Origin: Candidatus Poribacteria bacterium
Lineage (GTDB): Bacteria > Poribacteria > WGA-4E > JAJDTR01
Reading direction: 5' to 3'
Assembly: GCA_965222225.1 (NCBI GenBank)
Contig: CBDCTK010000002.1
Location: 3,680,001-3,744,000 of the forward strand
DNA length: 64,000 bases
Shown here: positions 1 to 64,000 of the stretch, in pieces
Layout: every line of letters starts with the position of its first letter
Numbering within the stretch: position 1 is the first letter of the stretch
Translations under genes and position numbers: made by a program
The notes under the pieces: model-generated
The model's input: only the letters and a program-made list of their open reading frames with translations
The model's database searches: none
Told to the model about the DNA's origin: nothing

Positions 1-405
1 TTTCTCTATTTGACAAAATTCACCAAGAGCGCTGATTATCACTTCCTTCAGCGACTCAAGGGGCGTTGTTTGAGCCAAATCGTCAAGCGTTGATTCGCCG
101 CGCCAATCCAACAGCAGGCAGAAATCCGGATCCGATTGCCACACAATCTCTGGGACACTGCAACCGGCGTCGCGCAGCGTCGAAAGCACTGCCGATTCTA
201 CCTCAAATGGCGTAAACGCCGAATCCCCGATGGGGCGTGTGATAAAGTGCTGTTTGAGCAGGTAGCTCTGTCCATTAACTATCACCCGCCAGAGGCTGTT
301 TCTCTCGACGCTGCCGTGCTTTATCGGCGCGACGTGCAGGCATTCCGGCGACTTACCAAATAGATCCGCAACCTTTGGAATAATACGCGGCAATTCAGGG
401 AACAT
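1..405 (-). CDS. Aminoglycoside-phosphotransferase/kinase-like protein, N-terminal part (runs off window start)
   Basis: My translation: open frame from ATG at 405 to the window edge, MFPELPRIIPKVADLFG...SLWRVIVNGQSYLLKQH...FEVESAVLSTLRDAGCSVPEIVW..., resembling an APH-like N-lobe; not in the ORF track. Confidence 0.55.
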   Translation of the reverse strand, partial: MFPELPRIIPKVADLFGKSPECLHVAPIKHGSVERNSLWRVIVNGQSYLLKQHFITRPIGDSAFTPFEVESAVLSTLRDAGCSVPEIVWQSDPDFCLLLDWRGESTLDDLAQTTPLESLKEVIISALGEFCQIEK

Positions 406-748
406 AGGCGTGAGCACCCAGTCGATCGAATCTGTTGCGGAGCAGTATACCGCAAGTCAGCCCATCGTTCCAACCCTATCGTGTTTAGCTAGCCAAACTG
501 CCTGCGACTAGTGTAGGGGACTGCCCCTGTGCCGTCCCGGAATTGTAGGGTGGGATCGGCGATTGTCAAATCGTCGAATTCCCTTCATCTCTTACCGCCC
601 ATCATCCTTCCCTTCTTCCACCCTTCCATCCTTCCTCATCCCCTGCGATTCGATGCAATTGCCCTTGTTCGCATGTATTGTCTATCGCATCTGGAGGCCG
701 GATGTGATATAATTAACCGCTAATTTTTGTTGAAATCGGGAGCATAAC

Positions 749-3700
749 GTGTCAAAGATTAAACTCATCGTCTGGTTAATTTTCCTTTTGTCCGGGGCAA
801 GCGGCCTCGTCTATGAAGTCATCTGGACGCGCCAACTCACGCTGCTTTTCGGCAGCACCGTGTTCGCTACAAGCACAGTCTTGACGGCGTTTATGGCGGG
901 ATTGGCACTTGGAAGCTACTACTTCGGACGCTTGGCAGACCGCGAGAAACGCCCATTGCGTCTGTACGCCCTCCTCGAAGTCGGAATTGGGGTGTTCGCA
1001 CTGATTTGGCCCCTGCTATTAAGCGTGTTGAACGCCATATACATTCTCGCGTATCGAGGCCTTGATGCCGAATTTTACTCCCTATCGTTGATCCGTTTTG
1101 TCCTTTCGTTCCTCGTGCTGCTCCTTCCATCAACGTTGATGGGCGGAACACTCCCCATCCTGAGCCGCTTCTTTGTAAACCGCTTGGAAAAACTCGGTCT
1201 CAATGTCGGTGCGCTTTACGCGTTAAACACCTTCGGCGCCGTTGTCGGCTGTGTCGCGGCGGGATTTTTCTTAATCCAGTTCCTGGGAGTCCAAGCGTCA
1301 ATTTACCTTGCCGCGGCGATAAATTTTGGTGTCGCCATTACCGCTTTTCTGCTAGACCGAAAGAGCATCCGGACTGCGAAGCCAAGCGACGATGGGATGA
1401 GCGAAACACAACCCGCCTCCGAGTCAGCGCCTGCCGATACCGGCTCTGCCCCGGTTTTCCGTCTAGTTCTTTGGGCTTTCGCCGTATCCGGGTTCTGTGC
1501 GCTCTCCTACGAAGTCTTCTGGACTCGGATTCTCGTCTTCTTCCTCGGTAGCACGACCTATGCCTTCTCGACGATGCTGGCGGCTTTTCTCTTCGGAATT
1601 GCGCTAGGGAGTTTCATCTTTGCGTGGGTTGCCGATCGCCTGAAAGCCCTTGTCAACCTCTTCGGTCTGGTTCAGATCGGGATCGGGTTAGCAGCAGTGG
1701 CGCTAATCCCCGCGTTCGGAGGACTATACGACATCAGCAGCACGCTCCAATCCATGTTCGGAGGGGGGCGGTTCTGGTCATTTGTCGCCTGCGTCATCGT
1801 GATGAGCGTTCCGACGCTATTGATGGGGATCAGTTTTCCACTCGTCGCTCGCATCTACACGGTTAATGCGGCGAAACTTGGTCGCAGCATCGGGAATGTC
1901 TACGCGCTCAACACCGTCGGATCTATCCTTGGCGCCTTCTGTGCCGGGTTCATTCTGATTCCTCTAATCGGTATCCGCCCGGGCATCGTCCTGATGGCGA
2001 TGCTGAACGTCATCACCGGGTGTGTCCTAATCTTGCGGAACGAAAAGCGATCGAGATTCTTCAACGGCGCGGCGGTCGGAGGGACCGTCCTGACCGTTGG
2101 GATTGCCGTAATTATCCTCTTCGTAGCGAACAAACCGCTCTTTCTCAAAAGTGCCATTTTCCGCACACAGCGACCGGGCGACACCGTCATTGATTACAAA
2201 GAAGAGGTTGACGCAACAGTTACGACGCTTAAGGACGATGAAGATGTGTACCGGCTATATGTGGATACGAATCAGGCAGCCGATGCTTCCCGTTGGGATT
2301 CGCCATCGCATCGCGTCATTGCGCACCTCCCGCTGCTCCTGCATCCCAACCCGAAACGAGCGCTTGTGGTAGGATTCGGCATGGGCGTAACCTCCTACTC
2401 AATCACGCAGCACGGTGTTCGCGTCGACGCCGTCGAGATCTCGAAAGGAGTAATTGACTCCGCGCGAGCGCATTTCAGCCATGTGAACCACGACGTTCTT
2501 GATAATCCGCTCTTCAGCCATTCAGTCAATGACGGACGGAACTATATTCTGATGACCGAGCGGAAATACGACATGATCTCAACCGGAATTATCCATCCAT
2601 TGGTCAGTGCGGGAAGTTCAAACATCTACACGGCGGATTTTTACCGACTTTGCCAGCGGATCCTAACCGACGACGGAATCATGTGCCAATGGGTGCCGCT
2701 GCACCGCGTGCCCGAGGAACACTACAAGACAATCGTGAGAACATTCGTCAAGGTGTTTCCCCACACAACGCTCTGGTACAAATATACCCCTGATTTTGTC
2801 ATCTTGATCGGCACGCCTCGACCACTCAGGATTAACTACAATGACTTTCTGGCGCGCGCCCAAATCCCAAGCATCCGTGAAGGGTTGGCGCACGATGATT
2901 TGGACGGTATGTCACTGCTCGACTCGTTCATGATGGGCGAGAAACGGGTGCTCGAATATGTTGGGGAGGGGCGCATTCATACAGACAACCACCCGCTTCT
3001 GGAATTTTTCCGTACGCAAGATTTGGCGAATACAACAGCTGCCAACGTCGCCGGGATGACGAAACACCGCGAACGGGTGACCTCCTATTTGGACAACTAC
3101 GGACGCACGATGGGCGAAAAGGCGGAGGTCAGACGTAAGTCTCGTGTATACTTCAATGCCACTCAGAAACTGATTGGCGGACAGATTGAGTACGCTAAGG
3201 GACAATACGACCGAGCGGCCGGTTTGCTAAATCAGGCAGTCGCCATCAATCCGGATGATGACACGATTCGCTATAACCTCCGTGTTGTCGCGGACCTCTT
3301 CAACAAGGAATACCAAGGGGAACTCAAGCAACTTGAGCAACTCGTGAAACAGGCGCAGCAGAAGGACCCCAAAGACGCCGAGGGTTATTTCCAACTGGCA
3401 GTCATTTACGAAGGGCAAGGCAAGCTGGAGGAGGCAGGCGAAGCATTGGAGCAGGCAATCGATCTCGCGCCGGATCAAGTCCATTTCTTCCTACTGCTTG
3501 GACCCATCTATGAGCGGCAAGATCGCTTTGACGAGGCATTGCGCACCTACCAGCGGCTTGAAACAGTGGATGCAAACCTACCGTCCCCAATCTTGCAGGC
3601 GATGGCGTTAATCCAGCATCAAAAGAACGAGCACGACGAAGCGCTTAACTACGCTCAACGGGCGTTTGAGGCGGACGCAACTTCATGGCGCGTCCATTAT

Positions 3701-3937
3701 CTCTTGGGTAGCATTCATGCCGCTCAAGCTCGGGTTCAGTTAGCGATTCAATTCTATCGACGGGCAATCGAACTCGCACCCAATGAACCGATACCGCACA
3801 CCGACTTGGCAGCGTTATATTTCTCGCAAAAGCGGTATGATGACGCACTGAAAGCCAATGCGTCTGCAATCCGCCTCGTACCCGATGTTCCGGAACTTGA
3901 GGAGCAGCGACGACGGATCCAGGATGCGATGCGATAG
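749..3937 (+). CDS. Fused membrane (MFS-like) / spermidine-synthase-like domain protein with C-terminal TPRs
   Basis: SGASGLVYEVIWTR, LMGGTLP and GALYALNTFGA membrane motifs; VVGFGMGVT, VEIS and NDGRNY SAM-binding motifs; TPR-like helical repeats at the C-terminus. Confidence 0.85.
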   Translation: MSKIKLIVWLIFLLSGASGLVYEVIWTRQLTLLFGSTVFATSTVLTAFMAGLALGSYYFGRLADREKRPLRLYALLEVGIGVFALIWPLLLSVLNAIYILAYRGLDAEFYSLSLIRFVLSFLVLLLPSTLMGGTLPILSRFFVNRLEKLGLNVGALYALNTFGAVVGCVAAGFFLIQFLGVQASIYLAAAINFGVAITAFLLDRKSIRTAKPSDDGMSETQPASESAPADTGSAPVFRLVLWAFAVSGFCALSYEVFWTRILVFFLGSTTYAFSTMLAAFLFGIALGSFIFAWVADRLKALVNLFGLVQIGIGLAAVALIPAFGGLYDISSTLQSMFGGGRFWSFVACVIVMSVPTLLMGISFPLVARIYTVNAAKLGRSIGNVYALNTVGSILGAFCAGFILIPLIGIRPGIVLMAMLNVITGCVLILRNEKRSRFFNGAAVGGTVLTVGIAVIILFVANKPLFLKSAIFRTQRPGDTVIDYKEEVDATVTTLKDDEDVYRLYVDTNQAADASRWDSPSHRVIAHLPLLLHPNPKRALVVGFGMGVTSYSITQHGVRVDAVEISKGVIDSARAHFSHVNHDVLDNPLFSHSVNDGRNYILMTERKYDMISTGIIHPLVSAGSSNIYTADFYRLCQRILTDDGIMCQWVPLHRVPEEHYKTIVRTFVKVFPHTTLWYKYTPDFVILIGTPRPLRINYNDFLARAQIPSIREGLAHDDLDGMSLLDSFMMGEKRVLEYVGEGRIHTDNHPLLEFFRTQDLANTTAANVAGMTKHRERVTSYLDNYGRTMGEKAEVRRKSRVYFNATQKLIGGQIEYAKGQYDRAAGLLNQAVAINPDDDTIRYNLRVVADLFNKEYQGELKQLEQLVKQAQQKDPKDAEGYFQLAVIYEGQGKLEEAGEALEQAIDLAPDQVHFFLLLGPIYERQDRFDEALRTYQRLETVDANLPSPILQAMALIQHQKNEHDEALNYAQRAFEADATSWRVHYLLGSIHAAQARVQLAIQFYRRAIELAPNEPIPHTDLAALYFSQKRYDDALKANASAIRLVPDVPELEEQRRRIQDAMR

Positions 3938-4049
3938 AAGTCTTCTGGCTGTCATTTTGGTCGATTTAAACCCTATTGAGAATCATCACTGTAAATACTT
4001 TTGCTTTTTTATAGAGATTCAGGAAGTAAAAAGGAGCTATCGGTAACAA

Positions 4050-5303
4050 ATGCAGATTCAATCACCAAAGGGGACGCGAGACATCCTCCCTTCAGACATC
4101 CAAACTTGGCAGTGGGTGGAGAAAGTCGCGCGGTCGATTTTCGAGACCTACGGCTATCAAGAGATTCGCACGCCGATTTTCGAGAGCACCGAACTCTTTG
4201 TGCGCGGCGTAGGCGATACCACCGACATCGTTGAAAAGGAGATGTACACCTTCAACGACAAAGCCAACCGCAGCATCACGCTCCGTCCGGAAGGCACGGC
4301 GCCGGTAGTTCGCGCGATTCTCCAGAATCGGCTGCTGGAGGGAACGAATGTGCTGAAGCTGTACTACAATGGACGAATGTACCGCTACGAAAGACCGCAG
4401 GCTGGACGTTTTCGCGAGCACTGGCAGGTGGGAGTGGAAGTCTTCGGGGCTGCGGACCCCGCCGTAGATGCGGAAGTTATTTCACTAGCCCACCACTTTT
4501 ACTCGACGCTCGGTTTCAAAGATCTGATGTTACGCCTCAACACCATCGGCGATCGCGCTTGCCGCCCAAACTATGTAACGGAACTCAAGACGTTCACAAA
4601 AAGCCGCCTGGACCTCTTCTGCAAAGAGTGCCAAGGTCGCTATGAACGCAATCCGTTACGCCTCTTCGATTGCAAGAAGGGCTGCCGCGAAATCCTGAAT
4701 GAAGGGCCTCGACTGGTGGACTACCTATGTGAACCGTGCCGTGAACATTTCGACTCGGTCAAGAGTTACTTGGAGGTGTCACAGATTGATTATACCGAAA
4801 ATCCGGATCTCGTGAGAGGGATGGATTACTACTCTCGCACCACGTTTGAATTCACCGCGGGCGGTCTCGGTGCACAGAACGCAATCGGAGGCGGCGGACG
4901 CTACGATTACCTTGTCGAAGAACTCGGCAATAAGCCGACACCGGGCATCGGGTTCGGGCTTGGCGTTGACCGCATAATTCTCGCCTTGAAGGCGCAAGAA
5001 GTTGCGATTCCGACGCAGCCACCCGTCGAAGTGTATATCGCCGTGCTCGGGGAAGAGACGATGCCCGCCGCCTTTCAGTTGGCGCAACGCCTTCGGGTGG
5101 GAGACATCAGAACCGAGCTTGAGTACACCGGACGCAGCTTGAAAGCCCAGATGAAGACAGCAAACAAGCTGAATGCGCGGTATGTCGTCATCCTCGGTGA
5201 AGATGAAATTCGGGACAAAACGGCGACAATTCGCGATATGGAGACCGGCGACCAACAATCCATCGCGTTCGATCGATTAGTAGACGAACTTAGGAAACAG
5301 TAA
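4050..5303 (+). CDS. hisS: Histidine--tRNA ligase
   Basis: KGTRD, KEMYTF, LRPEGTA, RYERPQAGRFRE, LVRGMDYY, GGGGRYD. Confidence 0.98.
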   Translation: MQIQSPKGTRDILPSDIQTWQWVEKVARSIFETYGYQEIRTPIFESTELFVRGVGDTTDIVEKEMYTFNDKANRSITLRPEGTAPVVRAILQNRLLEGTNVLKLYYNGRMYRYERPQAGRFREHWQVGVEVFGAADPAVDAEVISLAHHFYSTLGFKDLMLRLNTIGDRACRPNYVTELKTFTKSRLDLFCKECQGRYERNPLRLFDCKKGCREILNEGPRLVDYLCEPCREHFDSVKSYLEVSQIDYTENPDLVRGMDYYSRTTFEFTAGGLGAQNAIGGGGRYDYLVEELGNKPTPGIGFGLGVDRIILALKAQEVAIPTQPPVEVYIAVLGEETMPAAFQLAQRLRVGDIRTELEYTGRSLKAQMKTANKLNARYVVILGEDEIRDKTATIRDMETGDQQSIAFDRLVDELRKQ

Positions 5304-5318
5304 ATCTAGGGAGCTTTC

Positions 5319-5340
5319 GTAGGGTGGGCACTGCCCACCA
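5319..5340 (+). repeat. GTAG-type REP hairpin, family A (GTAGGGTGGGCAcTGCCCACCA); other copies 5720-5741, 7937-7958, 7992-8013, 9722-9742, 14767-14788, 15359-15415 (interrupted), 23064-23085
   Basis: Near-identical GTAG + GGTGGGCA-n-TGCCCACC palindromes, all intergenic. Confidence 0.9.
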
Positions 5341-5372
5341 GCCTTTTTTCCATGCAATATCCCCTCTAGGCG

Positions 5373-5441
5373 ATCAAGCGAACGAATAGATCAACCGAGT
5401 GAATAGCGAGGACGATAGAGATCCCAGTGCGATAGAGATCC
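5373..5441 (+). repeat. 35-nt mini-element, double nest (inner copy 5390-5424)
   Basis: atcaagcgaacgaatag[atcaaccgagtgaatagcgaggacgatagagatcc]cagtgcgatagagatcc. Confidence 0.85.
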
Positions 5442-5541
5442 ATGAAGGTTTATAGAACCGCAGAAACCCAACGCATCTAAGCCCCAGCGCGGGCGATAGA
5501 AGTCCCACAGGTGACAACTTGCGTTAATCTAGGAAATCCTT

Positions 5542-5566
5542 GTAGGGAATAAAGATCGTTATTCCC
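5542..5566 (+). repeat. GTAG-type REP hairpin, family C (GGGAATAA-gatcg-TTATTCCC); copies 58584-58608 and 63569-63596
   Basis: Three intergenic near-identical palindromes. Confidence 0.75.
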
Positions 5567-5915
5567 CTTATGATGTCCCGAATCAACGTGCATCGGAAGG
5601 CAGACATCGTTTATGGCAGCGCAATTCACCCCATGCCTACTGTAGGAGCGAGTTTCACTCGCGACAGAAGGTCGCGCCACCTAGAGGAGGTCTCTGCGGA
5701 ACTCTATCGCGCTCCTATGGTAGGGTGGGCATTGCCCACCATTCCCAAACGCGTTGATCGCGCCGCAAACCAACTCAAACTTCATTGTGATTCCACCGCA
5801 GATCGGTTTGTAGCAGCAATCTTCGACTATAAAATCGCCCATTTCCCTTTTTCAGTGCACCTCATGAATAAAACTCTGACCTACTCATACAACAAGGAGA
5901 AACGAAATACACAAA

Positions 5916-7913
5916 ATGCCTGAAATGAAAAGGACGCACTATTGCGGAGAACTACGGCTCGCCGATGCCGGAAAATCTGCCCGATTAACCGGCTGGGTAG
6001 CCCGCCGTCGAGATCACGGCGGCGTCATTTTCGTCGACGTGCGGGATCGGACGGGAATCACCCAGGTCGTCTTTGACCCCGAGATTGACCCCGAGCCGCA
6101 CCAACTAGCACACCAGATCCGGAACGAATTTGTGCTGAGCGTCGCCGGAAGCGTGCGCGAGCGCGTCGAAGGCGATTTATTGGCGCTGACCGATCGGAAG
6201 CATCAAGCCGACCTTGATGCCGGGCATCTCTCCGAAGAATTGAAATCCACTTTCGAGAACGATAGACATTCACTCTCGGCGGATGTGACGATTTCCGTTC
6301 GAGAAGCCGGAAGCCGATGGCTTATCACCGACAATGAAAGCAAGCGCACCTACGCGGCCAAAGTCGTTGACGATGCCCTCCACATCTATCAGGGCACCAT
6401 CAATCCGGAACTTGCCACGGGCGAAATCGAACTGGCAACGGTTCAGCTTGAGATTTTGAACCGCGCCGAAACGCCTCCGTTCCCCGTTGAGGATGATATC
6501 GACACCGACGAGGAGATTCGCATGATATACCGATACATCGATCTCCGTCGTCCCAAGATGCAAAAGACTTTGGCGGTTCGACACAAAGCCATGCTCGCCG
6601 CCCGGAAATACATGGATGAACAGGGGTTCCTTGAAATCGAAACCCCAATCCTGATGAACAGCACGCCGGAAGGCGCACGGGACGTGCTGGTGCCAAGCCG
6701 ACTCAACGCTGGCAGCTTCTACGCGCTTCCCCAGTCGCCGCAGCAGTTCAAGCAAATCTTGATGATGAGCGGCGTCGATCGCTATTTCCAGATTCCTCGC
6801 TGCTTCCGCGATGAGGACACCCGCGCCGACCGCCAACTTGAGTTCACGCAACTCGATCTTGAGATGTCTTTCGCGACGGTGGATGACGTTCTCGAAGTCA
6901 CAGAGGGGTTGATGAAACGCATGTTTGAGGAAGCTGCGGACATTCCCGTACCAACGCCGTTTCCGCGTATCTCCTACCACGACTCCATGACGCGGTTCGG
7001 CAACGACAAACCGGACACCCGTTTCGGGATGGAGCTCTCCGAGCTCTCCGACCTCGTCGCCGACTGTGATTTCAAGGTGTTTACCGGTGCCTTGGAACGA
7101 AAGGGGCGGGTCAAGGGAATCGCCGTTCCCGGCGGAGCGGTGTTTTCCAGAAAAGAGATTGAGAACTTGACCGAATTTGTCGCAATCTACAAAGCGAGGG
7201 GATTGGCGTGGATTAAAGTCGCAGAGAAGGGATTCGAGTCCAGCATCGTCAAGTTCTTCAGCGAGGAGACGCTCAAGGCGGTGGCGGAACGGATGGGAGC
7301 AAAGCCGGGTGACATCATGATGTTCGTCGCCGATAAGCCGAAGATAGTCGCCGACGCCCTGTCGAATCTCCGACTTCGGCTCGGACGGCAACTCGGTCTT
7401 ATCGACGAGAGCCGTTTCGACTTCCTGTGGATTGTCGATTATCCGCTATTCGAGTGGAACGAAGACGAAAACCGTTACGAACCCTTCCACCATCTCTTCA
7501 CCGCGCCCACCGACGACAGCATTCCGCTTTTGGAGACCGATCCGGGGGACGCCCAATCGCAGCACTACGATCTCGTCATCAACGGCATAGAGATTTGCAG
7601 CGGCAGCGTACGAATCCATCGCTGGGATATTCAGCAGAAAGTGTTGGAACTCCTGAACATCGGTCCCGAGGAAGTCGAAAGCCGATATGGCTACTTCATC
7701 AAAGCCTTGCAACACGGCACGCCGCCGCACGCCGGCATTGCGCCCGGGCTGGATCGCATCCTGATGCTGATGACCGGCGAAGAGAATATCCGCGAAGTCA
7801 TCGCCTTCCCGAAAACCCAAAAAGGCTTATGCCTCCTCACCAGCGCCCCCTCCCAAGTCACCGACGAGCAGTTGGAGGAATTATCAATCAAAGTGGATCT
7901 GGAGCAGGAATAA
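5916..7913 (+). CDS. aspS: Aspartate--tRNA ligase (probably non-discriminating), with a ~74-aa insertion in the anticodon-binding domain
   Basis: RTHYCG, RRDHGG, TPEGARD, LPQSPQQFKQ, CFRDED, PPHAGIAPGLDR, FPKT. Confidence 0.97.
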   Translation: MPEMKRTHYCGELRLADAGKSARLTGWVARRRDHGGVIFVDVRDRTGITQVVFDPEIDPEPHQLAHQIRNEFVLSVAGSVRERVEGDLLALTDRKHQADLDAGHLSEELKSTFENDRHSLSADVTISVREAGSRWLITDNESKRTYAAKVVDDALHIYQGTINPELATGEIELATVQLEILNRAETPPFPVEDDIDTDEEIRMIYRYIDLRRPKMQKTLAVRHKAMLAARKYMDEQGFLEIETPILMNSTPEGARDVLVPSRLNAGSFYALPQSPQQFKQILMMSGVDRYFQIPRCFRDEDTRADRQLEFTQLDLEMSFATVDDVLEVTEGLMKRMFEEAADIPVPTPFPRISYHDSMTRFGNDKPDTRFGMELSELSDLVADCDFKVFTGALERKGRVKGIAVPGGAVFSRKEIENLTEFVAIYKARGLAWIKVAEKGFESSIVKFFSEETLKAVAERMGAKPGDIMMFVADKPKIVADALSNLRLRLGRQLGLIDESRFDFLWIVDYPLFEWNEDENRYEPFHHLFTAPTDDSIPLLETDPGDAQSQHYDLVINGIEICSGSVRIHRWDIQQKVLELLNIGPEEVESRYGYFIKALQHGTPPHAGIAPGLDRILMLMTGEENIREVIAFPKTQKGLCLLTSAPSQVTDEQLEELSIKVDLEQE

Positions 7914-8131
7914 CTCATGCGGTGGTGTCCTGCTTTGTAGGGTGCGCATTGCGCACCAGCCTTTGTAAGCCCCAATGACGCGACAGTTGTTGTAGGGTAG
8001 GCATCGCCCACCAGCGTTTGATTTTATAGGGTGGGATTTGCGATTACAAATCGCAGATTTCTTCTCTTACCGCCCATCAGCCTTTGGTTTTGTAGCATAA
8101 ACATTCCCCACTAACAACGCCGTGTCGCCTA

Positions 8132-8413
8132 TTATGCGCGCTCGGTTTCGCGCACTCTTTTTCCGCGGTGATAGACATCGGTAGGCATGTCCTTGCGTGC
8201 GAGTGGGTGCGCTAAATTGTAATCCGCCCCCTGCTTTCTCAAGCGAACGCCACTCCCCGATGCAGCAATAACGCGTTCGTATTCCTCAATTAAACGGTAA
8301 AATTCCAATAGTAGTTGATGGTCAACTTTCGGTTTTTTTAGTATTTCCATGTCAGTTTTCCTGTGAGTCTTGACCCCTTGAACGAAAATAGAGTATTGCT
8401 GAGAGTTTTTCAT
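8132..8413 (-). CDS. Hypothetical protein
   Basis: ATG at 8413 preceded by GAAAGGAAG; divergent from the XRE regulator. Confidence 0.5.
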   Translation of the reverse strand: MKNSQQYSIFVQGVKTHRKTDMEILKKPKVDHQLLLEFYRLIEEYERVIAASGSGVRLRKQGADYNLAHPLARKDMPTDVYHRGKRVRETERA

Positions 8414-8526
8414 GGTGAGCTTCCTTTCAATTTTGTAGTATAATATCATGATTTTACCGCTTAATTCCAGCGTTTTACCCTCACGACCAACGAACAATTT
8501 CAATCCCAATATCTGAGATAATCTTC

Positions 8527-9679
8527 ATGGCTGAATACATGAAAGGGATTAATCCCGACATAATCAAGTGGGCGAGAGAACGCTCGGGATACACGCTTAA
8601 GGAAGTCGCCGATTCCGTCAACAAGGACGCTGAAACCATCTCCAACTGGGAGTCCGGGAGTTCCGCACCGACCTATGCCCAGCTTGAAAAACTGGCTGAC
8701 AAATTCAAACGTCCCACCGCTCTGTTCTTCTTCCCAGAAATTCCACAAGAACCCAATCTCGTGAACCAGTTTTCGTTACGAAGTTCGGAAATTGAGAAAC
8801 TGAGTCCAAAAATCCATCTGCTATTGCGTCAAGCAGCCGCTAGACAGATTTCATTGATGGAGCTGAATATGGGCGTGAATCCTGCGGAAACAAGAATTTT
8901 TCGCGATCTTCATGCCCAACTTGATGCCCCTTTAGCGGACATAGCACGCCAAACCCGGGAGTATTTGGATGTGAGCGTTGAAACCCAAGCAAGTTGGAGC
9001 AACCCGACGAAGGCCCTCGAAATCTGGCGAGACCGTATTGAGGAAAAAGGCATCTTCGTATTCAAAGACGCATTCCGGAGCGACGTTGTTGATGGTTTTT
9101 GTCTAGTCCATAATGAGTTTCCTGTTATCTATCTGAACAATAGTATGCCCCATTCCAGACAGATTTTCACACTCTTTCATGAGTTGGCTCACTTACTGTT
9201 CCGGCGGAATGGCATCACACGCGGCGTCAAAATTGGAGGGGAGAGAATTGAGCGGTTTTGCAACCAATTTGCCGCTGAATTTCTGGTGCCATCTTCCGAT
9301 TTGGAAACGCGGCTTGATTTCCCAAATTACGATGATACTGCAATTGGGGAGTTGACAAGTCATTATAAAGTTAGTCGTCCGGTTATACTGCTCAAACTGA
9401 TCGAGCAAAACATCTTCACACCAGCCGACTATGAACATAAAGATAAAAAAATGGAAAGAGGTATACGAATCTAGCCTTGAAAAAGTGGCGGAGAGCAAGA
9501 GATCTGGCGGAGGAGACTATTACAATACCCGTGCAATCTACTTAGGCTACAGATTCCTAGAGCTCGCTTTCGGCAAATATCATCAAGGAGGGTGTTCAAT
9601 TGAAGAACTCGCAGGGCATCTGAATGTCAAAGTCAAGAATTTGCCTGGGCTGGAAGACCGTCTACTCGGAGGATCATGA
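8527..9679 (+). pseudogene. XRE-family HTH + ImmA/IrrE metallopeptidase, split by a frameshift near the A7 run at 9445-9451
   Basis: N-terminal HTH (TISNWESG), FTLFHELAH HExxH, ERFCNQFAAEFLVP; the C-terminus (GGGDYYNT...LNVKVKNL) continues in ORF 9431-9679. Confidence 0.8.
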
Positions 9680-9996
9680 AATCCTCGAATTCCCTTTTCA
9701 TCTTTCAGGTGCGTAAAAACTGTAAGGTAGGCATCGCCCACCGTGAAGGATTTGGCAAGTACCCAAGCCAGTTTTCGATCTGAAACTACGCGGTATTTTC
9801 CACTAGCCAAAATATCTAGAAAAGGGTATGATATCAACGTTGATACGCTAACCTTCGCGGAAATCTGATGTCTTCAAAGCGGCGTTTTAGGTTCGTAAAT
9901 GTGAAGATGGCGACCTGCCTTGTCTCTGCTTCGACGATTTGACTTTACTATAAATACTGGCAGTTTTAGAATAAAACGTACCACTGGAAGGAAATC

Positions 9997-11343
9997 ATGA
10001 CGGCTGAAGTTGCGGTGATGAATAAGCAAGCAATTGCCCTCGCAGCAGACAGCGCTGCTACATTTCGTGATGAAATAGGACAGAAGATTTTCCCCTCCGC
10101 AAGCAAAATCTTCACGTTGTCCAAATACCACCCTGTAGGCGTAATGGTTTATGGTAACGCCAGTATTATGGGCGTTCCTTGGGAAACAGTTATCAAGGCT
10201 TACAGAAGTCAATTAAAGCAGAAAGCATTTCCGTCAATAAACGATTACGCTGCTGATTTTATTTCCTATCTGACCGAAGGAAAGTTATTTGTCTCGGAAC
10301 TAGAAGAAGAAGAGTATGTAAGGAATTCCGTCTATGGTTACTTTAGACTCATCGTGAACCAGGTCGGTGAAAAACTTCAGCCAATCATCGAATCAGAGGG
10401 CGAACAAGAGAAGGCACAGGTAGAGGAAATAATTGCTCAAATTATCCAGGACCACTTCGAGACGTGGGAGAACACAGATTTACTTCCGCAAGTTCCCCCG
10501 GATTGCGTTGAAATTCTCAAGACAAAATATGGGAGTTTAATACAAGAAGCCAAGAAACGCTCTTTTGAGAATATATCAGATGTTTTATCTGGGCAACTGA
10601 CGGAGATTGCGCTTAGTCTTTTCGTAAAGTATCCGGAGGGTGTGTTTAATTCAGGTACATCCGGCGTTGTTATTGCTGGGTTTGGTACAGAAGACATGTT
10701 TCCTGTCCTTGTGTCATATTCAATTGAGGGTAACGTGTGTGATATTTTGAAGTATAAAGAGAATGAAGAAGAATCTACAAGAATCGACTTTGAGAATAAC
10801 GCAACGATTATTCCATTTGCTCAAGGGGAAATGGTAGCAACCTTTATGACAGGTGTTGACCCAAACTATCAAACAGCTCTAGAAGGAGGCCTGCATGAGT
10901 TGTTTACGTCGTACCCAGAGATTCTTGTAGACAGTATAGACAAATTCAGCACTCAAGAGAAGGATGAATTGAAGGCGAAACTACAAGCAATTTCGGATGA
11001 GACGTTTTCTGAATATAGAGATCGGTTGCGCAGTCATCGAAGTGAATTCTACGTGGAACCTATCATGACGGTCGTTCATATGCTTCCCAAAGATGAGCTT
11101 GCCGCAATGGCGGAATCACTCATTAACTTGACTTCCTTCAAGAGAAGGGTTTCAATGGAGGAAGAAACAGTAGGCGGCCCAATTGATGTAGCCGTTATTT
11201 CTAAGGGGGATGGTTTTATTTGGATAAAACGGAAACATTACTTTGACCGCGATTTAAACCAACAATTTTTTGCGAACTATTATAAGGAGATTGAAAACGA
11301 TGAAAGCCGAGAATCAACGAACAAGAAAAACTCCACAGGCTAA
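9997..11343 (+). CDS. Uncharacterised Ntn-hydrolase/proteasome-beta-like protein
   Basis: M-T-AEVAVMNKQAIALAADS start, KIF, and C-terminal TVGGPIDVAVI, resembling proteasome/HslV T1-D17-K33 and GG motifs. Confidence 0.6.
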   Translation: MTAEVAVMNKQAIALAADSAATFRDEIGQKIFPSASKIFTLSKYHPVGVMVYGNASIMGVPWETVIKAYRSQLKQKAFPSINDYAADFISYLTEGKLFVSELEEEEYVRNSVYGYFRLIVNQVGEKLQPIIESEGEQEKAQVEEIIAQIIQDHFETWENTDLLPQVPPDCVEILKTKYGSLIQEAKKRSFENISDVLSGQLTEIALSLFVKYPEGVFNSGTSGVVIAGFGTEDMFPVLVSYSIEGNVCDILKYKENEEESTRIDFENNATIIPFAQGEMVATFMTGVDPNYQTALEGGLHELFTSYPEILVDSIDKFSTQEKDELKAKLQAISDETFSEYRDRLRSHRSEFYVEPIMTVVHMLPKDELAAMAESLINLTSFKRRVSMEEETVGGPIDVAVISKGDGFIWIKRKHYFDRDLNQQFFANYYKEIENDESRESTNKKNSTG

Positions 11344-11509
11344 GAAGAAACCCCCTGAAAAAGTGTTTCACTCAATAGAGGAGATTAGAAAACACTTCTT
11401 CCCAAATTTCTATGAGAAGGAAGAGCGAAGAAAACAAACTTCCGAGACTGCTGCGCTCGGTTTAACAAAAGACATCTTGGAACAGATCCGATGCAAACTT
11501 TGCGAATAA
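11300..11509 (+). CDS. Small hypothetical protein overlapping the preceding gene
   Basis: AGGAGA RBS, ATG at 11300, 69 aa. Confidence 0.55.
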   Translation: MKAENQRTRKTPQAKKKPPEKVFHSIEEIRKHFFPNFYEKEERRKQTSETAALGLTKDILEQIRCKLCE

Positions 11510-11737
11510 GCTAGACGCAACAATCAGCGCGCTTTTCCCTTCAGAGGGGTGCGCTGCCCCTCCCCTCTATACGACGCGATCTAGTTGTTTCATCGGCTCC
11601 GGCAATTTCATATCCTATATTACGAATATGCCCTGGACCGACACGTATTAAATTCTAACGGTCCAGATCCCTATCCTCATATCAATAACTCCCCCTTACG
11701 CCCAGAAACCCCAAAACACGCCCAAGGAGAACCACCT

Positions 11738-14686
11738 ATGCCACAAAACAACCGCACCCCCGAAATCCAAGACTACCGACACGACGCCGCCACCCGAAGA
11801 AACAACCCTCCCGCCGGCATCGCCTCCCACGGGGGGCTCCGCGAAAAACCAAAGCGAGAATACGCCTACAACCCCCACCTGCCGCCTGTCCTCCGATTCA
11901 ACGAGACCGGAGCAGCCGACCAACTCCCCGAACTCCTCGAAAAGGCGAAGAACGGACTTTCCGACGACGAAATCAAAATCCTCGCCGACGCATTGAAAGA
12001 CCGCGCCCCCTGGCTCGAATGGGCAGGCAAACAGGAGGCGAAATCCTTCGCCGTCGATCCGGTGGCGCTGCATATCCACGAGCGCGTGAGCGCAAAAGCC
12101 ATTATGCGAGCCGCGGGACGCCAAGATGTCCAACGCCACCTCTTCGCCGACCCGCAGCAGGCGTATCACGAGGCGGTGCAGTTCTACCAGCACGACGTGG
12201 ATTGGTCTAACCGCCTCATCTTGGGCGATAGCCTCACCGTGATGAGTTCCCTCGCGCATCGCGAAGACCTCGCCGGCAAAGTGCAGATGATCTACATCGA
12301 CCCGCCCTACGGCATCAAGTTTGCCTCAAACTTTCAGCCCACCGTGTTTCAGCGTGATGTGAAGGACAAGGAGAGCGACCTAACCCGCGAACCGGAACAG
12401 ATTAAAGCCTACCGTGACACCTGGACGCTGGGCGTGCATTCCTACCTCGCCTACTTGCGTGATCGTCTGATTGTCGCCAAGGAATTGCTGACTGATAGCG
12501 GGAGTATCTTTGTTCAGATTAGTGATGAGAATGTCCATCGCGTGCGGTGTTTGATGGATGAAGTGTTTGAGAGCGAGAATTTTGTCAGTATGATTAGCTA
12601 CACAACAACCTCTGGTCTCGGAAATAAGAATCTGGAAACCACTGGTGATTATCTTATTTGGTACTGCAAAGACATTTCCCAAATAAAAACTCGTACGATT
12701 TGGCTGGAAAAAGAATTAAAGCCCGATAAGGCCTATAGGAATCTTGAACTCAAACATGGAGCGCGCCGCTATATGTCAAACTCCGATATCGAAGGGCGAA
12801 GTGCCTTCCTTAGGAAGTGTCGTATATTCAGATACGACAACCTGCAAAGTCAAAGTGGAGGCGAGAGTGGACAGTTCCCTGTCGAATTCGAGGGGCGGAC
12901 ATTTAGGATTGCACGAGGTAGCTGGAAAACGAGCAAAACTGGCATGAGTATTCTTATTCAGAGTGGTAGGATTGACCGTTTTGGAAACACGTTGAGTTAC
13001 ATTCGATATATTGATGATTTCCTATGCAAACGATTGACAAATATGTGGACGGATACGAGCATCTCAGGGTTTGCAAGCAATAAAAAATACGTTGTAGAAA
13101 CTAGTCTAAAAGTCATCCAGCGCTGCATTTTAATGACCACAGACCCCGGCGATCTTGTCCTCGATCCCACCTGCGGAAGCGGTACCACCGCTTACGTCGC
13201 AGAGAGTTGGGGCAGGCGCTGGATAACCATTGATACCAGCCGCGTCGCGATTGCCCTAGCGCGTCAACGCCTTCTGACAGGAACCTTCAACTACTACAAA
13301 CTCAAAGATGATTCGGCAGGCGTTGTGGGCGGCTTCATCCATAGAAGTGCCGCGTATATCACGCTCAAGGGAATGGCTCAGAACATAGCGCTTGACCCCA
13401 TCTTCACAAAGCATGAACCGGTTCTTGAGGAGAAGTTGGAGGCGTTGAACCGTACCTTGGAGGCGGTAACACCTGAGATTCGCACCGCGCTGCACGCCAA
13501 ACTCGTGGAAAAAGGGAAACGCGAAGGGAAGAAAGCCGTCACCGATGCCGACCGGCGGCGCTGGGAACTCTCGGGGAGCGCTTGGAAGGGGTGGGAGGTG
13601 CCGTTTGATACCGATCCCGATTGGCACCCAGAGTTGCAGCAAGCCTTAACCGATTACCGCGAGGCGTGGCGGGCAAAGATGGATGAAGTGAACGAATGCA
13701 TCGCTGCCGCGTCCGACATTGAGGAGCTGGTCGATCAGCCAGAGGTGGACAGAAAGAAACTGAGGGTGAGTGGCCCCTTCACCGTGGAGGCGGTGCAACC
13801 CGCCGAAGAATCGCTCCACGACGATTCACCGATTGGGGGTGAACCTGAAGACATGTCGGACACGTTCGAGTCCGAAGGCAGCGGTAGCGAATCGGCAAAC
13901 GCCGAAGCCTATCTTGACAGCATGATTCGTCTGCTCCGAAATGACGGCGTCCGTTTTCCCGATAACCGAACCATGGAATTCGATCGGCTTGACCCGATTG
14001 AAGCTGACGTTCTCCATGCCGAAGGCGCTTGGAAAGACGACACCGAAGATCGACTTATTGCCGTAGTATTCGGGCCTCAACACGGTCCGGTGACGGCGAT
14101 GCAGGTTGAGGAATGCCTGCCGATTGCATCTCGCCGCGGCTACGACGATCTAGTCTTTGCGGGTTTCGGTTTCGATGGCGCCGCCCAAGCCGCTATCGGC
14201 GACGATCCGAATCCCAGAGTCCGTATCCACATGGCGCACATCAACCCCGACGTGGCAATGGGCGGCTTGCTCAAAGAGACGCCAACCAGTCAGCTCTTCA
14301 CCGTGTTCGGCGAGCCTCGTACAAAAGTTGAAATGTCGGAAGACGACGAGTACATCGTCACGATGGAGGGCGTCGATGTCTACAATCCCGTCGACAACAT
14401 GGTGACCTCCGAAGGCAGCGACAGGGTGGCGGCGTGGTTCATTGATTCCGACTACGACGGCAGGACCTTCTGCATCACCCAAGCCTTTTTTCCCGACAAG
14501 AAAGCCTGGAGCAGAATTGCCCGCGCCCTGAAGGGCGTCATCGATCCGGAGCGTTTTGAAAACTTCAGCGGTACCACTTCCTTGCCGTTTCCTGCGGGTG
14601 AACATCGACGCGTCGCCGTCAAGGTCATCGACCCGCGCGGAAATGAGGTCATGCGAGTACACAACCTCGGCGAGCAGGGATACTGA
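11738..14686 (+). CDS. mod: Type III restriction-modification methyltransferase (Mod)
   Basis: NRLILGDSL, IYIDPPYG, VLDPTCGSGTT, C-terminal AVKVIDPRGNE; AGGAGA RBS before ATG 11738. Confidence 0.92.
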   Translation: MPQNNRTPEIQDYRHDAATRRNNPPAGIASHGGLREKPKREYAYNPHLPPVLRFNETGAADQLPELLEKAKNGLSDDEIKILADALKDRAPWLEWAGKQEAKSFAVDPVALHIHERVSAKAIMRAAGRQDVQRHLFADPQQAYHEAVQFYQHDVDWSNRLILGDSLTVMSSLAHREDLAGKVQMIYIDPPYGIKFASNFQPTVFQRDVKDKESDLTREPEQIKAYRDTWTLGVHSYLAYLRDRLIVAKELLTDSGSIFVQISDENVHRVRCLMDEVFESENFVSMISYTTTSGLGNKNLETTGDYLIWYCKDISQIKTRTIWLEKELKPDKAYRNLELKHGARRYMSNSDIEGRSAFLRKCRIFRYDNLQSQSGGESGQFPVEFEGRTFRIARGSWKTSKTGMSILIQSGRIDRFGNTLSYIRYIDDFLCKRLTNMWTDTSISGFASNKKYVVETSLKVIQRCILMTTDPGDLVLDPTCGSGTTAYVAESWGRRWITIDTSRVAIALARQRLLTGTFNYYKLKDDSAGVVGGFIHRSAAYITLKGMAQNIALDPIFTKHEPVLEEKLEALNRTLEAVTPEIRTALHAKLVEKGKREGKKAVTDADRRRWELSGSAWKGWEVPFDTDPDWHPELQQALTDYREAWRAKMDEVNECIAAASDIEELVDQPEVDRKKLRVSGPFTVEAVQPAEESLHDDSPIGGEPEDMSDTFESEGSGSESANAEAYLDSMIRLLRNDGVRFPDNRTMEFDRLDPIEADVLHAEGAWKDDTEDRLIAVVFGPQHGPVTAMQVEECLPIASRRGYDDLVFAGFGFDGAAQAAIGDDPNPRVRIHMAHINPDVAMGGLLKETPTSQLFTVFGEPRTKVEMSEDDEYIVTMEGVDVYNPVDNMVTSEGSDRVAAWFIDSDYDGRTFCITQAFFPDKKAWSRIARALKGVIDPERFENFSGTTSLPFPAGEHRRVAVKVIDPRGNEVMRVHNLGEQGY

Positions 14687-14714
14687 GATCTCGTCTCGTA
14701 ACTATCATTCACAC

Positions 14715-14743
14715 TTGCGCCGTAAGCCGGATTGTGATATACT
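14715..14743 (+). promoter_or_regulatory. Putative sigma70 promoter TTGCGC-N17-TATACT just downstream of mod; second copy TTGCAG-N17-TATACT at 18722-18750
   Basis: Spacing and the -10 hexamer are conserved between two diverged copies. Confidence 0.5.
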
Positions 14744-15375
14744 TAACGTGTGTAATGTGTCTAATTGTAGGGTGGGCACTGCCCACCATCTCCGACTACT
14801 AACCGTACGTATCCCATGGTTTCCTGATATTGATTAGGACTACGCAAACGTGAAACTCCTAGCCCACCGCTGGGCTCACGACGTGGCGATGCGTAAAGGT
14901 GTAACGATACTGTTGCGAATATTTTCCGTGAAAGACTTCTGGCGATGGACTGTTACACGAAGTTTACTGGGTTGCCTGTTACCCCAAAAAAATCCAATGT
15001 TTGTGACATTTTGTGATATTTTGTGACAATTCGTGACATCGCAAGAATCAAACACATTAAGACGGCGTAGATTGGGCTGTACGAACAACCTCCTCGTCCC
15101 AACCATTTTGTATGGATAGATGCCAACCGTGTTTTTCATACCTACTTTCCCGTGCAATTCATACAGAACTTGCTAAGAAGCCGGTTATAGCGTGTATTTT
15201 CGCGCCTTTTTTCCCGTAAAAGTTTCCCAATTCTGCATATTACGTACGAAGAGTATGAAATGCTGTGATGATCCCGTAGAATGCAGCCACTTGTAGTTTT
15301 TCTCTTTTGCGTTCTAGCGGAGCAGAATGTGGTTCAGGCAAACCTGCAGGTCGTTTTTGTAGGGTGCGCACTGCA

Positions 15376-15410
15376 ATCAAGCGAGTGGATAGCGAGTGCG
15401 ATAGCCATCT
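15376..15410 (+). repeat. 35-nt mini-element inserted in a family-A REP
   Basis: gtagggtgcgcactgca[atcaagcgagtggatagcgagtgcgatagccatct]taccagcc versus intact gtagggtgcgcattgcgcaccagcc at 7937. Confidence 0.85.
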
Positions 15411-15480
15411 TACCAGCCTTTGAAAGCGCCAGCGGGGCGATAGATAGCAATCTGCATTAAGATAGCCGAGGAAGCACAGG

Positions 15481-15852
15481 ATGGGTAAAAACCACGACAT
15501 CTTTGACGGCTACACCGTCAACCTATTCCTTGATGAAGATGGCGATTATCTTGCGCATCTCGTCGAACTCCCAAATGTCTCGGCTTTCGGACCAACGCCT
15601 GCCCAAGCACTAGTTGAATTGAAAGCAGCTTGGGAATTGATGAAAGAATGCTACCAAGAGGATGGCGCTCCTGTCCCTAAAGCACCGTCACGGGAAGGAT
15701 ACGAAGGGCCGTTCAACGTTCCCGTTGATGCCCGACTTTATCATGAATTAACAAATGGAGCGGCGCAAGCGGGAATCAGTCTTTACGCGCTTGTGGCAGA
15801 GAAGCTAGCGAAGCCGACATCACGTGGCACAAATAGGACAAAAATAACATAA
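15481..15852 (+). CDS. HicB-family antitoxin
   Basis: DGDYLAHLVELPNVSAFGPTPAQA...VPKAP...GPFNVPVDARLYHEL (RNase-H-like plus RHH). Confidence 0.85.
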   Translation: MGKNHDIFDGYTVNLFLDEDGDYLAHLVELPNVSAFGPTPAQALVELKAAWELMKECYQEDGAPVPKAPSREGYEGPFNVPVDARLYHELTNGAAQAGISLYALVAEKLAKPTSRGTNRTKIT

Positions 15853-16826
15853 TGTCTAAAGAAAAATCCCACGATCTATATGACTTCATGCAGCAGTTAA
15901 GCGATGAGATGGCTGCAGAATATACACGCATCCAAAAGCGAGCAGCCGAGGACCCAGGGACCGCTGGAGACCAAGGCGAAGAAAACTGGGCTAAACTGTT
16001 GAGCGAATGGCTTCCCCGTACCTATCACGTTGCTACAAAAGGACGCATCATTAGCTCAGATGGCCGCACAAGCCCTCAGGTTGATGTTTTAGTGCTAAAG
16101 GACGTGTATCCCAAGAAACTACTCGACAAGAAATTGTATCTCGCTGCAGGTGTTGCCGCCGCGTTTGAATGCAAAACCACGCTGAAGGCATCACATATTG
16201 AGGAAGCCGTGAAGAGATGTGTAGAGATCAAGAATTTGTATCCGGTCCGGGAAGGCACGCCTTACAAGGAATTACACGCGCCCATTGTATATGGGTTGTT
16301 GGCACATTCTCATTCTTGGAAGGGAAAGAATTCAACGCCTGAAGAAAATATTGAGCAAAAACTGTCGAAGGCTGACGAATTGCACGTGTCTCATCCTCGG
16401 CTAAGCCTTGATGTGCTCTGTGTTGCCGATCTTGCTTCGTGGACAATGTCTAAGATGACGTTTTTTGCTCCATGGATGATTCCCGGATATGAATGGTCGT
16501 TTCCTCAAGAATATCCGCGGCATGGCGTAGCATTGAGTTCGTATATTGCACATACAACCTCCGTCGAAAATCAAGTCTATTATTTCACTCCAATTGGTGT
16601 TCTCATTTCCATACTGTCGCACCTGCTCGCATGGGAAACCCCAGCACTGCGTGACCTCGTGGACTATTACCAAATTACAGACATAGGGGGTTCTGGTGCG
16701 GGAGTCCCTCGCCCGTGGCCTAGTTCAATATACAGCGAAAGCGTTCGCGACCGTGCCAAGTTCGGCCCCTTAGCAACCGGCAAAACCAAGAGATGGGATG
16801 AATGGAATATGGCTTTCTGGCCTTGA
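15852..16826 (+). CDS. DUF6602-like restriction-endonuclease-fold protein
   Basis: DPGTAGDQGEENW, SPQVDVLV and AAFECKTTL fit a PD-(D/E)xK-like arrangement; start overlaps the HicB stop. Confidence 0.65.
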   Translation: MSKEKSHDLYDFMQQLSDEMAAEYTRIQKRAAEDPGTAGDQGEENWAKLLSEWLPRTYHVATKGRIISSDGRTSPQVDVLVLKDVYPKKLLDKKLYLAAGVAAAFECKTTLKASHIEEAVKRCVEIKNLYPVREGTPYKELHAPIVYGLLAHSHSWKGKNSTPEENIEQKLSKADELHVSHPRLSLDVLCVADLASWTMSKMTFFAPWMIPGYEWSFPQEYPRHGVALSSYIAHTTSVENQVYYFTPIGVLISILSHLLAWETPALRDLVDYYQITDIGGSGAGVPRPWPSSIYSESVRDRAKFGPLATGKTKRWDEWNMAFWP

Positions 16827-17025
16827 GTGAGTGCAACGGCAATTTCTTCTAGTAGAAGTCTTGTAACAAAAACGGGATTAAGAGAAGAACACTGGGGCAA
16901 AGTCAAAGGAACCATCTCGCTTGAGATAAGGCGTTGGAGGAGTACCTACTCTATAGTTAACTCGCCCGCTAGGTCGGCTTTTACAGGGGCCATTCCACTA
17001 TAACGCACGTGTTGCAATGCTTCCT

Positions 17026-17140
17026 TGTCTGAATCACGGATTAACTGGATAACGCAGATGACGCGGATTAAAATCCGATTGGACCTTTGGACGAAAAATC
17101 CGTGAAATCCAGTAATCCGTGCGAATCCGCGATTCAGACA
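17026..17140. repeat. Palindromic MITE-like element with TGTCTGAATC...GATTCAGACA ends and internal (CGGATT)/(AATCCG) iterations
   Basis: Perfect 10-bp terminal inverted repeat plus mirrored internal repeats. Confidence 0.75.
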
Positions 17141-17198
17141 CCCCATTAACGTCGTACACACTGTGAACACCTTGCAACACAAATGAAGGTCCGGACAC

Positions 17199-18357
17199 AT
17201 GAAACAATTTATTGCCTATTTATCATTGGGAGCTTTTTTGGGGATGATGCCACCTCCGTTATTCGCCCAACAGAATCAATCCCCGCAACAGCTAGTCCAA
17301 GAAATCGAACTTCTCAAGAACAAAGTCTCAAAGCTAGAAAAGCAACTTCGGACTGTGGAAAATGTTGAGAAGATAGAGTTACAAGCACAACTCGCTGAGG
17401 CAAATGCAAAACTTGCCGAAGCTAACGCTAAGCTTGTTAATACAGAGTTTGAGAAATTCAAGCGAGAGCTGAGGATTGATAATGAGGAGCTGGAGTTATT
17501 GGCTTTTTGGTATTCTTAGCTTTATTGCAGTAGCTAGCGGCACTGCTGTTTGGTTTTCGCTCAAATCATTAATAGCGGATAGAGTTGAAAAGAGCCTAGA
17601 CGGGTTTAAAAAAGGCCTGAAAGAGTTGGACCTACTGAAAAATCAACTTGGAGTATTGGAAAAAGAACATACAGTGTCAATATTGCAGGATTTGCGCGGC
17701 TGGTTCCTACAGGACGAACATGACCATCCTGAACCAGTTAAAGCACTCCGTGAAGAAACTCTTTTGGAGATACTTACCGATGGAAGATATGACGACGCAA
17801 ATCTTGATTTACAACTCAGATATAAAGCCGTAGAAATTTTAGCCGCACGAAAATCTTCCAGATTAGTTTCTCCTACGCTGGAAATCTTAAATTCAGTTGT
17901 GGATTCAGACTCACACATTGATTTTCAAACAGAGAATTCCTTGTGTGGATTTATCAACTCGCTTGCACGTATACACACGCCTGAATCTTATCAGGGGCTT
18001 AAAAGATTTCTCAACCGTTTATTGACAGAGAGTCCGAAACATAAGGATTCATTTTTAATGGCAACAGTTCTTGCATTTGGCCGGGCTGCTATTGAATTGA
18101 ATATGAGAGACTCGGTTTCTATATTGAAATCGGCTATGCCCCATTTACAGGATCCTGGATACGAAGACCTAAGTAAATTGGTTGAATATTTTGATAGATT
18201 CAACGATTCTGCAGGAATAAAGGAAATCTTGACCAAGCACGTAACGAGTGGGATGCCTGAGGTGAAAAGGCAATGCTTGGACGCATTGGAAAAGTACGAC
18301 CCCGAGTTTGCAGCAAATTGGCGAGCACAACACACAACTGACGACGCCGAATCATAA
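17199..18357 (+). pseudogene. Signal peptide + coiled-coil + TM + helical-repeat protein, frameshifted near 17480
   Basis: ORFs 17199-17519 and 17476-18357 overlap in different frames and read as one protein. Confidence 0.6.
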
Positions 18358-18366
18358 GGATTCCTC

Positions 18367-18754
18367 ATGAACCAAAACCAACGCGAAATCCCAATCCAAC
18401 CCGTTGAGCGCCCCATTCTGTGCAACCCCTACGAAGAACCGAACGCCCACTGGGTCTACGACACCGAGACCGGAGAAGCCAGCCAGAATCCCGGACGCCG
18501 TGACGCAGGCTACTGGTACAAAACGCAACGCACGGGAACTGAGCAACTTCAAATGCGTTTTGTTCAAGAAGAGCAGCGGGACGACCTCTTTGCCGGTTTT
18601 CGCTAGTAAACATTGACGCGTTGCCGTCAAAGTCATCGATCGCCGCGGGAATGAGGTCATGCGCGTACACAACCTCGCCGAGTTGCGTCACTGAATCGTC
18701 GCGGACGAATATCATTTACACTTGCAGCTTGAGCCAATATGTGATATACTTAAC
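18367..18754 (+). pseudogene. Chimeric remnant: 5' end of res (copy of 20029-~20250) fused to 3' end of mod plus its downstream promoter (copy of ~14581-14747)
   Basis: MNQNQ..IPIQPVERPILC..PYEEP..HWVY duplicated, followed by a degenerate AVKVID.RGNEVMRVHNL sequence. Confidence 0.9.
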
Positions 18755-19352
18755 ACACATAAGGCATTTAGATGTAGGGTTGGATTGGCGATCTCCTCTC
18801 TTATTGCCGCCCAAGAAACCTATTTCCCCTGACAATTTGTGACATCACAGCGCCGACGGATGCCAATTGTCTCACATTCCACCGTTTGGAACGTTTCCGA
18901 TTATTGGAATATTGAGTTGCTCAACACACGTAGCTTGCATGAAGATTACTCCAAAATACTCTCACCTTCGAAGATTTTCGCTTCTGCATTCGTCGCGCAT
19001 TGAACTTTATCCGATGTGGCATTATACTTTACGCTGGTGGCCTCGAGACGCCTCTCTGATCCGCGTGAAAAGCATCACTCAAGGGAAGGCTCCCCAATTC
19101 GGTGAGCGCACTTTAGCGCACTTTCGTGAAACGGGGCATACCATGCTTGAAGCGGCGTCCGGCAAGCATTGGAGCCCGATTTTCGATACTGTGTGATTAG
19201 TGCGCTACCCTTACCCTAAAAAAGTGGCGCCAGAAAATACTGAAAAAACTGAGGAAACTGAAAAAAGCGAAATATCAGAACGACGCGGCAACAATATGAA
19301 CTGTTTCCCTTAAGTGGTCTTCTCGCTAAGTATTTGACACATATTGAAACCG

Positions 19353-19387
19353 ATTAACTGAGTGGATAGCGAAGGCGATAGAGATCC
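19353..19387 (+). repeat. 35-nt mini-element
   Basis: cg[attaactgagtggatagcgaaggcgatagagatcc]ca. Confidence 0.85.
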
Positions 19388-20028
19388 CATTCATTGCCCG
19401 TCTTACGGTTTCACGGTTTTCACTGACCACTAATCACTAGCCACTAAACACTTACGAAATGGTATAAGAAACTCCCTACGGCAATAGAACGGCATTGATA
19501 AGCATCGGGCATGGGTTCCGCTAACTGAGTAAGGTCGGATCGACGATCATCAAATCGTCGATTTCCCCTCTTTTTGCCCGTCACCTTCTTTTACCTAGAA
19601 CTGCCGCTATTGCCATTCGTACCATGACAAAACCTCATCGTGGCCAAACTTTTTTTCTTGTTAGCATTTTGTTAGCATTAGGATTCCCGGGAACCCGCAC
19701 TACCAAAGGACACTCCCATTTTAGAAAATGCTAACACGCCGCTTAAATCGACGCTCCGTTAGCATCTCTTTTCACGTTGTCGGTTCGCTGATTCGCACCA
19801 TTGTAGGGGACGATTGTGGATTTTCAATCAACCTTATGTGACCATCAAATCAACATGGAATCCGTGTTCGACAGCCGTCTTATGACCGGAAATGGCTGTA
19901 CTATCTATTAGTCAAACAGGCGCTTAATTCACCCCATTAACGCACTGTCATTTTGGAGAAATGGTATAACCTAATCACTCCTGCGGAGACACTGTCACCC
20001 AAACTTCACCAATAAACTAGGACGCACC

Positions 20029-22953
20029 ATGAACCAAAACCAACTCGACATCCCAATCCAACCCGTTGAGCGCCCCATCCTGTGCAGCCCCTACGAAGAA
20101 CCGAGCGCCCACTGGGTCTACGCCACCAAAACCGGTGAAGCCAGTCAGAATCCCGGACGGCGCGAAGCCGGTTACTGGTACAAAACTGAGCGCACGGGAA
20201 CCGAGCAACTTCAAATGCGTTTCGTTCAAGAAGAGGAGCGGGACGACCTGCCTCTGGTGAATGCGTTACGCGCCGATATCAAGAGGTGGCGTGAATCGAA
20301 TTACCGGAACGCCACCAATGTGACGCGCGAACTGCTAAACCATTGGACGCGCGAGGATAAAGAACGGCGACTGTTTTTCTGCCAGCTTGAAGCCGTTGAG
20401 ACGGTTATCTGGCTCGCCGAAATTCGCCGCGCAGGCAAACGTACTGGTTTCAATCCCCAATTCACCGATGAAAATCTCAACGAGTTGGTTGACGCACCTG
20501 AATTAACAGACCTCCCTGAGTTAATCCGTTACGGGTGCAAAATGGCGACCGGCAGCGGCAAGACGGTTGTGATGGCGATGTTGATTGCGTGGGCGTTCTG
20601 CAACCGCGGCAAAGTGCCCTCCGACGACCGCTTCCCGAAAGCCGCGCTGGTCGTCTGCCCCAACCTGACAATCAAAGAACGCCTTCAGGTGCTGCGCCCC
20701 GAATTGTCGGACAACTACTACGATGCGTTTGAACTTATCCCGACAAAACTCCGCCCGCTGCTCAACAGCGGGAAAGTGCTGGTAACCAACTGGCACCAAT
20801 TCGCTCTGGAATCCCCACAGGCAGAGGGCGGCTCCACCTACTCCGTCGTGAACAAAGGCGAGGAGACGCCCGACGCTTTTGCGAAACGCGTGTTGGGCGA
20901 ACTCCATGAACGCGCGCCAATCATGGTGCTGAACGATGAGGGGCACCACGCATACCGACCCGCGCCTATCGATGAAAAAGAAAAACTTTCCCGCACCGAG
21001 AAGTCCGAACGCCAAGATGCCACTGTTTGGATTTCCGGCTTGGACCGGATGAACGCCGCCTGCGGTGTCCGTTTCTGCGTCGATCTCTCCGCCACGCCGT
21101 TCTACATTCACGCCAGCGGGCACCCGGAGGGTACCCCCTTCCCTTGGCTCGTTAGCGATTTCGGATTGGTGGACGCCATCGAGAGCGGCATCACCAAGAT
21201 TCCGCGATTGCCCGTAAGCGACACCACCGGGCGTCCCGAGCCAAAATACTTCCGTCTCTGGCGCGCGGTTAACGACCAAATCCTGCCGGGCGATCGATTG
21301 CCGGGCAAGGGGAAGAAACCCAAACCGGAAGCCGTCTATCGTGAAGCCCAAGACGCGCTCAACACCCTCGCCAGCCAGTGGGTGGAACGCTTTGAATACA
21401 TCGAACAGGCATCCGACGCCAAAGACAAAACGCCGCCCGTCATGATTATCGTCTGCGACAATACCAACATTGCGGAACTGTTTTTCCGAAAAATCTCCGG
21501 CGAAGACGAGGTGGAGAATGTCGAAGAAAATGGGGGAAACCGGGGGCGCAGAAGGCGAAAGGACACCAGAACAGTCTACGGACAGGGAGCCGTGTTTTCC
21601 GATCTGCTATCCAACGACAAAGACCTGCTGCGAACGCTGCGAATTGACAGCAAGATGTTGGCTGACGCGGAAAGCGAGGACCCGGGGAAGAACAGAGCTC
21701 AGGCGGCGGAAGACCTGCGCCAGATTGTCGCCACCATCGGCAAGCCCGGCAAGCCTGGCGAGCAGGTGCGATGCGTCGTGTCCGTGGCGATGTTGAACGA
21801 GGGTTGGGACGCCAACAACGTCACACACATCCTCGGGCTGCGTGCCTTCACGAGCCAGCTCCCCTGCGAACAGGTGGTTGGCAGAGGTTTGCGGCGCATG
21901 AACTACACTCCCGACCCCGAGACGGGATTGCTGACCGAGGAGTACGTTGATGTGTACGGCATCCCGTTTTCCGTCATCCCGTTCAAGGGAAGAACGCCGG
22001 GCCGTTCTGAACCCGATCAGCCAAAGAATCATGTTCGCGCAATGCCGGAGCGGGAGCGTTTTGAGATACGCTTCCCCGTCGTCGAGGGATACGCCTTTGC
22101 CCTAAGAAAGAACGAAATCAAGGCGGATATTAAAGCCATGGAACTGCTCTTCGTTGAACCTGAGCGAACGCCAATCGCCGTATTCGTCAAACCAGCCGTC
22201 GGCTACGACACCGGCAATCCCTCCGCCTTGGGTCCCGGTCAATTCGAAGAGCAAAACCGCCAAGAATATTACAACACAACGCACATTCAAGCCATCAAGT
22301 TCGAGATTGCGCGGCGAATTGTACTGAATTTGGTCGGCGGGGGCAATCTCCAACCCGATAGCAGTAGTAATCCCAAGCTGCGGTTGCAATCTCGACACCG
22401 TCTATTCCCCCAAGTGTACAGGCTGGTTGACGCTTACGTCGGAACAAAAGTCGACTTCCACGGGTGTAACCCGTGTGAGATTGGCCACGAGAAGTACACT
22501 ACTCGTATCGTGGAGCGCCTGATGGCGGCTATCCAGCCAAACGAAGTGGAAGGAGAAACCCCGCTGCTGCCCATCCTGAATCGGTACAAACCCATCGTAA
22601 CATCGCGGGAAGTGGATTTCATGACCACCCGCCCGTGCCACGGCACCGAGCGCAGCCAGATTAACCAAGTCGTTCTGGATACCGAGACGTGGGAGAGTTC
22701 AGCCTGCTTCCGGCTGGAGCGGTCTGATGTTGTAGATTACTATGTCCGCAACGACCATCTTGGCCTTGGCATTCCGTATGAGTACACCGACATCTCCCAC
22801 AGCTACGAGCCAGACTTCATCGTCCGACTCAAGAACAATGTCAACCTAATCGTGGAGATAAAGGGCAACGAAACCGAACAAGACCGCGCCAAACATGAAG
22901 GCGCAAGACGATGGGTGTCCGCCGTCAACAACTGGAACGAACTCGGACAGTAG
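20029..22953 (+). CDS. res: Type III restriction endonuclease (Res), probably shortened by an amber stop (frame continues to 23022)
   Basis: MATGSGKT, DEGHH, SAT, EGWD, QVVGRGLR, PDFIV...VEIKG. Confidence 0.92.
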   Translation: MNQNQLDIPIQPVERPILCSPYEEPSAHWVYATKTGEASQNPGRREAGYWYKTERTGTEQLQMRFVQEEERDDLPLVNALRADIKRWRESNYRNATNVTRELLNHWTREDKERRLFFCQLEAVETVIWLAEIRRAGKRTGFNPQFTDENLNELVDAPELTDLPELIRYGCKMATGSGKTVVMAMLIAWAFCNRGKVPSDDRFPKAALVVCPNLTIKERLQVLRPELSDNYYDAFELIPTKLRPLLNSGKVLVTNWHQFALESPQAEGGSTYSVVNKGEETPDAFAKRVLGELHERAPIMVLNDEGHHAYRPAPIDEKEKLSRTEKSERQDATVWISGLDRMNAACGVRFCVDLSATPFYIHASGHPEGTPFPWLVSDFGLVDAIESGITKIPRLPVSDTTGRPEPKYFRLWRAVNDQILPGDRLPGKGKKPKPEAVYREAQDALNTLASQWVERFEYIEQASDAKDKTPPVMIIVCDNTNIAELFFRKISGEDEVENVEENGGNRGRRRRKDTRTVYGQGAVFSDLLSNDKDLLRTLRIDSKMLADAESEDPGKNRAQAAEDLRQIVATIGKPGKPGEQVRCVVSVAMLNEGWDANNVTHILGLRAFTSQLPCEQVVGRGLRRMNYTPDPETGLLTEEYVDVYGIPFSVIPFKGRTPGRSEPDQPKNHVRAMPERERFEIRFPVVEGYAFALRKNEIKADIKAMELLFVEPERTPIAVFVKPAVGYDTGNPSALGPGQFEEQNRQEYYNTTHIQAIKFEIARRIVLNLVGGGNLQPDSSSNPKLRLQSRHRLFPQVYRLVDAYVGTKVDFHGCNPCEIGHEKYTTRIVERLMAAIQPNEVEGETPLLPILNRYKPIVTSREVDFMTTRPCHGTERSQINQVVLDTETWESSACFRLERSDVVDYYVRNDHLGLGIPYEYTDISHSYEPDFIVRLKNNVNLIVEIKGNETEQDRAKHEGARRWVSAVNNWNELGQ

Positions 22954-23393
22954 GGTTTCCATGTATGCCGCGACCCGCAGCTACTGGAGCGCGAGTTAGC
23001 CTACATCGTTCCTCAAAACTAACCCCTCTTCGGTAGGAGCGATCAACCGAGCGGATAGTTGTTGTAGGGTGGGCACTGCCCACCAGCCTTTGGTTTCGTA
23101 GGGTGCGACAGGAATTCATCAAATCGCCAATTTCCCCTTCTTATCTTCAAGGTGTGTCCCAGCCATCAACAAAGACATGAAAAAGTCTCTATACCGAATG
23201 ACCAATAACGACTTCGCTACCGATTACTCAAACCGACTCCCATTTCCCGTCCGATTTTAGTTACAATTGGCGAAGGAAATGGTATAATTTAGAAAATCGC
23301 ATCAATTCCGATTCATCAAGCGCTTGGACATGTGCGCACCACCGCTAATTCGCCGAATCAGAAGCCTTAGTATTCAACATAGGAGACTAGCAA

Positions 23394-25016
23394 ATGGATC
23401 AAACGAATCACGACGCACCTGCCGAAACAAGTGGCGGTCACAAAATCCTCATTGGTATCATTATCGCCATTATTTTCGGAACGATCGTCGGTGGCTGGCT
23501 GCCGGGCGTCGCCGTAAAGACTTCAATTCTCGGCGAAATCTTCCTCAATTCGCTGAAGATGATTGTCGTCCCGCTCGTCATGCTCTCAATGATCGTTGGC
23601 ATCACCGGCTTGGGCGATATACGGAACCTAGGTCCCATTGGCGGACGTACCGTTCTCTACTATATGGCGACAACAGGGATTTCGGTGTTGATTGGCATTA
23701 TCTTGGTCAATGTCATTCAACCGGGAAAAGGCATTTCGCACGGCGAAGAACGCCCCGAGTTGGCGTATACCCTCAGCGGCGATGGGGACCGCACCGTCAA
23801 TCTGACAAACGGCACATGGAAAAGGACACGATACAGCGAAAAATACATGCTGATGTTGTCGGATCAGCAGGTTGAGGGCGAGATAGAATCCCTCTCCGAG
23901 GAGTCGGCGACGGTGAAATCCTGGAAAAACAAGGTGGAAGGCGTATTCCACATCGCAACCGATAGCGGCGAGCATCTGCCATTCCGCCGCGTGAACGGAG
24001 AGGTAGTTTCTGCCGAGCCTGAACTTTTACAGAATGGAACAGGGCTTGAGGTCAAGTTGCCCGTCGCCCAGAAACTTCGTGGTAAAGAGAAACGGGATAT
24101 GGGTGGCACGTTGAAGGAGGTGCTGCTCGGAGACAAATCGACCGGAAAAGAGGGTATGATTCCACGCAATGTCTTCAATGCGATGGTGCGAATGGATATC
24201 TTGCCCCTGATATTCTTCTCGCTACTGATTGGCGCCACGCTTTCAGTTCTCGGCGAGCGGGGGCGACCCGCCATATCAGTTATTTCCGGCTTGAATGATG
24301 CCGTAATGCAACTGGTGCACTGGATTATGGTTCTCGCCCCGGTCGGCATCTTTGGACTGATAGCCGGACGTATTGGTGACGCTGGGGGATTCAAAAGCTT
24401 TTTGCCGGAACTGATGGCAGTCGGGAAATACAGTTTCACCGTCGTGTTTGGACTTGGGGTGCATGGCATTATTGTATTGCCGCTTATCCTCCTGCTGATT
24501 GCCCGCAGAAATCCGGTGAAGTACCTAAAGGGCATGAGTACTGCGCTACTGAACGCTTTTTCGACAGCTTCCTCCTCCGCCACGCTTCCGCTATCAATGA
24601 GGGCGGTCCAAAAGGAAAATGGGGTTTCTAACCGCACGGCGAGTTTTGTCCTGCCGCTCGGCGCTACAATCAACATGGACGGCACCGCCCTCTACGAAGC
24701 CATTGCGGCGATGTTCATCGCGCAGGTCTACGGGATCGAGCTCGGCCCAGCCCAACAGACTGTTATCTTTCTGACAGCCACCCTAGCAGCGATTGGCGCG
24801 GCGGGAATTCCGGAAGCCGGGCTTGTCACTATGGTCATCGTCCTTAGAGCCGTTGACCTGCCGATTGAAGGTATCGGGCTTATTCTGACGATTGATTGGT
24901 TGCTTGACCGATTCCGAACAACTGTTAATGTCTGGGGCGACAGCGTCGGAGCCGGTGTTATCGAAACGCTCGAAAACCGCAGTACCTCGGAACATGCGGA
25001 TCAAGCGAATGGATAA
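23394..25016 (+). CDS. Dicarboxylate/amino acid:cation symporter (DAACS) with a large inserted soluble domain
   Basis: LKMIVVPL, FSTASSSATLP, GATINMDGTALYE, DRFRTTVNVWGD. Confidence 0.93.
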   Translation: MDQTNHDAPAETSGGHKILIGIIIAIIFGTIVGGWLPGVAVKTSILGEIFLNSLKMIVVPLVMLSMIVGITGLGDIRNLGPIGGRTVLYYMATTGISVLIGIILVNVIQPGKGISHGEERPELAYTLSGDGDRTVNLTNGTWKRTRYSEKYMLMLSDQQVEGEIESLSEESATVKSWKNKVEGVFHIATDSGEHLPFRRVNGEVVSAEPELLQNGTGLEVKLPVAQKLRGKEKRDMGGTLKEVLLGDKSTGKEGMIPRNVFNAMVRMDILPLIFFSLLIGATLSVLGERGRPAISVISGLNDAVMQLVHWIMVLAPVGIFGLIAGRIGDAGGFKSFLPELMAVGKYSFTVVFGLGVHGIIVLPLILLLIARRNPVKYLKGMSTALLNAFSTASSSATLPLSMRAVQKENGVSNRTASFVLPLGATINMDGTALYEAIAAMFIAQVYGIELGPAQQTVIFLTATLAAIGAAGIPEAGLVTMVIVLRAVDLPIEGIGLILTIDWLLDRFRTTVNVWGDSVGAGVIETLENRSTSEHADQANG

Positions 25017-25104
25017 TGACCGATCAACTGAGTGGTCAACGAAGGCGATAGTAAAGCTCGATAGAAGTCCCATAGTGGCCGCGATCGAGTTCCTATAGAG
25101 ATCC
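25000..25104 (+). repeat. 35-nt mini-element, triple nest (105 nt)
   Basis: Outer 25000-25022 + 25093-25104; middle 25023-25034 + 25071-25092; inner 25035-25070. Confidence 0.8.
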
Positions 25105-25270
25105 TTTTTTCTTGAAAACTCGGTTTCTTCCCAATGTCAAGCGCTCATTGACCACTAACCAGCGCGACCACCGCTTTTGGTCTATTCCCTAACTATTCAA
25201 TGCTTACGGGACTTGTGCCTTTATCGGCTGCGTCGTGCGGCGGTGCCACACTAGCCACTGGCCACTGCTT

Positions 25271-26305
25271 CTAGCGATTCGGTTGGATTAGCACCTTGGC
25301 CGATGATTTCGCTGCCTCAATCGCCAGCGTCGCGTCCTCAAGTGGAAAGACCTCCGAAACCAACGATTTCACAGGTAAACTCTCCCTCGTCAGGAGTCCG
25401 ATTGCCTTTGCGAATGGCCCGCAACGGGACGTTTGAATCCGCACCTCATCAACGACCAACTTGGTAGCGTCAATGCCCGTTGCGGGCAAGCCGCAGGTGG
25501 TCTTCAGCGCAATGGTGCCGCGCGGGCGCACGATTTCTGTGGCGAGACGGAGACCTTCCGGGTTGCCGGTCGTGTCAACCACGACATCGCCGCCAATGCC
25601 TTCAGTCCACTCGCGCACGGCTTCGATCCATTTTGGTTGATTGGCGTTGATAGCCTCAACCGCCCCCCAAGCCAGCGCACGCTTGAGTTTGTCCGGCGAA
25701 CGAGAAACGGCGCACACCCGCGCTTCTTTGAGGGCGGCAACCGTACAAATTAGCAATCCCAATCTGCCGACGCCAAGAACGACAACTTGGCTTGATGGGG
25801 AAATCGGCGTCAACTCGAATGTCTGAATGGCTGCGGCAAGCGGTTCAATGAAAACACCCTCCTCCCAAGAGACTCTATCGGGGAGTGGGTGGAGGTTCAG
25901 AATCGGCACCCGCAGGTATTCAGCGTATGCTCCATCATAGTTGATGATACCCACGACGGTGCGTTCCATACAGTGATTGGACAGTCCGCGTCGACACGCC
26001 GCGCAGAACACCTCACGATTATAAGCACGGCAGGTATTGTTGATTTCCGCGGCAACCCGTTTCCCAATCCAAGGATGGCTGTTTTCGGATCCAACTTCCA
26101 CAACTTCGCCAACTAGCTCGTGACCGAGCACCAGCGGCAGAGGTACCGCATAATCCCCGGAGAATAGCGCGATGTCGGTGCCGCACACGCCGACGCACTC
26201 CACGCGAACGATTGCCTCGCTCGGTTGCAAAGATGGAAATCGGCGCGTGACAACTTCAAATTTTCGGATGGCTGTGAGTGCGGCGGCGCGGTGATTTGGA
26301 ATCAT
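25271..26305 (-). CDS. Zinc-dependent alcohol dehydrogenase (MDR family)
   Basis: GVCGTD, LGHE, CAACRRGLSNHC, EPLAAA, GVGRLG. Confidence 0.92.
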   Translation of the reverse strand: MIPNHRAAALTAIRKFEVVTRRFPSLQPSEAIVRVECVGVCGTDIALFSGDYAVPLPLVLGHELVGEVVEVGSENSHPWIGKRVAAEINNTCRAYNREVFCAACRRGLSNHCMERTVVGIINYDGAYAEYLRVPILNLHPLPDRVSWEEGVFIEPLAAAIQTFELTPISPSSQVVVLGVGRLGLLICTVAALKEARVCAVSRSPDKLKRALAWGAVEAINANQPKWIEAVREWTEGIGGDVVVDTTGNPEGLRLATEIVRPRGTIALKTTCGLPATGIDATKLVVDEVRIQTSRCGPFAKAIGLLTRESLPVKSLVSEVFPLEDATLAIEAAKSSAKVLIQPNR

Positions 26306-26537
26306 ATTGGTTTGTGATTTTTTGCGGGAAGGAATGCTACCATTGTAACTTGGGAGTCGCGAGGTGTCAACCTCGATCAGTGCTGCGCCTCCGGTTTCAA
26401 TCCTTTGTCGCACGCATCTCAAAAACAATGAACCGGAACACGTCAATCGGGTGTCCAAGTCACCGAAAGAAATCGCTAATTCATGCTGCTGTTGAAACCA
26501 TTTTTGTATGGCAGGCGTTATTTGTGTACAGATAGCC

Positions 26538-26567
26538 TTGACGAATCATCAACGGCTAATGTATAAT
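26538..26567 (+). promoter_or_regulatory. Putative sigma70 promoter for the rho operon (TTGACG-N18-TATAAT)
   Basis: Near-consensus hexamers about 790 nt upstream of rho. Confidence 0.5.
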
Positions 26568-27358
26568 TGCGATATTGACATTCCCACCCGCAATTATCCA
26601 CAGCGAGGATTACTTCGTCAGACGGATCGCAAGCCCCAAGGTTGAACCGGGAACAAATCATGGTGATTCAAAGCAGATTGTGAAGATTTGTCCCTCCGCT
26701 GCCTAAGCCCATCCAAGGTTGATGCTTTCAATCGGATTAGACGGAGTCTTTGAGATAACGCTGTGTGAATAGTGTATAATTGTCACAGCACTCAAACATT
26801 ATTCCTAGAAGAGCCGAGAACCCCCGCCTTGAAGTGAAGGAATTGTTATCCCCTTCTATTTCTGATGTGAGATCTCGTCTATTGCGTTAAATCGTCTGGT
26901 AATGTGTGAAACCAGAGTCCAACCAACCACGAACCCCAAGGTACTTCAGGGAACGCGGCTTTCCTTAAGTCAAACTCGATCAAGTGAAGTCATCCACCGA
27001 GGGCATATAAATAATTGATTCATCATATCCATTAGAGCTGCGCCGAAAGGTATCTTTACCTAGTCAGGAGATTCTAAATAGTTTCGCTGGGTGACGGTAA
27101 CCTTGTCCGCGGCGTTAAAGCTACCTACACAATGAGGTTAAACTTTCCAAGGAAACCCCTCCATTTCTCAACCGAAGGCACCCCAAAGTGAATAGCTGTT
27201 TCTACCTCCAATTCGGTGAGCTTCCCCTGAGTCTGTGTCTTGTCGGTATAAAACCATCCATAGATTGAATACAGAACGGATTGCATCTTCATGAATGAAT
27301 CCTGTATTCGCTGAGTAATCTATGAAAGTCTAGTGTTAAACGAGGAGTAACGAAGATT

Positions 27359-28678
27359 ATGGAGAATTTGGACATCGGTAAACTCCAAGAAATGAGAATC
27401 TCCGAACTGAATACTATGGCCCGGAAACTCGGGATCACAGGCTACAGCGGACTTCGCAAACAGGAGTTGATTACCCGAATTCTTGAAGCCAAAGCAGAGA
27501 ACACCGACGCGTTATCCGGATCAGGTGTGCTCGAGATTTTACATGACCGGGATCAGGGATACGGTTTCCTTAGATCGTCCCGCTACAATTACTTGCAAAG
27601 TAATGATGACATCTATGTATCTCCTTCACAGATTCGTCGGTTCGATCTTCGCACCGGCCATGAGGTCGCGGGGAAGATTCGCCCGCCCAAGAAGAGCGAG
27701 AACAAAGAGGAACGTTACTTTGCTCTGCTGCAGATTGAAACCGTCAACCAAGAAAATCCCGATATAGCCAAGGAGAGGATTCTCTTTGACAATCTTACTC
27801 CGGTCTATCCCTTTGAGCGATTGCAACTAGAACACGATCCCTCCGAGTTTTCTACCCGCATTGTCGATCTGATGTCACCCATAGGCAAAGGACAACGTGG
27901 GTTGATTGTCGCGCCACCCTACAGCGGCAAGACAACAATCTTAAAAAATATCGCACGAGGAATCGAGGCGAACCATCCGGAAATCAAGCTAATTTTTCTC
28001 TTGATTGATGAACGTCCGGAAGAGGTGACCGATGTCGCCAGATCTGTCAACGGAGAGGTAATCAGTTCGACGTTTGACGAGCATCCGGAACGACATATCC
28101 AAGTCGCCGATATGGTAATCGAGAAGGCGCGGCGCTGGGTGGAATACGGCAAAGACGTAGTCATACTCTTAGATAGTATGACGCGGCTGGCGCGCGCGCA
28201 CAATGTTATGGCACCGCACAGTGGCAAGACATTGTCGGGCGGTTTGGATGCGCTCGCTTTCGTCAAACCACGGCGCTTCTGTGGCGCCGCCCGGAAAATC
28301 GAAGAAGGCGGCAGCTTGACAATTATGGCAACAGTATTGATTGATACGGAAAGTCGCGCCGATGAACATATTTACGAGGAGTTCAAAGGCACCGCGAACA
28401 TGGAAATCCATCTTGAACGCTCACTTCTGGATCGACGCATCTTCCCCTCCATCAATATCGAGAAATCGAAAACGAGGCGCGAAGAACTGCTGCTCAAACC
28501 GGAAGCACTCAGCAAAGTATGGGTGTTGCGAAAATTCATGGGCCAGATGAACACCGCGGAATCAATGGAGCTTTTGGTTGAACAACTGGGCAAAACCGAA
28601 TCAAACGAAGAATTCATTGAAATGATGGTAAACAACAATAGGAGCAAAAATGGATCGTCGCGCGGTGCGCGATTCTAA
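27359..28678 (+). CDS. rho: Transcription termination factor Rho
   Basis: GYGFLRS, DIYVSPSQIRRF, PIGKGQRGLIVAPP, LLIDERPEEVTD, EEFKGT. Confidence 0.99.
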   Translation: MENLDIGKLQEMRISELNTMARKLGITGYSGLRKQELITRILEAKAENTDALSGSGVLEILHDRDQGYGFLRSSRYNYLQSNDDIYVSPSQIRRFDLRTGHEVAGKIRPPKKSENKEERYFALLQIETVNQENPDIAKERILFDNLTPVYPFERLQLEHDPSEFSTRIVDLMSPIGKGQRGLIVAPPYSGKTTILKNIARGIEANHPEIKLIFLLIDERPEEVTDVARSVNGEVISSTFDEHPERHIQVADMVIEKARRWVEYGKDVVILLDSMTRLARAHNVMAPHSGKTLSGGLDALAFVKPRRFCGAARKIEEGGSLTIMATVLIDTESRADEHIYEEFKGTANMEIHLERSLLDRRIFPSINIEKSKTRREELLLKPEALSKVWVLRKFMGQMNTAESMELLVEQLGKTESNEEFIEMMVNNNRSKNGSSRGARF

Positions 28679-28736
28679 TGCTATTCCAGAATTGCTGATT
28701 TTTACACTTTAATGTTTCAGACGTGGAGGACATATC

Positions 28737-28949
28737 ATGAAACCGAATATCCATCCGGAGAACATGGATTGTGTGATTACCTGTGCATGTGGTGCAACCT
28801 TCAAAACGACTACCACAAAGTCTCGAATTGGAATTGACGTTTGCGCCAAGTGCCACCCGTTTTTCACCGGGGAGCAGAGTCGCGTTGTTGATACTGCGGG
28901 ACGCGTGGAAAGTTTCCGCCGGCGCTACGGTCTCACGGCGAAAGAGTGA
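28737..28949 (+). CDS. rpmE: 50S ribosomal protein L31 (Zn-binding type)
   Basis: [30 protein letters not shown]. Confidence 0.98.
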
Positions 28950-29098
28950 GGTGGCCCGCGCAGCCAAAAGTGGAATTCGCCATGTCGCATCGGAGGCCAA
29001 GATGCCATGGCGCCCGGAAAGCGCACAGGTGTTTCGAACCAATCAACTGATGGAAGGGCGATGAATCGCGAGGCGAAAAGCCGAGGTACGGGTTAAAG

Positions 29099-30169
29099 AT
29101 GTTTGACAAATTGATAGATATTGAAGCCAAATACGTTGAGGTCGAGAAATCGTTGTCCGATCTAACGCAGATATCCAATCCGCAAAGGTTGCAGAGCCTC
29201 GCGAAGATGCATGCGGAACTCGCCCCAATCGTTTCGACATTCAAAGAATACCAAAAAGTGATAGCGGAAGCGGATGAGGTTCTATCTCTGCTTGAAGAAG
29301 AGATAGAAGAAGACCTTGTTGAATTGGCTAAGGGAGAGTTCGAATCACTGACGGAGCAGAAGGAGCAACTGGAAAAACAACTTCAGTTGATTTTGCTTCC
29401 TAAAGACTCGAACGACGAAAAGAACGTCATCACCGAGATTCGTGCCGGCACTGGGGGTGAAGAGGCGAGCCTATTTGCGGCTGAACTCTTCCGAATGTAT
29501 TCGAGATATGCCGAGCGTCAGGGTTGGAAAATTGAAATTCTCAGTGCAAACGAAACGGGGCTCAAGGGTTTCAAGGAAGTCATCTTTTCTTTACAAGGCG
29601 ATCGCGCCTATAGCAAACTGAAATTTGAAGGCGGGATTCACCGCGTGCAGAGGGTTCCCGCAACGGAAGGCAGCGGCAGGATTCACACGTCAGCCGTTAG
29701 CGTTGCCGTACTGCCCGAGGCGGAAGAGGTCGATCTCGTCATTGAACCGTCGGATATTCGCATCGACCTGTATCGCTCTTCGGGTCCCGGCGGTCAGAGC
29801 GTCAATACGACCGACTCGGCGGTGCGGATTACCCATCTGTCGACAGATCTTGTCGTCACCTGCCAAGATGAAAAATCGCAGCATAAGAACCGAGCGAAGG
29901 CGATGAAAATACTTCGCTCTCGTCTGTTGGAGCAGATGCAACTTGAGCAAGACGCCGAACGATCCCAAACCCGCCGAACAATGGTCGGCAGCGGTGACCG
30001 AAGCGAGAAGATTCGCACCTACAATTTCCCGCAAACCCGTGTCACGGATCATCGAATCGGATTAACCATTCATCAACTTGACGCCGTTCTAGATGGAGCA
30101 CTTGACCCCCTCATCGGCGCTCTGACGACCGCCGACCAGACGGAAAAGCTAAAGACACTGCAGCCGTGA
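29099..30169 (+). CDS. prfA: Peptide chain release factor 1
   Basis: [30 protein letters not shown]. Confidence 0.98.
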
Positions 30170-31026
30170 AAACCTGGCGCGTCATAGATCTCATCCAGTG
30201 GACAACCGAATACTTTAAGCGTTACGACATCTCCACCTCTCGCCTGGATGCCGAGTTGCTGCTCAGTCATATTTTGGAAACAAGCCGATTGCAACTCTAT
30301 TTGCGGTTCGAGATGCCGGTTTTGCCTGAACACCTCGCGGCATTCCGAAAACTCATCAAGAAACGAGCCGCTCATTCCCCCGTTAGCTACCTTACAAGCC
30401 GAAAAGAGTTCCTCTCTCTTGATTTTTACGTGGACTCCCGGGTATTAATCCCTCGCCCGGAGACGGAGGTATTGGTCGAAAATGTTCTACAAGCCCAAGA
30501 AGCACCGTGTCAGCTAATTGACATCGGTACGGGCAGTGGCGCAATCGCCATTAGCCTCGCGGTCAACCGTCCCGAGTGGGAAGTATTAGCCACGGATATA
30601 TCGGTTGATGCCCTTGAAGTCGCGCAAAGAAACGCGGTCGCGCATAAATGCGCTGATCGACTCACCTTCCTGCAAGGCAATCTGTTTGAACCTTTAGAGG
30701 GGTTGCCGAATCCCCGATTCGATTGGATAGTTTCTAACCCGCCCTATGTAAGCACGGTCGAATACTCTTCCCTGCCGCCAGATGTGCGCGACCACGAACC
30801 GGAGACTGCACTTCTTGCGGGCACCGATGGGCTTGATGTCACTACCGCCGTTCTAGAAGGCGCTCCCCAATTCCTCAAGCCGGGTGGACGGGTCGGACTC
30901 GAAATCGGTCACAATCATAGCCAAGATGTCCAAGGCATAGTCCAATCCAACTCGGCGTATAGCGGATGTCAAGTCATCAAAGACTATTCCGGCGTTGAGC
31001 GCGTCATTATTGCCACCGTGGAGTGA
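30166..31026 (+). CDS. prmC: Release factor glutamine methyltransferase
   Basis: [20 protein letters not shown]; coupled to prfA. Confidence 0.96.
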
Positions 31027-31064
31027 ACTCGTCTCAAACCCGCCAAAGCATCCAGGTACAGACC

Positions 31065-31541
31065 ATGAAGAGAGTGTTGATAAGTGCGTGCCTGTTAGGT
31101 GTGAAGTGCCGTCACAACGGACGCGATAGCAAGAGCGAAGAGGTGATGGGAAGGTTTGGAGGGGATGAACTCGTTCCGGTCTGTCCCGAACAACTCGGCG
31201 GATTGTCAACCCCACGCCCTCCCGCAGAGATCGTCGGTGGCGATGGAGCGGATGTTCTAGATGGATCCGCCTCCGTAATTACCGTTGATGGCGAGGACAA
31301 GACGAGCGAATTTCTAGGCGGCGCATATCAAACGCTTGAAATAGCCAAATCACATAACGCCATGCACGCCGTTCTCAAATCGAAAAGCCCATCCTGCGGC
31401 TGTGGTCAAATCTACGATGGAACCTTTACCCGCAAACTCGGCAATGGTGATGGGGTGACGGCAGCGCTGCTCCGCAGACACGGTATCCACGTCATGAGCG
31501 AAGCGGATATCGAAACTAATGACTCGTCACAAGATTCCTGA
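31065..31541 (+). CDS. DUF523 / 2-thiouracil desulfurase family protein
   Basis: ISACLLG..CR, VCPEQLGGL.TPR, LKSKSPSCG. Confidence 0.9.
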   Translation: MKRVLISACLLGVKCRHNGRDSKSEEVMGRFGGDELVPVCPEQLGGLSTPRPPAEIVGGDGADVLDGSASVITVDGEDKTSEFLGGAYQTLEIAKSHNAMHAVLKSKSPSCGCGQIYDGTFTRKLGNGDGVTAALLRRHGIHVMSEADIETNDSSQDS

Positions 31542-31555
31542 GCGCGTAGGTTGGG

Positions 31556-31626
31556 ATTAACAATCTTCGATCAAGCAGCTGAATTAAGGAGCGCGATAGA
31601 ATCCCTAATAGTGCCCATAGAAATTC
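31556..31626 (+). repeat. 35-nt mini-element (31570-31604) nested in a degenerate older copy, inside a GTAGGTTGGG...CCCAAC REP
   Basis: gtaggttggg[attaacaatcttcg[atcaagcagctgaattaaggagcgcgatagaatcc]ctaatagtgcccatagaaatt]cgcgtgaatcccaac. Confidence 0.65.
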
Positions 31627-31780
31627 GCGTGAATCCCAACACTTCATCGCACACAATCTACAATCATCAACTCCCAGATGGATTCCCAAAAAACTAGGGA
31701 CTTGTAGGAGCGATCTCCCGATCGCGACTTCTTGTGGAATCGCCAATCATCAAACTCCGACCTCATCTCCACTCTCCTCT

Positions 31781-32551
31781 TCAACTTGTCAACTCACCGC
31801 ACACTACGGGCTGCTCAACCAGCAGTTCTCCCTCCCGGCTCCGCGTCCCGGTAGGCATGTAGTGAATCACCATCGCTCGACGCTCTCGCGCCGATGTGTT
31901 CGGGTTCGATTGATGCAGCGTCAGGCAATGATGTACCATCGCATGCCCCGCTTTGACCGGCATCGCCACGGCGTGTTCGGTATCCACCTTAGCTGCCAGA
32001 AGAGCGGGCAATTTGCCCTTCTCCGTCATTGCCCGCTCATGTGCCGCAAGCCCCTCGCGGTGACTGCCCGGAATCACGTTCATGCAGCCGTTCTCCTCAT
32101 CGGCGTCGTCGAGCGCCATCCAGATACTTACCAGATTCGGAGGGACGCAACCCCAGTAGCCGTTGTCCTGATGCCAGTGCACCGCACCGCCGTGGTTCGC
32201 GGGCTTGTAGAGGGCTTGGTCGAAGAAAACCTGGATATTCGGCCCAATCAGACTCTCGGCAATGGCGAGCAATGGCGAGTGATGCAGCAACTCCCGAAAG
32301 ACTTCGTCGCGTTGCCACATTTGCTGTATCTGCAGCATCTCCTCAGAGCGGTCAGCTTCCGGATCGTCGACCGACTCACCGATCGTTGCGAGGTTGCGTA
32401 GCCCTTCGCCGATTGTTCCGCGCTTCTGCGCAAATAGTGCATCGTAATGTTCTCGCACGGCTGCGAGGTGGTTATCGGCTAAAACGCGATGACTGATTTT
32501 GAGATAACCTTCTCGTTGAAACTGTTCGACAGCTTGCCTGGTTAATTTCAC
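31781..32551 (-). CDS. Phytanoyl-CoA dioxygenase (PhyH) family protein
   Basis: WHQD, WMALDDA..ENGCM..IPGSH, distal H and R. Confidence 0.92.
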   Translation of the reverse strand: MKLTRQAVEQFQREGYLKISHRVLADNHLAAVREHYDALFAQKRGTIGEGLRNLATIGESVDDPEADRSEEMLQIQQMWQRDEVFRELLHHSPLLAIAESLIGPNIQVFFDQALYKPANHGGAVHWHQDNGYWGCVPPNLVSIWMALDDADEENGCMNVIPGSHREGLAAHERAMTEKGKLPALLAAKVDTEHAVAMPVKAGHAMVHHCLTLHQSNPNTSARERRAMVIHYMPTGTRSREGELLVEQPVVCGELTS

Positions 32552-33336
32552 GATGCCTCCTCTAATCCGAGCAACTCCCGAACCTTCCCGCCGATATCTG
32601 CGCTCCTCATCAGCGACTCGCCCACGAGAATTGCATCCACGTCCGCTGCGCGCAGTCTCATTACGTCCTCGCGAGTATAAATCCCGCTTTCGCTAACAAC
32701 GATTCTGTCGCCGGGAATTGATTTCCGCAGGTCGAAGGATGTAGCAATATCAGTGTGGAAGGTTTTCAGGTCACGGTTGTTGATGCCGATAATCTCTGCG
32801 CCAACGTCAAGGGCAATTTCCAATTCCACTTGGGTGTGCACTTCGACAAGGACGGCGAGATTGAGACGCCGCGCAATTCCGATGAATCCCCGCAACTGAT
32901 CCGGCGCTAAGATTGCCACGATGAGCAGAACGGCATCCGCTCCCGCTGCTCGCGCTTGATAGATGTGGTATTCGTCGATTGTGAAATCCTTTCGCAATAG
33001 CGGCAGATCTACAGCGTTACGAATCTTGCTCAGGTAAGAGAGATCGCCGCCGAAGAACTCATGATCGGTGAGGACGGAAATCGCCGATGCACCGTTCTGC
33101 ACGTAGGTTTTGGCAATCTTAAGCGGATCAAAGTCCTCTCGGATAATCCCCTTGCTTGGCGATTTCCTCTTTACCTCTGCGATGAGGTTGACGGCACCCG
33201 GCGCCGCCAATGCAGCTCCGAAATCCCGCGTCGGCGATAAATCGGGAATTCGACTTTTCAGCGTTTGGAGCGGTGCTCGTTCCCTGTCCCGCTTGAGTTC
33301 TTCCCGTTTGTGCGCAACGATTGTATCTAGGATCAA
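32548..33336 (-). CDS. trpC: Indole-3-glycerol phosphate synthase
   Basis: IAEVKRKSPSKG, LLRKDF, GINNRDL, VSESGI. Confidence 0.98.
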   Translation of the reverse strand: MILDTIVAHKREELKRDRERAPLQTLKSRIPDLSPTRDFGAALAAPGAVNLIAEVKRKSPSKGIIREDFDPLKIAKTYVQNGASAISVLTDHEFFGGDLSYLSKIRNAVDLPLLRKDFTIDEYHIYQARAAGADAVLLIVAILAPDQLRGFIGIARRLNLAVLVEVHTQVELEIALDVGAEIIGINNRDLKTFHTDIATSFDLRKSIPGDRIVVSESGIYTREDVMRLRAADVDAILVGESLMRSADIGGKVRELLGLEEAS

Positions 33337-33360
33337 TGGTTTCTCCCACTGTTTTTCATC

Positions 33361-34371
33361 TTATGCATTCGACTTTGCTTTGAGCCCCTCTAATTTTTCT
33401 AACGCCTTCCCAGAATCAATCGACTCGCCAGCCAAGGTCAATCCCTCTTCCAAATCTCCCGCCTTGCCGCCGGCGACAATCGCCGCCGCTGCATTGAGCA
33501 CGACGATATCCCGCTTCGGTCCTCCCTCACCATTGAAAAGTCGCACAATCGTTACGGCGTTTTCCTCAGGTGTTCCACCGATGAGGTCCGCAGGCTGCGC
33601 CTTCGGAATTCCCAGTTCGGTCGGGTCAAGTGAGTAGGTCCTCACATCCCCATCAACGAACTCCGAAACCCGTGTGGTCGTCGTTGTTGTAATCTCGTCC
33701 AATCCATCGTTGCCATGCACAACGAAGGCATGCTTACTACCGAAACTCTTGAGCGCGTTCGCATGGGTTTCCGTGAGTTCCGGCGCGTAGACCCCGAGCA
33801 CCTGCGCGCGTGCACCCGCCGGGTTGGTCAACGGAGCAATCGTATTGAAGATGGTACGGAGTCCAATTTCTCGACGAGGCCCAATGGCATATTTCATCGC
33901 ACCGTGCAACATCGGCGCGAAAAGAAATCCAATGCCGACATCGTCAATACACTGACCGACGTGTTCCGACGTAATCTCGACATTTACACCGAGCGCCATC
34001 AATACATTCGCACTCCCACTCGTACGAGTCACTCCTTGATTGCCGTGTTTTGCCACCGGAACCCCCGCGCCCGCTACCACGAAGGCCGAAGTGGTTGAGA
34101 AATTGAACGAGTCCAAACGTGTACCGCCCGTACTACAGGTATCAACGACCAAAGCATGTTTGGTCATGACCGGTGTCGCCTTTGACCGCATGACGCGAGC
34201 AGCGCCGGTAATCTCCTCCAACGTTTCACCTTTCATCCGAAGTGCGGTGATAAAACTGGCGATTTGGGCATCCGTCGCCTCGCCCGACATAATTTCGTTC
34301 ATGGCATCAGTCATTTCAGTTTCGGTCAAATTTTGCCCGTCAACCACTTTCTGGATTGCTTCGCGAATCAT
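33361..34371 (-). CDS. trpD: Anthranilate phosphoribosyltransferase
   Basis: LRMKGET, DTCSTGG, AKHGN, RTIFN, DGLDE. Confidence 0.97.
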   Translation of the reverse strand: MIREAIQKVVDGQNLTETEMTDAMNEIMSGEATDAQIASFITALRMKGETLEEITGAARVMRSKATPVMTKHALVVDTCSTGGTRLDSFNFSTTSAFVVAGAGVPVAKHGNQGVTRTSGSANVLMALGVNVEITSEHVGQCIDDVGIGFLFAPMLHGAMKYAIGPRREIGLRTIFNTIAPLTNPAGARAQVLGVYAPELTETHANALKSFGSKHAFVVHGNDGLDEITTTTTTRVSEFVDGDVRTYSLDPTELGIPKAQPADLIGGTPEENAVTIVRLFNGEGGPKRDIVVLNAAAAIVAGGKAGDLEEGLTLAGESIDSGKALEKLEGLKAKSNA

Positions 34372-34693
34372 CTTGGAATTCCTCCTCACGTTTCGGGGCG
34401 CTTTATCCTTCACCTGATTGGCGTCGGTTGTTTCAAGCAAGCGCGTAATGCCTTAATCTTGGGCTGGATAGCTTTTTTCGTTCTTCGAGAATCGGGAATA
34501 AACCTCTCATCTATAGCCGTTATTATAACCCGCGCGCATAGGGCGATCAAGAGCATTTTGAGAACCAAAGAACAGGTTGAAGTTGCACACTCGGTCTGGG
34601 ATTGTCTTGCACCCGGTGCGCACAATTGCGCTTGGGTTGAAGGATATGCTATCATTTCGATGAACTCATGCCTAAACGTGTGACATTCAATTT

Positions 34694-35629
34694 ATGAAAA
34701 TCATTGAAAACATCCCCTATTTCACCATTATCGCGTTCGGCTCGTTCGTGCGTCGCTTGCCGAGGAAATTGGCAACGCTTCTCGGCAGCATGATTGGTCG
34801 ATTTCTGTATCGGGCACTTAAAAGACGCCGTCAAATTGCTTTAGAGAACCTGAACATCGCGTTTGGAAATGACTTGTCAAACCTCGAACGCCAAGAGATA
34901 TGCCGGCAGAGTTTCGCCAATGTCGGCAAAACAGCAATCGAATTTCTGCGTTTTCCAAAACTGACTCGTGAAAATATTTGGCGAGAGGTAACTGTAACAG
35001 GCACGGAACACCTCGCGCACTCGCTAAATGAAGGGCGAGGCGCGGTTGTCTTCCTTCCGCATTTCGGTAATTGGGAACTTCTCGCGTTGGTTTACGGTGT
35101 CATCATCCCGGATCAGGCAAAAGCGCTTGCCTTCCCCCTCAAAAATCAATGGCTTAACGCGTTGGTTTGGAAGTATAGGGAACATCTGAGTTTGAAGTTA
35201 ATCCCTCGCCAACAAGCGGTAAGAGAAACGCTCCGGGCCTTGAGAGCCAACTATGTTGTCGGTTTCTTCGCGGATCAGGATGCCGGACGAGAGGGTGTAT
35301 TTGTGAATTTCTTTGGACGTCCCGCCTCTGCCGTCCGAGGTCCTGTTACTTTTGCCCTCAAAACAGGGGCGCCACTACATTTCTCTCTAAATATCCGGCA
35401 GCCCGATGATCGACACCATGTGCATATCTCGTCACAAATTACCCTTGAGCAGTCCGATAATTTTGAACAGGATGTTCAGACGAATACTGCGCGGTTGATG
35501 AAGTGTCTTGAGGAATACATCCGTCAATATCCGGCTCAATGGCTTTGGATGCACAATCGATGGAAAACTTTGCCGGATTCGGGTTGGCAGACGAAGCGCC
35601 AACAGCGCGACCCCTTGGAGAGGCATTGA
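34694..35629 (+). CDS. Lipid A biosynthesis acyltransferase (LpxL/HtrB family)
   Basis: HFGNWE, ADQD, FFGRPA, PAQWLWMHNRWK. Confidence 0.9.
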   Translation: MKIIENIPYFTIIAFGSFVRRLPRKLATLLGSMIGRFLYRALKRRRQIALENLNIAFGNDLSNLERQEICRQSFANVGKTAIEFLRFPKLTRENIWREVTVTGTEHLAHSLNEGRGAVVFLPHFGNWELLALVYGVIIPDQAKALAFPLKNQWLNALVWKYREHLSLKLIPRQQAVRETLRALRANYVVGFFADQDAGREGVFVNFFGRPASAVRGPVTFALKTGAPLHFSLNIRQPDDRHHVHISSQITLEQSDNFEQDVQTNTARLMKCLEEYIRQYPAQWLWMHNRWKTLPDSGWQTKRQQRDPLERH

Positions 35630-35879
35630 CGGCTATTTCAGTTGCGAGGTCTATCAGGTCATGTTATAATTACTTGCCCATCGCAGGAAAATTCAGTATG
35701 TGTGTTCATAATCGGATTTCCCAATGTGTGGATGTTCTGCTGTATGATTTGAAGAATTCCGATTCAGAATGCACTCAATATTGGGTACCCAGTTACTGAT
35801 TTCTCTCCATCAAAAGGGGAAATCTTTCTGGAGCAATTATTCAAGATACATAGCACTATCACAATATGAAGGAGTTATC

Positions 35880-37352
35880 ATGATTTATCCAAGTAGGAAA
35901 CATGTCTTACCTATCATTTTTTTGACATCTATTGTGGTAGTATCGCTGCGATTTGTGCCCGTGGCTGGCGAAGATGCGTTAAGCAATCGAGACAAACGCA
36001 TCACCAGTCCGATGTTTTACAAAGCCATTGTGGAGGCGGTCAAAAAGGCTGATGAATATTACTATCGGGAAATAGATCGAAAAAAGATGTATGAGGGCGC
36101 CATCAAAGGAGCGCTCGCCGCACTGGGAGACCCCTACACCTACTATTTACCTGAGAGAGTGCAAAAACGGGAAAAGGAAGATCTTTACCACAGCAAATTT
36201 GGAGGACTGGGGATACGAATATACGTCGATAAAGGTTTCATAAAAATTGCCAGACCATTGCCCGACTCTCCCGCCATCAAAGCGGGATTGCAGGCTGGAG
36301 ATTACATTGTCAAAGTCGACGACGTGCGAATTGACATTGGCGGGCCTGGGGGACAGACACGTGACGACGTAATTGACATCTTGCGGGGACGTGTAGGGAC
36401 AACGGTTACAATCACCGTACAACGCCGCGGGCTACAGGAATCATTTGATGTAACCCTCACACGAGAGGAAATTTTGCCCCAAAGCGTCAAAAAGGAAATG
36501 CTGGAAAACCAGATTGGTTATATTCAATTAGACAGTTTTACCGGAAGAACTAACGCCGAGTTCAAGAAGGCTATAACGGAGTTGCAAGAAGAAGAAATGA
36601 TGGCGCTCATTCTGGATCTGAGAAACAACGCAGGCGGACTGCTCGAGCAAGCCAATTATGTCGTAGACGCATTTATTTCCGATGGGCCCATCGTCTCGAC
36701 AAGGGGGCGGGGACATCGATTCAATCAACAATACCCCGCGCACAGCGGTCTACTTTGTCCCCCTGACATTCCGCTCGTGGTAATGGTTAACGAGTATAGC
36801 GCCAGTGGTTCCGAGATTGTTGCCGGGGCAATCAAAGATACCAAACGCGGGGTGCTGGTCGGCACCGACACGTTCGGGAAAGGGCTTGTCCAACAACGGT
36901 TCCCACTGAAAAATGGCGGTGGTTCTATTTCACTAACAATCTCGGAATATTTCACGCCGAGCGGGGCTACAATTCACACGAAAAGTATCGCGCCGCACGT
37001 GGTTGTCGAAAACCGGACAACTGAAGTAGTACATGTTGATAAATCTATCAAGGATTTCGTAGAGAAGTGGATTGAAGAGGAGGAGAAAAGCGCGGGAAAA
37101 ACCCTTACAGAGGCCGACTTTATGGCGCTTGAAGCAGAACTTCCCGACCTGATTACGTCCCTGGGACAAGAATTTGTGGCAAACCTGCAGAAATCGGTCC
37201 GGCTTAAAGCGAGTACGATTTTCGACGTTAACCTCGGAATCTACAACCTTGTAGATTTGCCAAACGACAAACAGTTGGCGGAAGCGATTCGCATACTCAA
37301 CGAAGGTGAAGTCGAAAGCATTCTAGCTGCAGCCCCAACGGCAAATTTGTAA
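35880..37352 (+). CDS. S41 C-terminal processing peptidase with PDZ domain
   Basis: FGGLGI, LDLRNNAGG, SASGSEIVAGA, TFGKGLVQ. Confidence 0.93.
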   Translation: MIYPSRKHVLPIIFLTSIVVVSLRFVPVAGEDALSNRDKRITSPMFYKAIVEAVKKADEYYYREIDRKKMYEGAIKGALAALGDPYTYYLPERVQKREKEDLYHSKFGGLGIRIYVDKGFIKIARPLPDSPAIKAGLQAGDYIVKVDDVRIDIGGPGGQTRDDVIDILRGRVGTTVTITVQRRGLQESFDVTLTREEILPQSVKKEMLENQIGYIQLDSFTGRTNAEFKKAITELQEEEMMALILDLRNNAGGLLEQANYVVDAFISDGPIVSTRGRGHRFNQQYPAHSGLLCPPDIPLVVMVNEYSASGSEIVAGAIKDTKRGVLVGTDTFGKGLVQQRFPLKNGGGSISLTISEYFTPSGATIHTKSIAPHVVVENRTTEVVHVDKSIKDFVEKWIEEEEKSAGKTLTEADFMALEAELPDLITSLGQEFVANLQKSVRLKASTIFDVNLGIYNLVDLPNDKQLAEAIRILNEGEVESILAAAPTANL

Positions 37353-37528
37353 ATTGACGCCCGGTTCGATTTCGAACGAAGGTCTATCCGGCAATCTCTA
37401 ATGGCAATCGCTTTTTAGGGATGATTTGGATGTGTGGGGGGCGGAACCGAGCACAGGAAGAAAGTGAATTTGATGGGTCGGCACTGTAGACGTTGCACAA
37501 AAGGGGAAGGAACTTTCAACAAGAGGCA

Positions 37529-37882
37529 TTAGCCCCAAGGTGGACGGCGCCCGCTCAAATCTTCGATATAGTCCGCTGTATCCCGAAGTTCCCGCGCGTG
37601 ATGTGCCTTCGCTTTTTTCGAAGCAGCATCTTCAGTTTGATAGTCAAGTCGCCATGTCCCTTTCTTGAGCCGCGTGAGCACAAACTCGCCCTCCGTACGC
37701 GCGTTCACATATCTGAGTAAATCGTGTAAGATCCAATAAACATCCGACGCGGAATATCTTAGCGGATTGGATTTGGATTCCCGACCAACATACTCCAGCG
37801 CTATCTTAACAAACTCGGTAACTTCCGGCACCGTATAAGTGCCGTTGGAATCCAACTGAATTCTATCCATTACTGTGACCAC
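37529..37882 (-). CDS. Hypothetical protein
   Basis: 117-aa ORF directly downstream of XdhC. Confidence 0.6.
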   Translation of the reverse strand: MVTVMDRIQLDSNGTYTVPEVTEFVKIALEYVGRESKSNPLRYSASDVYWILHDLLRYVNARTEGEFVLTRLKKGTWRLDYQTEDAASKKAKAHHARELRDTADYIEDLSGRRPPWG

Positions 37883-37894
37883 GTGGCGACGGGA

Positions 37895-39007
37895 CTATTG
37901 ATTATTCAATTTAACTGTGGGCATTCGCGCCGGTTGCGCGTCAAACCGAATCTCCGGCTTTGCGCAATTGCGCACTTGAATCAATTGAGCAACGATACTC
38001 ACAGCGATTTCGGGAACAGTTTTTGAATTTATATCCAAACCAATAGGGGCGTAAACCCTAGCGAGATTATCTTCCGAAATACCAAACTCCATTAAATCGT
38101 CCAGAATCAGTTTAATCTTTCGGCGACTACCTATTAAGCCGACGAAACGGGCGTTGGATTCAACAACGCTGTGGAGCGCCTCCTCATCATGCTGATGTCC
38201 TCTGGTAACAATGACGACGTAAGTCAGATGATTGATAGGATATTTCCGCAACGCCTCGGCAATGTCACCGATGATAATCTCTTTTGCTTCCGGCAAGCGC
38301 TCCGTTGACGCGAAATCGGGGCGATCATCAACAATGGCGATGTCAAAGTCCAACCAATCGCCAAGGTGACAAAGCGCTTGTCCGACATGACCTGCACCGG
38401 CGATGAGAAGCGTTGGCCGCGGTTGTACCGGGTCAAGATAAACCCACACATCGTCGTCTTTCCAGCGAAACACGCCCGGCGAATTCTCCTCCAACACCTT
38501 GCCGAGTTCGCCTTCGATTTCCGACTCCAATTCCCCGTTCCCCAACGAACCAATTCGCTCACTATTCACGGCACGGATCATTTTCATGCCGGCTTGGACA
38601 TCTTCCACTTCACTTTTCACAACTGTTGCGACAACGAGTGGCACTTTCTCGTCGTTCAATTCCTGTAAACGGGCAAACATCACAGCTTCATCTTTGGTTT
38701 TCGGAAGATCTATGAATATCTTCATGTTGCCGCCGCAAATGAGACCGTCATCCCAACCGTAGTCACTATCCAACTGGAAATTAAGCAGACGTGGAACACC
38801 TCCCTGCATCAAACCGATCGCCTGTCGGCGTGCTTCCGCTTCCACACACCCGCCCCCGAGCGTCCCAACGTTGCGCAGATCCGGTAAGATGAGCAGCTTG
38901 GCACCGGGCTTTTGCGGTGTTGACCCCTTTGTCTCGACGACCGTGCAGTACGCCCCCACCTGTTGTGCTTCAATGAGGTTTAGGATTTTCGTATAGATAT
39001 CTCTCAT
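37895..39007 (-). CDS. XdhC/CoxI family molybdoenzyme accessory protein
   Basis: GSTPQKPGA, GTLGGGCVE, CGG, GAGHVG, VTRGHQHD, GLIGSRRK, PIGLDI. Confidence 0.93.
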   Translation of the reverse strand: MRDIYTKILNLIEAQQVGAYCTVVETKGSTPQKPGAKLLILPDLRNVGTLGGGCVEAEARRQAIGLMQGGVPRLLNFQLDSDYGWDDGLICGGNMKIFIDLPKTKDEAVMFARLQELNDEKVPLVVATVVKSEVEDVQAGMKMIRAVNSERIGSLGNGELESEIEGELGKVLEENSPGVFRWKDDDVWVYLDPVQPRPTLLIAGAGHVGQALCHLGDWLDFDIAIVDDRPDFASTERLPEAKEIIIGDIAEALRKYPINHLTYVVIVTRGHQHDEEALHSVVESNARFVGLIGSRRKIKLILDDLMEFGISEDNLARVYAPIGLDINSKTVPEIAVSIVAQLIQVRNCAKPEIRFDAQPARMPTVKLNNQ

Positions 39008-39930
39008 TCCCTCAATCCCCGTACATAATTTCGCATCTTCGCTTGTTGGTTGGTAACGCTTCTTGACACCAACTGAGTAAATTGCCGCTGTTGTTTGTCG
39101 GTCAATTCCAATTTGATAATCTCTTCTACCCCGCAGCTTCCAATTTTAGCGGGGACGCTCAAATAAACCGATGAAGCGCTCGCCCGAATCAGCGTGCTCA
39201 CACTGATTAATTTCTTTTTGTCTAACCCAATCGCATCGACAATTTGCCGGAGACACGCTAAAAGACTGTAGGAACAATCTGCCTGTGTCGGCGCCCTGTG
39301 CCGTTCATTTGTGCCTGCGGTGAGATCATGAATCTTTGTGTCGCCGAGAAGTTGGTCAATGGGAATACCACTAATGCGACAATACTGGGGTAGAACTAGA
39401 ACTTTCTCGTCATTTCCTACTACCAGTGCAGCGACGTCCGTAGCCGAAACGCGAAAATGATTGGCGATTTGATGTTTCAAGTAGGCGCTTGCCCGAATAC
39501 TTGAAAGTCCAATTACTTGCCCCGGTTCCGATTCCAGTTCTTGGTGTATCAGGTGCGCCAGAAAATTCGCCGGCGGCATCGCAACGAGAATTCGCGTCTG
39601 TGGGGCGTGTTGTTTGAGATACTTGGCAGAATCGCGCGCAAATGCCAGATTGGCATTTCGGTTAGTCTGCCCTGAATAGACGGTAGCGCGGGAAGAAGGG
39701 GAAAGCAAAATCGCCACTTCAGAATCAGAAAGTGCAGCAAAAGTGCGAGAAACTGAAATAGTTGCGTCATGTCCTCCAATAGCCAATGACGCTTCCAATT
39801 CCTGTGCAGCCCCGCGAGGTAACCCCCGAATCACATCAACGAGCACGACCTCCGAAACGACATCGGATTTACAGATCTCGGAGGCAACAGCAAGTGTTGA
39901 ATCACCTTGACCAAGAATACTTACTTTCAT
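39004..39930 (-). CDS. Malate/lactate dehydrogenase-fold protein lacking canonical catalytic residues
   Basis: Collinear with LDH-like MDH (MKVSILG, LVDV, GIPI, VPAKIG..GVEEIIKLEL), but GxGxxG, DSAR and GxHG are altered. Confidence 0.75.
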   Translation of the reverse strand: MKVSILGQGDSTLAVASEICKSDVVSEVVLVDVIRGLPRGAAQELEASLAIGGHDATISVSRTFAALSDSEVAILLSPSSRATVYSGQTNRNANLAFARDSAKYLKQHAPQTRILVAMPPANFLAHLIHQELESEPGQVIGLSSIRASAYLKHQIANHFRVSATDVAALVVGNDEKVLVLPQYCRISGIPIDQLLGDTKIHDLTAGTNERHRAPTQADCSYSLLACLRQIVDAIGLDKKKLISVSTLIRASASSVYLSVPAKIGSCGVEEIIKLELTDKQQRQFTQLVSRSVTNQQAKMRNYVRGLRE

Positions 39931-39962
39931 GTCGATTAGGAGGCAGCATTACCAAATAAAAC

Positions 39963-42806
39963 TTACAAGATAGTATCTATGACGCCTTGGAACTGTTGCT
40001 CAAGTACTTTCCTCTGGTGGTCCATCTCAGATTGGGACGAAATTTTTGTTTCGAGGAGTTGATCGTATCTTTCGACGTACTCCAACAAGGACTCCACTTC
40101 CTTGTCATAACAAACTACTGTCGAAAGCACCTTTTCCTTAATCAATGTGGGGAGTTCATCCGCTGTAATTTGGGTGAGTTCCCAGCGCCATAGCTTTTCA
40201 GAGATATAATTTTCGAATCGCTTCAAAACATCGCCCTTATAGCCCGCGTCCTGAAGGTTCTTCAATTCTTGAACCAGATCCAATGCGACATCAAACGTAG
40301 CCGCTGTATCACCGTTCTCTGAGGCAGAAGATGAAGTCTTTCTCAGATTCATCAAGAAACGACCCGTGGTGGAGATAGGCAACTGGTACTCAAGCAAGAA
40401 TGCTCTCAGATTTGGATAATCATCAACCGATTTGGCGTTTTCCAGCCATGTCTTCTCAATGGGCGGCAGTTCCTGTAAATCGAAGTTCATCACCTGATGC
40501 CGCCTAATTTGGTCTAGTTCGGAAGATTGGGAATCGATGCCTGCCTCAACCAGGATCGGAGCCGCATTTGTATACGGTGTGAGAAATTCGATAAGCTCAG
40601 CGACCTTTGGCTTCTCCTCCTCAATCCAACCCAGAGTTTCCGCCACGGACTCGGACAATGCTCCCTTAGCTTTAGCTTGTCCCTTTTTCTTACCGCTGTG
40701 ATTCTTTTGGGTTTTAGGGCTTGCAATCCGCAAAGCGCGTTTGTCTAAAGTTCGCTGATATTCTAAAAGCTCCTCCCGTAGCAAGCAGAACAGAGTATCC
40801 CCATGAATTTCCAATATTGAGGGCGTTGTCATCTCGCGTAGTCCCCGTCCACTCTTTGATAGAAGGGCACGATCGAGATTTCGTTTCAGACCGTTGAGGT
40901 CCTTCTCGTCACGTATGATGATTTGGCCGCTCAAAACCAAATCAATCAACCGTTTTGCTTCTAGCGGAATACTAAGATTAATGTCGCATAGAGGGCGGAA
41001 GTTCTGGATAATCTGTTCTCTAATTTTTCCATCTGTCAGTATCATCCATAACGTTGCATAATGTTGGTCAAGTGAACTCCGCTCCTTTGGTGAATTCAAA
41101 ATCCAGCGCTTAATGACAGGGAAGTTATCTTTGAGTCGATTAACGACGTGCCGGAATTCCTCATCCGGAATTTCAAATCCGCTGAATTGGATATCTTTTT
41201 CTCTTGACGCTCGGCGCAACCTACCGCTTGATGCCGATTGTTTCGGCATTATTAAGGGATCTACCAAAGGCTGAATAACGGTTTCAAACTGCTGACGGTA
41301 CCGACTCGCGAAGTTAGCGATTTGTAATAGTTCTAGCCAGAGGGTTCGTAGGCGCTCAATTTGCTTAGGATGCACCGAGGCATTCAGAGCGAAACGATGG
41401 AGGCGTTCACGTACTGTTTTCTTTGTCCATGAAGGCAAATGGACTTCGTCAACCAACTCCCCGTTCTCAAGTATAAAGGCTTCTATCGTATGAACATAAC
41501 CGGACTCTATGAAGTACCTCTCGAACAGAAGGTTGTAGAGTATGCCTGTCGCCCGGTCTAACACCTGATTCGCTAGTTTATATCCCGACAAAATGATGCT
41601 TTTGAGTGTAGTCTGACGCAAGTCGTAGATTTGCCATGACTCAATCATCGGGTCAATGATATTCCGGAGTTCATCCTGTTTTGCATCTGCTATTTCCGAA
41701 TCAAAATGTTCGTCGACGTATTCACCGAAGAATTTAGCAAACTCAAGCATCCGATTTCGTAGATCGTGATTGACAAGTTCATCCCAGACTTTATCATGAA
41801 CACGCTGCCCCGGTTGGAGAACAAAGGCTTGGAGTCGAGTCTCAATGCGTTGTTGAAACGCGGACATTAGTTGGAATGCTTGTTGACTTGCTTTTGACAC
41901 ATAGCCATCAATCATTGACGAACATTCGGTGATAGCTTCGTCTATCTGCTCGGATGTTCCGTCAAGGGCGATTGGGGCAAACTGGATAACATCCTGCTCC
42001 AGCGGGTCGTAGACTGCCGCTGTCGGCAAAATCTGGATCCTAGATGCATCTTCTGCCGATCTTAAAGGAGATATGCTTGATACAATGTCGTCTTGCTCGG
42101 AACCTCCGCGTAAATGCGCATCAAGCGTCAGACAGTAACGGATATCAACAAGATCGGGGTAACGTCGAGCGTGTGTGCGAAACACAACTAGGAGCGCATC
42201 GCAGTCGGTCGCGGCAATTGATTCGAACAATTCATCCTCGTTTAGATGTACCTGATGAATGTTCGTTTGTTCAGGGACAATGACTTTTGCCGTAGTTGAG
42301 GCCCCGTCGGCGGAATTTGTGAGGATGTAGCTTCCGGTTTTGGCAGAACTTGGTACTGCCAGCTCAACCTTCAAAACCTCTTGAGATAACTCGGACAACG
42401 TCAGCGACTTACCTAGGTGCTGAACCGTAATATCTGTCAGCACACCATCGGCGAAATCCACGACTTGGCGGGCATTACGTTCCAACTCCTGTACACTTTT
42501 CCGAACGCGCTCGTAATCGTCACTTGTCTCCGCAGCGATTTTTGCCTCGTCAACCCAAGATGCCCATGCTCCGGGGCGTCCCTTCATTTTTAGTCTGAGT
42601 TTGCCATCTTCGGAGTCGAAACCGGGAAGAATTTGCGATTCTGATGAATTCTTGGGCGTCCATACAAGTAGATATTTATCCGTTTTGGCGCCGAGTCCCA
42701 CGCCGAACGTATCTCCCCAATCCATCCGACATTCGACGCTTGATTTAATCTTGTCAGTTAAAGCGAAAAGTGAGTCAGAACGGAAATTAAGCGATAGGTC
42801 TTGCAT
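39963..42806 (-). CDS. Large hypothetical protein (947 aa, helix-rich C-terminal part)
   Basis: Long ORF with GGAGG upstream; no recognisable motif. Confidence 0.8.
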   Translation of the reverse strand: MQDLSLNFRSDSLFALTDKIKSSVECRMDWGDTFGVGLGAKTDKYLLVWTPKNSSESQILPGFDSEDGKLRLKMKGRPGAWASWVDEAKIAAETSDDYERVRKSVQELERNARQVVDFADGVLTDITVQHLGKSLTLSELSQEVLKVELAVPSSAKTGSYILTNSADGASTTAKVIVPEQTNIHQVHLNEDELFESIAATDCDALLVVFRTHARRYPDLVDIRYCLTLDAHLRGGSEQDDIVSSISPLRSAEDASRIQILPTAAVYDPLEQDVIQFAPIALDGTSEQIDEAITECSSMIDGYVSKASQQAFQLMSAFQQRIETRLQAFVLQPGQRVHDKVWDELVNHDLRNRMLEFAKFFGEYVDEHFDSEIADAKQDELRNIIDPMIESWQIYDLRQTTLKSIILSGYKLANQVLDRATGILYNLLFERYFIESGYVHTIEAFILENGELVDEVHLPSWTKKTVRERLHRFALNASVHPKQIERLRTLWLELLQIANFASRYRQQFETVIQPLVDPLIMPKQSASSGRLRRASREKDIQFSGFEIPDEEFRHVVNRLKDNFPVIKRWILNSPKERSSLDQHYATLWMILTDGKIREQIIQNFRPLCDINLSIPLEAKRLIDLVLSGQIIIRDEKDLNGLKRNLDRALLSKSGRGLREMTTPSILEIHGDTLFCLLREELLEYQRTLDKRALRIASPKTQKNHSGKKKGQAKAKGALSESVAETLGWIEEEKPKVAELIEFLTPYTNAAPILVEAGIDSQSSELDQIRRHQVMNFDLQELPPIEKTWLENAKSVDDYPNLRAFLLEYQLPISTTGRFLMNLRKTSSSASENGDTAATFDVALDLVQELKNLQDAGYKGDVLKRFENYISEKLWRWELTQITADELPTLIKEKVLSTVVCYDKEVESLLEYVERYDQLLETKISSQSEMDHQRKVLEQQFQGVIDTIL

Positions 42807-42963
42807 CTGGTTGAAGTAATTTCAGTCCTCCAGCATGACTGTGAACACTATGTTAGGTGTGAAGTCATAAAAAAAAGGCAATTCCTAACCCATATATTTG
42901 TGCAAACATGGGAGATCCTTGCCTGAGAAAAACCTACAAAGTAGACGTTTAATTGGGATTTTA

Positions 42964-43512
42964 TTAAGAATTAACGTTTAGCCCTTGTTGAGGAATATCA
43001 TTATTTGCCACTAACTTGTCACGATCAAATATGAAATCGCTACGCGAGCGTCCCAATATTTCACCTTCCTTCTGATTTTCCCTGAAGTATTGTGGTAGAG
43101 TAATGCCTGTCATCTGAATGGCATCTTCAGGGCAGGCCTCCACACAGTACCCACAAAAGATGCAACGCAACATATTGATTTCGAAAACGTCCGGATACTT
43201 CTCGCGCTGAAAGCCTTCCTTGGTTTTCCATCCCTCTGGAGCAGGAGCCGCCTTAATTGTAATGCAATCCGCAGGACAAGCCGTGGCGCACAGGAAGCAG
43301 GCAACACACTTGATATGTTCCTCTATATCGGTTGTAAGTTTATGGATGCCGCGATAGCGCTCATTTCGATCGCTGACGCCCCGCGAATCTTCCGGGTACT
43401 GATAGGTGAACTTCTTCTTCGGAATGTGTTTCAGAGTCGTAAGCATCCCTTTGACCAGCGCCGGAATATAGAGCCTGTCCCAAAACGACATTTCTTCATT
43501 AACTTTCTTCAT
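42964..43512 (-). CDS. nuoI: NADH-quinone oxidoreductase subunit I
   Basis: CVACFLCATACP and RCIFCGYCVEACP, YPE...RG.H. Confidence 0.92.
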   Translation of the reverse strand: MKKVNEEMSFWDRLYIPALVKGMLTTLKHIPKKKFTYQYPEDSRGVSDRNERYRGIHKLTTDIEEHIKCVACFLCATACPADCITIKAAPAPEGWKTKEGFQREKYPDVFEINMLRCIFCGYCVEACPEDAIQMTGITLPQYFRENQKEGEILGRSRSDFIFDRDKLVANNDIPQQGLNVNS

Positions 43513-43683
43513 AACAAACGATAATTACACCTTCCTTAAGAATAATTCCGCACATCCCTCCGAAAACTCACTCTCGTCAAGGGAATTTCATCTGTATTTT
43601 CGTAACACCCCGAAACCGTACGATAGTCGAATACGGTTTTCGCGCATATTGATAGTAACACGATTGTGTGTTTATGTCAAGTA

Positions 43684-43951
43684 TTACGTAACCCAAGTTG
43701 CCACCCAATCAGGTGGGTCGGCCTAGAAGGCCGACCCACCTGATTGGGAACATCGCACGTTGTGAGAAGTAAACGAAATCAAACTAATCAATGCTTGGCT
43801 TGCAGTGGATTGCAAAATCCACTGCAGCATGTACAAGTACGGCTTGGATATGTCTTCCAAGCCGAGCGGGAGCTGGCAACTAGAGCGCAATACAATACCC
43901 GCAAAGTGAAAATCTCACAACGTCCAATAGGTAGCAACTTAGGTTACGTAA
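43684..43951. mobile_element. MITE-like element with 18-bp imperfect terminal inverted repeats, carrying several hairpins
   Basis: ttacgtaacccaagttgc (43684-43701) versus gcaacttaggttacgtaa (43934-43951), 17/18; perfect 21-bp stem at 43704-43748. Confidence 0.6.
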
Positions 43952-43982
43952 CCAAACTCGCAAGGCTCCGATTCCGCAGTGG

Positions 43983-45476
43983 CTAAAGGCCTGTACTGTA
44001 ATTGGGCGCCTCTTCGGTAACCGCAATATCGTGAGGATGGCTTTCACGATAGCCGCTGCCCGTCATCCGGATGAACCGACTTTCCGTTCTCAACGCGTTG
44101 ATCGTCGGGGTACCGCAATATCCCATTGAGGCGCGGAGTCCGCCGACCAATTGATAAACAAATCCGCTCAATGCCCCTTTGTAAGGGACGCGCCCCTCTA
44201 TTCCTTCAGGCACCAGCTTTGAGGGAAGTTGGTCATCCTGGAAGTACCTTTCGCGTCCGCCGCGTTCTTTCATGGCGGCTAAAGATCCCATCGCTCGATA
44301 CGCTTTGAATGTTCGTCCTTGAAAAATAGCCGTTTCGCCCGGGCTTTCTTCCGTACCGGCGAACAGACTTCCTATCATCACTGAGCTTGCCCCCGCACCA
44401 ATGGCTTTGGCAATGTCTCCCGAGTACCGAATGCCCCCATCAGCGATAATTGGGACATCATATTTGTCCGCCTCGCGAGCACAATCATAAATCGCTGTAA
44501 TCTGGGGCACCCCGATTCCAGCGATTACGCGGGTCGTACAAATCGATCCCGGCCCCATACCGACCTTAATGGCATCCGCTCCGGCGTCAATCAGTTCGCG
44601 AGTGCCCTCGACGGTAACAACATTACCGACGATCACTTCAACGCTCGGAAAGCGTTCCTTAACCTGCCGTGTCATCTCAATGACACTTCTAGCTTGCCCG
44701 TGGGCTGTGTCTATGACCAGCACGTCGACTTCTGCCGCAACCAGTTGGTCGACCGCGTCTAAAGGTGATGATGGTGCAATGGCTGCACCGACCCTAAGTC
44801 TGCCGGATTCATCTTTGCATGCCGATGGATACTGTTGGACATTGTCAATATCCTTTATCGTAATCAGCCCGCACAACCGGAACTTCTCATCAACGATTGG
44901 GAGTTTCTCCTTGCGAATCTGATGAAGAATCTGCTTAGCCTTTTGAAGCGTGATACCCGGTGAGGCAGTGGTAAGCTCTTCGCTTGGCGTCATCAACTCC
45001 GTCACAGGAAGTTCGCGATCCTCCTCGTACTTGAGATCGCGGTTCGTAATCATGCCTACCAGATAACCTTCCACCGTTACGATTGGAACGCCACCGATAC
45101 GATAACGTGCTGTCAACTCCAGCGCGTCTCGAACAGTTTTGTCCGGGGTCAACGTAATCGGGTCAGAAATCATTCCACTTTCAGATCGCTTGACTTTGTC
45201 AACCTCATGCACCTGTTCTTCAATTGAGCAGTTGCGGTGGATAATCCCGATGCCCCCTTCTCGCGCAACTGCAATCGCAAGCTTCGCCTCTGTCACGGTA
45301 TCCATTGCGGCGCTGCAGATTGGTAAATTCAAACGGATTCCGCGAGTCAACCGCGTAGTCGTGTCAACTTCATCAGGTAGCACCTCTGACCTGGCAGGAA
45401 TCAATAGAACATCGTCAAATGTCAATCCTTCCTTCACAAATTTGGTGTTTGTTTCGCCAGCCAATTCCGTGCCCAT
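43983..45476 (-). CDS. guaB: IMP dehydrogenase
   Basis: [20 protein letters not shown] pair, [20 protein letters not shown]. Confidence 0.98.
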
Positions 45477-45631
45477 CGGGATTTCCTCCTTACAAAGTCA
45501 ACATGAGCAATTTGTGTAAAGTGGGGGCGGGTAAATCCGGTTGATTTGTAGACACAAGTCGGTTTACTATTGCTTTAATTTGAGATGAGTTGTCGTTTGG
45601 TAAACGCTATGTGGATTTACGAAATGAACCG

Positions 45632-45701
45632 ATCAATTGAGCGGATAGTGATGGATCAAGCGAAAGATTAGTGAGTGCGATAGAACCCCTATAGAAGCTC
45701 C
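45632..45701 (+). repeat. 35-nt mini-element, double nest (70 nt; inner 45655-45688)
   Basis: atcaattgagcggatagtgatgg[atcaagcgaaagattagtgagtgcgatagaaccc]ctatagaagctcc. Confidence 0.8.
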
Positions 45702-45761
45702 TATCGGTAAATCCATAAGGCGGTTTAAGAGGCAAGAACATCCAGTTGCTTCATTTGGAAT

Positions 45762-47010
45762 CGGAATTAGTAGCTTGTAGCTTTTAGACTGACGACAAAC
45801 ATAAAACTTGGTACCCTGTCGTAAATCTTTTCGTCACACGTAGATGTCCATAGTGACTATTCTTCTCGTAGGAGTTTGCTATGGACATTTTGAATCTTAT
45901 GAAAGAGTTTCCAAATCAAGAATCTTGTCTCAGATTTATAGAGGAAAAACGTTGGAAGGACGGTGTTTGCTGTATCCACTGTGGCAGTGAAAAAGTTGGA
46001 CGCAAGAACAAAAACGACATTACTACTGGTTGGAATTGCTACGATTGTGAATCTAGCTTTTCGGCTACAGCAGGAACCATCTTCCATGGTACCAAGATAC
46101 CTCTCCAGAAATGGTTTTTGGCTATCTCAATTCTTTCCAATGCCAAGAAAAGCATATCGAGTTGTCAGCTTGCTCGTGACTTGGACATGAATCAAAAGTC
46201 CGCTTGGTATATGGCAATGCGCCTCCGTGAGAAAATGAGTGATAGTGATGAATTGCTGAAAGGGATAGTTGAAGCGGACGAAACCTATGTCGGCGGCAAA
46301 CCCAGAGCAAAATCTAAGAGAGGTAGAGGCACAAATAAATCTCCCGTCATCGGCGTAGTCGAGAGAGGCGGTCGGGTGGTTGCTAAATTCATGAAGGTTC
46401 TATCTGGTGAAAATATCAGAGAATTCATCCTTAGCAATGTCTCACCCGATGAGTCTATTCTTATGACTGATGAATTTCGCTCTTACAATAGTCTGGACGA
46501 AGATATCGAAAGACATGTTATCCATCACCAAGAGAGATATGTTTCTGAGGACGGCGTAACTCACACCAACACCATCGAGTCGTTTTGGGCTTGTGTCAAG
46601 AGGTCATTCTACGGAACGCATCATCACTACAGCAAGAAGTGGCTGCCACTGTATATCATGGAGTCTTGCTGGAAATATAATCGCAGAAAAGATGATGAGA
46701 TTTTCATAAGATTTTTTGATGAATGCTTCACCTGAGCCACATGAATTGTTTGGCTATCGGTATATTCTGTCAACGACAACATCATGGTGTGCTGAAAATC
46801 CCATAGTGTTGGAAATTAAAATCCCGCAGATAACCCGCAATGCTCCCGCGAGCATGTACAAACGCTTGGTCAACATGATATGCCTCCATTTCTCTCTTAT
46901 AGAGATGTATTTTAGTGTGAATCAAGATTCCGAACACTGTCTAAAATGATTGTACATTAAGAAAAGAAAAGCAAGCAAATCAACCAAAAAGCAGTTAACT
47001 ACTAAGTCCC
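45762..47010 (+). mobile_element. IS1595-family insertion sequence
   Basis: Imperfect TIRs ggaattagtagcttgtagctttt (45763-45785) versus the reverse complement of 46987-47009 (17/23); 8-bp flanks tttggaat / tttagaat (7/8). Confidence 0.8.
45881..46735 (+). CDS. IS1595-family transposase
   Basis: Zn ribbon CIHCGS/CYDC, VEADETYVGG, MTDE, HTNTIESFW. Confidence 0.95.
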   Translation: MDILNLMKEFPNQESCLRFIEEKRWKDGVCCIHCGSEKVGRKNKNDITTGWNCYDCESSFSATAGTIFHGTKIPLQKWFLAISILSNAKKSISSCQLARDLDMNQKSAWYMAMRLREKMSDSDELLKGIVEADETYVGGKPRAKSKRGRGTNKSPVIGVVERGGRVVAKFMKVLSGENIREFILSNVSPDESILMTDEFRSYNSLDEDIERHVIHHQERYVSEDGVTHTNTIESFWACVKRSFYGTHHHYSKKWLPLYIMESCWKYNRRKDDEIFIRFFDECFT

Positions 47011-47264
47011 TTTAGAATAAAATATTATCACATCCTTGAGCCTATTGTCAAAGAAAAGGGGAGAATTTTGCGCTCGTTTAATGTCCATCGCCGGGCGATT
47101 TAGGCGAAATGAAAATGCCATTCCGGCCCTTCGCACCAATCGCAGTCCTTCCAAAATGTGGCGAGATATGGTATAATTCAACCGTGGTGCGGAGCTTTGC
47201 GGGGTCTCCCGCCAAGGAAAAGCTTCTTTGTGTCAATTTAAACAATTAACGTGAACTAACCACA

Positions 47265-47360
47265 GTAGTAGGCATACTCCGTATGCCGTAACGGTTGTGC
47301 TTATTACGACACGGCGGAGGGATCTCTGTCGCTATCCGTTCCTTTGATCGTGCCTACTAC
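47265..47360. repeat. Inverted REP pair (GTAGTAGGCA...) left of the RAYT; the right REP is interrupted by a 29-nt mini-element variant (47320-47348, minus strand)
   Basis: gtagtaggcatactccgtatgccgt ... acacggcggag[ggatctctgtcgctatccgttcctttgat]cgtgcctactac. Confidence 0.85.
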
Positions 47361-47371
47361 CCCTTAGTAAC

Positions 47372-48017
47372 ATGTTCAAACTCTTCGATTCTAACAGTGA
47401 CTTCCAAATTACAGAAGGTTCAAATCTGCCACATTGGTTTCAACCGCAAGCAACCTACTTTATTACCTTTCGCACTGAGGATTCACCCCCTGGGCATATA
47501 GTTCGACGGTGGTACGCCAAACGATCGGTTTGGCTTGCACAACACGGAATTTCCATTTCAATGCCAGATTGGAAAGACAAACTTGCAGAACTTCCAGAAG
47601 GATTGCGCAAAAATTTTCATCATACGTTTTCACGGCAATATTATGGAATACCTAGACAATGGTCTGGGAAGATGCGATCTGAAACGACCAAGACTATCAA
47701 AGATTGTAGCGGACAGTTTGTTATACTTTAATGGCGATCGGTACCAAATAGGTGACTTTGTGATAATGCCCAACCATGTTCACTTGCTGGTTTGTTTGCT
47801 AGGCGATACAGATCTCCTGAAGCAATGCCGCTCGTGGAAAAAGTTCAGTGCAGGCAAGATTAATAAACTGCTTGAGCGATCCGGCCGATTTTGGCAGGAA
47901 GAAAGTTTCGATCACCTCGTCCGATCGTCTGAACAGTTCTGCGCAATCCAACAATATATAATGAAAAACCCAAGCTATCTCTCGAATGGCGAGTATTTTT
48001 TGTATCAGTTAAAGTAG
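47372..48017 (+). pseudogene. REP-associated tyrosine transposase (RAYT/TnpA-REP, Y1 HUH), frameshifted near 47641
   Basis: LPHW...YFITFR in ORF 47372; VIMPNHVHLL, FWQEESFDHLVR and YI..NP in ORF 47535; REPs on both sides. Confidence 0.88.
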
Positions 48018-48117
48018 TAGGCACACGCCGTGTGCCGTAACCATCGTACCTATAACGGCGTGGTGGAACGAGCCTACTACTGTTGCTTTGTTACGGCATA
48101 CGGAATATGTCTACTTC
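48014..48117. repeat. REP cluster right of the RAYT (three GTAGTAGGC-type units)
   Basis: gtagtaggcacacgccgtgtgccgt; acggcgtggtggaacgagcctactac; acggcatacggaatatgtctacttc. Confidence 0.85.
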
Positions 48118-48122
48118 TATTT

Positions 48123-48884
48123 ATGATTACGACTTCTGAACTCACCAAGAGATTCGGCAAACTCGCCGCCGTGGAGCGCTTGACGATGGAAATTGAATCG
48201 GGCGAACTTTTCGGATTCCTCGGCCCGAACGGAGCGGGAAAGACCACGACGATAAACATGCTCACCGGCTTGATTCAGCCAACCTCCGGAGTAGCGACAA
48301 TTTGCGGCTATGATGTTCAAGCTCAGTCTTTGCAGGCAAAAGCAATGACCGGGCTAATGCCGGATACGCCGCAGTTATACGAGACCTTAACCGGCAGGCA
48401 GTTTGTTCGTTTAATCGCGGATATCTATGAGGTCCCTCCAAAGCAATCCGAGGAACGCATGGAGAGCATGCTCAACATGCTAGACTTGAGAGACGCAGGC
48501 GACGATCTCATCAAGAGCTATTCGTACGGGATGCAAAAGAAGATCCTTTTGGTAGCGGTGCTGGTGCATACACCCCGTGTTCTCTTTTTGGACGAACCCA
48601 CAAGCGGTCTTGACCCCAAGAGCGCCCGCATAGTTAAGGAGATGCTACGTGAACAATGCGACCTCGGTTGCACGGTGTTCATGACAACACACATCCTCGA
48701 AATCGCCGAGCGAATCTGTGATCGAATCGGCATTATCAATAAAGGCAGATTGGTTGCTGTTGGAACCATGAGTGAATTACGCAAACACAGTGCTGCATCT
48801 GACCTAAGTCTCGAAGACATTTTTCTCGGCCTCACTGACGATGCTGAATATAACAAGATTGGGAAAGGAGACGGGGTATCATAG
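48123..48884 (+). CDS. ABC transporter ATP-binding protein
   Basis: GPNGAGKTT, YSYGM, LFLDEPT, TTH. Confidence 0.95.
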   Translation: MITTSELTKRFGKLAAVERLTMEIESGELFGFLGPNGAGKTTTINMLTGLIQPTSGVATICGYDVQAQSLQAKAMTGLMPDTPQLYETLTGRQFVRLIADIYEVPPKQSEERMESMLNMLDLRDAGDDLIKSYSYGMQKKILLVAVLVHTPRVLFLDEPTSGLDPKSARIVKEMLREQCDLGCTVFMTTHILEIAERICDRIGIINKGRLVAVGTMSELRKHSAASDLSLEDIFLGLTDDAEYNKIGKGDGVS

Positions 48885-48999
48885 TTCCCTTCGTGTCGAT
48901 TGGTTTGAACGGGCACAACTTAAATTGGGGGAATTACGCTTCCAGTCGGTCAAGAATAGGGTTTCTATATCCCGCTTCCTTTTAAGCTAAAACTAAAGA

Positions 49000-50616
49000 A
49001 TGCCCGAGTCCCACTTGCTCCAAAATCCCGGCACACACACCTTCAGAATCCTGTTAAGCGCTAGCTGGCAGAGCTGGTTGAACGGCATTCGCTATCGTGC
49101 GGAAGTCAAACGCAAGCGCCTGATCGAAGTGGTCGGATTTGCGATATTTGTTACAGCATTGTACTTGATGGGGCACGCTATTCTGAGTCAACTGAGCCGT
49201 CCCAATCTCTCAGTGGTATTGAGAGTTATCAATGCATTCATGGCACTTGGCGCTTTTGTCCTGGCAAAAGATGCCATGGAAAAGACACTACGATTTCTGT
49301 ATGAAGCCCCGGAAACCTCTCTGCTATTGTCGCTCCCGTTGTCGCCTTTAACCGTATTTGGATGCAAGCTGACGGAGTTGATTGTCGCCAATCTATTCAG
49401 TATGGTCGTCTGGTTGATTCCGCCGTGGATTGCGTTTGGACAGTTTTTCCATCTGCCATGGCATTTCTATCTTGCCCTCGTTCCAGTGTGTTTTTGTTTG
49501 CACATCATCATAGTTAGTCAGGTCACAATAGGAATGATGATTATCACCCGTTTTTTTTCGTCCAACGGCATAATCAGGATTCTTAAGATTACTGGTGTGT
49601 TGATAGGGGTGTCAGCCGGGTTTCTGCTGTCTACAAGTTTTCTGGCATTGGATCGAGCCGATCAAATCACACGGTTCCTCCTCAACCAATTCCATACTCC
49701 TGCTTCAAGCTGGTATCCCCATGTTTGGGCTGCAAACCTATTGACGGGTTGGCTCCCTGATGCCGACCTTGAACTTTGGCGGTGGGGTGGACCACTTCTG
49801 GGCGGAAGTGTCGGCTTACCGGTTCTCGCGGCGCTGTTGGCTTCAAAGATTTATGTAAGAAGCTGGGAATGTGCCAAACATGTGGAAGTGATTCCCAAGC
49901 GGAAGGCTAATAAATCGGCGCGGCTCTCCCCCTTGGGCAGAGGAAGGCTTCGTTCGATGATGGCGAAGGATTTCTTGGTCTTTGCCAAGCATCGGGGCTG
50001 GTTGACCATGATAATAATGCTAACGCTAATCCTTCTGGTAACGTTGGTCTTTTTAACTTACGATTTGCGGCAAAGCAATCTCCTCCATCAAAGTTTCAAC
50101 GCCCCGTTATCAAGGCTTGGAACCCAAGCGATGCTTTACAGTGCCATGATGACGCTTGGGCTCACGTGGGCTGGATTTAAAAATGAAGGGAAAACATGGT
50201 GGTTGTTGAAGTCAACTCCAACCTCCCCTAGCTTACTCTTTCATAGTAGGCTCCTTGTTGCTGCCTCCTGTGCTACAATCTATGCAAATTCTTGGATGCT
50301 TTTAGGATTAATCTTTTTTGAAGCCCCATTAGGTTACTGGTTGCCGACTCTGGCTGTAACGACCTTGGTTACAACTACCGCCGCTGCATTCAACACTGCC
50401 CTCGGATTGTTGCCTTGGGTCGCGGAGACTGGAACGGCAAACGGTGCTGTAACAAGAAAGCCAATTCTGCGTATAGCCACCATGACAGGAGGAATCATCG
50501 TCAACGTAACGGTTGTCGTCATGTCGGAAACGACTACTAAGTTCGTACTCCTGGCACTCGTTTGGGTGGTTTCATATTTCGCTGGAAGAGGCATTTTGAA
50601 AAGGGTGTTGGCTTAG
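49000..50616 (+). CDS. Putative ABC exporter permease
   Basis: Multi-TM, LLSLPLS, EGKTWWLLKSTP; follows the ABC ATPase. Confidence 0.75.
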   Translation: MPESHLLQNPGTHTFRILLSASWQSWLNGIRYRAEVKRKRLIEVVGFAIFVTALYLMGHAILSQLSRPNLSVVLRVINAFMALGAFVLAKDAMEKTLRFLYEAPETSLLLSLPLSPLTVFGCKLTELIVANLFSMVVWLIPPWIAFGQFFHLPWHFYLALVPVCFCLHIIIVSQVTIGMMIITRFFSSNGIIRILKITGVLIGVSAGFLLSTSFLALDRADQITRFLLNQFHTPASSWYPHVWAANLLTGWLPDADLELWRWGGPLLGGSVGLPVLAALLASKIYVRSWECAKHVEVIPKRKANKSARLSPLGRGRLRSMMAKDFLVFAKHRGWLTMIIMLTLILLVTLVFLTYDLRQSNLLHQSFNAPLSRLGTQAMLYSAMMTLGLTWAGFKNEGKTWWLLKSTPTSPSLLFHSRLLVAASCATIYANSWMLLGLIFFEAPLGYWLPTLAVTTLVTTTAAAFNTALGLLPWVAETGTANGAVTRKPILRIATMTGGIIVNVTVVVMSETTTKFVLLALVWVVSYFAGRGILKRVLA

Positions 50617-50776
50617 ATTGGCAGCGCCGGCGCCATTGAAAGCTAGTCTGTCAAGATTAAAGCGTCGCCTTGGCACGGTTACACACCTCATCAACACACA
50701 GCTTTATTGCTTGTAAGGCGAATTTGAGAGCTTCCTGACTTGAACGACGTTAATACAGCTCCGTCTTGGAGGTCGT

Positions 50777-51301
50777 ATGCTAATAGATTTTGAAGGGTTG
50801 TCACCGAAAATTCATCCCACCGTCTTCATTGCTCCCGGCGCAATGCTTATCGGCGATGTCACTATCGGTGAAGATTCAGGAGTTTGGTTCAATTGTGTTT
50901 TACGTGCAGATATTGATAGAATTGAGGTCGGAGCCAGATCGAATATTCAGGATGGCACCGTCATCCATCTCGATACAGGTATTCCGACTATCATCGGAGA
51001 TGATGTTACTATCGGTCACGCCGCCATTATCCATGCTTGCACTATTGGTGACGGAGCCTTGATTGGAATGGGCGCGATTATTCTCTCCGGAGCAAAAATC
51101 GGTGAGGAGGCAATTGTTGCCGCAGGTACTCTTGTCCGCGAGGGACAGGAAATCCCGCCACGCTCGGTAGCTATGGGGGTGCCCGCGCAAGTCAGACGGG
51201 AGCCGACAGAGGAAGATCTCAAACGTATGCGAGATAATGCTGAGGGATATGCCCGACGCGGTGTAATCATGCGAAAAACGATTGGGGACACACAATCGTA
51301 G
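50777..51301 (+). CDS. Gamma carbonic anhydrase family protein
   Basis: Hexapeptide repeats, LRAD, NIQDGTVIH, IGH..IIHAC. Confidence 0.93.
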   Translation: MLIDFEGLSPKIHPTVFIAPGAMLIGDVTIGEDSGVWFNCVLRADIDRIEVGARSNIQDGTVIHLDTGIPTIIGDDVTIGHAAIIHACTIGDGALIGMGAIILSGAKIGEEAIVAAGTLVREGQEIPPRSVAMGVPAQVRREPTEEDLKRMRDNAEGYARRGVIMRKTIGDTQS

Positions 51302-51411
51302 CAAACGTGCCAACAGCGACACGATGCGTAGTGGCCCTACGGTAAAACGGCGGGCGACGGTTCTTGCCACTCAATCTGCTATCAGCTAACTCAAACAAGA
51401 CATTACAGATA

Positions 51412-51720
51412 ATGCTTGACCTAAACGCAAATCTCCCAATGACGCTTGACGAAATACCCGAGTCCGATCAACAAGCGTTGCTTGAAAAAGTTGCGACACA
51501 GATTGTGAAGCGGCGATTGACTGTGCCCGCCATCATGGCTCTTGAAATTTGTAAACCCCTTAACTTTCTGGGTAGTCAAGCCCTCATAGCTTTCAATCCG
51601 TTTGTTCAATCAATCTTCAACTCCGCCGATTACCAGAAGTTTGCATTAATTATTGAAAAAGACGCGAACGTTGAATCCCTAATCAAATTAATCGAAGATT
51701 TAGACAAAGAGGAGAAATAG
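51412..51720 (+). CDS. Small conserved hypothetical protein
   Basis: Ends 1 nt before the GlmL-like gene; start uncertain (51412 or 51439). Confidence 0.7.
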   Translation: MLDLNANLPMTLDEIPESDQQALLEKVATQIVKRRLTVPAIMALEICKPLNFLGSQALIAFNPFVQSIFNSADYQKFALIIEKDANVESLIKLIEDLDKEEK

Positions 51721-51721
51721 T

Positions 51722-53581
51722 GTGCCAGAAACGGTAAATGCCTCCGAAGAAATTGAGACATCGTCGAACGTAACGAAGGAGATCCGTTCGATTATTGCGA
51801 CGGATTGCGGCAGTACGACAACCAAGGCAATCCTAATCGAAAAACGGGGCGATGAATATCGGCTTATCATCCGGGGTGAAGCGCCGACGACTGTTGAAGC
51901 GCCCGTTGAAGATGTCACCGCCGGAGTGATTAACGCAATTACGGAGGTTGAAGAACTCGCCGGACGCCAGCTTTTGGATAACGGGCAAATCATCAAGCCG
52001 CAGCAAGATGGCGCAGGAGTCGATTTGTATATCTCAACCAGTAGCGCTGGAGGAGGGTTGCAGATGATGGTGGCGGGCGTCGTCCGAAATCTCACCGCGG
52101 AAAGCGCCGAGCGTGCGGCGCTCGGCGCTGGAGCGATTGTGATGGATGTCATCGCTTCGAACGATAAGCGCCTTGCCCACGAGAAAATTGAGCGTATTCG
52201 AGCCCTGCGCCCGGATATGATTCTCTTGTCGGGTGGTGTTGACGGGGGCACGACCTCCCACGTCACCGAACTCGCAGAAATAATTGGGGCTGCCAATCCG
52301 ACCCCACGCTTGGGAATCGGTTACGAATTGCCAGTCATTTACGCCGGCAACAAGGATGCCAGTAATCTAATTGGCGAGGAACTTGAAGGAAAGATGTCGC
52401 TTGAGATTGTGGACAACCTGCGCCCGGTGTTGGAACATGAAAACCTAATGCCCACTCGTCTGAAGATTCAGGATCAGTTTCTGGAGCATGTTATGGCACA
52501 TGCGCCCGGGTATAGGAAGTTGATTGACTGGACAGATGCGCCGATTATGCCGACGCCGGGCGCCGTTGGCGCGATTATGCAAACTGTTGCAGACCAACAG
52601 AAGATTCAGGTCGTCGGTGTTGACATCGGCGGCGCAACAACGGACGTATTCTCCGTCTTTAAGAATCGCGAAGGGAGTGCAACGTTCAATCGAACCGTGA
52701 GCGCCAACCTCGGAATGAGTTACAGCATTTCCAATGTTCTTGCCGAGGCGGGATTGGAAAACATCTTGCGCTGGGTGCCTTTCGAAATCGACCAAGCCGA
52801 CCTGCGCAACCGAATCCGGAACAAGACCATCCGTCCGACTACCATCCCACAAACCCTTCAGGAACTGATTGTTGAACAGGCAATTGCCCGCGAAGCGCTG
52901 CGGCTCGCCTTTGAACAGCACAAGCAACTTGCCGTTGAGTTGCGGGGTACGCAGCAACAGCGTACAATCTCCGAAGCCTTCGCTCAATCCGAAGGCGGGG
53001 GGACGCTTGTAAACATGCTTGGGTTAGACATGATTGTCGGCAGCGGCGGCGTACTTTCGCACGCCCCCCGACGGCAGCAAGCCATGCTAATGATGATTGA
53101 TGCCTTTCAGCCGGAGGGAATTACGCGCCTCGCCGTCGATAGTATCTTTATGATGCCGCAACTCGGTGTACTCGCACAAGTCAATCAAGAGGCGGCAACG
53201 CAGGTGTTTGAACGTGATTGCCTTGTCCATCTAGGCACCTGTATTGCTCCCGTAGGAGCCGCAAATCCCGGCGGTGCCTGTCTCTCTATCCGCGTGGAAC
53301 AGTCGGAAAAAGAGACCATTATTGAAGATGTTCCGTTTGGACAATTGCGATTGTATCCGCTCGGAGTTGGACAAAAAGCGCAGGTTAAGTTACAGCCAGA
53401 CCGTCGTTTCGACGTGGGCGCCGAACGTGGCCATGTTCTGGAATCCGAGGTGACCGGGGGTGTGGTCGGTCTAGTCGTGGATACACGAGGACGCCCATTC
53501 GAGATTTGCCCTGATCCCAAACTGCGCGTCCCTGCCCTCAAGAAATGGACGGAAACGCTCAACGTGTACGGCGCCCATTGA
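51722..53581 (+). CDS. GlmL/MutL-like (glutamate mutase L) ASKHA ATPase
   Basis: DCGSTTTK, SSAGGGL, GGVDGG, MPTPGAV, DIGGATTDVFS, RTVSANLGM. Confidence 0.88.
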   Translation: MPETVNASEEIETSSNVTKEIRSIIATDCGSTTTKAILIEKRGDEYRLIIRGEAPTTVEAPVEDVTAGVINAITEVEELAGRQLLDNGQIIKPQQDGAGVDLYISTSSAGGGLQMMVAGVVRNLTAESAERAALGAGAIVMDVIASNDKRLAHEKIERIRALRPDMILLSGGVDGGTTSHVTELAEIIGAANPTPRLGIGYELPVIYAGNKDASNLIGEELEGKMSLEIVDNLRPVLEHENLMPTRLKIQDQFLEHVMAHAPGYRKLIDWTDAPIMPTPGAVGAIMQTVADQQKIQVVGVDIGGATTDVFSVFKNREGSATFNRTVSANLGMSYSISNVLAEAGLENILRWVPFEIDQADLRNRIRNKTIRPTTIPQTLQELIVEQAIAREALRLAFEQHKQLAVELRGTQQQRTISEAFAQSEGGGTLVNMLGLDMIVGSGGVLSHAPRRQQAMLMMIDAFQPEGITRLAVDSIFMMPQLGVLAQVNQEAATQVFERDCLVHLGTCIAPVGAANPGGACLSIRVEQSEKETIIEDVPFGQLRLYPLGVGQKAQVKLQPDRRFDVGAERGHVLESEVTGGVVGLVVDTRGRPFEICPDPKLRVPALKKWTETLNVYGAH

Positions 53582-53609
53582 GTTAGAGTGTGTGACATTT
53601 AATCGGGTA

Positions 53610-54194
53610 TCACGGTTGCGCTGCCAATTCAATCGCCCCGCAACCGATTCGCGCTCCAGCGGCACCCGACGGTTGTGAGGTAAAATCATCCGCGCCCGCA
53701 TGGACGATAATGCCTCGTCCAACGATATCTACGTTGGAACCGGTGCCTATTTCCCAAAGGTCTGTCGTCAACTCAATACTGCCAGTCCCATCCTCGCCGA
53801 CGTTGATGTTGCCGATGTCGCCAAGATGGAATCCGCCTTCGCCCCACATTCCGTGTGCAACACCGGTGGGATTCCAATGCCCGCCTGCCGACTTTCCGTC
53901 CGGGGAGCTGCAGTCGCCGTATTCATGGATATGAACGGCGTGAAGCCCCGGGGACGCGTTGTTGATTTCAACGAGAAGCGTAATCTGATCGCCGGTCTGT
54001 CGAAAAGTCGCTGCCCCAGTCACGCTACTTCCGCTCGTCGGACCAATTATCGCGATCGCTTGTTGCGAAGCTGGAGCGTCGGCTCCATTGAATAGATCCT
54101 GAAGCATGCCGCAACTCGCCAAATTCATGACGAGTCCAATCAGAAATAGTGGAAACCAGTAAGTTGTATTGAAAGCGTTCAAAGTCTTTTTCAT
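53610..54194 (-). CDS. sodC: Cu/Zn superoxide dismutase, lipoprotein
   Basis: LASC lipobox, HAVHIHE, AGGHWNP, HLGDIGN, GARIGCG. Confidence 0.95.
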   Translation of the reverse strand: MKKTLNAFNTTYWFPLFLIGLVMNLASCGMLQDLFNGADAPASQQAIAIIGPTSGSSVTGAATFRQTGDQITLLVEINNASPGLHAVHIHEYGDCSSPDGKSAGGHWNPTGVAHGMWGEGGFHLGDIGNINVGEDGTGSIELTTDLWEIGTGSNVDIVGRGIIVHAGADDFTSQPSGAAGARIGCGAIELAAQP

Positions 54195-54462
54195 TGCTAA
54201 ATCCTCCGAGTCAAAGTAAAATTGAGAAGTTTGGATGCCGTTTTCCCAGTAAAATTCATTGTATTGTGAGGAGCAGGCTTACCAAGGCAATGACTTGAGT
54301 TTAACACAAGGACTTTGGAATATCAACTTCAAAGCACGGAGTTTCATTATCCTTGAGTTTGTCCGAAGTTGGGGCCCCAATCAGACGAGCTGAACTTCTG
54401 CTCTGCAACTTTGCTTCTGCTTCGGTAACCACATTCCGCTTCCCTTGAAGGAGAGACCAACA

Positions 54463-55479
54463 ATGGCAGTAGAAAACCCAATGGACAACATAGAATCCGG
54501 TATAAAAGTAGCCGCCCAGATGTCCCCCGAACCAAGTAAAGAAGATTTACAATTTGTTCGACAGATGGGCGTCGAATACGTTGTATTGTGGACTGACGGT
54601 GCGCACGCAAACTATGACTATTTCATGAGCCGTCGCGATATTTTCGAGAATGCAGGCCTCAAAATATACGGCTTCGGCAACGGCGATGTGCACTGCCAGG
54701 CGGCGCTCGTGTTAAACCTGCCCAACCGCGATGAAAAGGTTGAACAGTACAAACGTTACATTCGCGATTTGGGTAAAGCGGGAATTCCCTACACCACCTA
54801 CGCCCATATGGCGAACGGCGTCTGGAGCACCAATCCCGAGCAAGCCCGTGGCGGCGCTCAGGCGCGCGCTTTTGATCTAGCCAAAGCCGAGAACAGGAGC
54901 CAAGGGACAAATCAGACGCGGCTAACCCACGGGCGCGAATACTCCGAGGATGAGATTTGGGACAATTTCACCCATTTCATCAGGGAGGCGGTTCCAGTCG
55001 CGGAGGAAGCAGGTGTCATGATCGGCATCCACCCGGACGATCCACCCGGGCCAAGTCTAGGCGGCGTTCCGCGCTGTATTTTTAGCAGCTTCGAAGGGTA
55101 TGAACGCGCTCTTGACATCGCCGATAGCCCCAACGTGGGGATGTGTTTCTGTGTGGGCTGCTGGTTGGAGGGCGGCGAAATGATGGGGAAGGATGTGTTG
55201 GAGTCCATCCGCTACTTCGGCGAGCAGGGAAAAATCTTTAAGATACATTTCCGCAATGTGGACAAACCGCTGCCGCACTTTGTGGAGTCATTCGTGGACA
55301 ACGGTTACATGGACATGTATCAAGTGATGAAGGTCATGCGGAAGGTCAATTTCAAGGGGGTGGCGATTCCGGACCATATTCCTCAGATGGCGGACGACGG
55401 TCGGGTCGGGACAGCCTATACCATTGCCTATATGAATGCGCTTGTAAAACGTGCCAATGAGGAAGTGGAAGACATGTAA
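54463..55479 (+). CDS. uxuA: Mannonate dehydratase-like protein
   Basis: HPDDPP, IHFRNV, PDHIP. Confidence 0.8.
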   Translation: MAVENPMDNIESGIKVAAQMSPEPSKEDLQFVRQMGVEYVVLWTDGAHANYDYFMSRRDIFENAGLKIYGFGNGDVHCQAALVLNLPNRDEKVEQYKRYIRDLGKAGIPYTTYAHMANGVWSTNPEQARGGAQARAFDLAKAENRSQGTNQTRLTHGREYSEDEIWDNFTHFIREAVPVAEEAGVMIGIHPDDPPGPSLGGVPRCIFSSFEGYERALDIADSPNVGMCFCVGCWLEGGEMMGKDVLESIRYFGEQGKIFKIHFRNVDKPLPHFVESFVDNGYMDMYQVMKVMRKVNFKGVAIPDHIPQMADDGRVGTAYTIAYMNALVKRANEEVEDM

Positions 55480-55873
55480 CCCAGGTTGTCGCTTAAAAGG
55501 AACGCGGCAAACCGGGAGGACGTGAGTTAAGTTGGGTCAATAATCGCACGTAGTGTATTGTCAAATCCACTACGTGCGTACGGGTATGGCTTGGATATAT
55601 CTATCCAAGCCGAGCAGGATTGAATTATCCGGAAAATCGGTAGCTAGTAGGTTGGGTTGAAGGGAAGTGTAAGCTCTACAAGGGTTTCAATAAAGTGCCT
55701 GCTTTTTGATGCCACTAGCGTGTGGATGAAGAGAGTGAAACCCAACAACCTCATTACCCACAGGTACAGTCGAGGGTGGTGTGGAAGCAAATCTTCAATC
55801 CTTCCTGCCCACTTTCCCCGGTCGCCTCAGAAAATAAACTTTAGTAATGAAACTTGCTTACAAGGAGCGTTTC

Positions 55874-56467
55874 ATGAGCATAGAATACCCTCCCCAAATT
55901 GATGAATTCGTTCAGAAACTTGATGCGCGTCAACCACTGCCCCCACTCGCGCCGGAGAAGGAGTGGGATACCGACCTGACGAAACGGATTCAAGAAACCA
56001 AAATAACAGATCTCTTTGACGGTCGGGCACTCAAAGATTCATCCCTGGCAAATGCCGTGAAATCCGGACTGCTGCTCTGGAATGATGCGTTGGACGACTC
56101 TCACAACATCTCTCAGGGAATCGCCTCCAAGACGGGCAGTTATTGGCACGGTATTATGCACCGGCGCGAACCGGACTATAGCAATTCCAAATATTGGTTC
56201 GCCCGAGTGGGGAACCATCCCGTCTTCCCTGCGCTGCGCAAGCGCGTTCTGGATACCCTCAATGCTGAGCCAAGCCAATCGACGCAGCTTGCTCGCTACA
56301 TGGAGGCAATCGAGCAAAAGGACAACTGGGATGCCCCGAAATTTATCGATTGGTGCCAAGACGCCGCCGGGCATACCGAGGGGGAGGTCGTTCAGTTCTT
56401 GCAAACGGTGCAGGTCGAGGAGATTAAACTCCTGCTTGACTACTCCTGCCGAAATGCCCTTGCCTGA
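55874..56467 (+). CDS. Conserved hypothetical protein
   Basis: SH.ISQ, YWHGIMHRREPDYSNSKYWF motif; AGGAG RBS. Confidence 0.8.
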   Translation: MSIEYPPQIDEFVQKLDARQPLPPLAPEKEWDTDLTKRIQETKITDLFDGRALKDSSLANAVKSGLLLWNDALDDSHNISQGIASKTGSYWHGIMHRREPDYSNSKYWFARVGNHPVFPALRKRVLDTLNAEPSQSTQLARYMEAIEQKDNWDAPKFIDWCQDAAGHTEGEVVQFLQTVQVEEIKLLLDYSCRNALA

Positions 56468-56586
56468 AAGCAGGCAGATTTGAAGGTCGCCCTGAAAAAC
56501 CCTCGGATACGAGAGTTTTGTGTCTAGTATATGGAGCGGTTGTTCTGTTGGGTCGGGAGACCATCCATGATTTGAGGGAGAAATCG

Positions 56587-58572
56587 ATGAATTTCCGACA
56601 GAAAATCACACTATATCTTTTACTCTATATCGCGATGTGCAGCGCCGCATTCGCCCAAGTCGTTGAGATACCCGACCCCAACCTTCGCGCTGCCATCGCC
56701 GATGTGTTGGGCATCCCGCGTGGCGCTCCCATCACCCAAGACGATATGAATCGCCTGACACACCTTGACGTTCTGGACCAAGGTATAGCCAATCTAACCG
56801 GCTTGGAGTTCGCAATAAATCTCACGTCCCTTCGTATTGCCGACAACCCAATATCTGACCTACGTCCACTCGCCGGGTTGACCCAGTTGGAAGACCTATC
56901 AATGTGGGCGGTTCGTCATGCCGACATTAGTCCACTGTCCAATCTCACGAGTCTCCGAGGTCTTGACATTGCAGCATGTATTATTGACGACATTAGCGCG
57001 TTAGCAACGTTAACCCAACTTGTCGGGCTTAATATCAGAGGGAACAACATTGCCGATATTCGTCCGCTGTCAAATCTCAAACGACTTAAATCTTTACATG
57101 CCGATAATAATCGTATTACTGATGTCACTCCACTTAGCAATTTGCCAAGGCTGGACTGGTTAGAAATCCACCACAATCAAATAACCGACCATAGCCCGCT
57201 GGACGCGCTCGCACTGTCTCATTTTACGTATGATCAAACATGCGAGATGCCGCCGCTTCCCCTTGAACCACGATTAGCGAATAGAAACTACCCTTCGGTA
57301 TTTACGCGATGGGGCGGCGCTTCTAGAATTGACAATCGTCCCGATGTATCCTTGACGGAAAATACCGCGCTTCATGATTTATGGTACGACGGCCCTCAAT
57401 TTGATTTAGAATTCCAAGAAACATCTCACGGCTTTGCGATAGCCGGCATTCTTGACGAGGCGGTGCAAAGACGCGATGAATATCTTTCTATCAATCCAAA
57501 CATGGTGTTCATTGTTGATATCCGGATGAGAGAAGAGTGGGTATGGGACCTTCCCGAGAACTGGCCGGGCTGGATACGAGACGCCGATGGCCAAAGAGTA
57601 AGCGATTGGCCCGACGCTTTCCTGAACGATTTTACTAACCCACTTGTCCAAGATCGCATTGTCCAACAGGCCATTGCAGTATCCAAGTGCGGTTTGTACG
57701 ACGGCATTTTCTTCGATTATTGGACCGAGAAATGGCCCGTTCTTTCGGGCTGGCGCAGTATGGAAGCTGAACAACGCGCTCGTGACGAGATCTTGAGACG
57801 CATCCGCGCGGCAACCCGCCCGAATTTCCTAATAACGGGCAATGTGAATAATGCAATACTTCCTAGAACCACACCTTACGTCAACAGTGGATTCATGGAA
57901 ACAGTGGTACCGGCTGATCGTGATCTGGAAGATGTCACACGGGAAATAAATATCGACGCCAATTCTCTGTTCTGGCTAGATAAGAATCTGCGCGAACCGC
58001 GTGTCAACGGAATAGAAGGCTGGGCAGTTCCCACCGAAGCACCCGATAGCCCAACGAACCTCCGCTGGATGCGGGCTTTCACTGCACTCAGCCTAACGCA
58101 TTCCGACGAGTACGTCGCTTACCGAAATATAATAGGAGACTCTTACCACTGGTACGACTTCTGCGATGCTAACCTCGGACGCCCCGTCGGGGAGAAGGGG
58201 CAGGTCTATGAGGGGCGATCAAGCGAGGGGACAGCGAGTGCGATAGAGATCCCAGGGCTTTATATCCGCGAATTCACGAACGGCTGGGCTGTTTACAACC
58301 ACAGCGGCGCGGCGCAGGTCATCACGCTGCCGGAGGAGGTGCAGGGCGTCGCTAGCGGGTTGGTAAACACGGAGCATGCGCTCCCCAACCTTGACGGGGA
58401 GATGTATCTGCGCGTCAAACCGAAGAACCCGGCGGATGTCAACGGGGACGGGGTGGTGAATATCTTCGACTTAACGATAGTTGCGCAGGAATTCGGGACG
58501 GATAGTTTGAAGGGAGATGAGGATGGGGTTGTCAATGTGTTTGACCTTGTGTTTGTGGCGAACCAATTCTGA
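56587..58572 (+). CDS. Secreted internalin-like LRR protein with a glycoside-hydrolase-like domain and C-terminal dockerin-like motif
   Basis: Signal peptide, IPDPNLRAAI cap, N.ISDL.PL..LT.L repeats, YDGIFFD, DVNGDGVVNIFDL. Confidence 0.85.
   Translation: MNFRQKITLYLLLYIAMCSAAFAQVVEIPDPNLRAAIADVLGIPRGAPITQDDMNRLTHLDVLDQGIANLTGLEFAINLTSLRIADNPISDLRPLAGLTQLEDLSMWAVRHADISPLSNLTSLRGLDIAACIIDDISALATLTQLVGLNIRGNNIADIRPLSNLKRLKSLHADNNRITDVTPLSNLPRLDWLEIHHNQITDHSPLDALALSHFTYDQTCEMPPLPLEPRLANRNYPSVFTRWGGASRIDNRPDVSLTENTALHDLWYDGPQFDLEFQETSHGFAIAGILDEAVQRRDEYLSINPNMVFIVDIRMREEWVWDLPENWPGWIRDADGQRVSDWPDAFLNDFTNPLVQDRIVQQAIAVSKCGLYDGIFFDYWTEKWPVLSGWRSMEAEQRARDEILRRIRAATRPNFLITGNVNNAILPRTTPYVNSGFMETVVPADRDLEDVTREINIDANSLFWLDKNLREPRVNGIEGWAVPTEAPDSPTNLRWMRAFTALSLTHSDEYVAYRNIIGDSYHWYDFCDANLGRPVGEKGQVYEGRSSEGTASAIEIPGLYIREFTNGWAVYNHSGAAQVITLPEEVQGVASGLVNTEHALPNLDGEMYLRVKPKNPADVNGDGVVNIFDLTIVAQEFGTDSLKGDEDGVVNVFDLVFVANQF
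58218..58252 (+). repeat. 35-nt mini-element inside a coding sequence
   Basis: cg[atcaagcgaggggacagcgagtgcgatagagatcc]ca, read as RSSEGTASAIEIP. Confidence 0.85.
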
Positions 58573-58743
58573 TGAAAACTGAAGGGAATAACAATCGTCA
58601 TTCCCTACGAAGAAGAGGCTGGTGCAGGGAGAAGCGGGAAATCGTCGCTCACTCCGCAAATGTATAGCATACTAACGACCGAAAAACCGCGGGCCTCAAT
58701 GGGACGACATGCGGCAACTTGCGTTATGATAGGGCAAATTCTT

Positions 58744-58989
58744 ATGGAGACTTCACCTCAAGAAAACGCTCAACAGTGGATTGAAAGCTGGAAACGTGCA
58801 TCAGTTGCTTTGGAAGCTGTAAAACGACACGAACTCCGCACCTACGATTATGCGAAAAACCAAGCCATTGTGGACGGGATGTTACATTGGGCTTTTGAAC
58901 ATCGAAAGGTGCGATTGAATAGCGGACTGGTTGAACAACAACACCTATTCATGAAGATGAAATCATCATTAAGTGACTCAGCGGCGTGA
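58744..58989 (+). CDS. Small hypothetical protein
   Basis: 81-aa ORF, W..WKRA...SGLVEQQ; start uncertain. Confidence 0.6.
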   Translation: METSPQENAQQWIESWKRASVALEAVKRHELRTYDYAKNQAIVDGMLHWAFEHRKVRLNSGLVEQQHLFMKMKSSLSDSAA

Positions 58990-59036
58990 GTCCCGCACGA
59001 ACATACACTTGTCGAAACCGGTGAAGGAGAATAACA

Positions 59037-60557
59037 ATGGCGATGATTGACATTGGACCCACCAAGCAGCTCTTCTTTGATGATTTCCTGATTGAAAGTT
59101 TGGCCAACGCAAAACAGGGACTCAACCCCGCAGTAAAGGTGGATGACAACCCTATCCTCCGCCCGGAGCGTCCGTGGGAAGGAAATTTCATGCGGCCCTT
59201 CACGGTGATTTTTGACCCAACCGATCAAATCTTCAAGATGTGGTACACCGCCTCAACCGTCACCGTACGCCTCGAAAACGGGAAGCCGGTTCCCGGTGGC
59301 GCTTCGGGCCTTGTCTGGGACACCCAAGGCGAAGTGATGTGTCTGGCGACCTCTGAGGATGGGATTCACTGGGAACGACCATCGTTGGGACTCGTTGAGT
59401 TCGACGGCTCGACGGACAATAACATCCTCCCCGAAAAAGAAAATCTGCCGACAGCGCCGGGCTTCCTAGACCTGCACGAGAACGATCCTGCCAAACGGTA
59501 CAAGGCACTGCTCATGATCGGCAGCACGCATACACGAGGGATGCAATACAATCTCTTCTATTCCCCGGATGCGCTCAACTGGACTCCCTACGAACATAAC
59601 CCCGTCATTGATACCGGACAGGAATTGGGACGTTGGGCGGGTCGTTTCCAAGGCTGGGATCCGATACGCGAGACATACTACGTCACAATGGAAGCCAGCC
59701 ACCACTGGCGGGGACCTTACGGCAAACGGCTTGTCGGCAGGGCAGAGAGTCCGGACATGATACACTGGAGTGAGCCGGAGATTATCCTTGTGCCGGACGA
59801 GCACGACTATCCGGACACTGAGTTCTATAGCCTGCCGGTCATCGCCTACGAGGGTATCTACGTTGGACTGCTGTGGATCTTCCGCACCACCAACGTGACC
59901 CATCATCCGGAAGTCATCTTCAGCCGGGATGGATTCCACTTTCAGCGAAACTACCGGGAACCCTTCATACCCCGTGGCGGTTCGCAATCGGACTTTGACT
60001 CAAGTAGCGTATACGTTCAAACCATCATCGTTCACGGGGACCGCATCCTCACCTACTATATCGGCACAAACAGTCGATCGCCTGAAATTGCTTTGGAGTT
60101 AGGCGACAAGTCTGTGGAAGGGATTGGGTTGGCGGTCTCACGCCTGGACGGATTTGTCTCTCTCGACAGTGGGAAGGGTTGGGTTACCAAGAACAGATCT
60201 GAGGAGGAACTACAACACATCTATACCGAGGGGCAAATTTTCCAAGAGCCTGAGTCCTTCGGTCAGATGACGACCCGCCCGTTTGGGTTCTCCGGGTCTC
60301 GCCTGTACCTGAACACAAGCATGGCACCGATCGCCGCCGGACCGGGTCCCGGCGAGGTGCGGGTTGAAATTTTAAGGGCAAACCATAAGAAATTGCCCGG
60401 ATTTAGCTTCAACGATGCCGACCCGATTACGGAATCCGGTACTTCTCAAGTTGTCTCGTGGAATGGCAGTTCCGACGTGAGCGCTCTGGCTAACCAGCCG
60501 ATAAAGCTGCGTTTCTACTTCAAGAACGCCAAGCTCTACTCTTTTCAGTTCAAGTAA
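59037..60557 (+). CDS. Five-bladed beta-propeller glycosidase-like protein (GH32/43/130 clan)
   Basis: QLFFDD, ATSEDGIHW, SPDALNW, SRDGFHF, RLDGFVS. Confidence 0.75.
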   Translation: MAMIDIGPTKQLFFDDFLIESLANAKQGLNPAVKVDDNPILRPERPWEGNFMRPFTVIFDPTDQIFKMWYTASTVTVRLENGKPVPGGASGLVWDTQGEVMCLATSEDGIHWERPSLGLVEFDGSTDNNILPEKENLPTAPGFLDLHENDPAKRYKALLMIGSTHTRGMQYNLFYSPDALNWTPYEHNPVIDTGQELGRWAGRFQGWDPIRETYYVTMEASHHWRGPYGKRLVGRAESPDMIHWSEPEIILVPDEHDYPDTEFYSLPVIAYEGIYVGLLWIFRTTNVTHHPEVIFSRDGFHFQRNYREPFIPRGGSQSDFDSSSVYVQTIIVHGDRILTYYIGTNSRSPEIALELGDKSVEGIGLAVSRLDGFVSLDSGKGWVTKNRSEEELQHIYTEGQIFQEPESFGQMTTRPFGFSGSRLYLNTSMAPIAAGPGPGEVRVEILRANHKKLPGFSFNDADPITESGTSQVVSWNGSSDVSALANQPIKLRFYFKNAKLYSFQFK

Positions 60558-60625
60558 TAGATTTCGCTTGAATAACAGTGCATATGATGTTTTAATCATA
60601 TCATTCTCTTTCTCCGTATGCGGGG

Positions 60626-60660
60626 ATCAAGGGAGTGAATAGTGACCGCGATAGAGATCC
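60626..60660 (+). repeat. 35-nt mini-element inserted in a terminator-like hairpin
   Basis: atgcgggg[atcaagggagtgaatagtgaccgcgatagagatcc]ccttgccccgcat. Confidence 0.88.
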
Positions 60661-60788
60661 CCTTGCCCCGCATCGGTAAGTTTTGATTAACGCTATTAAT
60701 GCACTCCAAATATAGGGAATTGGTATTACAAACCGAACTGTGTAAGTTCCACTATATATAACTCAATCTCACCCGAGGAGGCTATACC

Positions 60789-61796
60789 ATGAATCTTCGA
60801 AGCGTGCGTTGCTATCGACGGTTTGTCCCAGTTGTTTGTATATTCACAATCGTGATGTATGCCACCTATGTCAACGCGGACTCAGTGCAGCCGGCTTATA
60901 AGTATCAAGAGATAAAGCAACTTCACAAAAAGATGCTCGAAGGCAGCGGATCGGGGGACTTAAACGCGCTTATTGATAAAGTGACCGCATTTGTCAATGA
61001 GTATTCCGGGTATAAAAGAGTTGCACGAATCCATTATATCTTGGGCAATGCACTGTCCCGCGCCGATCGCACCGAAGAGGCCGTCCAAACGTATCAACTC
61101 CTCACAAAGAATTATCCGGATGATTCGTTTCCCGGGAACGCTTGGCTGGAGATGGGGTTAGCTTATGACAAACTGGGGCGGCATGACGAAGCCGACACCG
61201 CCTATCGACAGCTTGTCGATCACCCCACGTACGGTTCTCGTCCCTATGCCAAGACGGCAAAGAGGATATTAGCCTTGGACAGCGAGTCGCGCAACGGCGA
61301 AATCCCGTCCAATAGATTCCAAATGGGCTCCCCGGACGCGCTGGTCGGAAAACCGGCAATCGAATTCGATGTCAAGAATGTGAATGGGGGCGACCTCTCG
61401 TTAGAAACATACCGCGGCAAAGTCCTACTGCTCGATTTCTGGGCGGTATGGTGCGCCCCTTGCCGCGCGGAGACGCCTCATCTGAAGAGGGCATACGAAG
61501 AATTTAAAAATCAGGGATTTGAAATAATCGGTGTCAGCTTGGATCATGATAAAGCCAAGTTACTGGAATACATCAAGGAGCAGGAGGTCACTTGGCCTCA
61601 GTTCCTCAATGAAACAGGGGAAAACGACATTGCTCAAAAGTATAAAGTCATGGCGATTCCGCAGGCTTTCCTCATTGATCACGAAGGCGTGATTCGCAAA
61701 GCGAACCTACGCGGGAACTCCCTTGAACCGGCGATTGCCGAATTGATTCAAGAGCGCGATGCAAAGTTGGGCACGGCAAACAACCCCGAGGAGTGA
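60789..61796 (+). CDS. TPR + TlpA-like thioredoxin (redoxin) protein
   Basis: LDFWAVWCAPC, N-terminal TPRs. Confidence 0.9.
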   Translation: MNLRSVRCYRRFVPVVCIFTIVMYATYVNADSVQPAYKYQEIKQLHKKMLEGSGSGDLNALIDKVTAFVNEYSGYKRVARIHYILGNALSRADRTEEAVQTYQLLTKNYPDDSFPGNAWLEMGLAYDKLGRHDEADTAYRQLVDHPTYGSRPYAKTAKRILALDSESRNGEIPSNRFQMGSPDALVGKPAIEFDVKNVNGGDLSLETYRGKVLLLDFWAVWCAPCRAETPHLKRAYEEFKNQGFEIIGVSLDHDKAKLLEYIKEQEVTWPQFLNETGENDIAQKYKVMAIPQAFLIDHEGVIRKANLRGNSLEPAIAELIQERDAKLGTANNPEE

Positions 61797-61830
61797 TAAT
61801 TCTGGTATTGATTCATAAACGACAACACAG

Positions 61831-62859
61831 ATGAACATTCTTGGTATTGACACCTCGTGCGACGAAACCGCCGCCGCTGTCGTCGTCGATGGCAGAGAGA
61901 TTCTATCCAACATCATCTCTTCACAGATTGATTTGCACCGGAAGTACGGTGGGATTGTACCCGAACTGGCGTCTCGGAGGCATGTCGAGTCGATTAACTA
62001 CATCGTTGATCAAGCGCTGCTCGAATCGGGAACCGGCTTTGACGACCTCGGGGCTATTGCGGTGACAAATCGCCCTGGGTTAATTGGCGCGCTTCTCGTC
62101 GGGGTTGCCGCGGCGAAATCCCTGGCATACGCCCATGACCTTCCGTTGCTTGGCATTAATCACATTGAGGGACATATCTACGCGAACTTTATGGTGCACG
62201 AGGAACTTCCTTTTCCACATGTTTGCTTGACGGTTTCCGGAGGGCATACGCTGCTGGTCGAAGTGCAAGCGGGGTGGCGGTATGAGATTCTAGGAGGTAC
62301 GCTGGACGATGCCGCTGGAGAGGCGTATGACAAGGTAGCGCAGTATCTGGGTCTCGGTTTCCCCGGTGGGAAAGTAATTGACGACTTGGCAAAGCAGGGC
62401 GATCCGGCGGCGATTGAGTTCCCGCGCCCGATGCTCGGCAGCGGCGATTATCAGTTTAGTTTCAGTGGAATAAAAACCGCCGTTCGATATTACGTAGAAA
62501 AGGCAAAATCTTCCGGGACGATGTCTCCCATCGAAGATATCGCGGCTAGTTTTCAAGCCGCCGTAGTAGATGTTCTTGTCCGGAAAACAATTCGCGCCGC
62601 AAAAGAAAAAGGCGCAAAAGCAATTACATTGACCGGTGGTGTCGCCGCGAATAGCCAACTCCGCACCTCTGTGTCCGAAGCCGCGGACAGCCTTGACGCG
62701 AAGGTCTACTATCCGCCAATCAACCTATGCACCGACAACGGCGCAATGATTGCCGGCATCGCATATCACCAGTACCAAACGGGACAGAGGGATGCGCTTG
62801 ACCTTAACGCTTCCGCCGCCGGGTCGATTGTAGAACGGCAGGAGCGGACCGCCCCGTAA
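61831..62859 (+). CDS. tsaD: tRNA N6-adenosine threonylcarbamoyltransferase
   Basis: LGIDTSCDET, HIEGH, VSGGHT, DDAAGEAYDK, TDNGAMI. Confidence 0.98.
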   Translation: MNILGIDTSCDETAAAVVVDGREILSNIISSQIDLHRKYGGIVPELASRRHVESINYIVDQALLESGTGFDDLGAIAVTNRPGLIGALLVGVAAAKSLAYAHDLPLLGINHIEGHIYANFMVHEELPFPHVCLTVSGGHTLLVEVQAGWRYEILGGTLDDAAGEAYDKVAQYLGLGFPGGKVIDDLAKQGDPAAIEFPRPMLGSGDYQFSFSGIKTAVRYYVEKAKSSGTMSPIEDIAASFQAAVVDVLVRKTIRAAKEKGAKAITLTGGVAANSQLRTSVSEAADSLDAKVYYPPINLCTDNGAMIAGIAYHQYQTGQRDALDLNASAAGSIVERQERTAP

Positions 62860-62907
62860 AACGGTTTATCGTTCTCTCACAGCACGCATTTCCAAATATT
62901 TATATCC

Positions 62908-63516
62908 GTGAATTCATTTTCTCCTCGGCTGCTGAATCAAGCCGTCCAAATTTTGAGAGACGGCGGTGTTGTCGCCTTTCCAACCGATACCGTATACGGT
63001 GTCGGGGTCGATCCATTTCAGCCGGAAGCGGTGCGCAGACTGTATCGGATAAAAGGTCGACCGGAAGACAAGCCGATTGCAATTCTTGTCGGATCGATTG
63101 AAGATGTCGCGCGGGTCGCTCAGACTCCTTCAAGAACCTTTTCTCGACTTGCCGATCGATTTTGGCCCGGAGGGTTGACACTCATCGTTGAAACGCGAGA
63201 GCTACCACCGGAAATTACCGCGGGTGGAAGTACCGTGGGCGTCCGCATGCCAGATCACCCGTTGACTTTAGAACTTCTGCGCGGCTTTGGGGGACCGATC
63301 GCTACCACCAGCGCAAACAGATCCGGGGAGAACCCGGCAACATCTGCCGAGGAAGTGGGGGCCCAACTTGGAGGTCGCGTCAACTTGATTGTAGACGGCG
63401 GAGACACCATCACGAAAGTTGCTTCGACGGTGCTGGATCTCTCGGTGTCGCCTCCAAAGATTCTCCGTCACGGCGGTATTTCCGAAGAGTTGTTGATGGA
63501 ATGTCTAATAGGATAA
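62908..63516 (+). CDS. tsaC: L-threonylcarbamoyladenylate synthase (YrdC/Sua5)
   Basis: PTDTVYG, KGRP..KP, WPGGLT, TSANRSG. Confidence 0.95.
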   Translation: MNSFSPRLLNQAVQILRDGGVVAFPTDTVYGVGVDPFQPEAVRRLYRIKGRPEDKPIAILVGSIEDVARVAQTPSRTFSRLADRFWPGGLTLIVETRELPPEITAGGSTVGVRMPDHPLTLELLRGFGGPIATTSANRSGENPATSAEEVGAQLGGRVNLIVDGGDTITKVASTVLDLSVSPPKILRHGGISEELLMECLIG

Positions 63517-63871
63517 GAACGACAGCAGGAGTTCCCTACTCGCCTGATTCATAGAAAAAAACAAAGAGGTCGGGAATAACAATCGTTATTCCCGACGATA
63601 GCCCCGCAGCATGGGATTATCGCAGAAAACTGTTATTTCTGCTCGTTGCGTAAGCCCTGCCATCAATTGAAGATGATTGACAGTCATCTACTCGCCAATT
63701 TCCGGTCTTATTTTCGAGACGTATCGCATGGGACAAGAAACATGGAAAAAGCCCAGCCCAAATGAAGCAAGATGGCATTGACATCTATTGTCCAAACAGG
63801 TTGACGATGGCGTGGAAGGGAATCTTCCAACCTTCCACTCTTCCAGCCTTAAACCGATGGAGGATACTCTC

Positions 63872-64000
63872 ATGGCACGACAAGTATTCGTAGACATCGA
63901 CACCCAATATGACTTTATCAGTCGGGACGGAGCGCTCTCCGTGCCCGGTGCCGAAGAAATTCGAAGAAACTTAAAAACACTGACGGATTACGCCTTGAAG
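63872..64000 (+). CDS. Isochorismatase/nicotinamidase family protein, N-terminus (runs off window end)
   Basis: MARQVFVDIDTQYDFISRDGALSVPGA after GGAGG RBS. Confidence 0.8.
   Translation, partial: MARQVFVDIDTQYDFISRDGALSVPGAEEIRRNLKTLTDYALK

Follow-up and report, generated by a model that had tools for sequence, protein, structure and literature searches.

A probable mobile mini-element of 34-36 nt with a covarying mini-hairpin, lodged mostly in other repeats of Candidatus Poribacteria

What is the purine-rich repeat of about 35 nt that recurs along this stretch of a Candidatus Poribacteria genome, and what could have carried so short a unit to so many places? The first-pass annotation of the window (the whole stretch of 64,000 nt analysed here) had read it as a dispersed mobile element, non-autonomous and too small to code for anything, that is mobilised in trans. 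The window was searched with the consensus, allowing ≤3 mismatches, and with a profile made from genome copies (E≤0.1). The consensus search finds five full copies (5390-5424, 15376-15410, 19353-19387, 58218-58252 and 60626-60660) and none in 100 shuffled windows. By consensus, by profile, or by eye with the help of relatives, every copy listed earlier is recovered, one of them only weakly (31556-31626). The features are:

5318-5339, plus strand: REP hairpin of GTAG type (GTAGGGTGGGCACTGCCCACC) without an insert, a preferred target; in other species the orthologous place is filled.
5372-5389, plus strand: 5' half of an outer copy (head: GATCAA, 5' arm and loop), loop interrupted; profile 1-18, E 0.018.
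5389-5424, plus strand: full copy that interrupts the outer copy within its loop; profile 1-36, E 2.7e-11.
5426-5441, plus strand: 3' tail of the outer copy; profile 21-36, E 0.0024.
5493-5505, plus strand: tail-only remnant GCGATAGAAGTCC at the site CCCCAGNGGGG^CGACAGG, found by eye and from relatives.
5698-5714, minus strand: tail-only remnant, the same in the closest congener; profile 20-36, E 0.0086.
15375-15410, plus strand: full copy within the 3' arm of a GTAGGGTGCGCACTGC REP hairpin; consensus and profile.
19352-19387, plus strand: full solo copy; E 2.3e-10.
23041-23058, plus strand: head-only piece following GTAGGAGC; profile 1-18, E 0.0025.
24999-25104, plus strand: composite of a head, a copy with a degenerate tail and more degenerate tails; profile matches 24999-25022 and 25022-25051.
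31556-31626, plus strand: degenerate composite, the weakest member; only 31585-31600 scores, E 0.096.
45631-45684, plus strand: head and a copy with a degenerate tail; profile matches 45631-45651 and 45654-45684.
47321-47349, minus strand: 29-nt internal-deletion variant after GTAGTAGGCAC of a REP-like repeat; profile match 47328-47349.
58217-58252, plus strand: full copy, in frame within ORF 56518-58572; consensus and profile.
60625-60660, plus strand: full copy in the loop of a hairpin GCGGGG...CCCCGC, 68 nt past an ORF end.

The places first described as tandem arrays of two or three units are in fact nested copies, or copies with extra head or tail modules, and not whole tandem units. The outer copy at 5372-5441 is present in uninterrupted form in a congener. 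Three congeners have nothing inserted at the site of the remnant at 5493-5505, and a fourth has a full copy there. The REP-like repeat with the 29-nt variant adjoins a broken Y1 gene, and a paralogous repeat at 48013-48067 (family D14) is without the variant. ORF 56518-58572 encodes a 684-aa LRR/GHL15/dockerin protein to which the copy contributes RSSEGTASAIEI, and related genes in congeners do not carry the copy.

On its structured strand, the unit reads, after a flanking G, ATCAA-NN-GA-NN-GRATA-NN-GA-NN-GCGATAGARATC(C), and the conserved block spans 36 nt, including the flanking G and the last C of the unit. The 5' end, GATCAA, is sharp and invariant. Among genome copies, the base 5' of the unit is always G and the base 3' is C at a frequency of 0.67, the 3' junction shifts by 1-2 nt, and the base following the insert is often altered. 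The earlier statement of exactly 35 nt inserted at G^C is thus only approximate. The tail carries ATAG. The two ends (GATCAA and GAGATCC) do not form inverted repeats, as had been noted, whereas the accompanying remark that no long hairpin is present passed over a short covarying one.

This mini-hairpin, the only one in the unit, occupies positions 7-23 of the 36 and consists of NN-GA-NN, a loop G-RAT-A and NN-GA-NN, with 2+2 pairs flanking tandem G.A. Pairing is kept in 97-98% of cells over 182 copies, versus 59-68% when shuffled, and in 94.8% of cells among 53 distinct copies from ten genomes, versus 66.9%. In these 53 copies, 58 cells are changed on both sides compared with 9.7 after shuffling (0 of 500 shuffles as high), and sliding the partner columns as a control leaves 24-60% paired. 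The covarying hairpin is kept across about a dozen helix variants. Strand specificity shows in 91 G.T cells against 5 A.C cells, and the mini-hairpin is predicted to form on the purine-rich (top) strand only. RNA energy parameters give a mean of -2.05 kcal/mol for the top strand and +1.76 kcal/mol for the bottom strand, and the top strand adopts the proposed fold in 146 of 221 copies. With DNA energy parameters the mini-hairpin is not predicted (MFE 0 to -1.8 kcal/mol, z-scores -0.65 to +1.19).

Matching sites, both orthologous and paralogous, occur with and without the element. Filled sites are longer by a net 33-35 nt and show no target-site duplication, in agreement with the first reading. 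At one orthologous REP the window has no insert, whereas one congener has the site filled, three have a composite there, and two carry a different small insert. In the source genome, 162 copies of REP-A have a 5-nt loop and 22 have a 39-nt interior, a net gain of 34, and 29 of 32 mid-length REP-A inserts begin with [GA]ATCAA. Excision in silico recreates existing sites only when 35 nt (in a few cases 34) are removed; the context class of the copy at 15375-15410 is an example, its 35-nt excision yielding REPs that exist empty. A search for empty sites of the kind the first-pass annotation had proposed returned a spanning empty-like match in another genome for 29 of 62 tested copies. The element also enters its own copies, and composites of REP and insert amplify further. 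In addition, 24 copies, mostly within one REP family, are identical in sequence, which indicates recent activity. We are therefore confident, in line with the first-pass annotation, that the family consists of mobile, non-autonomous mini-elements of 34-36 nt, which would rank among the smallest mobile DNAs seen. Because the unit is so small, its mobilisation would have to occur in trans; no partner gene was found.

A genome-wide profile scan, also proposed at the outset, gives 806 matches in the 5.7 Mb genome with the seed profile (E≤0.01) and 1074 with a refined profile, and 0 in a 2 Mb shuffled control. The related loci lie in Candidatus Poribacteria MAGs. Of 176 genomes from the phylum, 14 carry many copies (all 10 in genus g1 and all 4 in g4), and the remaining genomes hold traces at most; at high copy number the element is confined to these two genera of Candidatus Poribacteria. 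In one syntenic region of ~64 kb, the number of copies varies between 6 and 21 among ten congeners. Rfam returns no match in the whole window at the gathering score, and at E≤5 gives two unrelated weak matches in 58000-61000, neither at the unit. No published description was found in the literature searched.

Such a dispersed, structured unit might instead be a functional motif selected by the host, either a protein-binding DNA site or a structured RNA signal, with copies near gene ends (median distance 213 nt) and a covarying hairpin that folds under RNA parameters in most copies. We regard this as improbable. By crude gene calls, which cover 80% of the genome, 755 of 806 copies (94%) are intergenic, and those between co-directional genes show no preference (283 along the genes, 252 against). 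Distances to gene starts are broad and none is fixed, so that the constant promoter distance of a regulator site is not seen. Moreover, positions differ between species, as the range of copy numbers in the syntenic region attests, the motif was not found in most of the phylum, and nested, truncated and in-ORF copies occur.

The flanks had been called unrelated, but about 98% of copies are embedded in other repeats, usually REP-type hairpins, and the left flank is unique in the genome in only 11 of 464 cases. At least five unrelated hairpin families and one coding sequence have been entered. The preferred target is G^C (or GATC) within REP-type hairpins, at the loop or the foot, 4-5 nt 3' of (G)TAG. 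A GTAG lies ≤12 nt upstream of 134 of 507 copies and at the mirror position of 6 of 507; 73 copies stand 5 nt from it and 29 copies 4 nt (102 of 507 together). This GTAG belongs to the host repeat, and at such sites the structured strand of the unit always lies on the GTAG strand of its host (134 vs 6 mirror). The upstream consensus, YAGRGWGS followed by the G, has low information content. A second small family also has a 5' GATC and likewise sits at GTAG+5, and the source genome holds several GTAG-REP families as well as Y1 genes flanked by REP families. Copy orientation correlates with intergenic GC skew, coding-balanced or repeat-masked (Spearman -0.59 to -0.65), with 467 of 672 copies on the C>G strand (339 of 494 among those without GTAG context). 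Its correlation with gene orientation is -0.02. Orientation tracks local strand composition, independent of transcription.

This independence weighs against spread by way of RNA, followed by reverse transcription and insertion, a route we consider very unlikely. The hairpin does tolerate G.U-type wobble and folds better with RNA parameters, and the genome has one RT-like ORF (C2:4499560-4501572). However, that match is single and weak (27.5 bits), the ends of the ORF are without copies, and a poly-A or primer-like feature is absent.

The first-pass annotation had suggested looking for a master copy near an HUH nuclease or reverse transcriptase gene. No cognate gene, no arrangement of head, gene and tail with the same ends, no transposase family enriched beside copies, and no TnpB were found. 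The genome has five Y1_Tnp matches, whose ends differ from those of the unit. Copies do adjoin the intact Y1 gene C2:3080255-3080728, and were considered as inverted copies flanking a cognate RAYT. This candidate was rejected: they are secondary insertions into the terminal hairpin of the gene, in one close relative its copy-bearing end has no insert, and a copy lies nearby in only 3 of 80 loci with relatives of this gene.

TnpA-REP is described as cutting single-stranded REP in a strand-specific manner with GTAG as guide (PMC8266576). By analogy, the element may move as, or into, single-stranded DNA during replication, and an HUH/Y1 tyrosine nuclease of the IS200/RAYT superfamily would cut and join it in trans. 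The (G)TAG on the target side and the ATAG in the tail of the element could serve as a guide to the cleavage site or its mimic, as GTAG does for TnpA-REP. Taken whole, a mobile 34-36 nt family with the features described and cut-and-join by such a nuclease in trans has, in our judgement, an even chance of being right. Counting against the nuclease are the missing cognate gene, the Y1 genes in genera without the element, and the single hairpin, unpredicted with DNA parameters, in place of the two at IS200/IS605 ends. In addition, the 3' junction variation of 1-2 nt and the altered next base fit copy-choice better.

Copy-choice requires no dedicated enzyme: template switching at stalled hairpins, together with gene conversion between REPs, would spread the unit through microhomology of 1-4 nt (G, GATC, C). 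The concentration of copies in other repeats agrees with it, as do the identical copies, which make it clear that the composite is amplified as a unit, junctions that are ambiguous across GATC, target hairpins that are plausible fork-stalling sites, and a strand-composition polarity that suits replication error. We think it unlikely all the same, since the sharp 5' end, the hairpin conserved through covariation and the 134:6 orientation rule are left unexplained, as is, for conversion between homologous REPs, entry into unrelated hairpin families and coding sequence.

A dedicated enzyme of another kind, a nuclease or recombinase outside HUH/Y1 and possibly present only in the two high-copy genera, is also rather unlikely. 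The patchy distribution suggests a lineage-restricted factor, and no Y1 gene tracks the element, but no candidate stands beside the copies, no TnpB and just a single weak RT match were found, and strand-specific structure, absence of target duplication and the GTAG link are Y1 hallmarks.

Within the HUH/Y1 scheme, a more specific version may be offered tentatively. The unit could be a single-hairpin, single-strand transposon of 34-35 nt, a hyperparasite of REP/RAYT, whose ATAG tail mimic lets one nuclease cut both ends and the target. It would integrate 4-5 nt 3' of the GTAG guide in several unrelated REP families, on the strand on which RAYT acts, and the second, unrelated hairpin family would ride on that machinery as well. 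If so, no other mobile DNA of defined mechanism is known to be as short. More broadly, if RAYT-type nucleases move the element, 'domesticated' REP nucleases would still be able to drive insertion of foreign cargo, and the lower bound on the size of transposable DNA would move down. The covarying structure, the fixed orientation on the GTAG strand and the strand-composition polarity make the mechanism directly testable. In practice, ~1000 near-identical 35-mers break short-read contigs, which explains part of the assembly difficulty of these sponge-symbiont genomes, and the copies offer strain markers.

Comparison with known systems places the unit between several of them. Like IS200/IS605 elements and their miniature derivatives, it lacks target duplication, inserts beside a preferred short sequence, has a strand-specific hairpin, and ties its orientation to strand asymmetry. 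Unlike them, it has one hairpin instead of separate left and right subterminal ones, measures about 35 nt against >100 nt, and has neither a full-length parent nor TnpB. Its polarity also appears opposite to the strand preference reported for IS608, if the G>C strand is, by the usual rule, the leading one, and this counts against the nuclease. MITEs differ in having terminal inverted repeats and target duplications. Rickettsia palindromic elements (RPEs) are palindromes about 100-150 bp long, often located in ORFs. One copy of the unit is likewise in frame in coding sequence and adds a peptide, but the unit is 3-4 times shorter and mostly intergenic. REP, REPIN and BIME sequences with RAYT (TnpA-REP), which are 20-40 nt long, extragenic, present in hundreds of copies and often clustered, resemble it in size (36 nt), location and number (>100 copies, here 806-1074), and share the strand-specific single-strand hairpin and the GTAG link. 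However, the unit begins GATCAA and so has no 5' GT[AG]G of its own, it is an insert within REPs and not a REP, and it forms the inverted pair that flanks RAYT only through secondary insertion. Its stem, with only 4 Watson-Crick or wobble pairs and tandem G.A, is no stable palindrome, whereas REP stems are mostly 6-9 bp (PMC3733652). By description, the closest analogues appear to be the small dispersed repeats (SDRs) of Nostocaceae cyanobacteria, described briefly in PMC5861425, PMC3116915 and PMC2884548. Both are very short, non-coding, highly repeated, conserved in secondary structure and without a known mobilising enzyme, and both are site-specific, inserted into other repeats as well as into one another, and present or absent between relatives. 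SDR5 is reported to insert at the GATC-containing HIP1 palindrome (PMC5861425), and the junctions of the unit also fall at GCGATC- or GATC-like sites. The comparison is one of description, and the unit is set apart by its 34-36 nt, its host, its GTAG-type REP hairpin targets and its GC-skew orientation. To our knowledge, SDRs have been thought limited to one cyanobacterial family, and we know of no enzyme that mobilises them. SDR1-8 are reportedly units of 21-27 nt (Elhai et al. 2008, Genome Res 18:1484). Since the SDRs of cyanobacteria, very small mobile repeats that lack a known engine have stood as a loose end, and the element is an SDR-like family outside cyanobacteria, in another phylum and at about a thousand copies per genome.

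The consensus proposed in the first-pass annotation finds five full copies of the 34-36 nt dispersed repeat (the element) in the window at up to 3 mismatches, against none in 100 shuffles. A seed profile built from these five copies gave 806 matches at E<=0.01 and 1371 at E<=10 in the whole source genome (5.70 Mb, 2 contigs), whose contig C2 holds the window at 3680001-3744000. A profile refined on 221 distinct full copies raised the genome matches to 1074 at E<=0.01; 2 Mb of shuffled sequence gave none. The refined profile recovers every partial copy that had been listed, and the existence of the repeat is confirmed; the arrays described as two or three whole units are actually nested copies or extra half-units. 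A core pattern (GATCAA..GA..G.ATA..GA..GCGATAG, at most 1 mismatch) was scanned through 176 genomes of the phylum, and its reversed control gave 0 in all 176. Each of the 10 species in the window's genus has 536-1223 occurrences of the pattern. A genus of another family has 185-202 in each of its 4 species, and there the tail, the 3' part of the element, reads GCGATAGTCTTCC in place of GCGATAGAGATCC. Elsewhere in the phylum it reaches at most 19 in each of 7 other genomes. These low-count matches are confined to a few small contigs of fragmented MAGs and are probably mis-binned contigs or binning carry-over rather than true presence.

Comparison of empty and filled sites, that is, sites without and with the element, argues that it is mobile. 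In syntenic regions taken from nine congeners, the profile matches 6 to 21 times per species, compared with 7 in the window. At an orthologous REP that follows the same gene, the window has an empty loop, one species carries one copy, three carry a nested composite, and two carry a different 35-nt hairpin insert. At a second orthologous site, the element is missing from three species and complete in one, and only its tail is present in the window. Empty and filled states also coexist within the source genome, where REP-A, a GTAG-type REP hairpin family, has at least 162 copies with a 5-nt loop and 22 with a 39-nt interior, a net gain of 34. Among the REP-A inserts of 25-60 nt, 29 of 32 begin with [GA]ATCAA.

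REP-A hairpins in the window (GTAGGGTGSGCAYTGCSCACC, GTAG-type)
5318-5339, REP-A
5719-5740, REP-A
7936-8012, REP-A
14766-14787, REP-A
23063-23084, REP-A

When 35 nt are excised in silico, 10-12 copies per register give 18-mers already present elsewhere in the genome, the four registers being equivalent owing to GATC microhomology. Other excision lengths almost never regenerate sites; 34 nt does so for 4 copies. Another genome offers a spanning, empty-like match for 29 of 62 full copies from the window and the syntenic loci, some of these matches being paralogous repeats and not strict orthologues. At empty sites, the 36-nt block of filled ones is typically replaced by GC, GCA or GCG. These comparisons therefore indicate insertion without target duplication, as had been proposed, with the 5' junction fixed between S and GATCAA and the 3' junction floating by 1-2 nt. 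The earlier idea of a 35-nt insertion exactly at G^C thus holds only as an approximation. There are 24 identical copies, most of them within one REP family, so the composite of REP plus insert also multiplies. The public reads comprise four runs, all of them short-read contigs that end or cross-join at repeats, and are uninformative on polymorphism of the 35-nt copies. Long skips between copies in these contigs were considered as events and rejected as repeat-graph artefacts. Separately, the contigs of all four runs carry 22 extra letters behind window position 34571.

A logo of 302 full copies has sharp borders, and its consensus is G ATCAA nn GA nn G rATA nn GA nn GCGATAG A r ATC C. The flanks are weakly informative, over ~9 nt on the upstream side (YAGRGWGS) and over 3 nt on the downstream side (C-n-T). 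The four dinucleotides that had been taken as variable covary in pairs: positions 7-8 match 22-23, and positions 11-12 match 18-19. Pairing holds for 97.0% and 98.1% of the cells in 182 strict copies, compared with 59% and 68% in shuffles (maxima 65% and 73%). Among 53 distinct copies from ten species the figure is 94.8%, versus 66.9% (sd 2.2) in shuffles, and sliding the partner columns lowers pairing to 24-60%. All four pairs show two-sided changes (58 cells versus 9.7 expected, a value reached by 0 of 500 shuffles). The two 2-bp steps are separated by a 5'-GA/3'-AG tandem mismatch, which is invariant, and by a G-RAT-A loop. Since G.T wobbles fill 91 cells and A.C only 5 in the strict copies, the hairpin is restricted to the purine-rich strand. 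With RNA parameters, the mean energy is -2.05 kcal/mol for this top strand and +1.76 for its complement, and minimum-energy folds include the hairpin for 146 of 221 top strands versus 34 of 221 bottom strands. DNA nearest-neighbour folding does not predict the hairpin, and by that measure copies are no better than shuffles on either strand; support for the structure therefore comes from covariation and RNA-parameter energies. The hairpin is thus read from evolution rather than being thermodynamically obvious, and it is probably held by a protein or formed as a non-canonical fold.

Gene calls were crude and ORF-based (4276 genes covering 80% of the genome). These calls place 755 of 806 copies between genes, 28 at a gene edge and 23 inside a gene, and 562 of 4276 intergenic regions hold a copy. 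Between co-directional genes, 283 copies run with the genes and 252 against them, and distances to gene starts and gene ends are broad. A promoter-linked operator role is thereby excluded. The window copy at 58217-58252 lies in frame within a 684-aa LRR/GHL15/dockerin ORF (56518-58572), to which it adds 12 residues (RSSEGTASAIEI); related genes in other species are without the insert. A paralogue of this ORF elsewhere in the genome has the same insert and similar flanks.

The flanks had been called unrelated, but nearly all copies are embedded in other repeats: a left flank found nowhere else in the genome occurs in only 11 of 464. GTAG-type REP hairpins are the commonest contexts.

Common sequence contexts of the copies
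REP, GTAGGGTGS before the copy and GCSCACC after it
REP, GTAGGCGGG before the copy and TGCCCCGC after it
REP, GTAGGAGC before the copy and TCC..TCGCGAC after it
REP, GTAGTAGC before the copy
Other, 3' foot of the hairpin AGCCCCAGNGGGG^CGACAGGTG
Other, loop or tail junction of another element copy

In 134 of 507 copies, a GTAG stands no more than 12 nt upstream on the same strand, compared with 6 of 507 for the mirror arrangement; 73 copies have a spacing of 5 nt and 29 a spacing of 4 nt. Flanks that form a perfect stem of at least 5 bp accompany 12% of copies versus 4% of random intergenic sites. Targeting of hairpin loops is thus real yet concerns a minority and was rejected as a general rule, so that sequence context describes the target better.

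A second small element, GATCGRCGAT-loop-ATCGYCGATTTCC(CCTCTTA), is ~35 nt long and has its own covarying stem. It sits after GTAGGNNNS with a 5' GATC start, the same place as the main family, and it is the insert that replaces the 35-nt element at the orthologous REP in two species. A regular expression finds ~11 copies.

Second family in the window
~554-586, copy
~8035-8065, copy
19538-19571, copy

In the contigs of two public runs, X3 and X9, positions 19534-19571 are replaced by 6 letters, the only clean event in the reads. The 5' GATC and the target are thus common to two unrelated hairpins, which argues for shared machinery of insertion.

The copies are also polarized along the chromosome. 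Neighbours less than 100 nt apart have the same orientation in 114 of 126 cases, and orientation is blockwise over hundreds of kb, as at 5.25-5.5 Mb (52 plus, 4 minus). In 100-kb bins, orientation correlates with GC skew (-0.52) and AT skew (+0.53), with a form of skew in which coding effects cancel out (-0.59) and with intergenic skew after masking the copies (-0.64); its correlation with gene orientation is -0.02. The structured strand lies on the C>G strand in 467 of 672 copies, and the bias is kept in copies outside GTAG context (339 of 494). The same bias is seen in empty REP-A units, with 100 of 139 on the C>G strand, but not in two other target families. The usual skew rule would put the structured strand on the leading-strand template. 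The coding-balanced GC skew changes sign more than 10 times along the whole chromosome contig, which points to numerous inversions or to a replication asymmetry that is weak or unusual; with so many switches, skew does not place the origin.

Thirty-five bases encode nothing. The strand-specific hairpin, the lack of duplication, the preferred left flank, the orientation with the GTAG strand and the link to strand asymmetry point to an HUH/Y1 nuclease, which would move the element by acting on single-stranded DNA. TnpA-REP, an HUH-type tyrosine nuclease, is described as cleaving single-stranded REP on one strand only, with GTAG as the guide of the cut, leaving a 3'-OH available for joining to another end (PMC8266576). 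Five Y1_Tnp matches are present in the genome.

Y1_Tnp matches and the associated repeat
Intact 157-aa protein, motifs DHIH / WQ / YIKNQEAHH, given as subclass 1.2 motifs by Quentin et al. (PMC6006769)
Intact 247-aa protein, class-2-like
Gene with an internal stop
One fragment
Window 47372-48017, frameshifted RAYT-like gene in two overlapping ORFs (47372-47731 and 47535-48017)
Window 47264-47318 and 48013-48067, direct copies of a GTAG-type repeat (AGTAGTAGGCAYAC... hairpin) bracketing the frameshifted gene

Pfam scores do not separate the Y1 subfamilies. An intact 221-aa version of the frameshifted gene exists in a congener. None of the five genes is demonstrably the partner of the element, and none is flanked by REP-A. 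Two Y1 genes in the source genome have copies on either side. The 157-aa gene forms a ~620-bp unit (C2:3080170-3080790 of the source genome, G000) with inverted terminal hairpins AAGCCCCAGNGGGGCGACAGGTG, and this unit has different neighbourhoods in related genomes. One of its ends contains a 35-nt copy in some relatives and lacks it in one; given the unit's own hairpin ends and this variable presence, the association was rejected as evidence of a cognate pair.

A parent element was sought by pairing orphan heads (GATCAA plus 5' arm and loop) with the next same-strand tail across the genome, and none emerged. The distances peak at 40-60 nt, reflecting nesting, with no gene-sized peak and only ~10 scattered pairs at 1.1-1.4 kb. 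Within 250 nt of a copy lie 707 of 4276 genes, the top families having 11 of 22 and 11 of 24 members there; no transposase family is enriched, and the top families, judged only by eye from first residues, do not resemble nucleases or transposases. No TnpB was found in the genome. The only RT-like ORF (G000:C2:4499560-4501572, 671 aa) has a weak PF00078 score of 27.5 bits and a YVDD motif; we take it to resemble a defence-type RT rather than a retroelement. No cognate gene was found. With no partner gene, no head-gene-tail arrangement and no enriched transposase family, the HUH mechanism therefore stands at about an even chance, and spread by copy-choice or conversion, or mobilisation by another enzyme, remain as the alternatives.

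The window also holds an IS1595-family insertion sequence (45761-47013; 284-aa transposase, DDE_Tnp_IS1595 126 bits), which is probably active because at least 30 copies in the source genome are 100% identical. Two further segments, 11723-15588 (100% identical to C2:1357108-1360972) and 20018-23009 (95% identical to C2:1365311-1368302), are a recent multi-kb duplication.

No Rfam family matches the element, and the literature searched gave no description of it, of its tail sequence or of any REP- or SDR-like element in Poribacteria. Unlike REPs, the element has no GTAG of its own and almost no palindrome, and it is not a RAYT flank. It differs from MITEs in lacking inverted ends and duplication, and from IS200/IS605 miniatures in having one hairpin and no parent. 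The small dispersed repeats (SDRs) of cyanobacteria are closest in behaviour, and the host of the element is a sponge-symbiont lineage, not a cyanobacterium. In the cyanobacterial genomes treated in PMC5861425, SDRs are reported as lacking from HIP1-enriched species outside Nostocaceae, and the insertion site of SDR5 is given as the GATC-containing HIP1 (PMC5861425).

What the first reader, a model, noticed from the sequence alone, without database searches (positions are those of the whole stretch)
25000..25104. Triple Russian-doll nest of the mini-element (105 nt = 3 x 35) that supplies a gene's stop codon
Seen: atcaagcgaatggataatgaccg[atcaactgagtg[gtcaacgaaggcgatagtaaagctcgatagaagtcc]catagtggccgcgatcgagttc]ctatagagatcc. 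Removing the inner pieces restores consensus-like units of 35, 34 and 36 nt, and both internal junctions are G^C. The outer copy encodes the last residues (DQANG) and the TAA of the DAACS transporter. Inference: sequential insertion events, with the element remodelling a protein C-terminus.
Basis: partly seen in the sequence, partly recalled or inferred. Interest (0 to 1): 0.8.

Follow-up and report, generated by a model that had tools for sequence, protein, structure and literature searches.

The report
Nested mini-repeat ends a transporter gene
The end of a sponge-symbiont transporter gene is built from copies of a 35-base hairpin repeat inserted one inside another, and the first copy supplies the protein's last residues and stop codon; the nest is real but two deep, not three.

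Summary
The tract is real and the transporter ends DQANG-TAA inside it. It belongs to a 35/36-nt repeat family with about 950-1000 copies in this Candidatus Poribacteria genome and none in reversed or complemented controls. The family has a covarying hairpin.

Self-nesting is a general property. Cutting out complete units restores 166 split hosts, 15 of them true triple nests. Junctions lie after model positions 23, 19 and 12. Split hairpins stay complementary across the insert.

This tract, however, parses best as two deep. A 36-nt guest (25023-25058) sits in a host (25000-22 plus 25059-70). Older remnants follow (25071-25104), and their last 21 nt are shared with a sister species.

All 9 congeneric species keep a native C-terminus. 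Three protein lineages carry unit-derived ends although their 96-99% identical relatives do not. The C-terminus remodelling is therefore supported.

The most likely mechanism is a non-autonomous, REP-like single-strand hairpin element that inserts after G. The enzyme is unidentified. This scan had noted a different GTAG-REP family in this genome, but not this one.

The parts
23394..25016 (+). DAACS-type (PF00375) dicarboxylate/amino acid:cation symporter gene, 540 aa
   Evidence: ORF list. Precomputed Pfam family and source names on homologs.
24999..25016 (+). Last five codons (DQANG) and the TAA. Except for the first G, they are read from unit positions 1-17. The stop is the loop triplet at unit positions 15-17, which is TAA or TAG in nearly all copies.
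   Evidence: position 15 T 0.86, position 16 A 0.99, position 17 A/G 0.99. 13 crude ORFs genome-wide stop at this unit position.
25000..25022 (+). Host unit U1, 5' part (model positions 1-23)
   Evidence: Excision parse. Joined with 25059-25070 it scores 47.4 bits.
25023..25058 (+). Guest unit U2, 36-nt tail variant, inserted at the G23^C24 junction of U1. All four variable stem pairs are Watson-Crick.
   Evidence: The same guest, including its unusual loop, occurs in the same kind of nest at G000:C2:1925266-1925330.
25059..25070 (+). Host unit U1, 3' part (model positions 24-35)
   Evidence: A 36-nt gap is the commonest nest geometry (102 of 167 gaps).
25071..25083 (+). Unresolved remnant. 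It is either positions 13-25 of a third unit whose 5' part is missing, or a diverged remnant of the 5' half of a GTAG-tagged REP that holds this place in G005.
   Evidence: Left over. Aligns to the G005 REP half at lower identity than the flanks.
25084..25104 (+). Old truncated unit (short head remnant plus 12-nt tail) shared with sister species G005, so it predates the U1/U2 nest.
   Evidence: MAFFT alignment of the 3' regions of five species. G005 sequence.
5373..5441 (+). Another two-deep nest of the same family in this window (guest 5390-5424 in a host split after position 17)
60626..60660 (+). Solo unit, the best-scoring copy in the window. Other solo units lie at 15376-15410, 19353-19387, 45655-45689 and 58218-58252.

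Best explanation
The tract is a pile-up of a lineage-specific family of 35/36-nt REP-like hairpin repeats.

SHOWN:
1. Each unit has a fixed 5-nt head and a 6+6-nt stem. The stem has four freely varying but complementary positions around an invariant tandem G.A/A.G. A 5-nt loop and a fixed 12-13-nt tail follow.
2. Units are found inserted into other units just after a G at three preferred places (after positions 12, 19 and 23), and into the hairpins of other REP families.
3. At this locus, one 36-nt unit sits inside a 35-nt unit.
4. That pair abuts the transporter reading frame after the codon for Ala-535, so the frame runs 17 nt into the host unit and stops at its loop TAA.
5. Behind the pair lie older remnants that a sister species also carries.

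INFERRED:
1. The units are non-autonomous mobile DNA that moves as a folded single strand, mobilised in trans by an unidentified enzyme, most plausibly an HUH/Y1 transposase.
2. The target is a G in exposed hairpin or fork DNA.
3. The transporter allele arose by insertion at the G of codon 536, together with, or followed by, loss of the 43-51 nt up to the older downstream repeats. Recombination between two same-sense units would do this.

My odds: about 0.8 for the anatomy and the C-terminus claim, and about 0.4 for the single-strand/HUH mechanism.
For: Family: 946 hits >=20 bits against 0 in controls. Counts in other genomes: 330-824 exact pattern matches in each of 9 congeners, 115-139 in 4 genomes of genus g4, 2 in G010, and 0 in 26 of 41 relatives. 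Across the phylum, 155 of 176 genomes have none.

Hairpin:
- All four variable pairs are Watson-Crick in 477 of 946 units, against 3% after shuffling partners.
- On 45 units, 39 of them from other species, 95.6% of cells pair against 66.3% shuffled (0 of 500 shuffles reach it). Slid controls give 23-58%.
- G-T plus T-G pairs number 436, against 63 A-C plus C-A, so only one strand is constrained.

Insertion rather than duplication:
- 166 hosts are restored by excision, against 5 to 83 with shifted excision.
- 145 of 169 pairs that straddle an insert still pair. Mean Watson-Crick count is 3.08 against 1.83 for shuffled halves.
- Host and guest share 2.95 of 9 variable positions, against 3.73 for random pairs.
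- The left flank is G in 882 of 986 units.

Filled versus empty orthologous site: a unit sits in the REP downstream of a Y1 gene in G000, G001 and G005, and is absent there in G002, G012 and the genus g6 genomes.

This tract.

C-terminus: 9 of 9 congeners have native tails. Unit-type tails (NQGNG, DQASE, DQANN) occur in proteins whose 96-99% identical relatives have native tails.

Replication link: in +/-50 kb windows with positive GC skew, units lie 147 on + and 287 on -. With negative skew they lie 373 on + and 136 on -, odds ratio 0.19. There is no bias relative to flanking genes (281 sense, 255 antisense).

Assembly support: Logan contigs from runs of three studies match 24800-25046 and 25026-25124 with 0 differences. 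One of those runs may be the source sample.
Against: - ViennaRNA does not predict the covarying hairpin as DNA or RNA (z-scores -0.3 to +1.1). The fold would need a protein or non-canonical G.A stacking.
- No enzyme is tied to the family. Units flank two of the five Y1 genes in inverted orientation. However, the intact one has its own, different REP family, into which the units are inserted, and its orthologs also occur in genera without units.
- The hairpin strand lies on the C-rich strand. By recall, this is the opposite of what is reported for IS608-type elements.
- 747 of 827 distinct unit sequences are singletons, so there is no sign of a recent burst.
- The right-hand junction is untidy. 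The next base is C (585) or T (323) of 986, and the host base after it is often missing.
- I could not read DNA of the other unit-ended alleles, so insertion into the ORF, as opposed to a deletion fusing the ORF to downstream repeats, is inferred from protein tails only.
- The piece 25071-25083 is unresolved.
Confidence: 0.68

Rival explanations
1. One reading: three complete units nested like Russian dolls (23|12|36|22|12 nt), made by three successive insertions, with the outermost copy lying in the gene.
For: The segment lengths fit the usual nest geometry, and the two junctions fall at model positions 23 and 12, which are real hot spots. The outer reconstruction scores 46.8 bits. True triple nests exist elsewhere (15).
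Against: The 'inner' scores -6.1 bits and the 'middle' 14.2 bits with 0 of 4 Watson-Crick pairs, whereas 59 of 63 genuine split hosts have >=3 pairs when wobble is allowed. The 'middle' head plus 'inner' start form one canonical unit of a common subfamily, and the same arrangement is found at C2:1925266. The final tail, with its own head remnant, is shared with G005.
Confidence: 0.06
2. No insertion into the gene occurred. A single deletion removed the last four codons, the stop, the spacer and the 5' parts of an older downstream nest, fusing the frame to a unit that happened to supply a stop.
For: Relative to G005, 43-51 nt are missing, and the downstream repeats are older than the split between the species. 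G001, G004 and G007 also carry units or nests 20-30 nt behind the stop. Orphan 3' pieces are what such a deletion would leave.
Against: The deletion would have to end exactly at a unit's first base. Unit-type tails with different stem letters sit at the same codon in three lineages whose closest relatives (96-99% identical) have native tails, which suggests recurrent targeting of this G. The sequence before the junction fits the family's preferred left flank.
Confidence: 0.2
3. The units are not mobile DNA. They are host-selected structured sites (protein-binding or RNA elements) that spread and pile up by recombination, gene conversion and slippage.
For: The sequences are highly diverse, with few identical copies. 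Fixed positions are strictly conserved across species while the stems covary, as in functional RNAs. 796 of 946 units lie in the ~19% of the genome that is intergenic.
Against: There is no orientation bias relative to neighbouring genes. Nothing matches in Rfam. Placement is precise, after G, inside other hairpins and inside unrelated REPs, with a filled/empty orthologous site. Distribution is patchy: two genera of different families out of 31 genera.
Confidence: 0.1
4. The tract arose by head-to-tail tandem duplication of a 35-nt unit.
For: The length is 105 = 3 x 35.
Against: TRF finds no period-35 array. Local repeat search finds only a 21-nt pair at 71% identity. The three 35-nt thirds do not resemble each other or the family profile: only one window in the uncut tract scores above 0.
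Confidence: 0.01

Closest known systems
REP/BIME sequences and REPINs mobilised by RAYT (TnpA-REP) Y1 transposases
   Same: Both are 20-40-nt imperfect palindromes in hundreds of mostly intergenic copies. [quoted passage not shown] The units here likewise have a one-strand constraint and an invariant central G.A/A.G. The genome also holds classic GTAG-REPs and Y1 genes flanked by inverted repeats.
   Different: There is no GTAG or CGTC tag. Instead the units have a fixed 5-nt head and a 12-13-nt tail. They are not organised as inverted pairs: 127 of 150 nests are in the same sense. The units insert into each other and into other REPs. No cognate RAYT was found.
Small dispersed repeats (SDR) of Nostoc and relatives: Elhai et al. 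[quoted passage not shown]
   Same: By title and by my recollection only: mobile repeats of a few tens of bases with a conserved fold, found embedded in other repeats.
   Different: The phylum and the sequence differ. I could not read the paper (not held), so whether nesting, target choice or stem covariation match is untested.
IS200/IS605 single-strand 'peel and paste' elements and their miniature derivatives
   Same: Hairpin-dependent and strand-specific, with insertion next to a short target and no obvious target duplication, and an orientation linked to the direction of replication (the known family's behaviour is recalled; my data are).
   Different: One hairpin instead of two subterminal ones. 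The element is only 35 nt long. The strand bias has the opposite sign to the one I recall for IS608. The right junction is untidy.
Insertion sequences that target REP loops (for example IS1397) and repeat-ORF fusions by MITEs
   Same: Mobile DNA that homes into palindromic units is on record (title in the reference list of PMC3116915). Fusions between repeat-borne and chromosomal reading frames are on record for Anabaena MITEs and enterobacterial repeats (passage of PMC3184786).
   Different: Those are full IS elements or MITEs of over 100 nt with terminal inverted repeats. Here a 35-nt unit does both jobs, and it also targets its own kind.

Membership tests
REP elements (RAYT-associated) | Short (20-40 nt) imperfect palindrome, over 100 copies, mainly intergenic | tested here: met
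   35/36 nt. 946-1022 copies. 796 of 946 lie between crude ORFs.
REP elements (RAYT-associated) | Conserved GTAG or CGTC tetranucleotide at the foot of the hairpin | tested here: not met
   The column profile shows an ATCAA head and a CGATAG-type tail, with no GTAG or CGTC.
REP elements (RAYT-associated) | A single-copy Y1 (RAYT) gene flanked by inverted copies of the same repeat | tested here: inconclusive
   Units flank 2 of 5 Y1 genes in inverted orientation. In 7 close ortholog loci, 5 of 5 upstream units are sense and 5 of 5 downstream units are antisense. However, the gene's own flanking repeat is a different family, into which the units are inserted.
REP elements (RAYT-associated) | Strand-specific folded single-strand substrate with conserved irregularities in the stem | tested here: inconclusive
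   Covariation and the excess of G-T over A-C pairs support it. Thermodynamic folding does not.
IS200/IS605-derived miniature elements | Two subterminal hairpins with cleavage sites set by a short guide or target sequence | tested here: not met
   Only one covarying helix is present in 35 nt.
IS200/IS605-derived miniature elements | Orientation bias with respect to replication | tested here: met
   Odds ratio 0.19 between unit strand and local GC-skew sign. The sign is opposite to what I recall for IS608, and units in clusters are not independent.
Tandem repeat array | Head-to-tail copies of one period | tested here: not met
   TRF and the local repeat search.
DAACS / SDF transporters (PF00375) | Full-length match to the sodium:dicarboxylate symporter family | tested here: met
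   All 120 listed homologs carry PF00375 and are named as dicarboxylate/amino acid:cation symporters. The core is invariant up to the tail.
Elhai SDR families | Sequence and fold of SDR4-6 and their host contexts | not testable with these tools
   The paper is not held. The citing papers I read give no details.

The most novel reading that the evidence does not exclude
These 35-nt units are among the smallest self-propagating DNA elements in bacteria. In this reading they are single-hairpin, single-strand elements that home after a G in exposed hairpins. The targets are their own kind (giving nests up to three deep) and unrelated REPs. The orientation is set by the replication fork, and the mobilising enzyme is not a classical RAYT. 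Because the loop always reads as a stop in one frame, they would recurrently rewrite protein C-termini in sponge symbionts.
Probability: 0.3. Interest if true: 0.7.

Novelty: new variant of a known kind. Interest (0 to 1): 0.5.

Why it matters
Poribacteria are uncultured sponge symbionts whose genome dynamics are known only from assemblies.

- A roughly 1000-copy family that nests into itself and into REPs explains many assembly breaks. Logan contigs stop at the units.
- It gives a dense set of presence/absence markers between strains.
- It shows a simple route by which tiny repeats change protein ends: 31 of 4386 crude ORFs stop inside a unit.
- The clean covariation with an invariant tandem G.A offers a defined substrate for finding the enzyme that moves REP-like DNA lacking the usual GTAG tag.

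For the narrow finding, the lesson is that the striking 'triple doll' is a two-deep nest sitting on older debris.

Tried and rejected
- Rfam with permissive filters on 24000-26000: 0 matches.
- TRF and local repeats: no tandem structure.
- Terminator scan: nothing at the tract. The one hit, at 24861, is within chance.
- ViennaRNA folds of single units and of the tract: z about 0, and the covarying helix is not predicted.
- Y1 transposase as cognate enzyme by adjacency or by presence/absence: the Pfam family is present in 34 of 41 relatives regardless of units. The unit-flanked gene has its own REP, and orthologs occur in unit-free genera. I therefore dropped the claim of a REPtron.
- Laying public runs to find alleles with 0, 1 or 2 units: the contigs break inside the repeats and none spans the tract. 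A second strain's contig (26 differences in 24800-24986) runs to 25016 and then stops. This is too little to call an allele.
- Scan for large indels between 20 kb of the window and 25 syntenic loci: 7 indels of 25-83 nt, none a clean unit insertion.
- The exact right-hand boundary and any target duplication: the junctions are heterogeneous. Shifted-excision controls are high at +/-4 nt (76-83 hosts against 166), so the register is not fixed by that test.
- Elhai et al. 2008 could not be read.
- Literature searches that listed no description of this family. In one search, no listed paper contained the term Poribacteria.
- Supplementary files were not consulted.

Full report
**1. What is at the coordinates**

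The only long ORF ending there is 23394..25016 on the + strand. It is 540 aa and ends DQANG followed by TAA at 25014-25016. All 120 listed homologs carry PF00375. The named ones are dicarboxylate/amino acid:cation symporters, and the closest named ones come from Candidatus Poribacteria. That agrees with earlier notes of this scan on the same genome. The window is G000:C2:3680001-3744000, in an assembly of 5.70 Mb with two contigs and 50% G+C.

**2. The repeat family**

It found 72 alignments of at least 30 nt. The 'middle' found none, and the 'inner' found only itself and one paralog.

- A profile built from full-length copies gave 1101 nhmmer hits, of which 360 span all 35 positions.
- An ungapped weight matrix gives 1022, 946 and 729 hits at 15, 20 and 30 bits. 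It gives none at any threshold in the reversed or complemented genome.
- The search motif is ATCAANNGANNGRATANNGANNGCGATAG followed by a six- or seven-base tail ending TCC.
- The base before a unit is G in 882 of 986 copies. The base after is C in 585 and T in 323.

**3. A covarying hairpin**

Positions 6, 7, 10 and 11 vary freely but are complementary to positions 22, 21, 18 and 17. Between them sits an invariant tandem G.A/A.G, found in 835 of 946 units.

- All four variable pairs are Watson-Crick in 477 of 946 units, against 3.0% (maximum 4.5%) when partners are shuffled. There are 225 different stem combinations.
- On an independent set of 45 distinct units, 39 of them from eight other species, the pair-counting tool finds 95.6% of cells paired against 66.3% in shuffles (0 of 500 reach it). 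It finds 60 double-sided changes against 10.5, and 23-58% pairing when partners are slid.
- G-T and T-G pairs (436) far outnumber A-C and C-A (63). The constraint therefore acts on one strand only.
- Against this, ViennaRNA does not predict the helix with either DNA or RNA parameters (z between -0.3 and +1.1).
- Rfam has nothing.

**4. Nesting is a family trait**

I cut out the 986 contiguous units: 697 of 35 nt, 287 with a 36-nt tail variant and 2 of 34 nt. I then rescanned the joined flanks.

- This restores 166 split host units, 151 at the second level and 15 at the third. The 15 are genuine triple nests of 104-108 nt.
- Junctions lie after model position 23 (101 cases), 19 (29), 12 (22) and 18 (7).
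- Shifting the excision by 11, 7 or 4 nt gives 5, 17-24 and 76-83 hosts.
- Hosts split inside the hairpin keep their complementarity across the insert. 145 of 169 straddling pairs pair when wobble is counted. The mean Watson-Crick count is 3.08, against 1.83 (maximum 2.16 in 1000 shuffles) for mismatched halves.
- Guests are not copies of their hosts. They share 2.95 of 9 variable positions, against 3.73 for random pairs. 127 of 150 guests are in the same sense as the host.

Units also sit inside other repeat families, especially the loops of GTAG-tagged REPs. One orthologous site is filled in G000, G001 and G005 and empty in G002, G012 and the genus g6 genomes. It is the hairpin repeat just downstream of a Y1 transposase gene.

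**5. The tract itself**

The middle has 0 of 4 Watson-Crick pairs.

All four stem pairs are intact. It belongs to the subfamily that is the commonest guest in nests after positions 12 and 23. The same guest, with the same unusual loop, sits in the same kind of nest at C2:1925266-1925330 (92% identity over 65 nt).

Iterative excision at thresholds 8, 12 and 18 bits always gives the same result:
- guest 25023-25058;
- host 25000-25022 plus 25059-25070, at 47.4 bits;
- 25071-25104 left over.

The 36-nt gap is the commonest geometry (102 of 167 gaps).

**6. What the leftover is**

In the sister species G005, the gene ends natively and is followed by a 36-nt spacer, the 5' half of a GTAG-REP and a truncated unit of 21 nt. 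After that comes the same T-run and about 150 nt of ~97% identical DNA as in G000. G000 positions 25084-25104 match that truncated unit at 18 of 21 positions.

Positions 25071-25083 are ambiguous. They fit unit positions 13-25 well, but they also align, poorly, to the REP half of G005.

**7. The C-terminus**

- All 9 of 9 congeneric species representatives end with a native tail of the type ...(A/T)(E/K/S)S(N/S/T)(A/E). Their stop lies 42 nt after the last conserved block and there is no unit in the ORF. G000 stops at +45.
- Relative to G005, the last four codons, the stop and most of the spacer (43-51 nt) are replaced by the 71-nt nest.
- Among database proteins, unit-type tails occur in three lineages:
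  - G000's own lineage has DQANG and NQGNG.
  - A 94% lineage has DQASE. Its 99% identical sister ends natively (VGSSA).
  - An 87% lineage has DQANN. Its 96-97% identical relatives end natively.
- This pattern favours repeated targeting of the same G. I saw only proteins, not their DNA.
- The tail after the last conserved block varies in length and composition across the family, so the change is probably neutral.
- Genome-wide, 31 of 4386 crude ORFs of at least 100 aa have their stop inside a unit. In 13 of them it lies at the same loop triplet in the same orientation.

**8. Distribution and mechanism**

- With up to one mismatch, the motif is abundant in all 10 genomes of genus g1 (594-1296 matches) and all 4 of genus g4 (206-213), which belongs to another family.
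- It is sporadic (1-19 matches) in 7 further genomes and not found in 155 of 176 phylum genomes. Backward-read controls give 0 everywhere.
- Units show no orientation bias relative to neighbouring genes (281 sense, 255 antisense).
- They show a strong bias relative to local GC skew. In +/-50 kb windows the counts are 147 on + and 287 on - for positive skew, and 373 and 136 for negative skew. Clustered units are not independent, so the p-value is overstated.
- Several features resemble REP/RAYT and IS200/IS605 biology, in which a Y1 enzyme reads a folded single strand and conserved stem mismatches matter (passages of PMC8266576). These features are one-strand structure, a replication link, placement after a fixed base in exposed hairpins, and no visible target duplication.
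- I could not link an enzyme. G000 has five Y1 matches, and units flank two of them in inverted orientation. The intact one is bracketed by its own, different REP family in every genus examined, and the units are merely inserted into it.
- 747 of 827 distinct unit sequences are singletons, so activity is old or slow.

**9. Comparison with what is known**

The family works like REPs, but it fails the tag criterion and the inverted-pair organisation, and it has no identified RAYT. The closest description I know of is the 'very small mobile repeated elements' of cyanobacteria (Elhai et al. 2008). I could not read that paper and cite it from its title and from memory only. Repeat-ORF fusions are on record for larger elements (passage of PMC3184786). 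Four literature searches listed nothing on this family.

I rate it a new variant of a known kind. The specific 'triple doll' is not supported. The general inference, that mini-elements insert into one another and rewrite a protein end, is.

**10. Assembly check**

Logan contigs from runs of three studies reproduce 24800-25046 and 25026-25124 (or to 25300) without a difference. No single contig spans the tract, and one run may be the source sample.

Noticed in passing
G000:C2, for example 1947254-1947358, 3936585-3936691, 4281467-4281571 and 5391734-5391838: Fifteen genuine three-deep nests of the same family (104-108 nt) exist elsewhere in the genome.
   Followed up: partly
window 8041-8065; L086 (G005) about 1222-1253: A second, unrelated mini-insert of about 32 nt (its own small hairpin plus a T/C-rich tail) sits in the loop of GTAG-REPs. 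At window ~5330 it is present in G005 and absent in G000. At window ~8041 it is present in G000 and absent in G003.
   Followed up: no
G000:C2:3080258-3080728 (L043/L045) and orthologs L046-L074: A 157-aa Y1 (HUH) transposase is bracketed by inverted copies of its own G+C-rich hairpin repeat in genera g1, g4 and g6. Analogous repeats with different stem letters occur in g3 and g9. This is a classic REPtron that seems to co-evolve with its repeat.
   Followed up: partly
window 47739-47966 (+): A weak Y1_Tnp match (26.8 bits, 171-aa frame) lies inside this window. One unit lies about 2 kb upstream, at 45655.
   Followed up: no
G000:C2, whole contig: GC skew changes sign about 30 times along the 5.6-Mb contig (20-kb bins, smoothed), and unit orientation follows the local sign. 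This suggests many inversions or assembly joins at repeats.
   Followed up: partly
L005 (G001), about 24-200 nt after the transporter stop: G001 carries its own, different multi-unit nest at the same intergenic spot. G004 and G007 carry a single decayed unit there. The site is a species-specific hot spot for these repeats.
   Followed up: partly
window 6523-10388 and 14818-17809: These stretches recur at G000:C2:1357108-1360972 (100% identity) and 1365311-1368302 (95%). This is a multi-kb segmental duplication upstream of the transporter.
   Followed up: no
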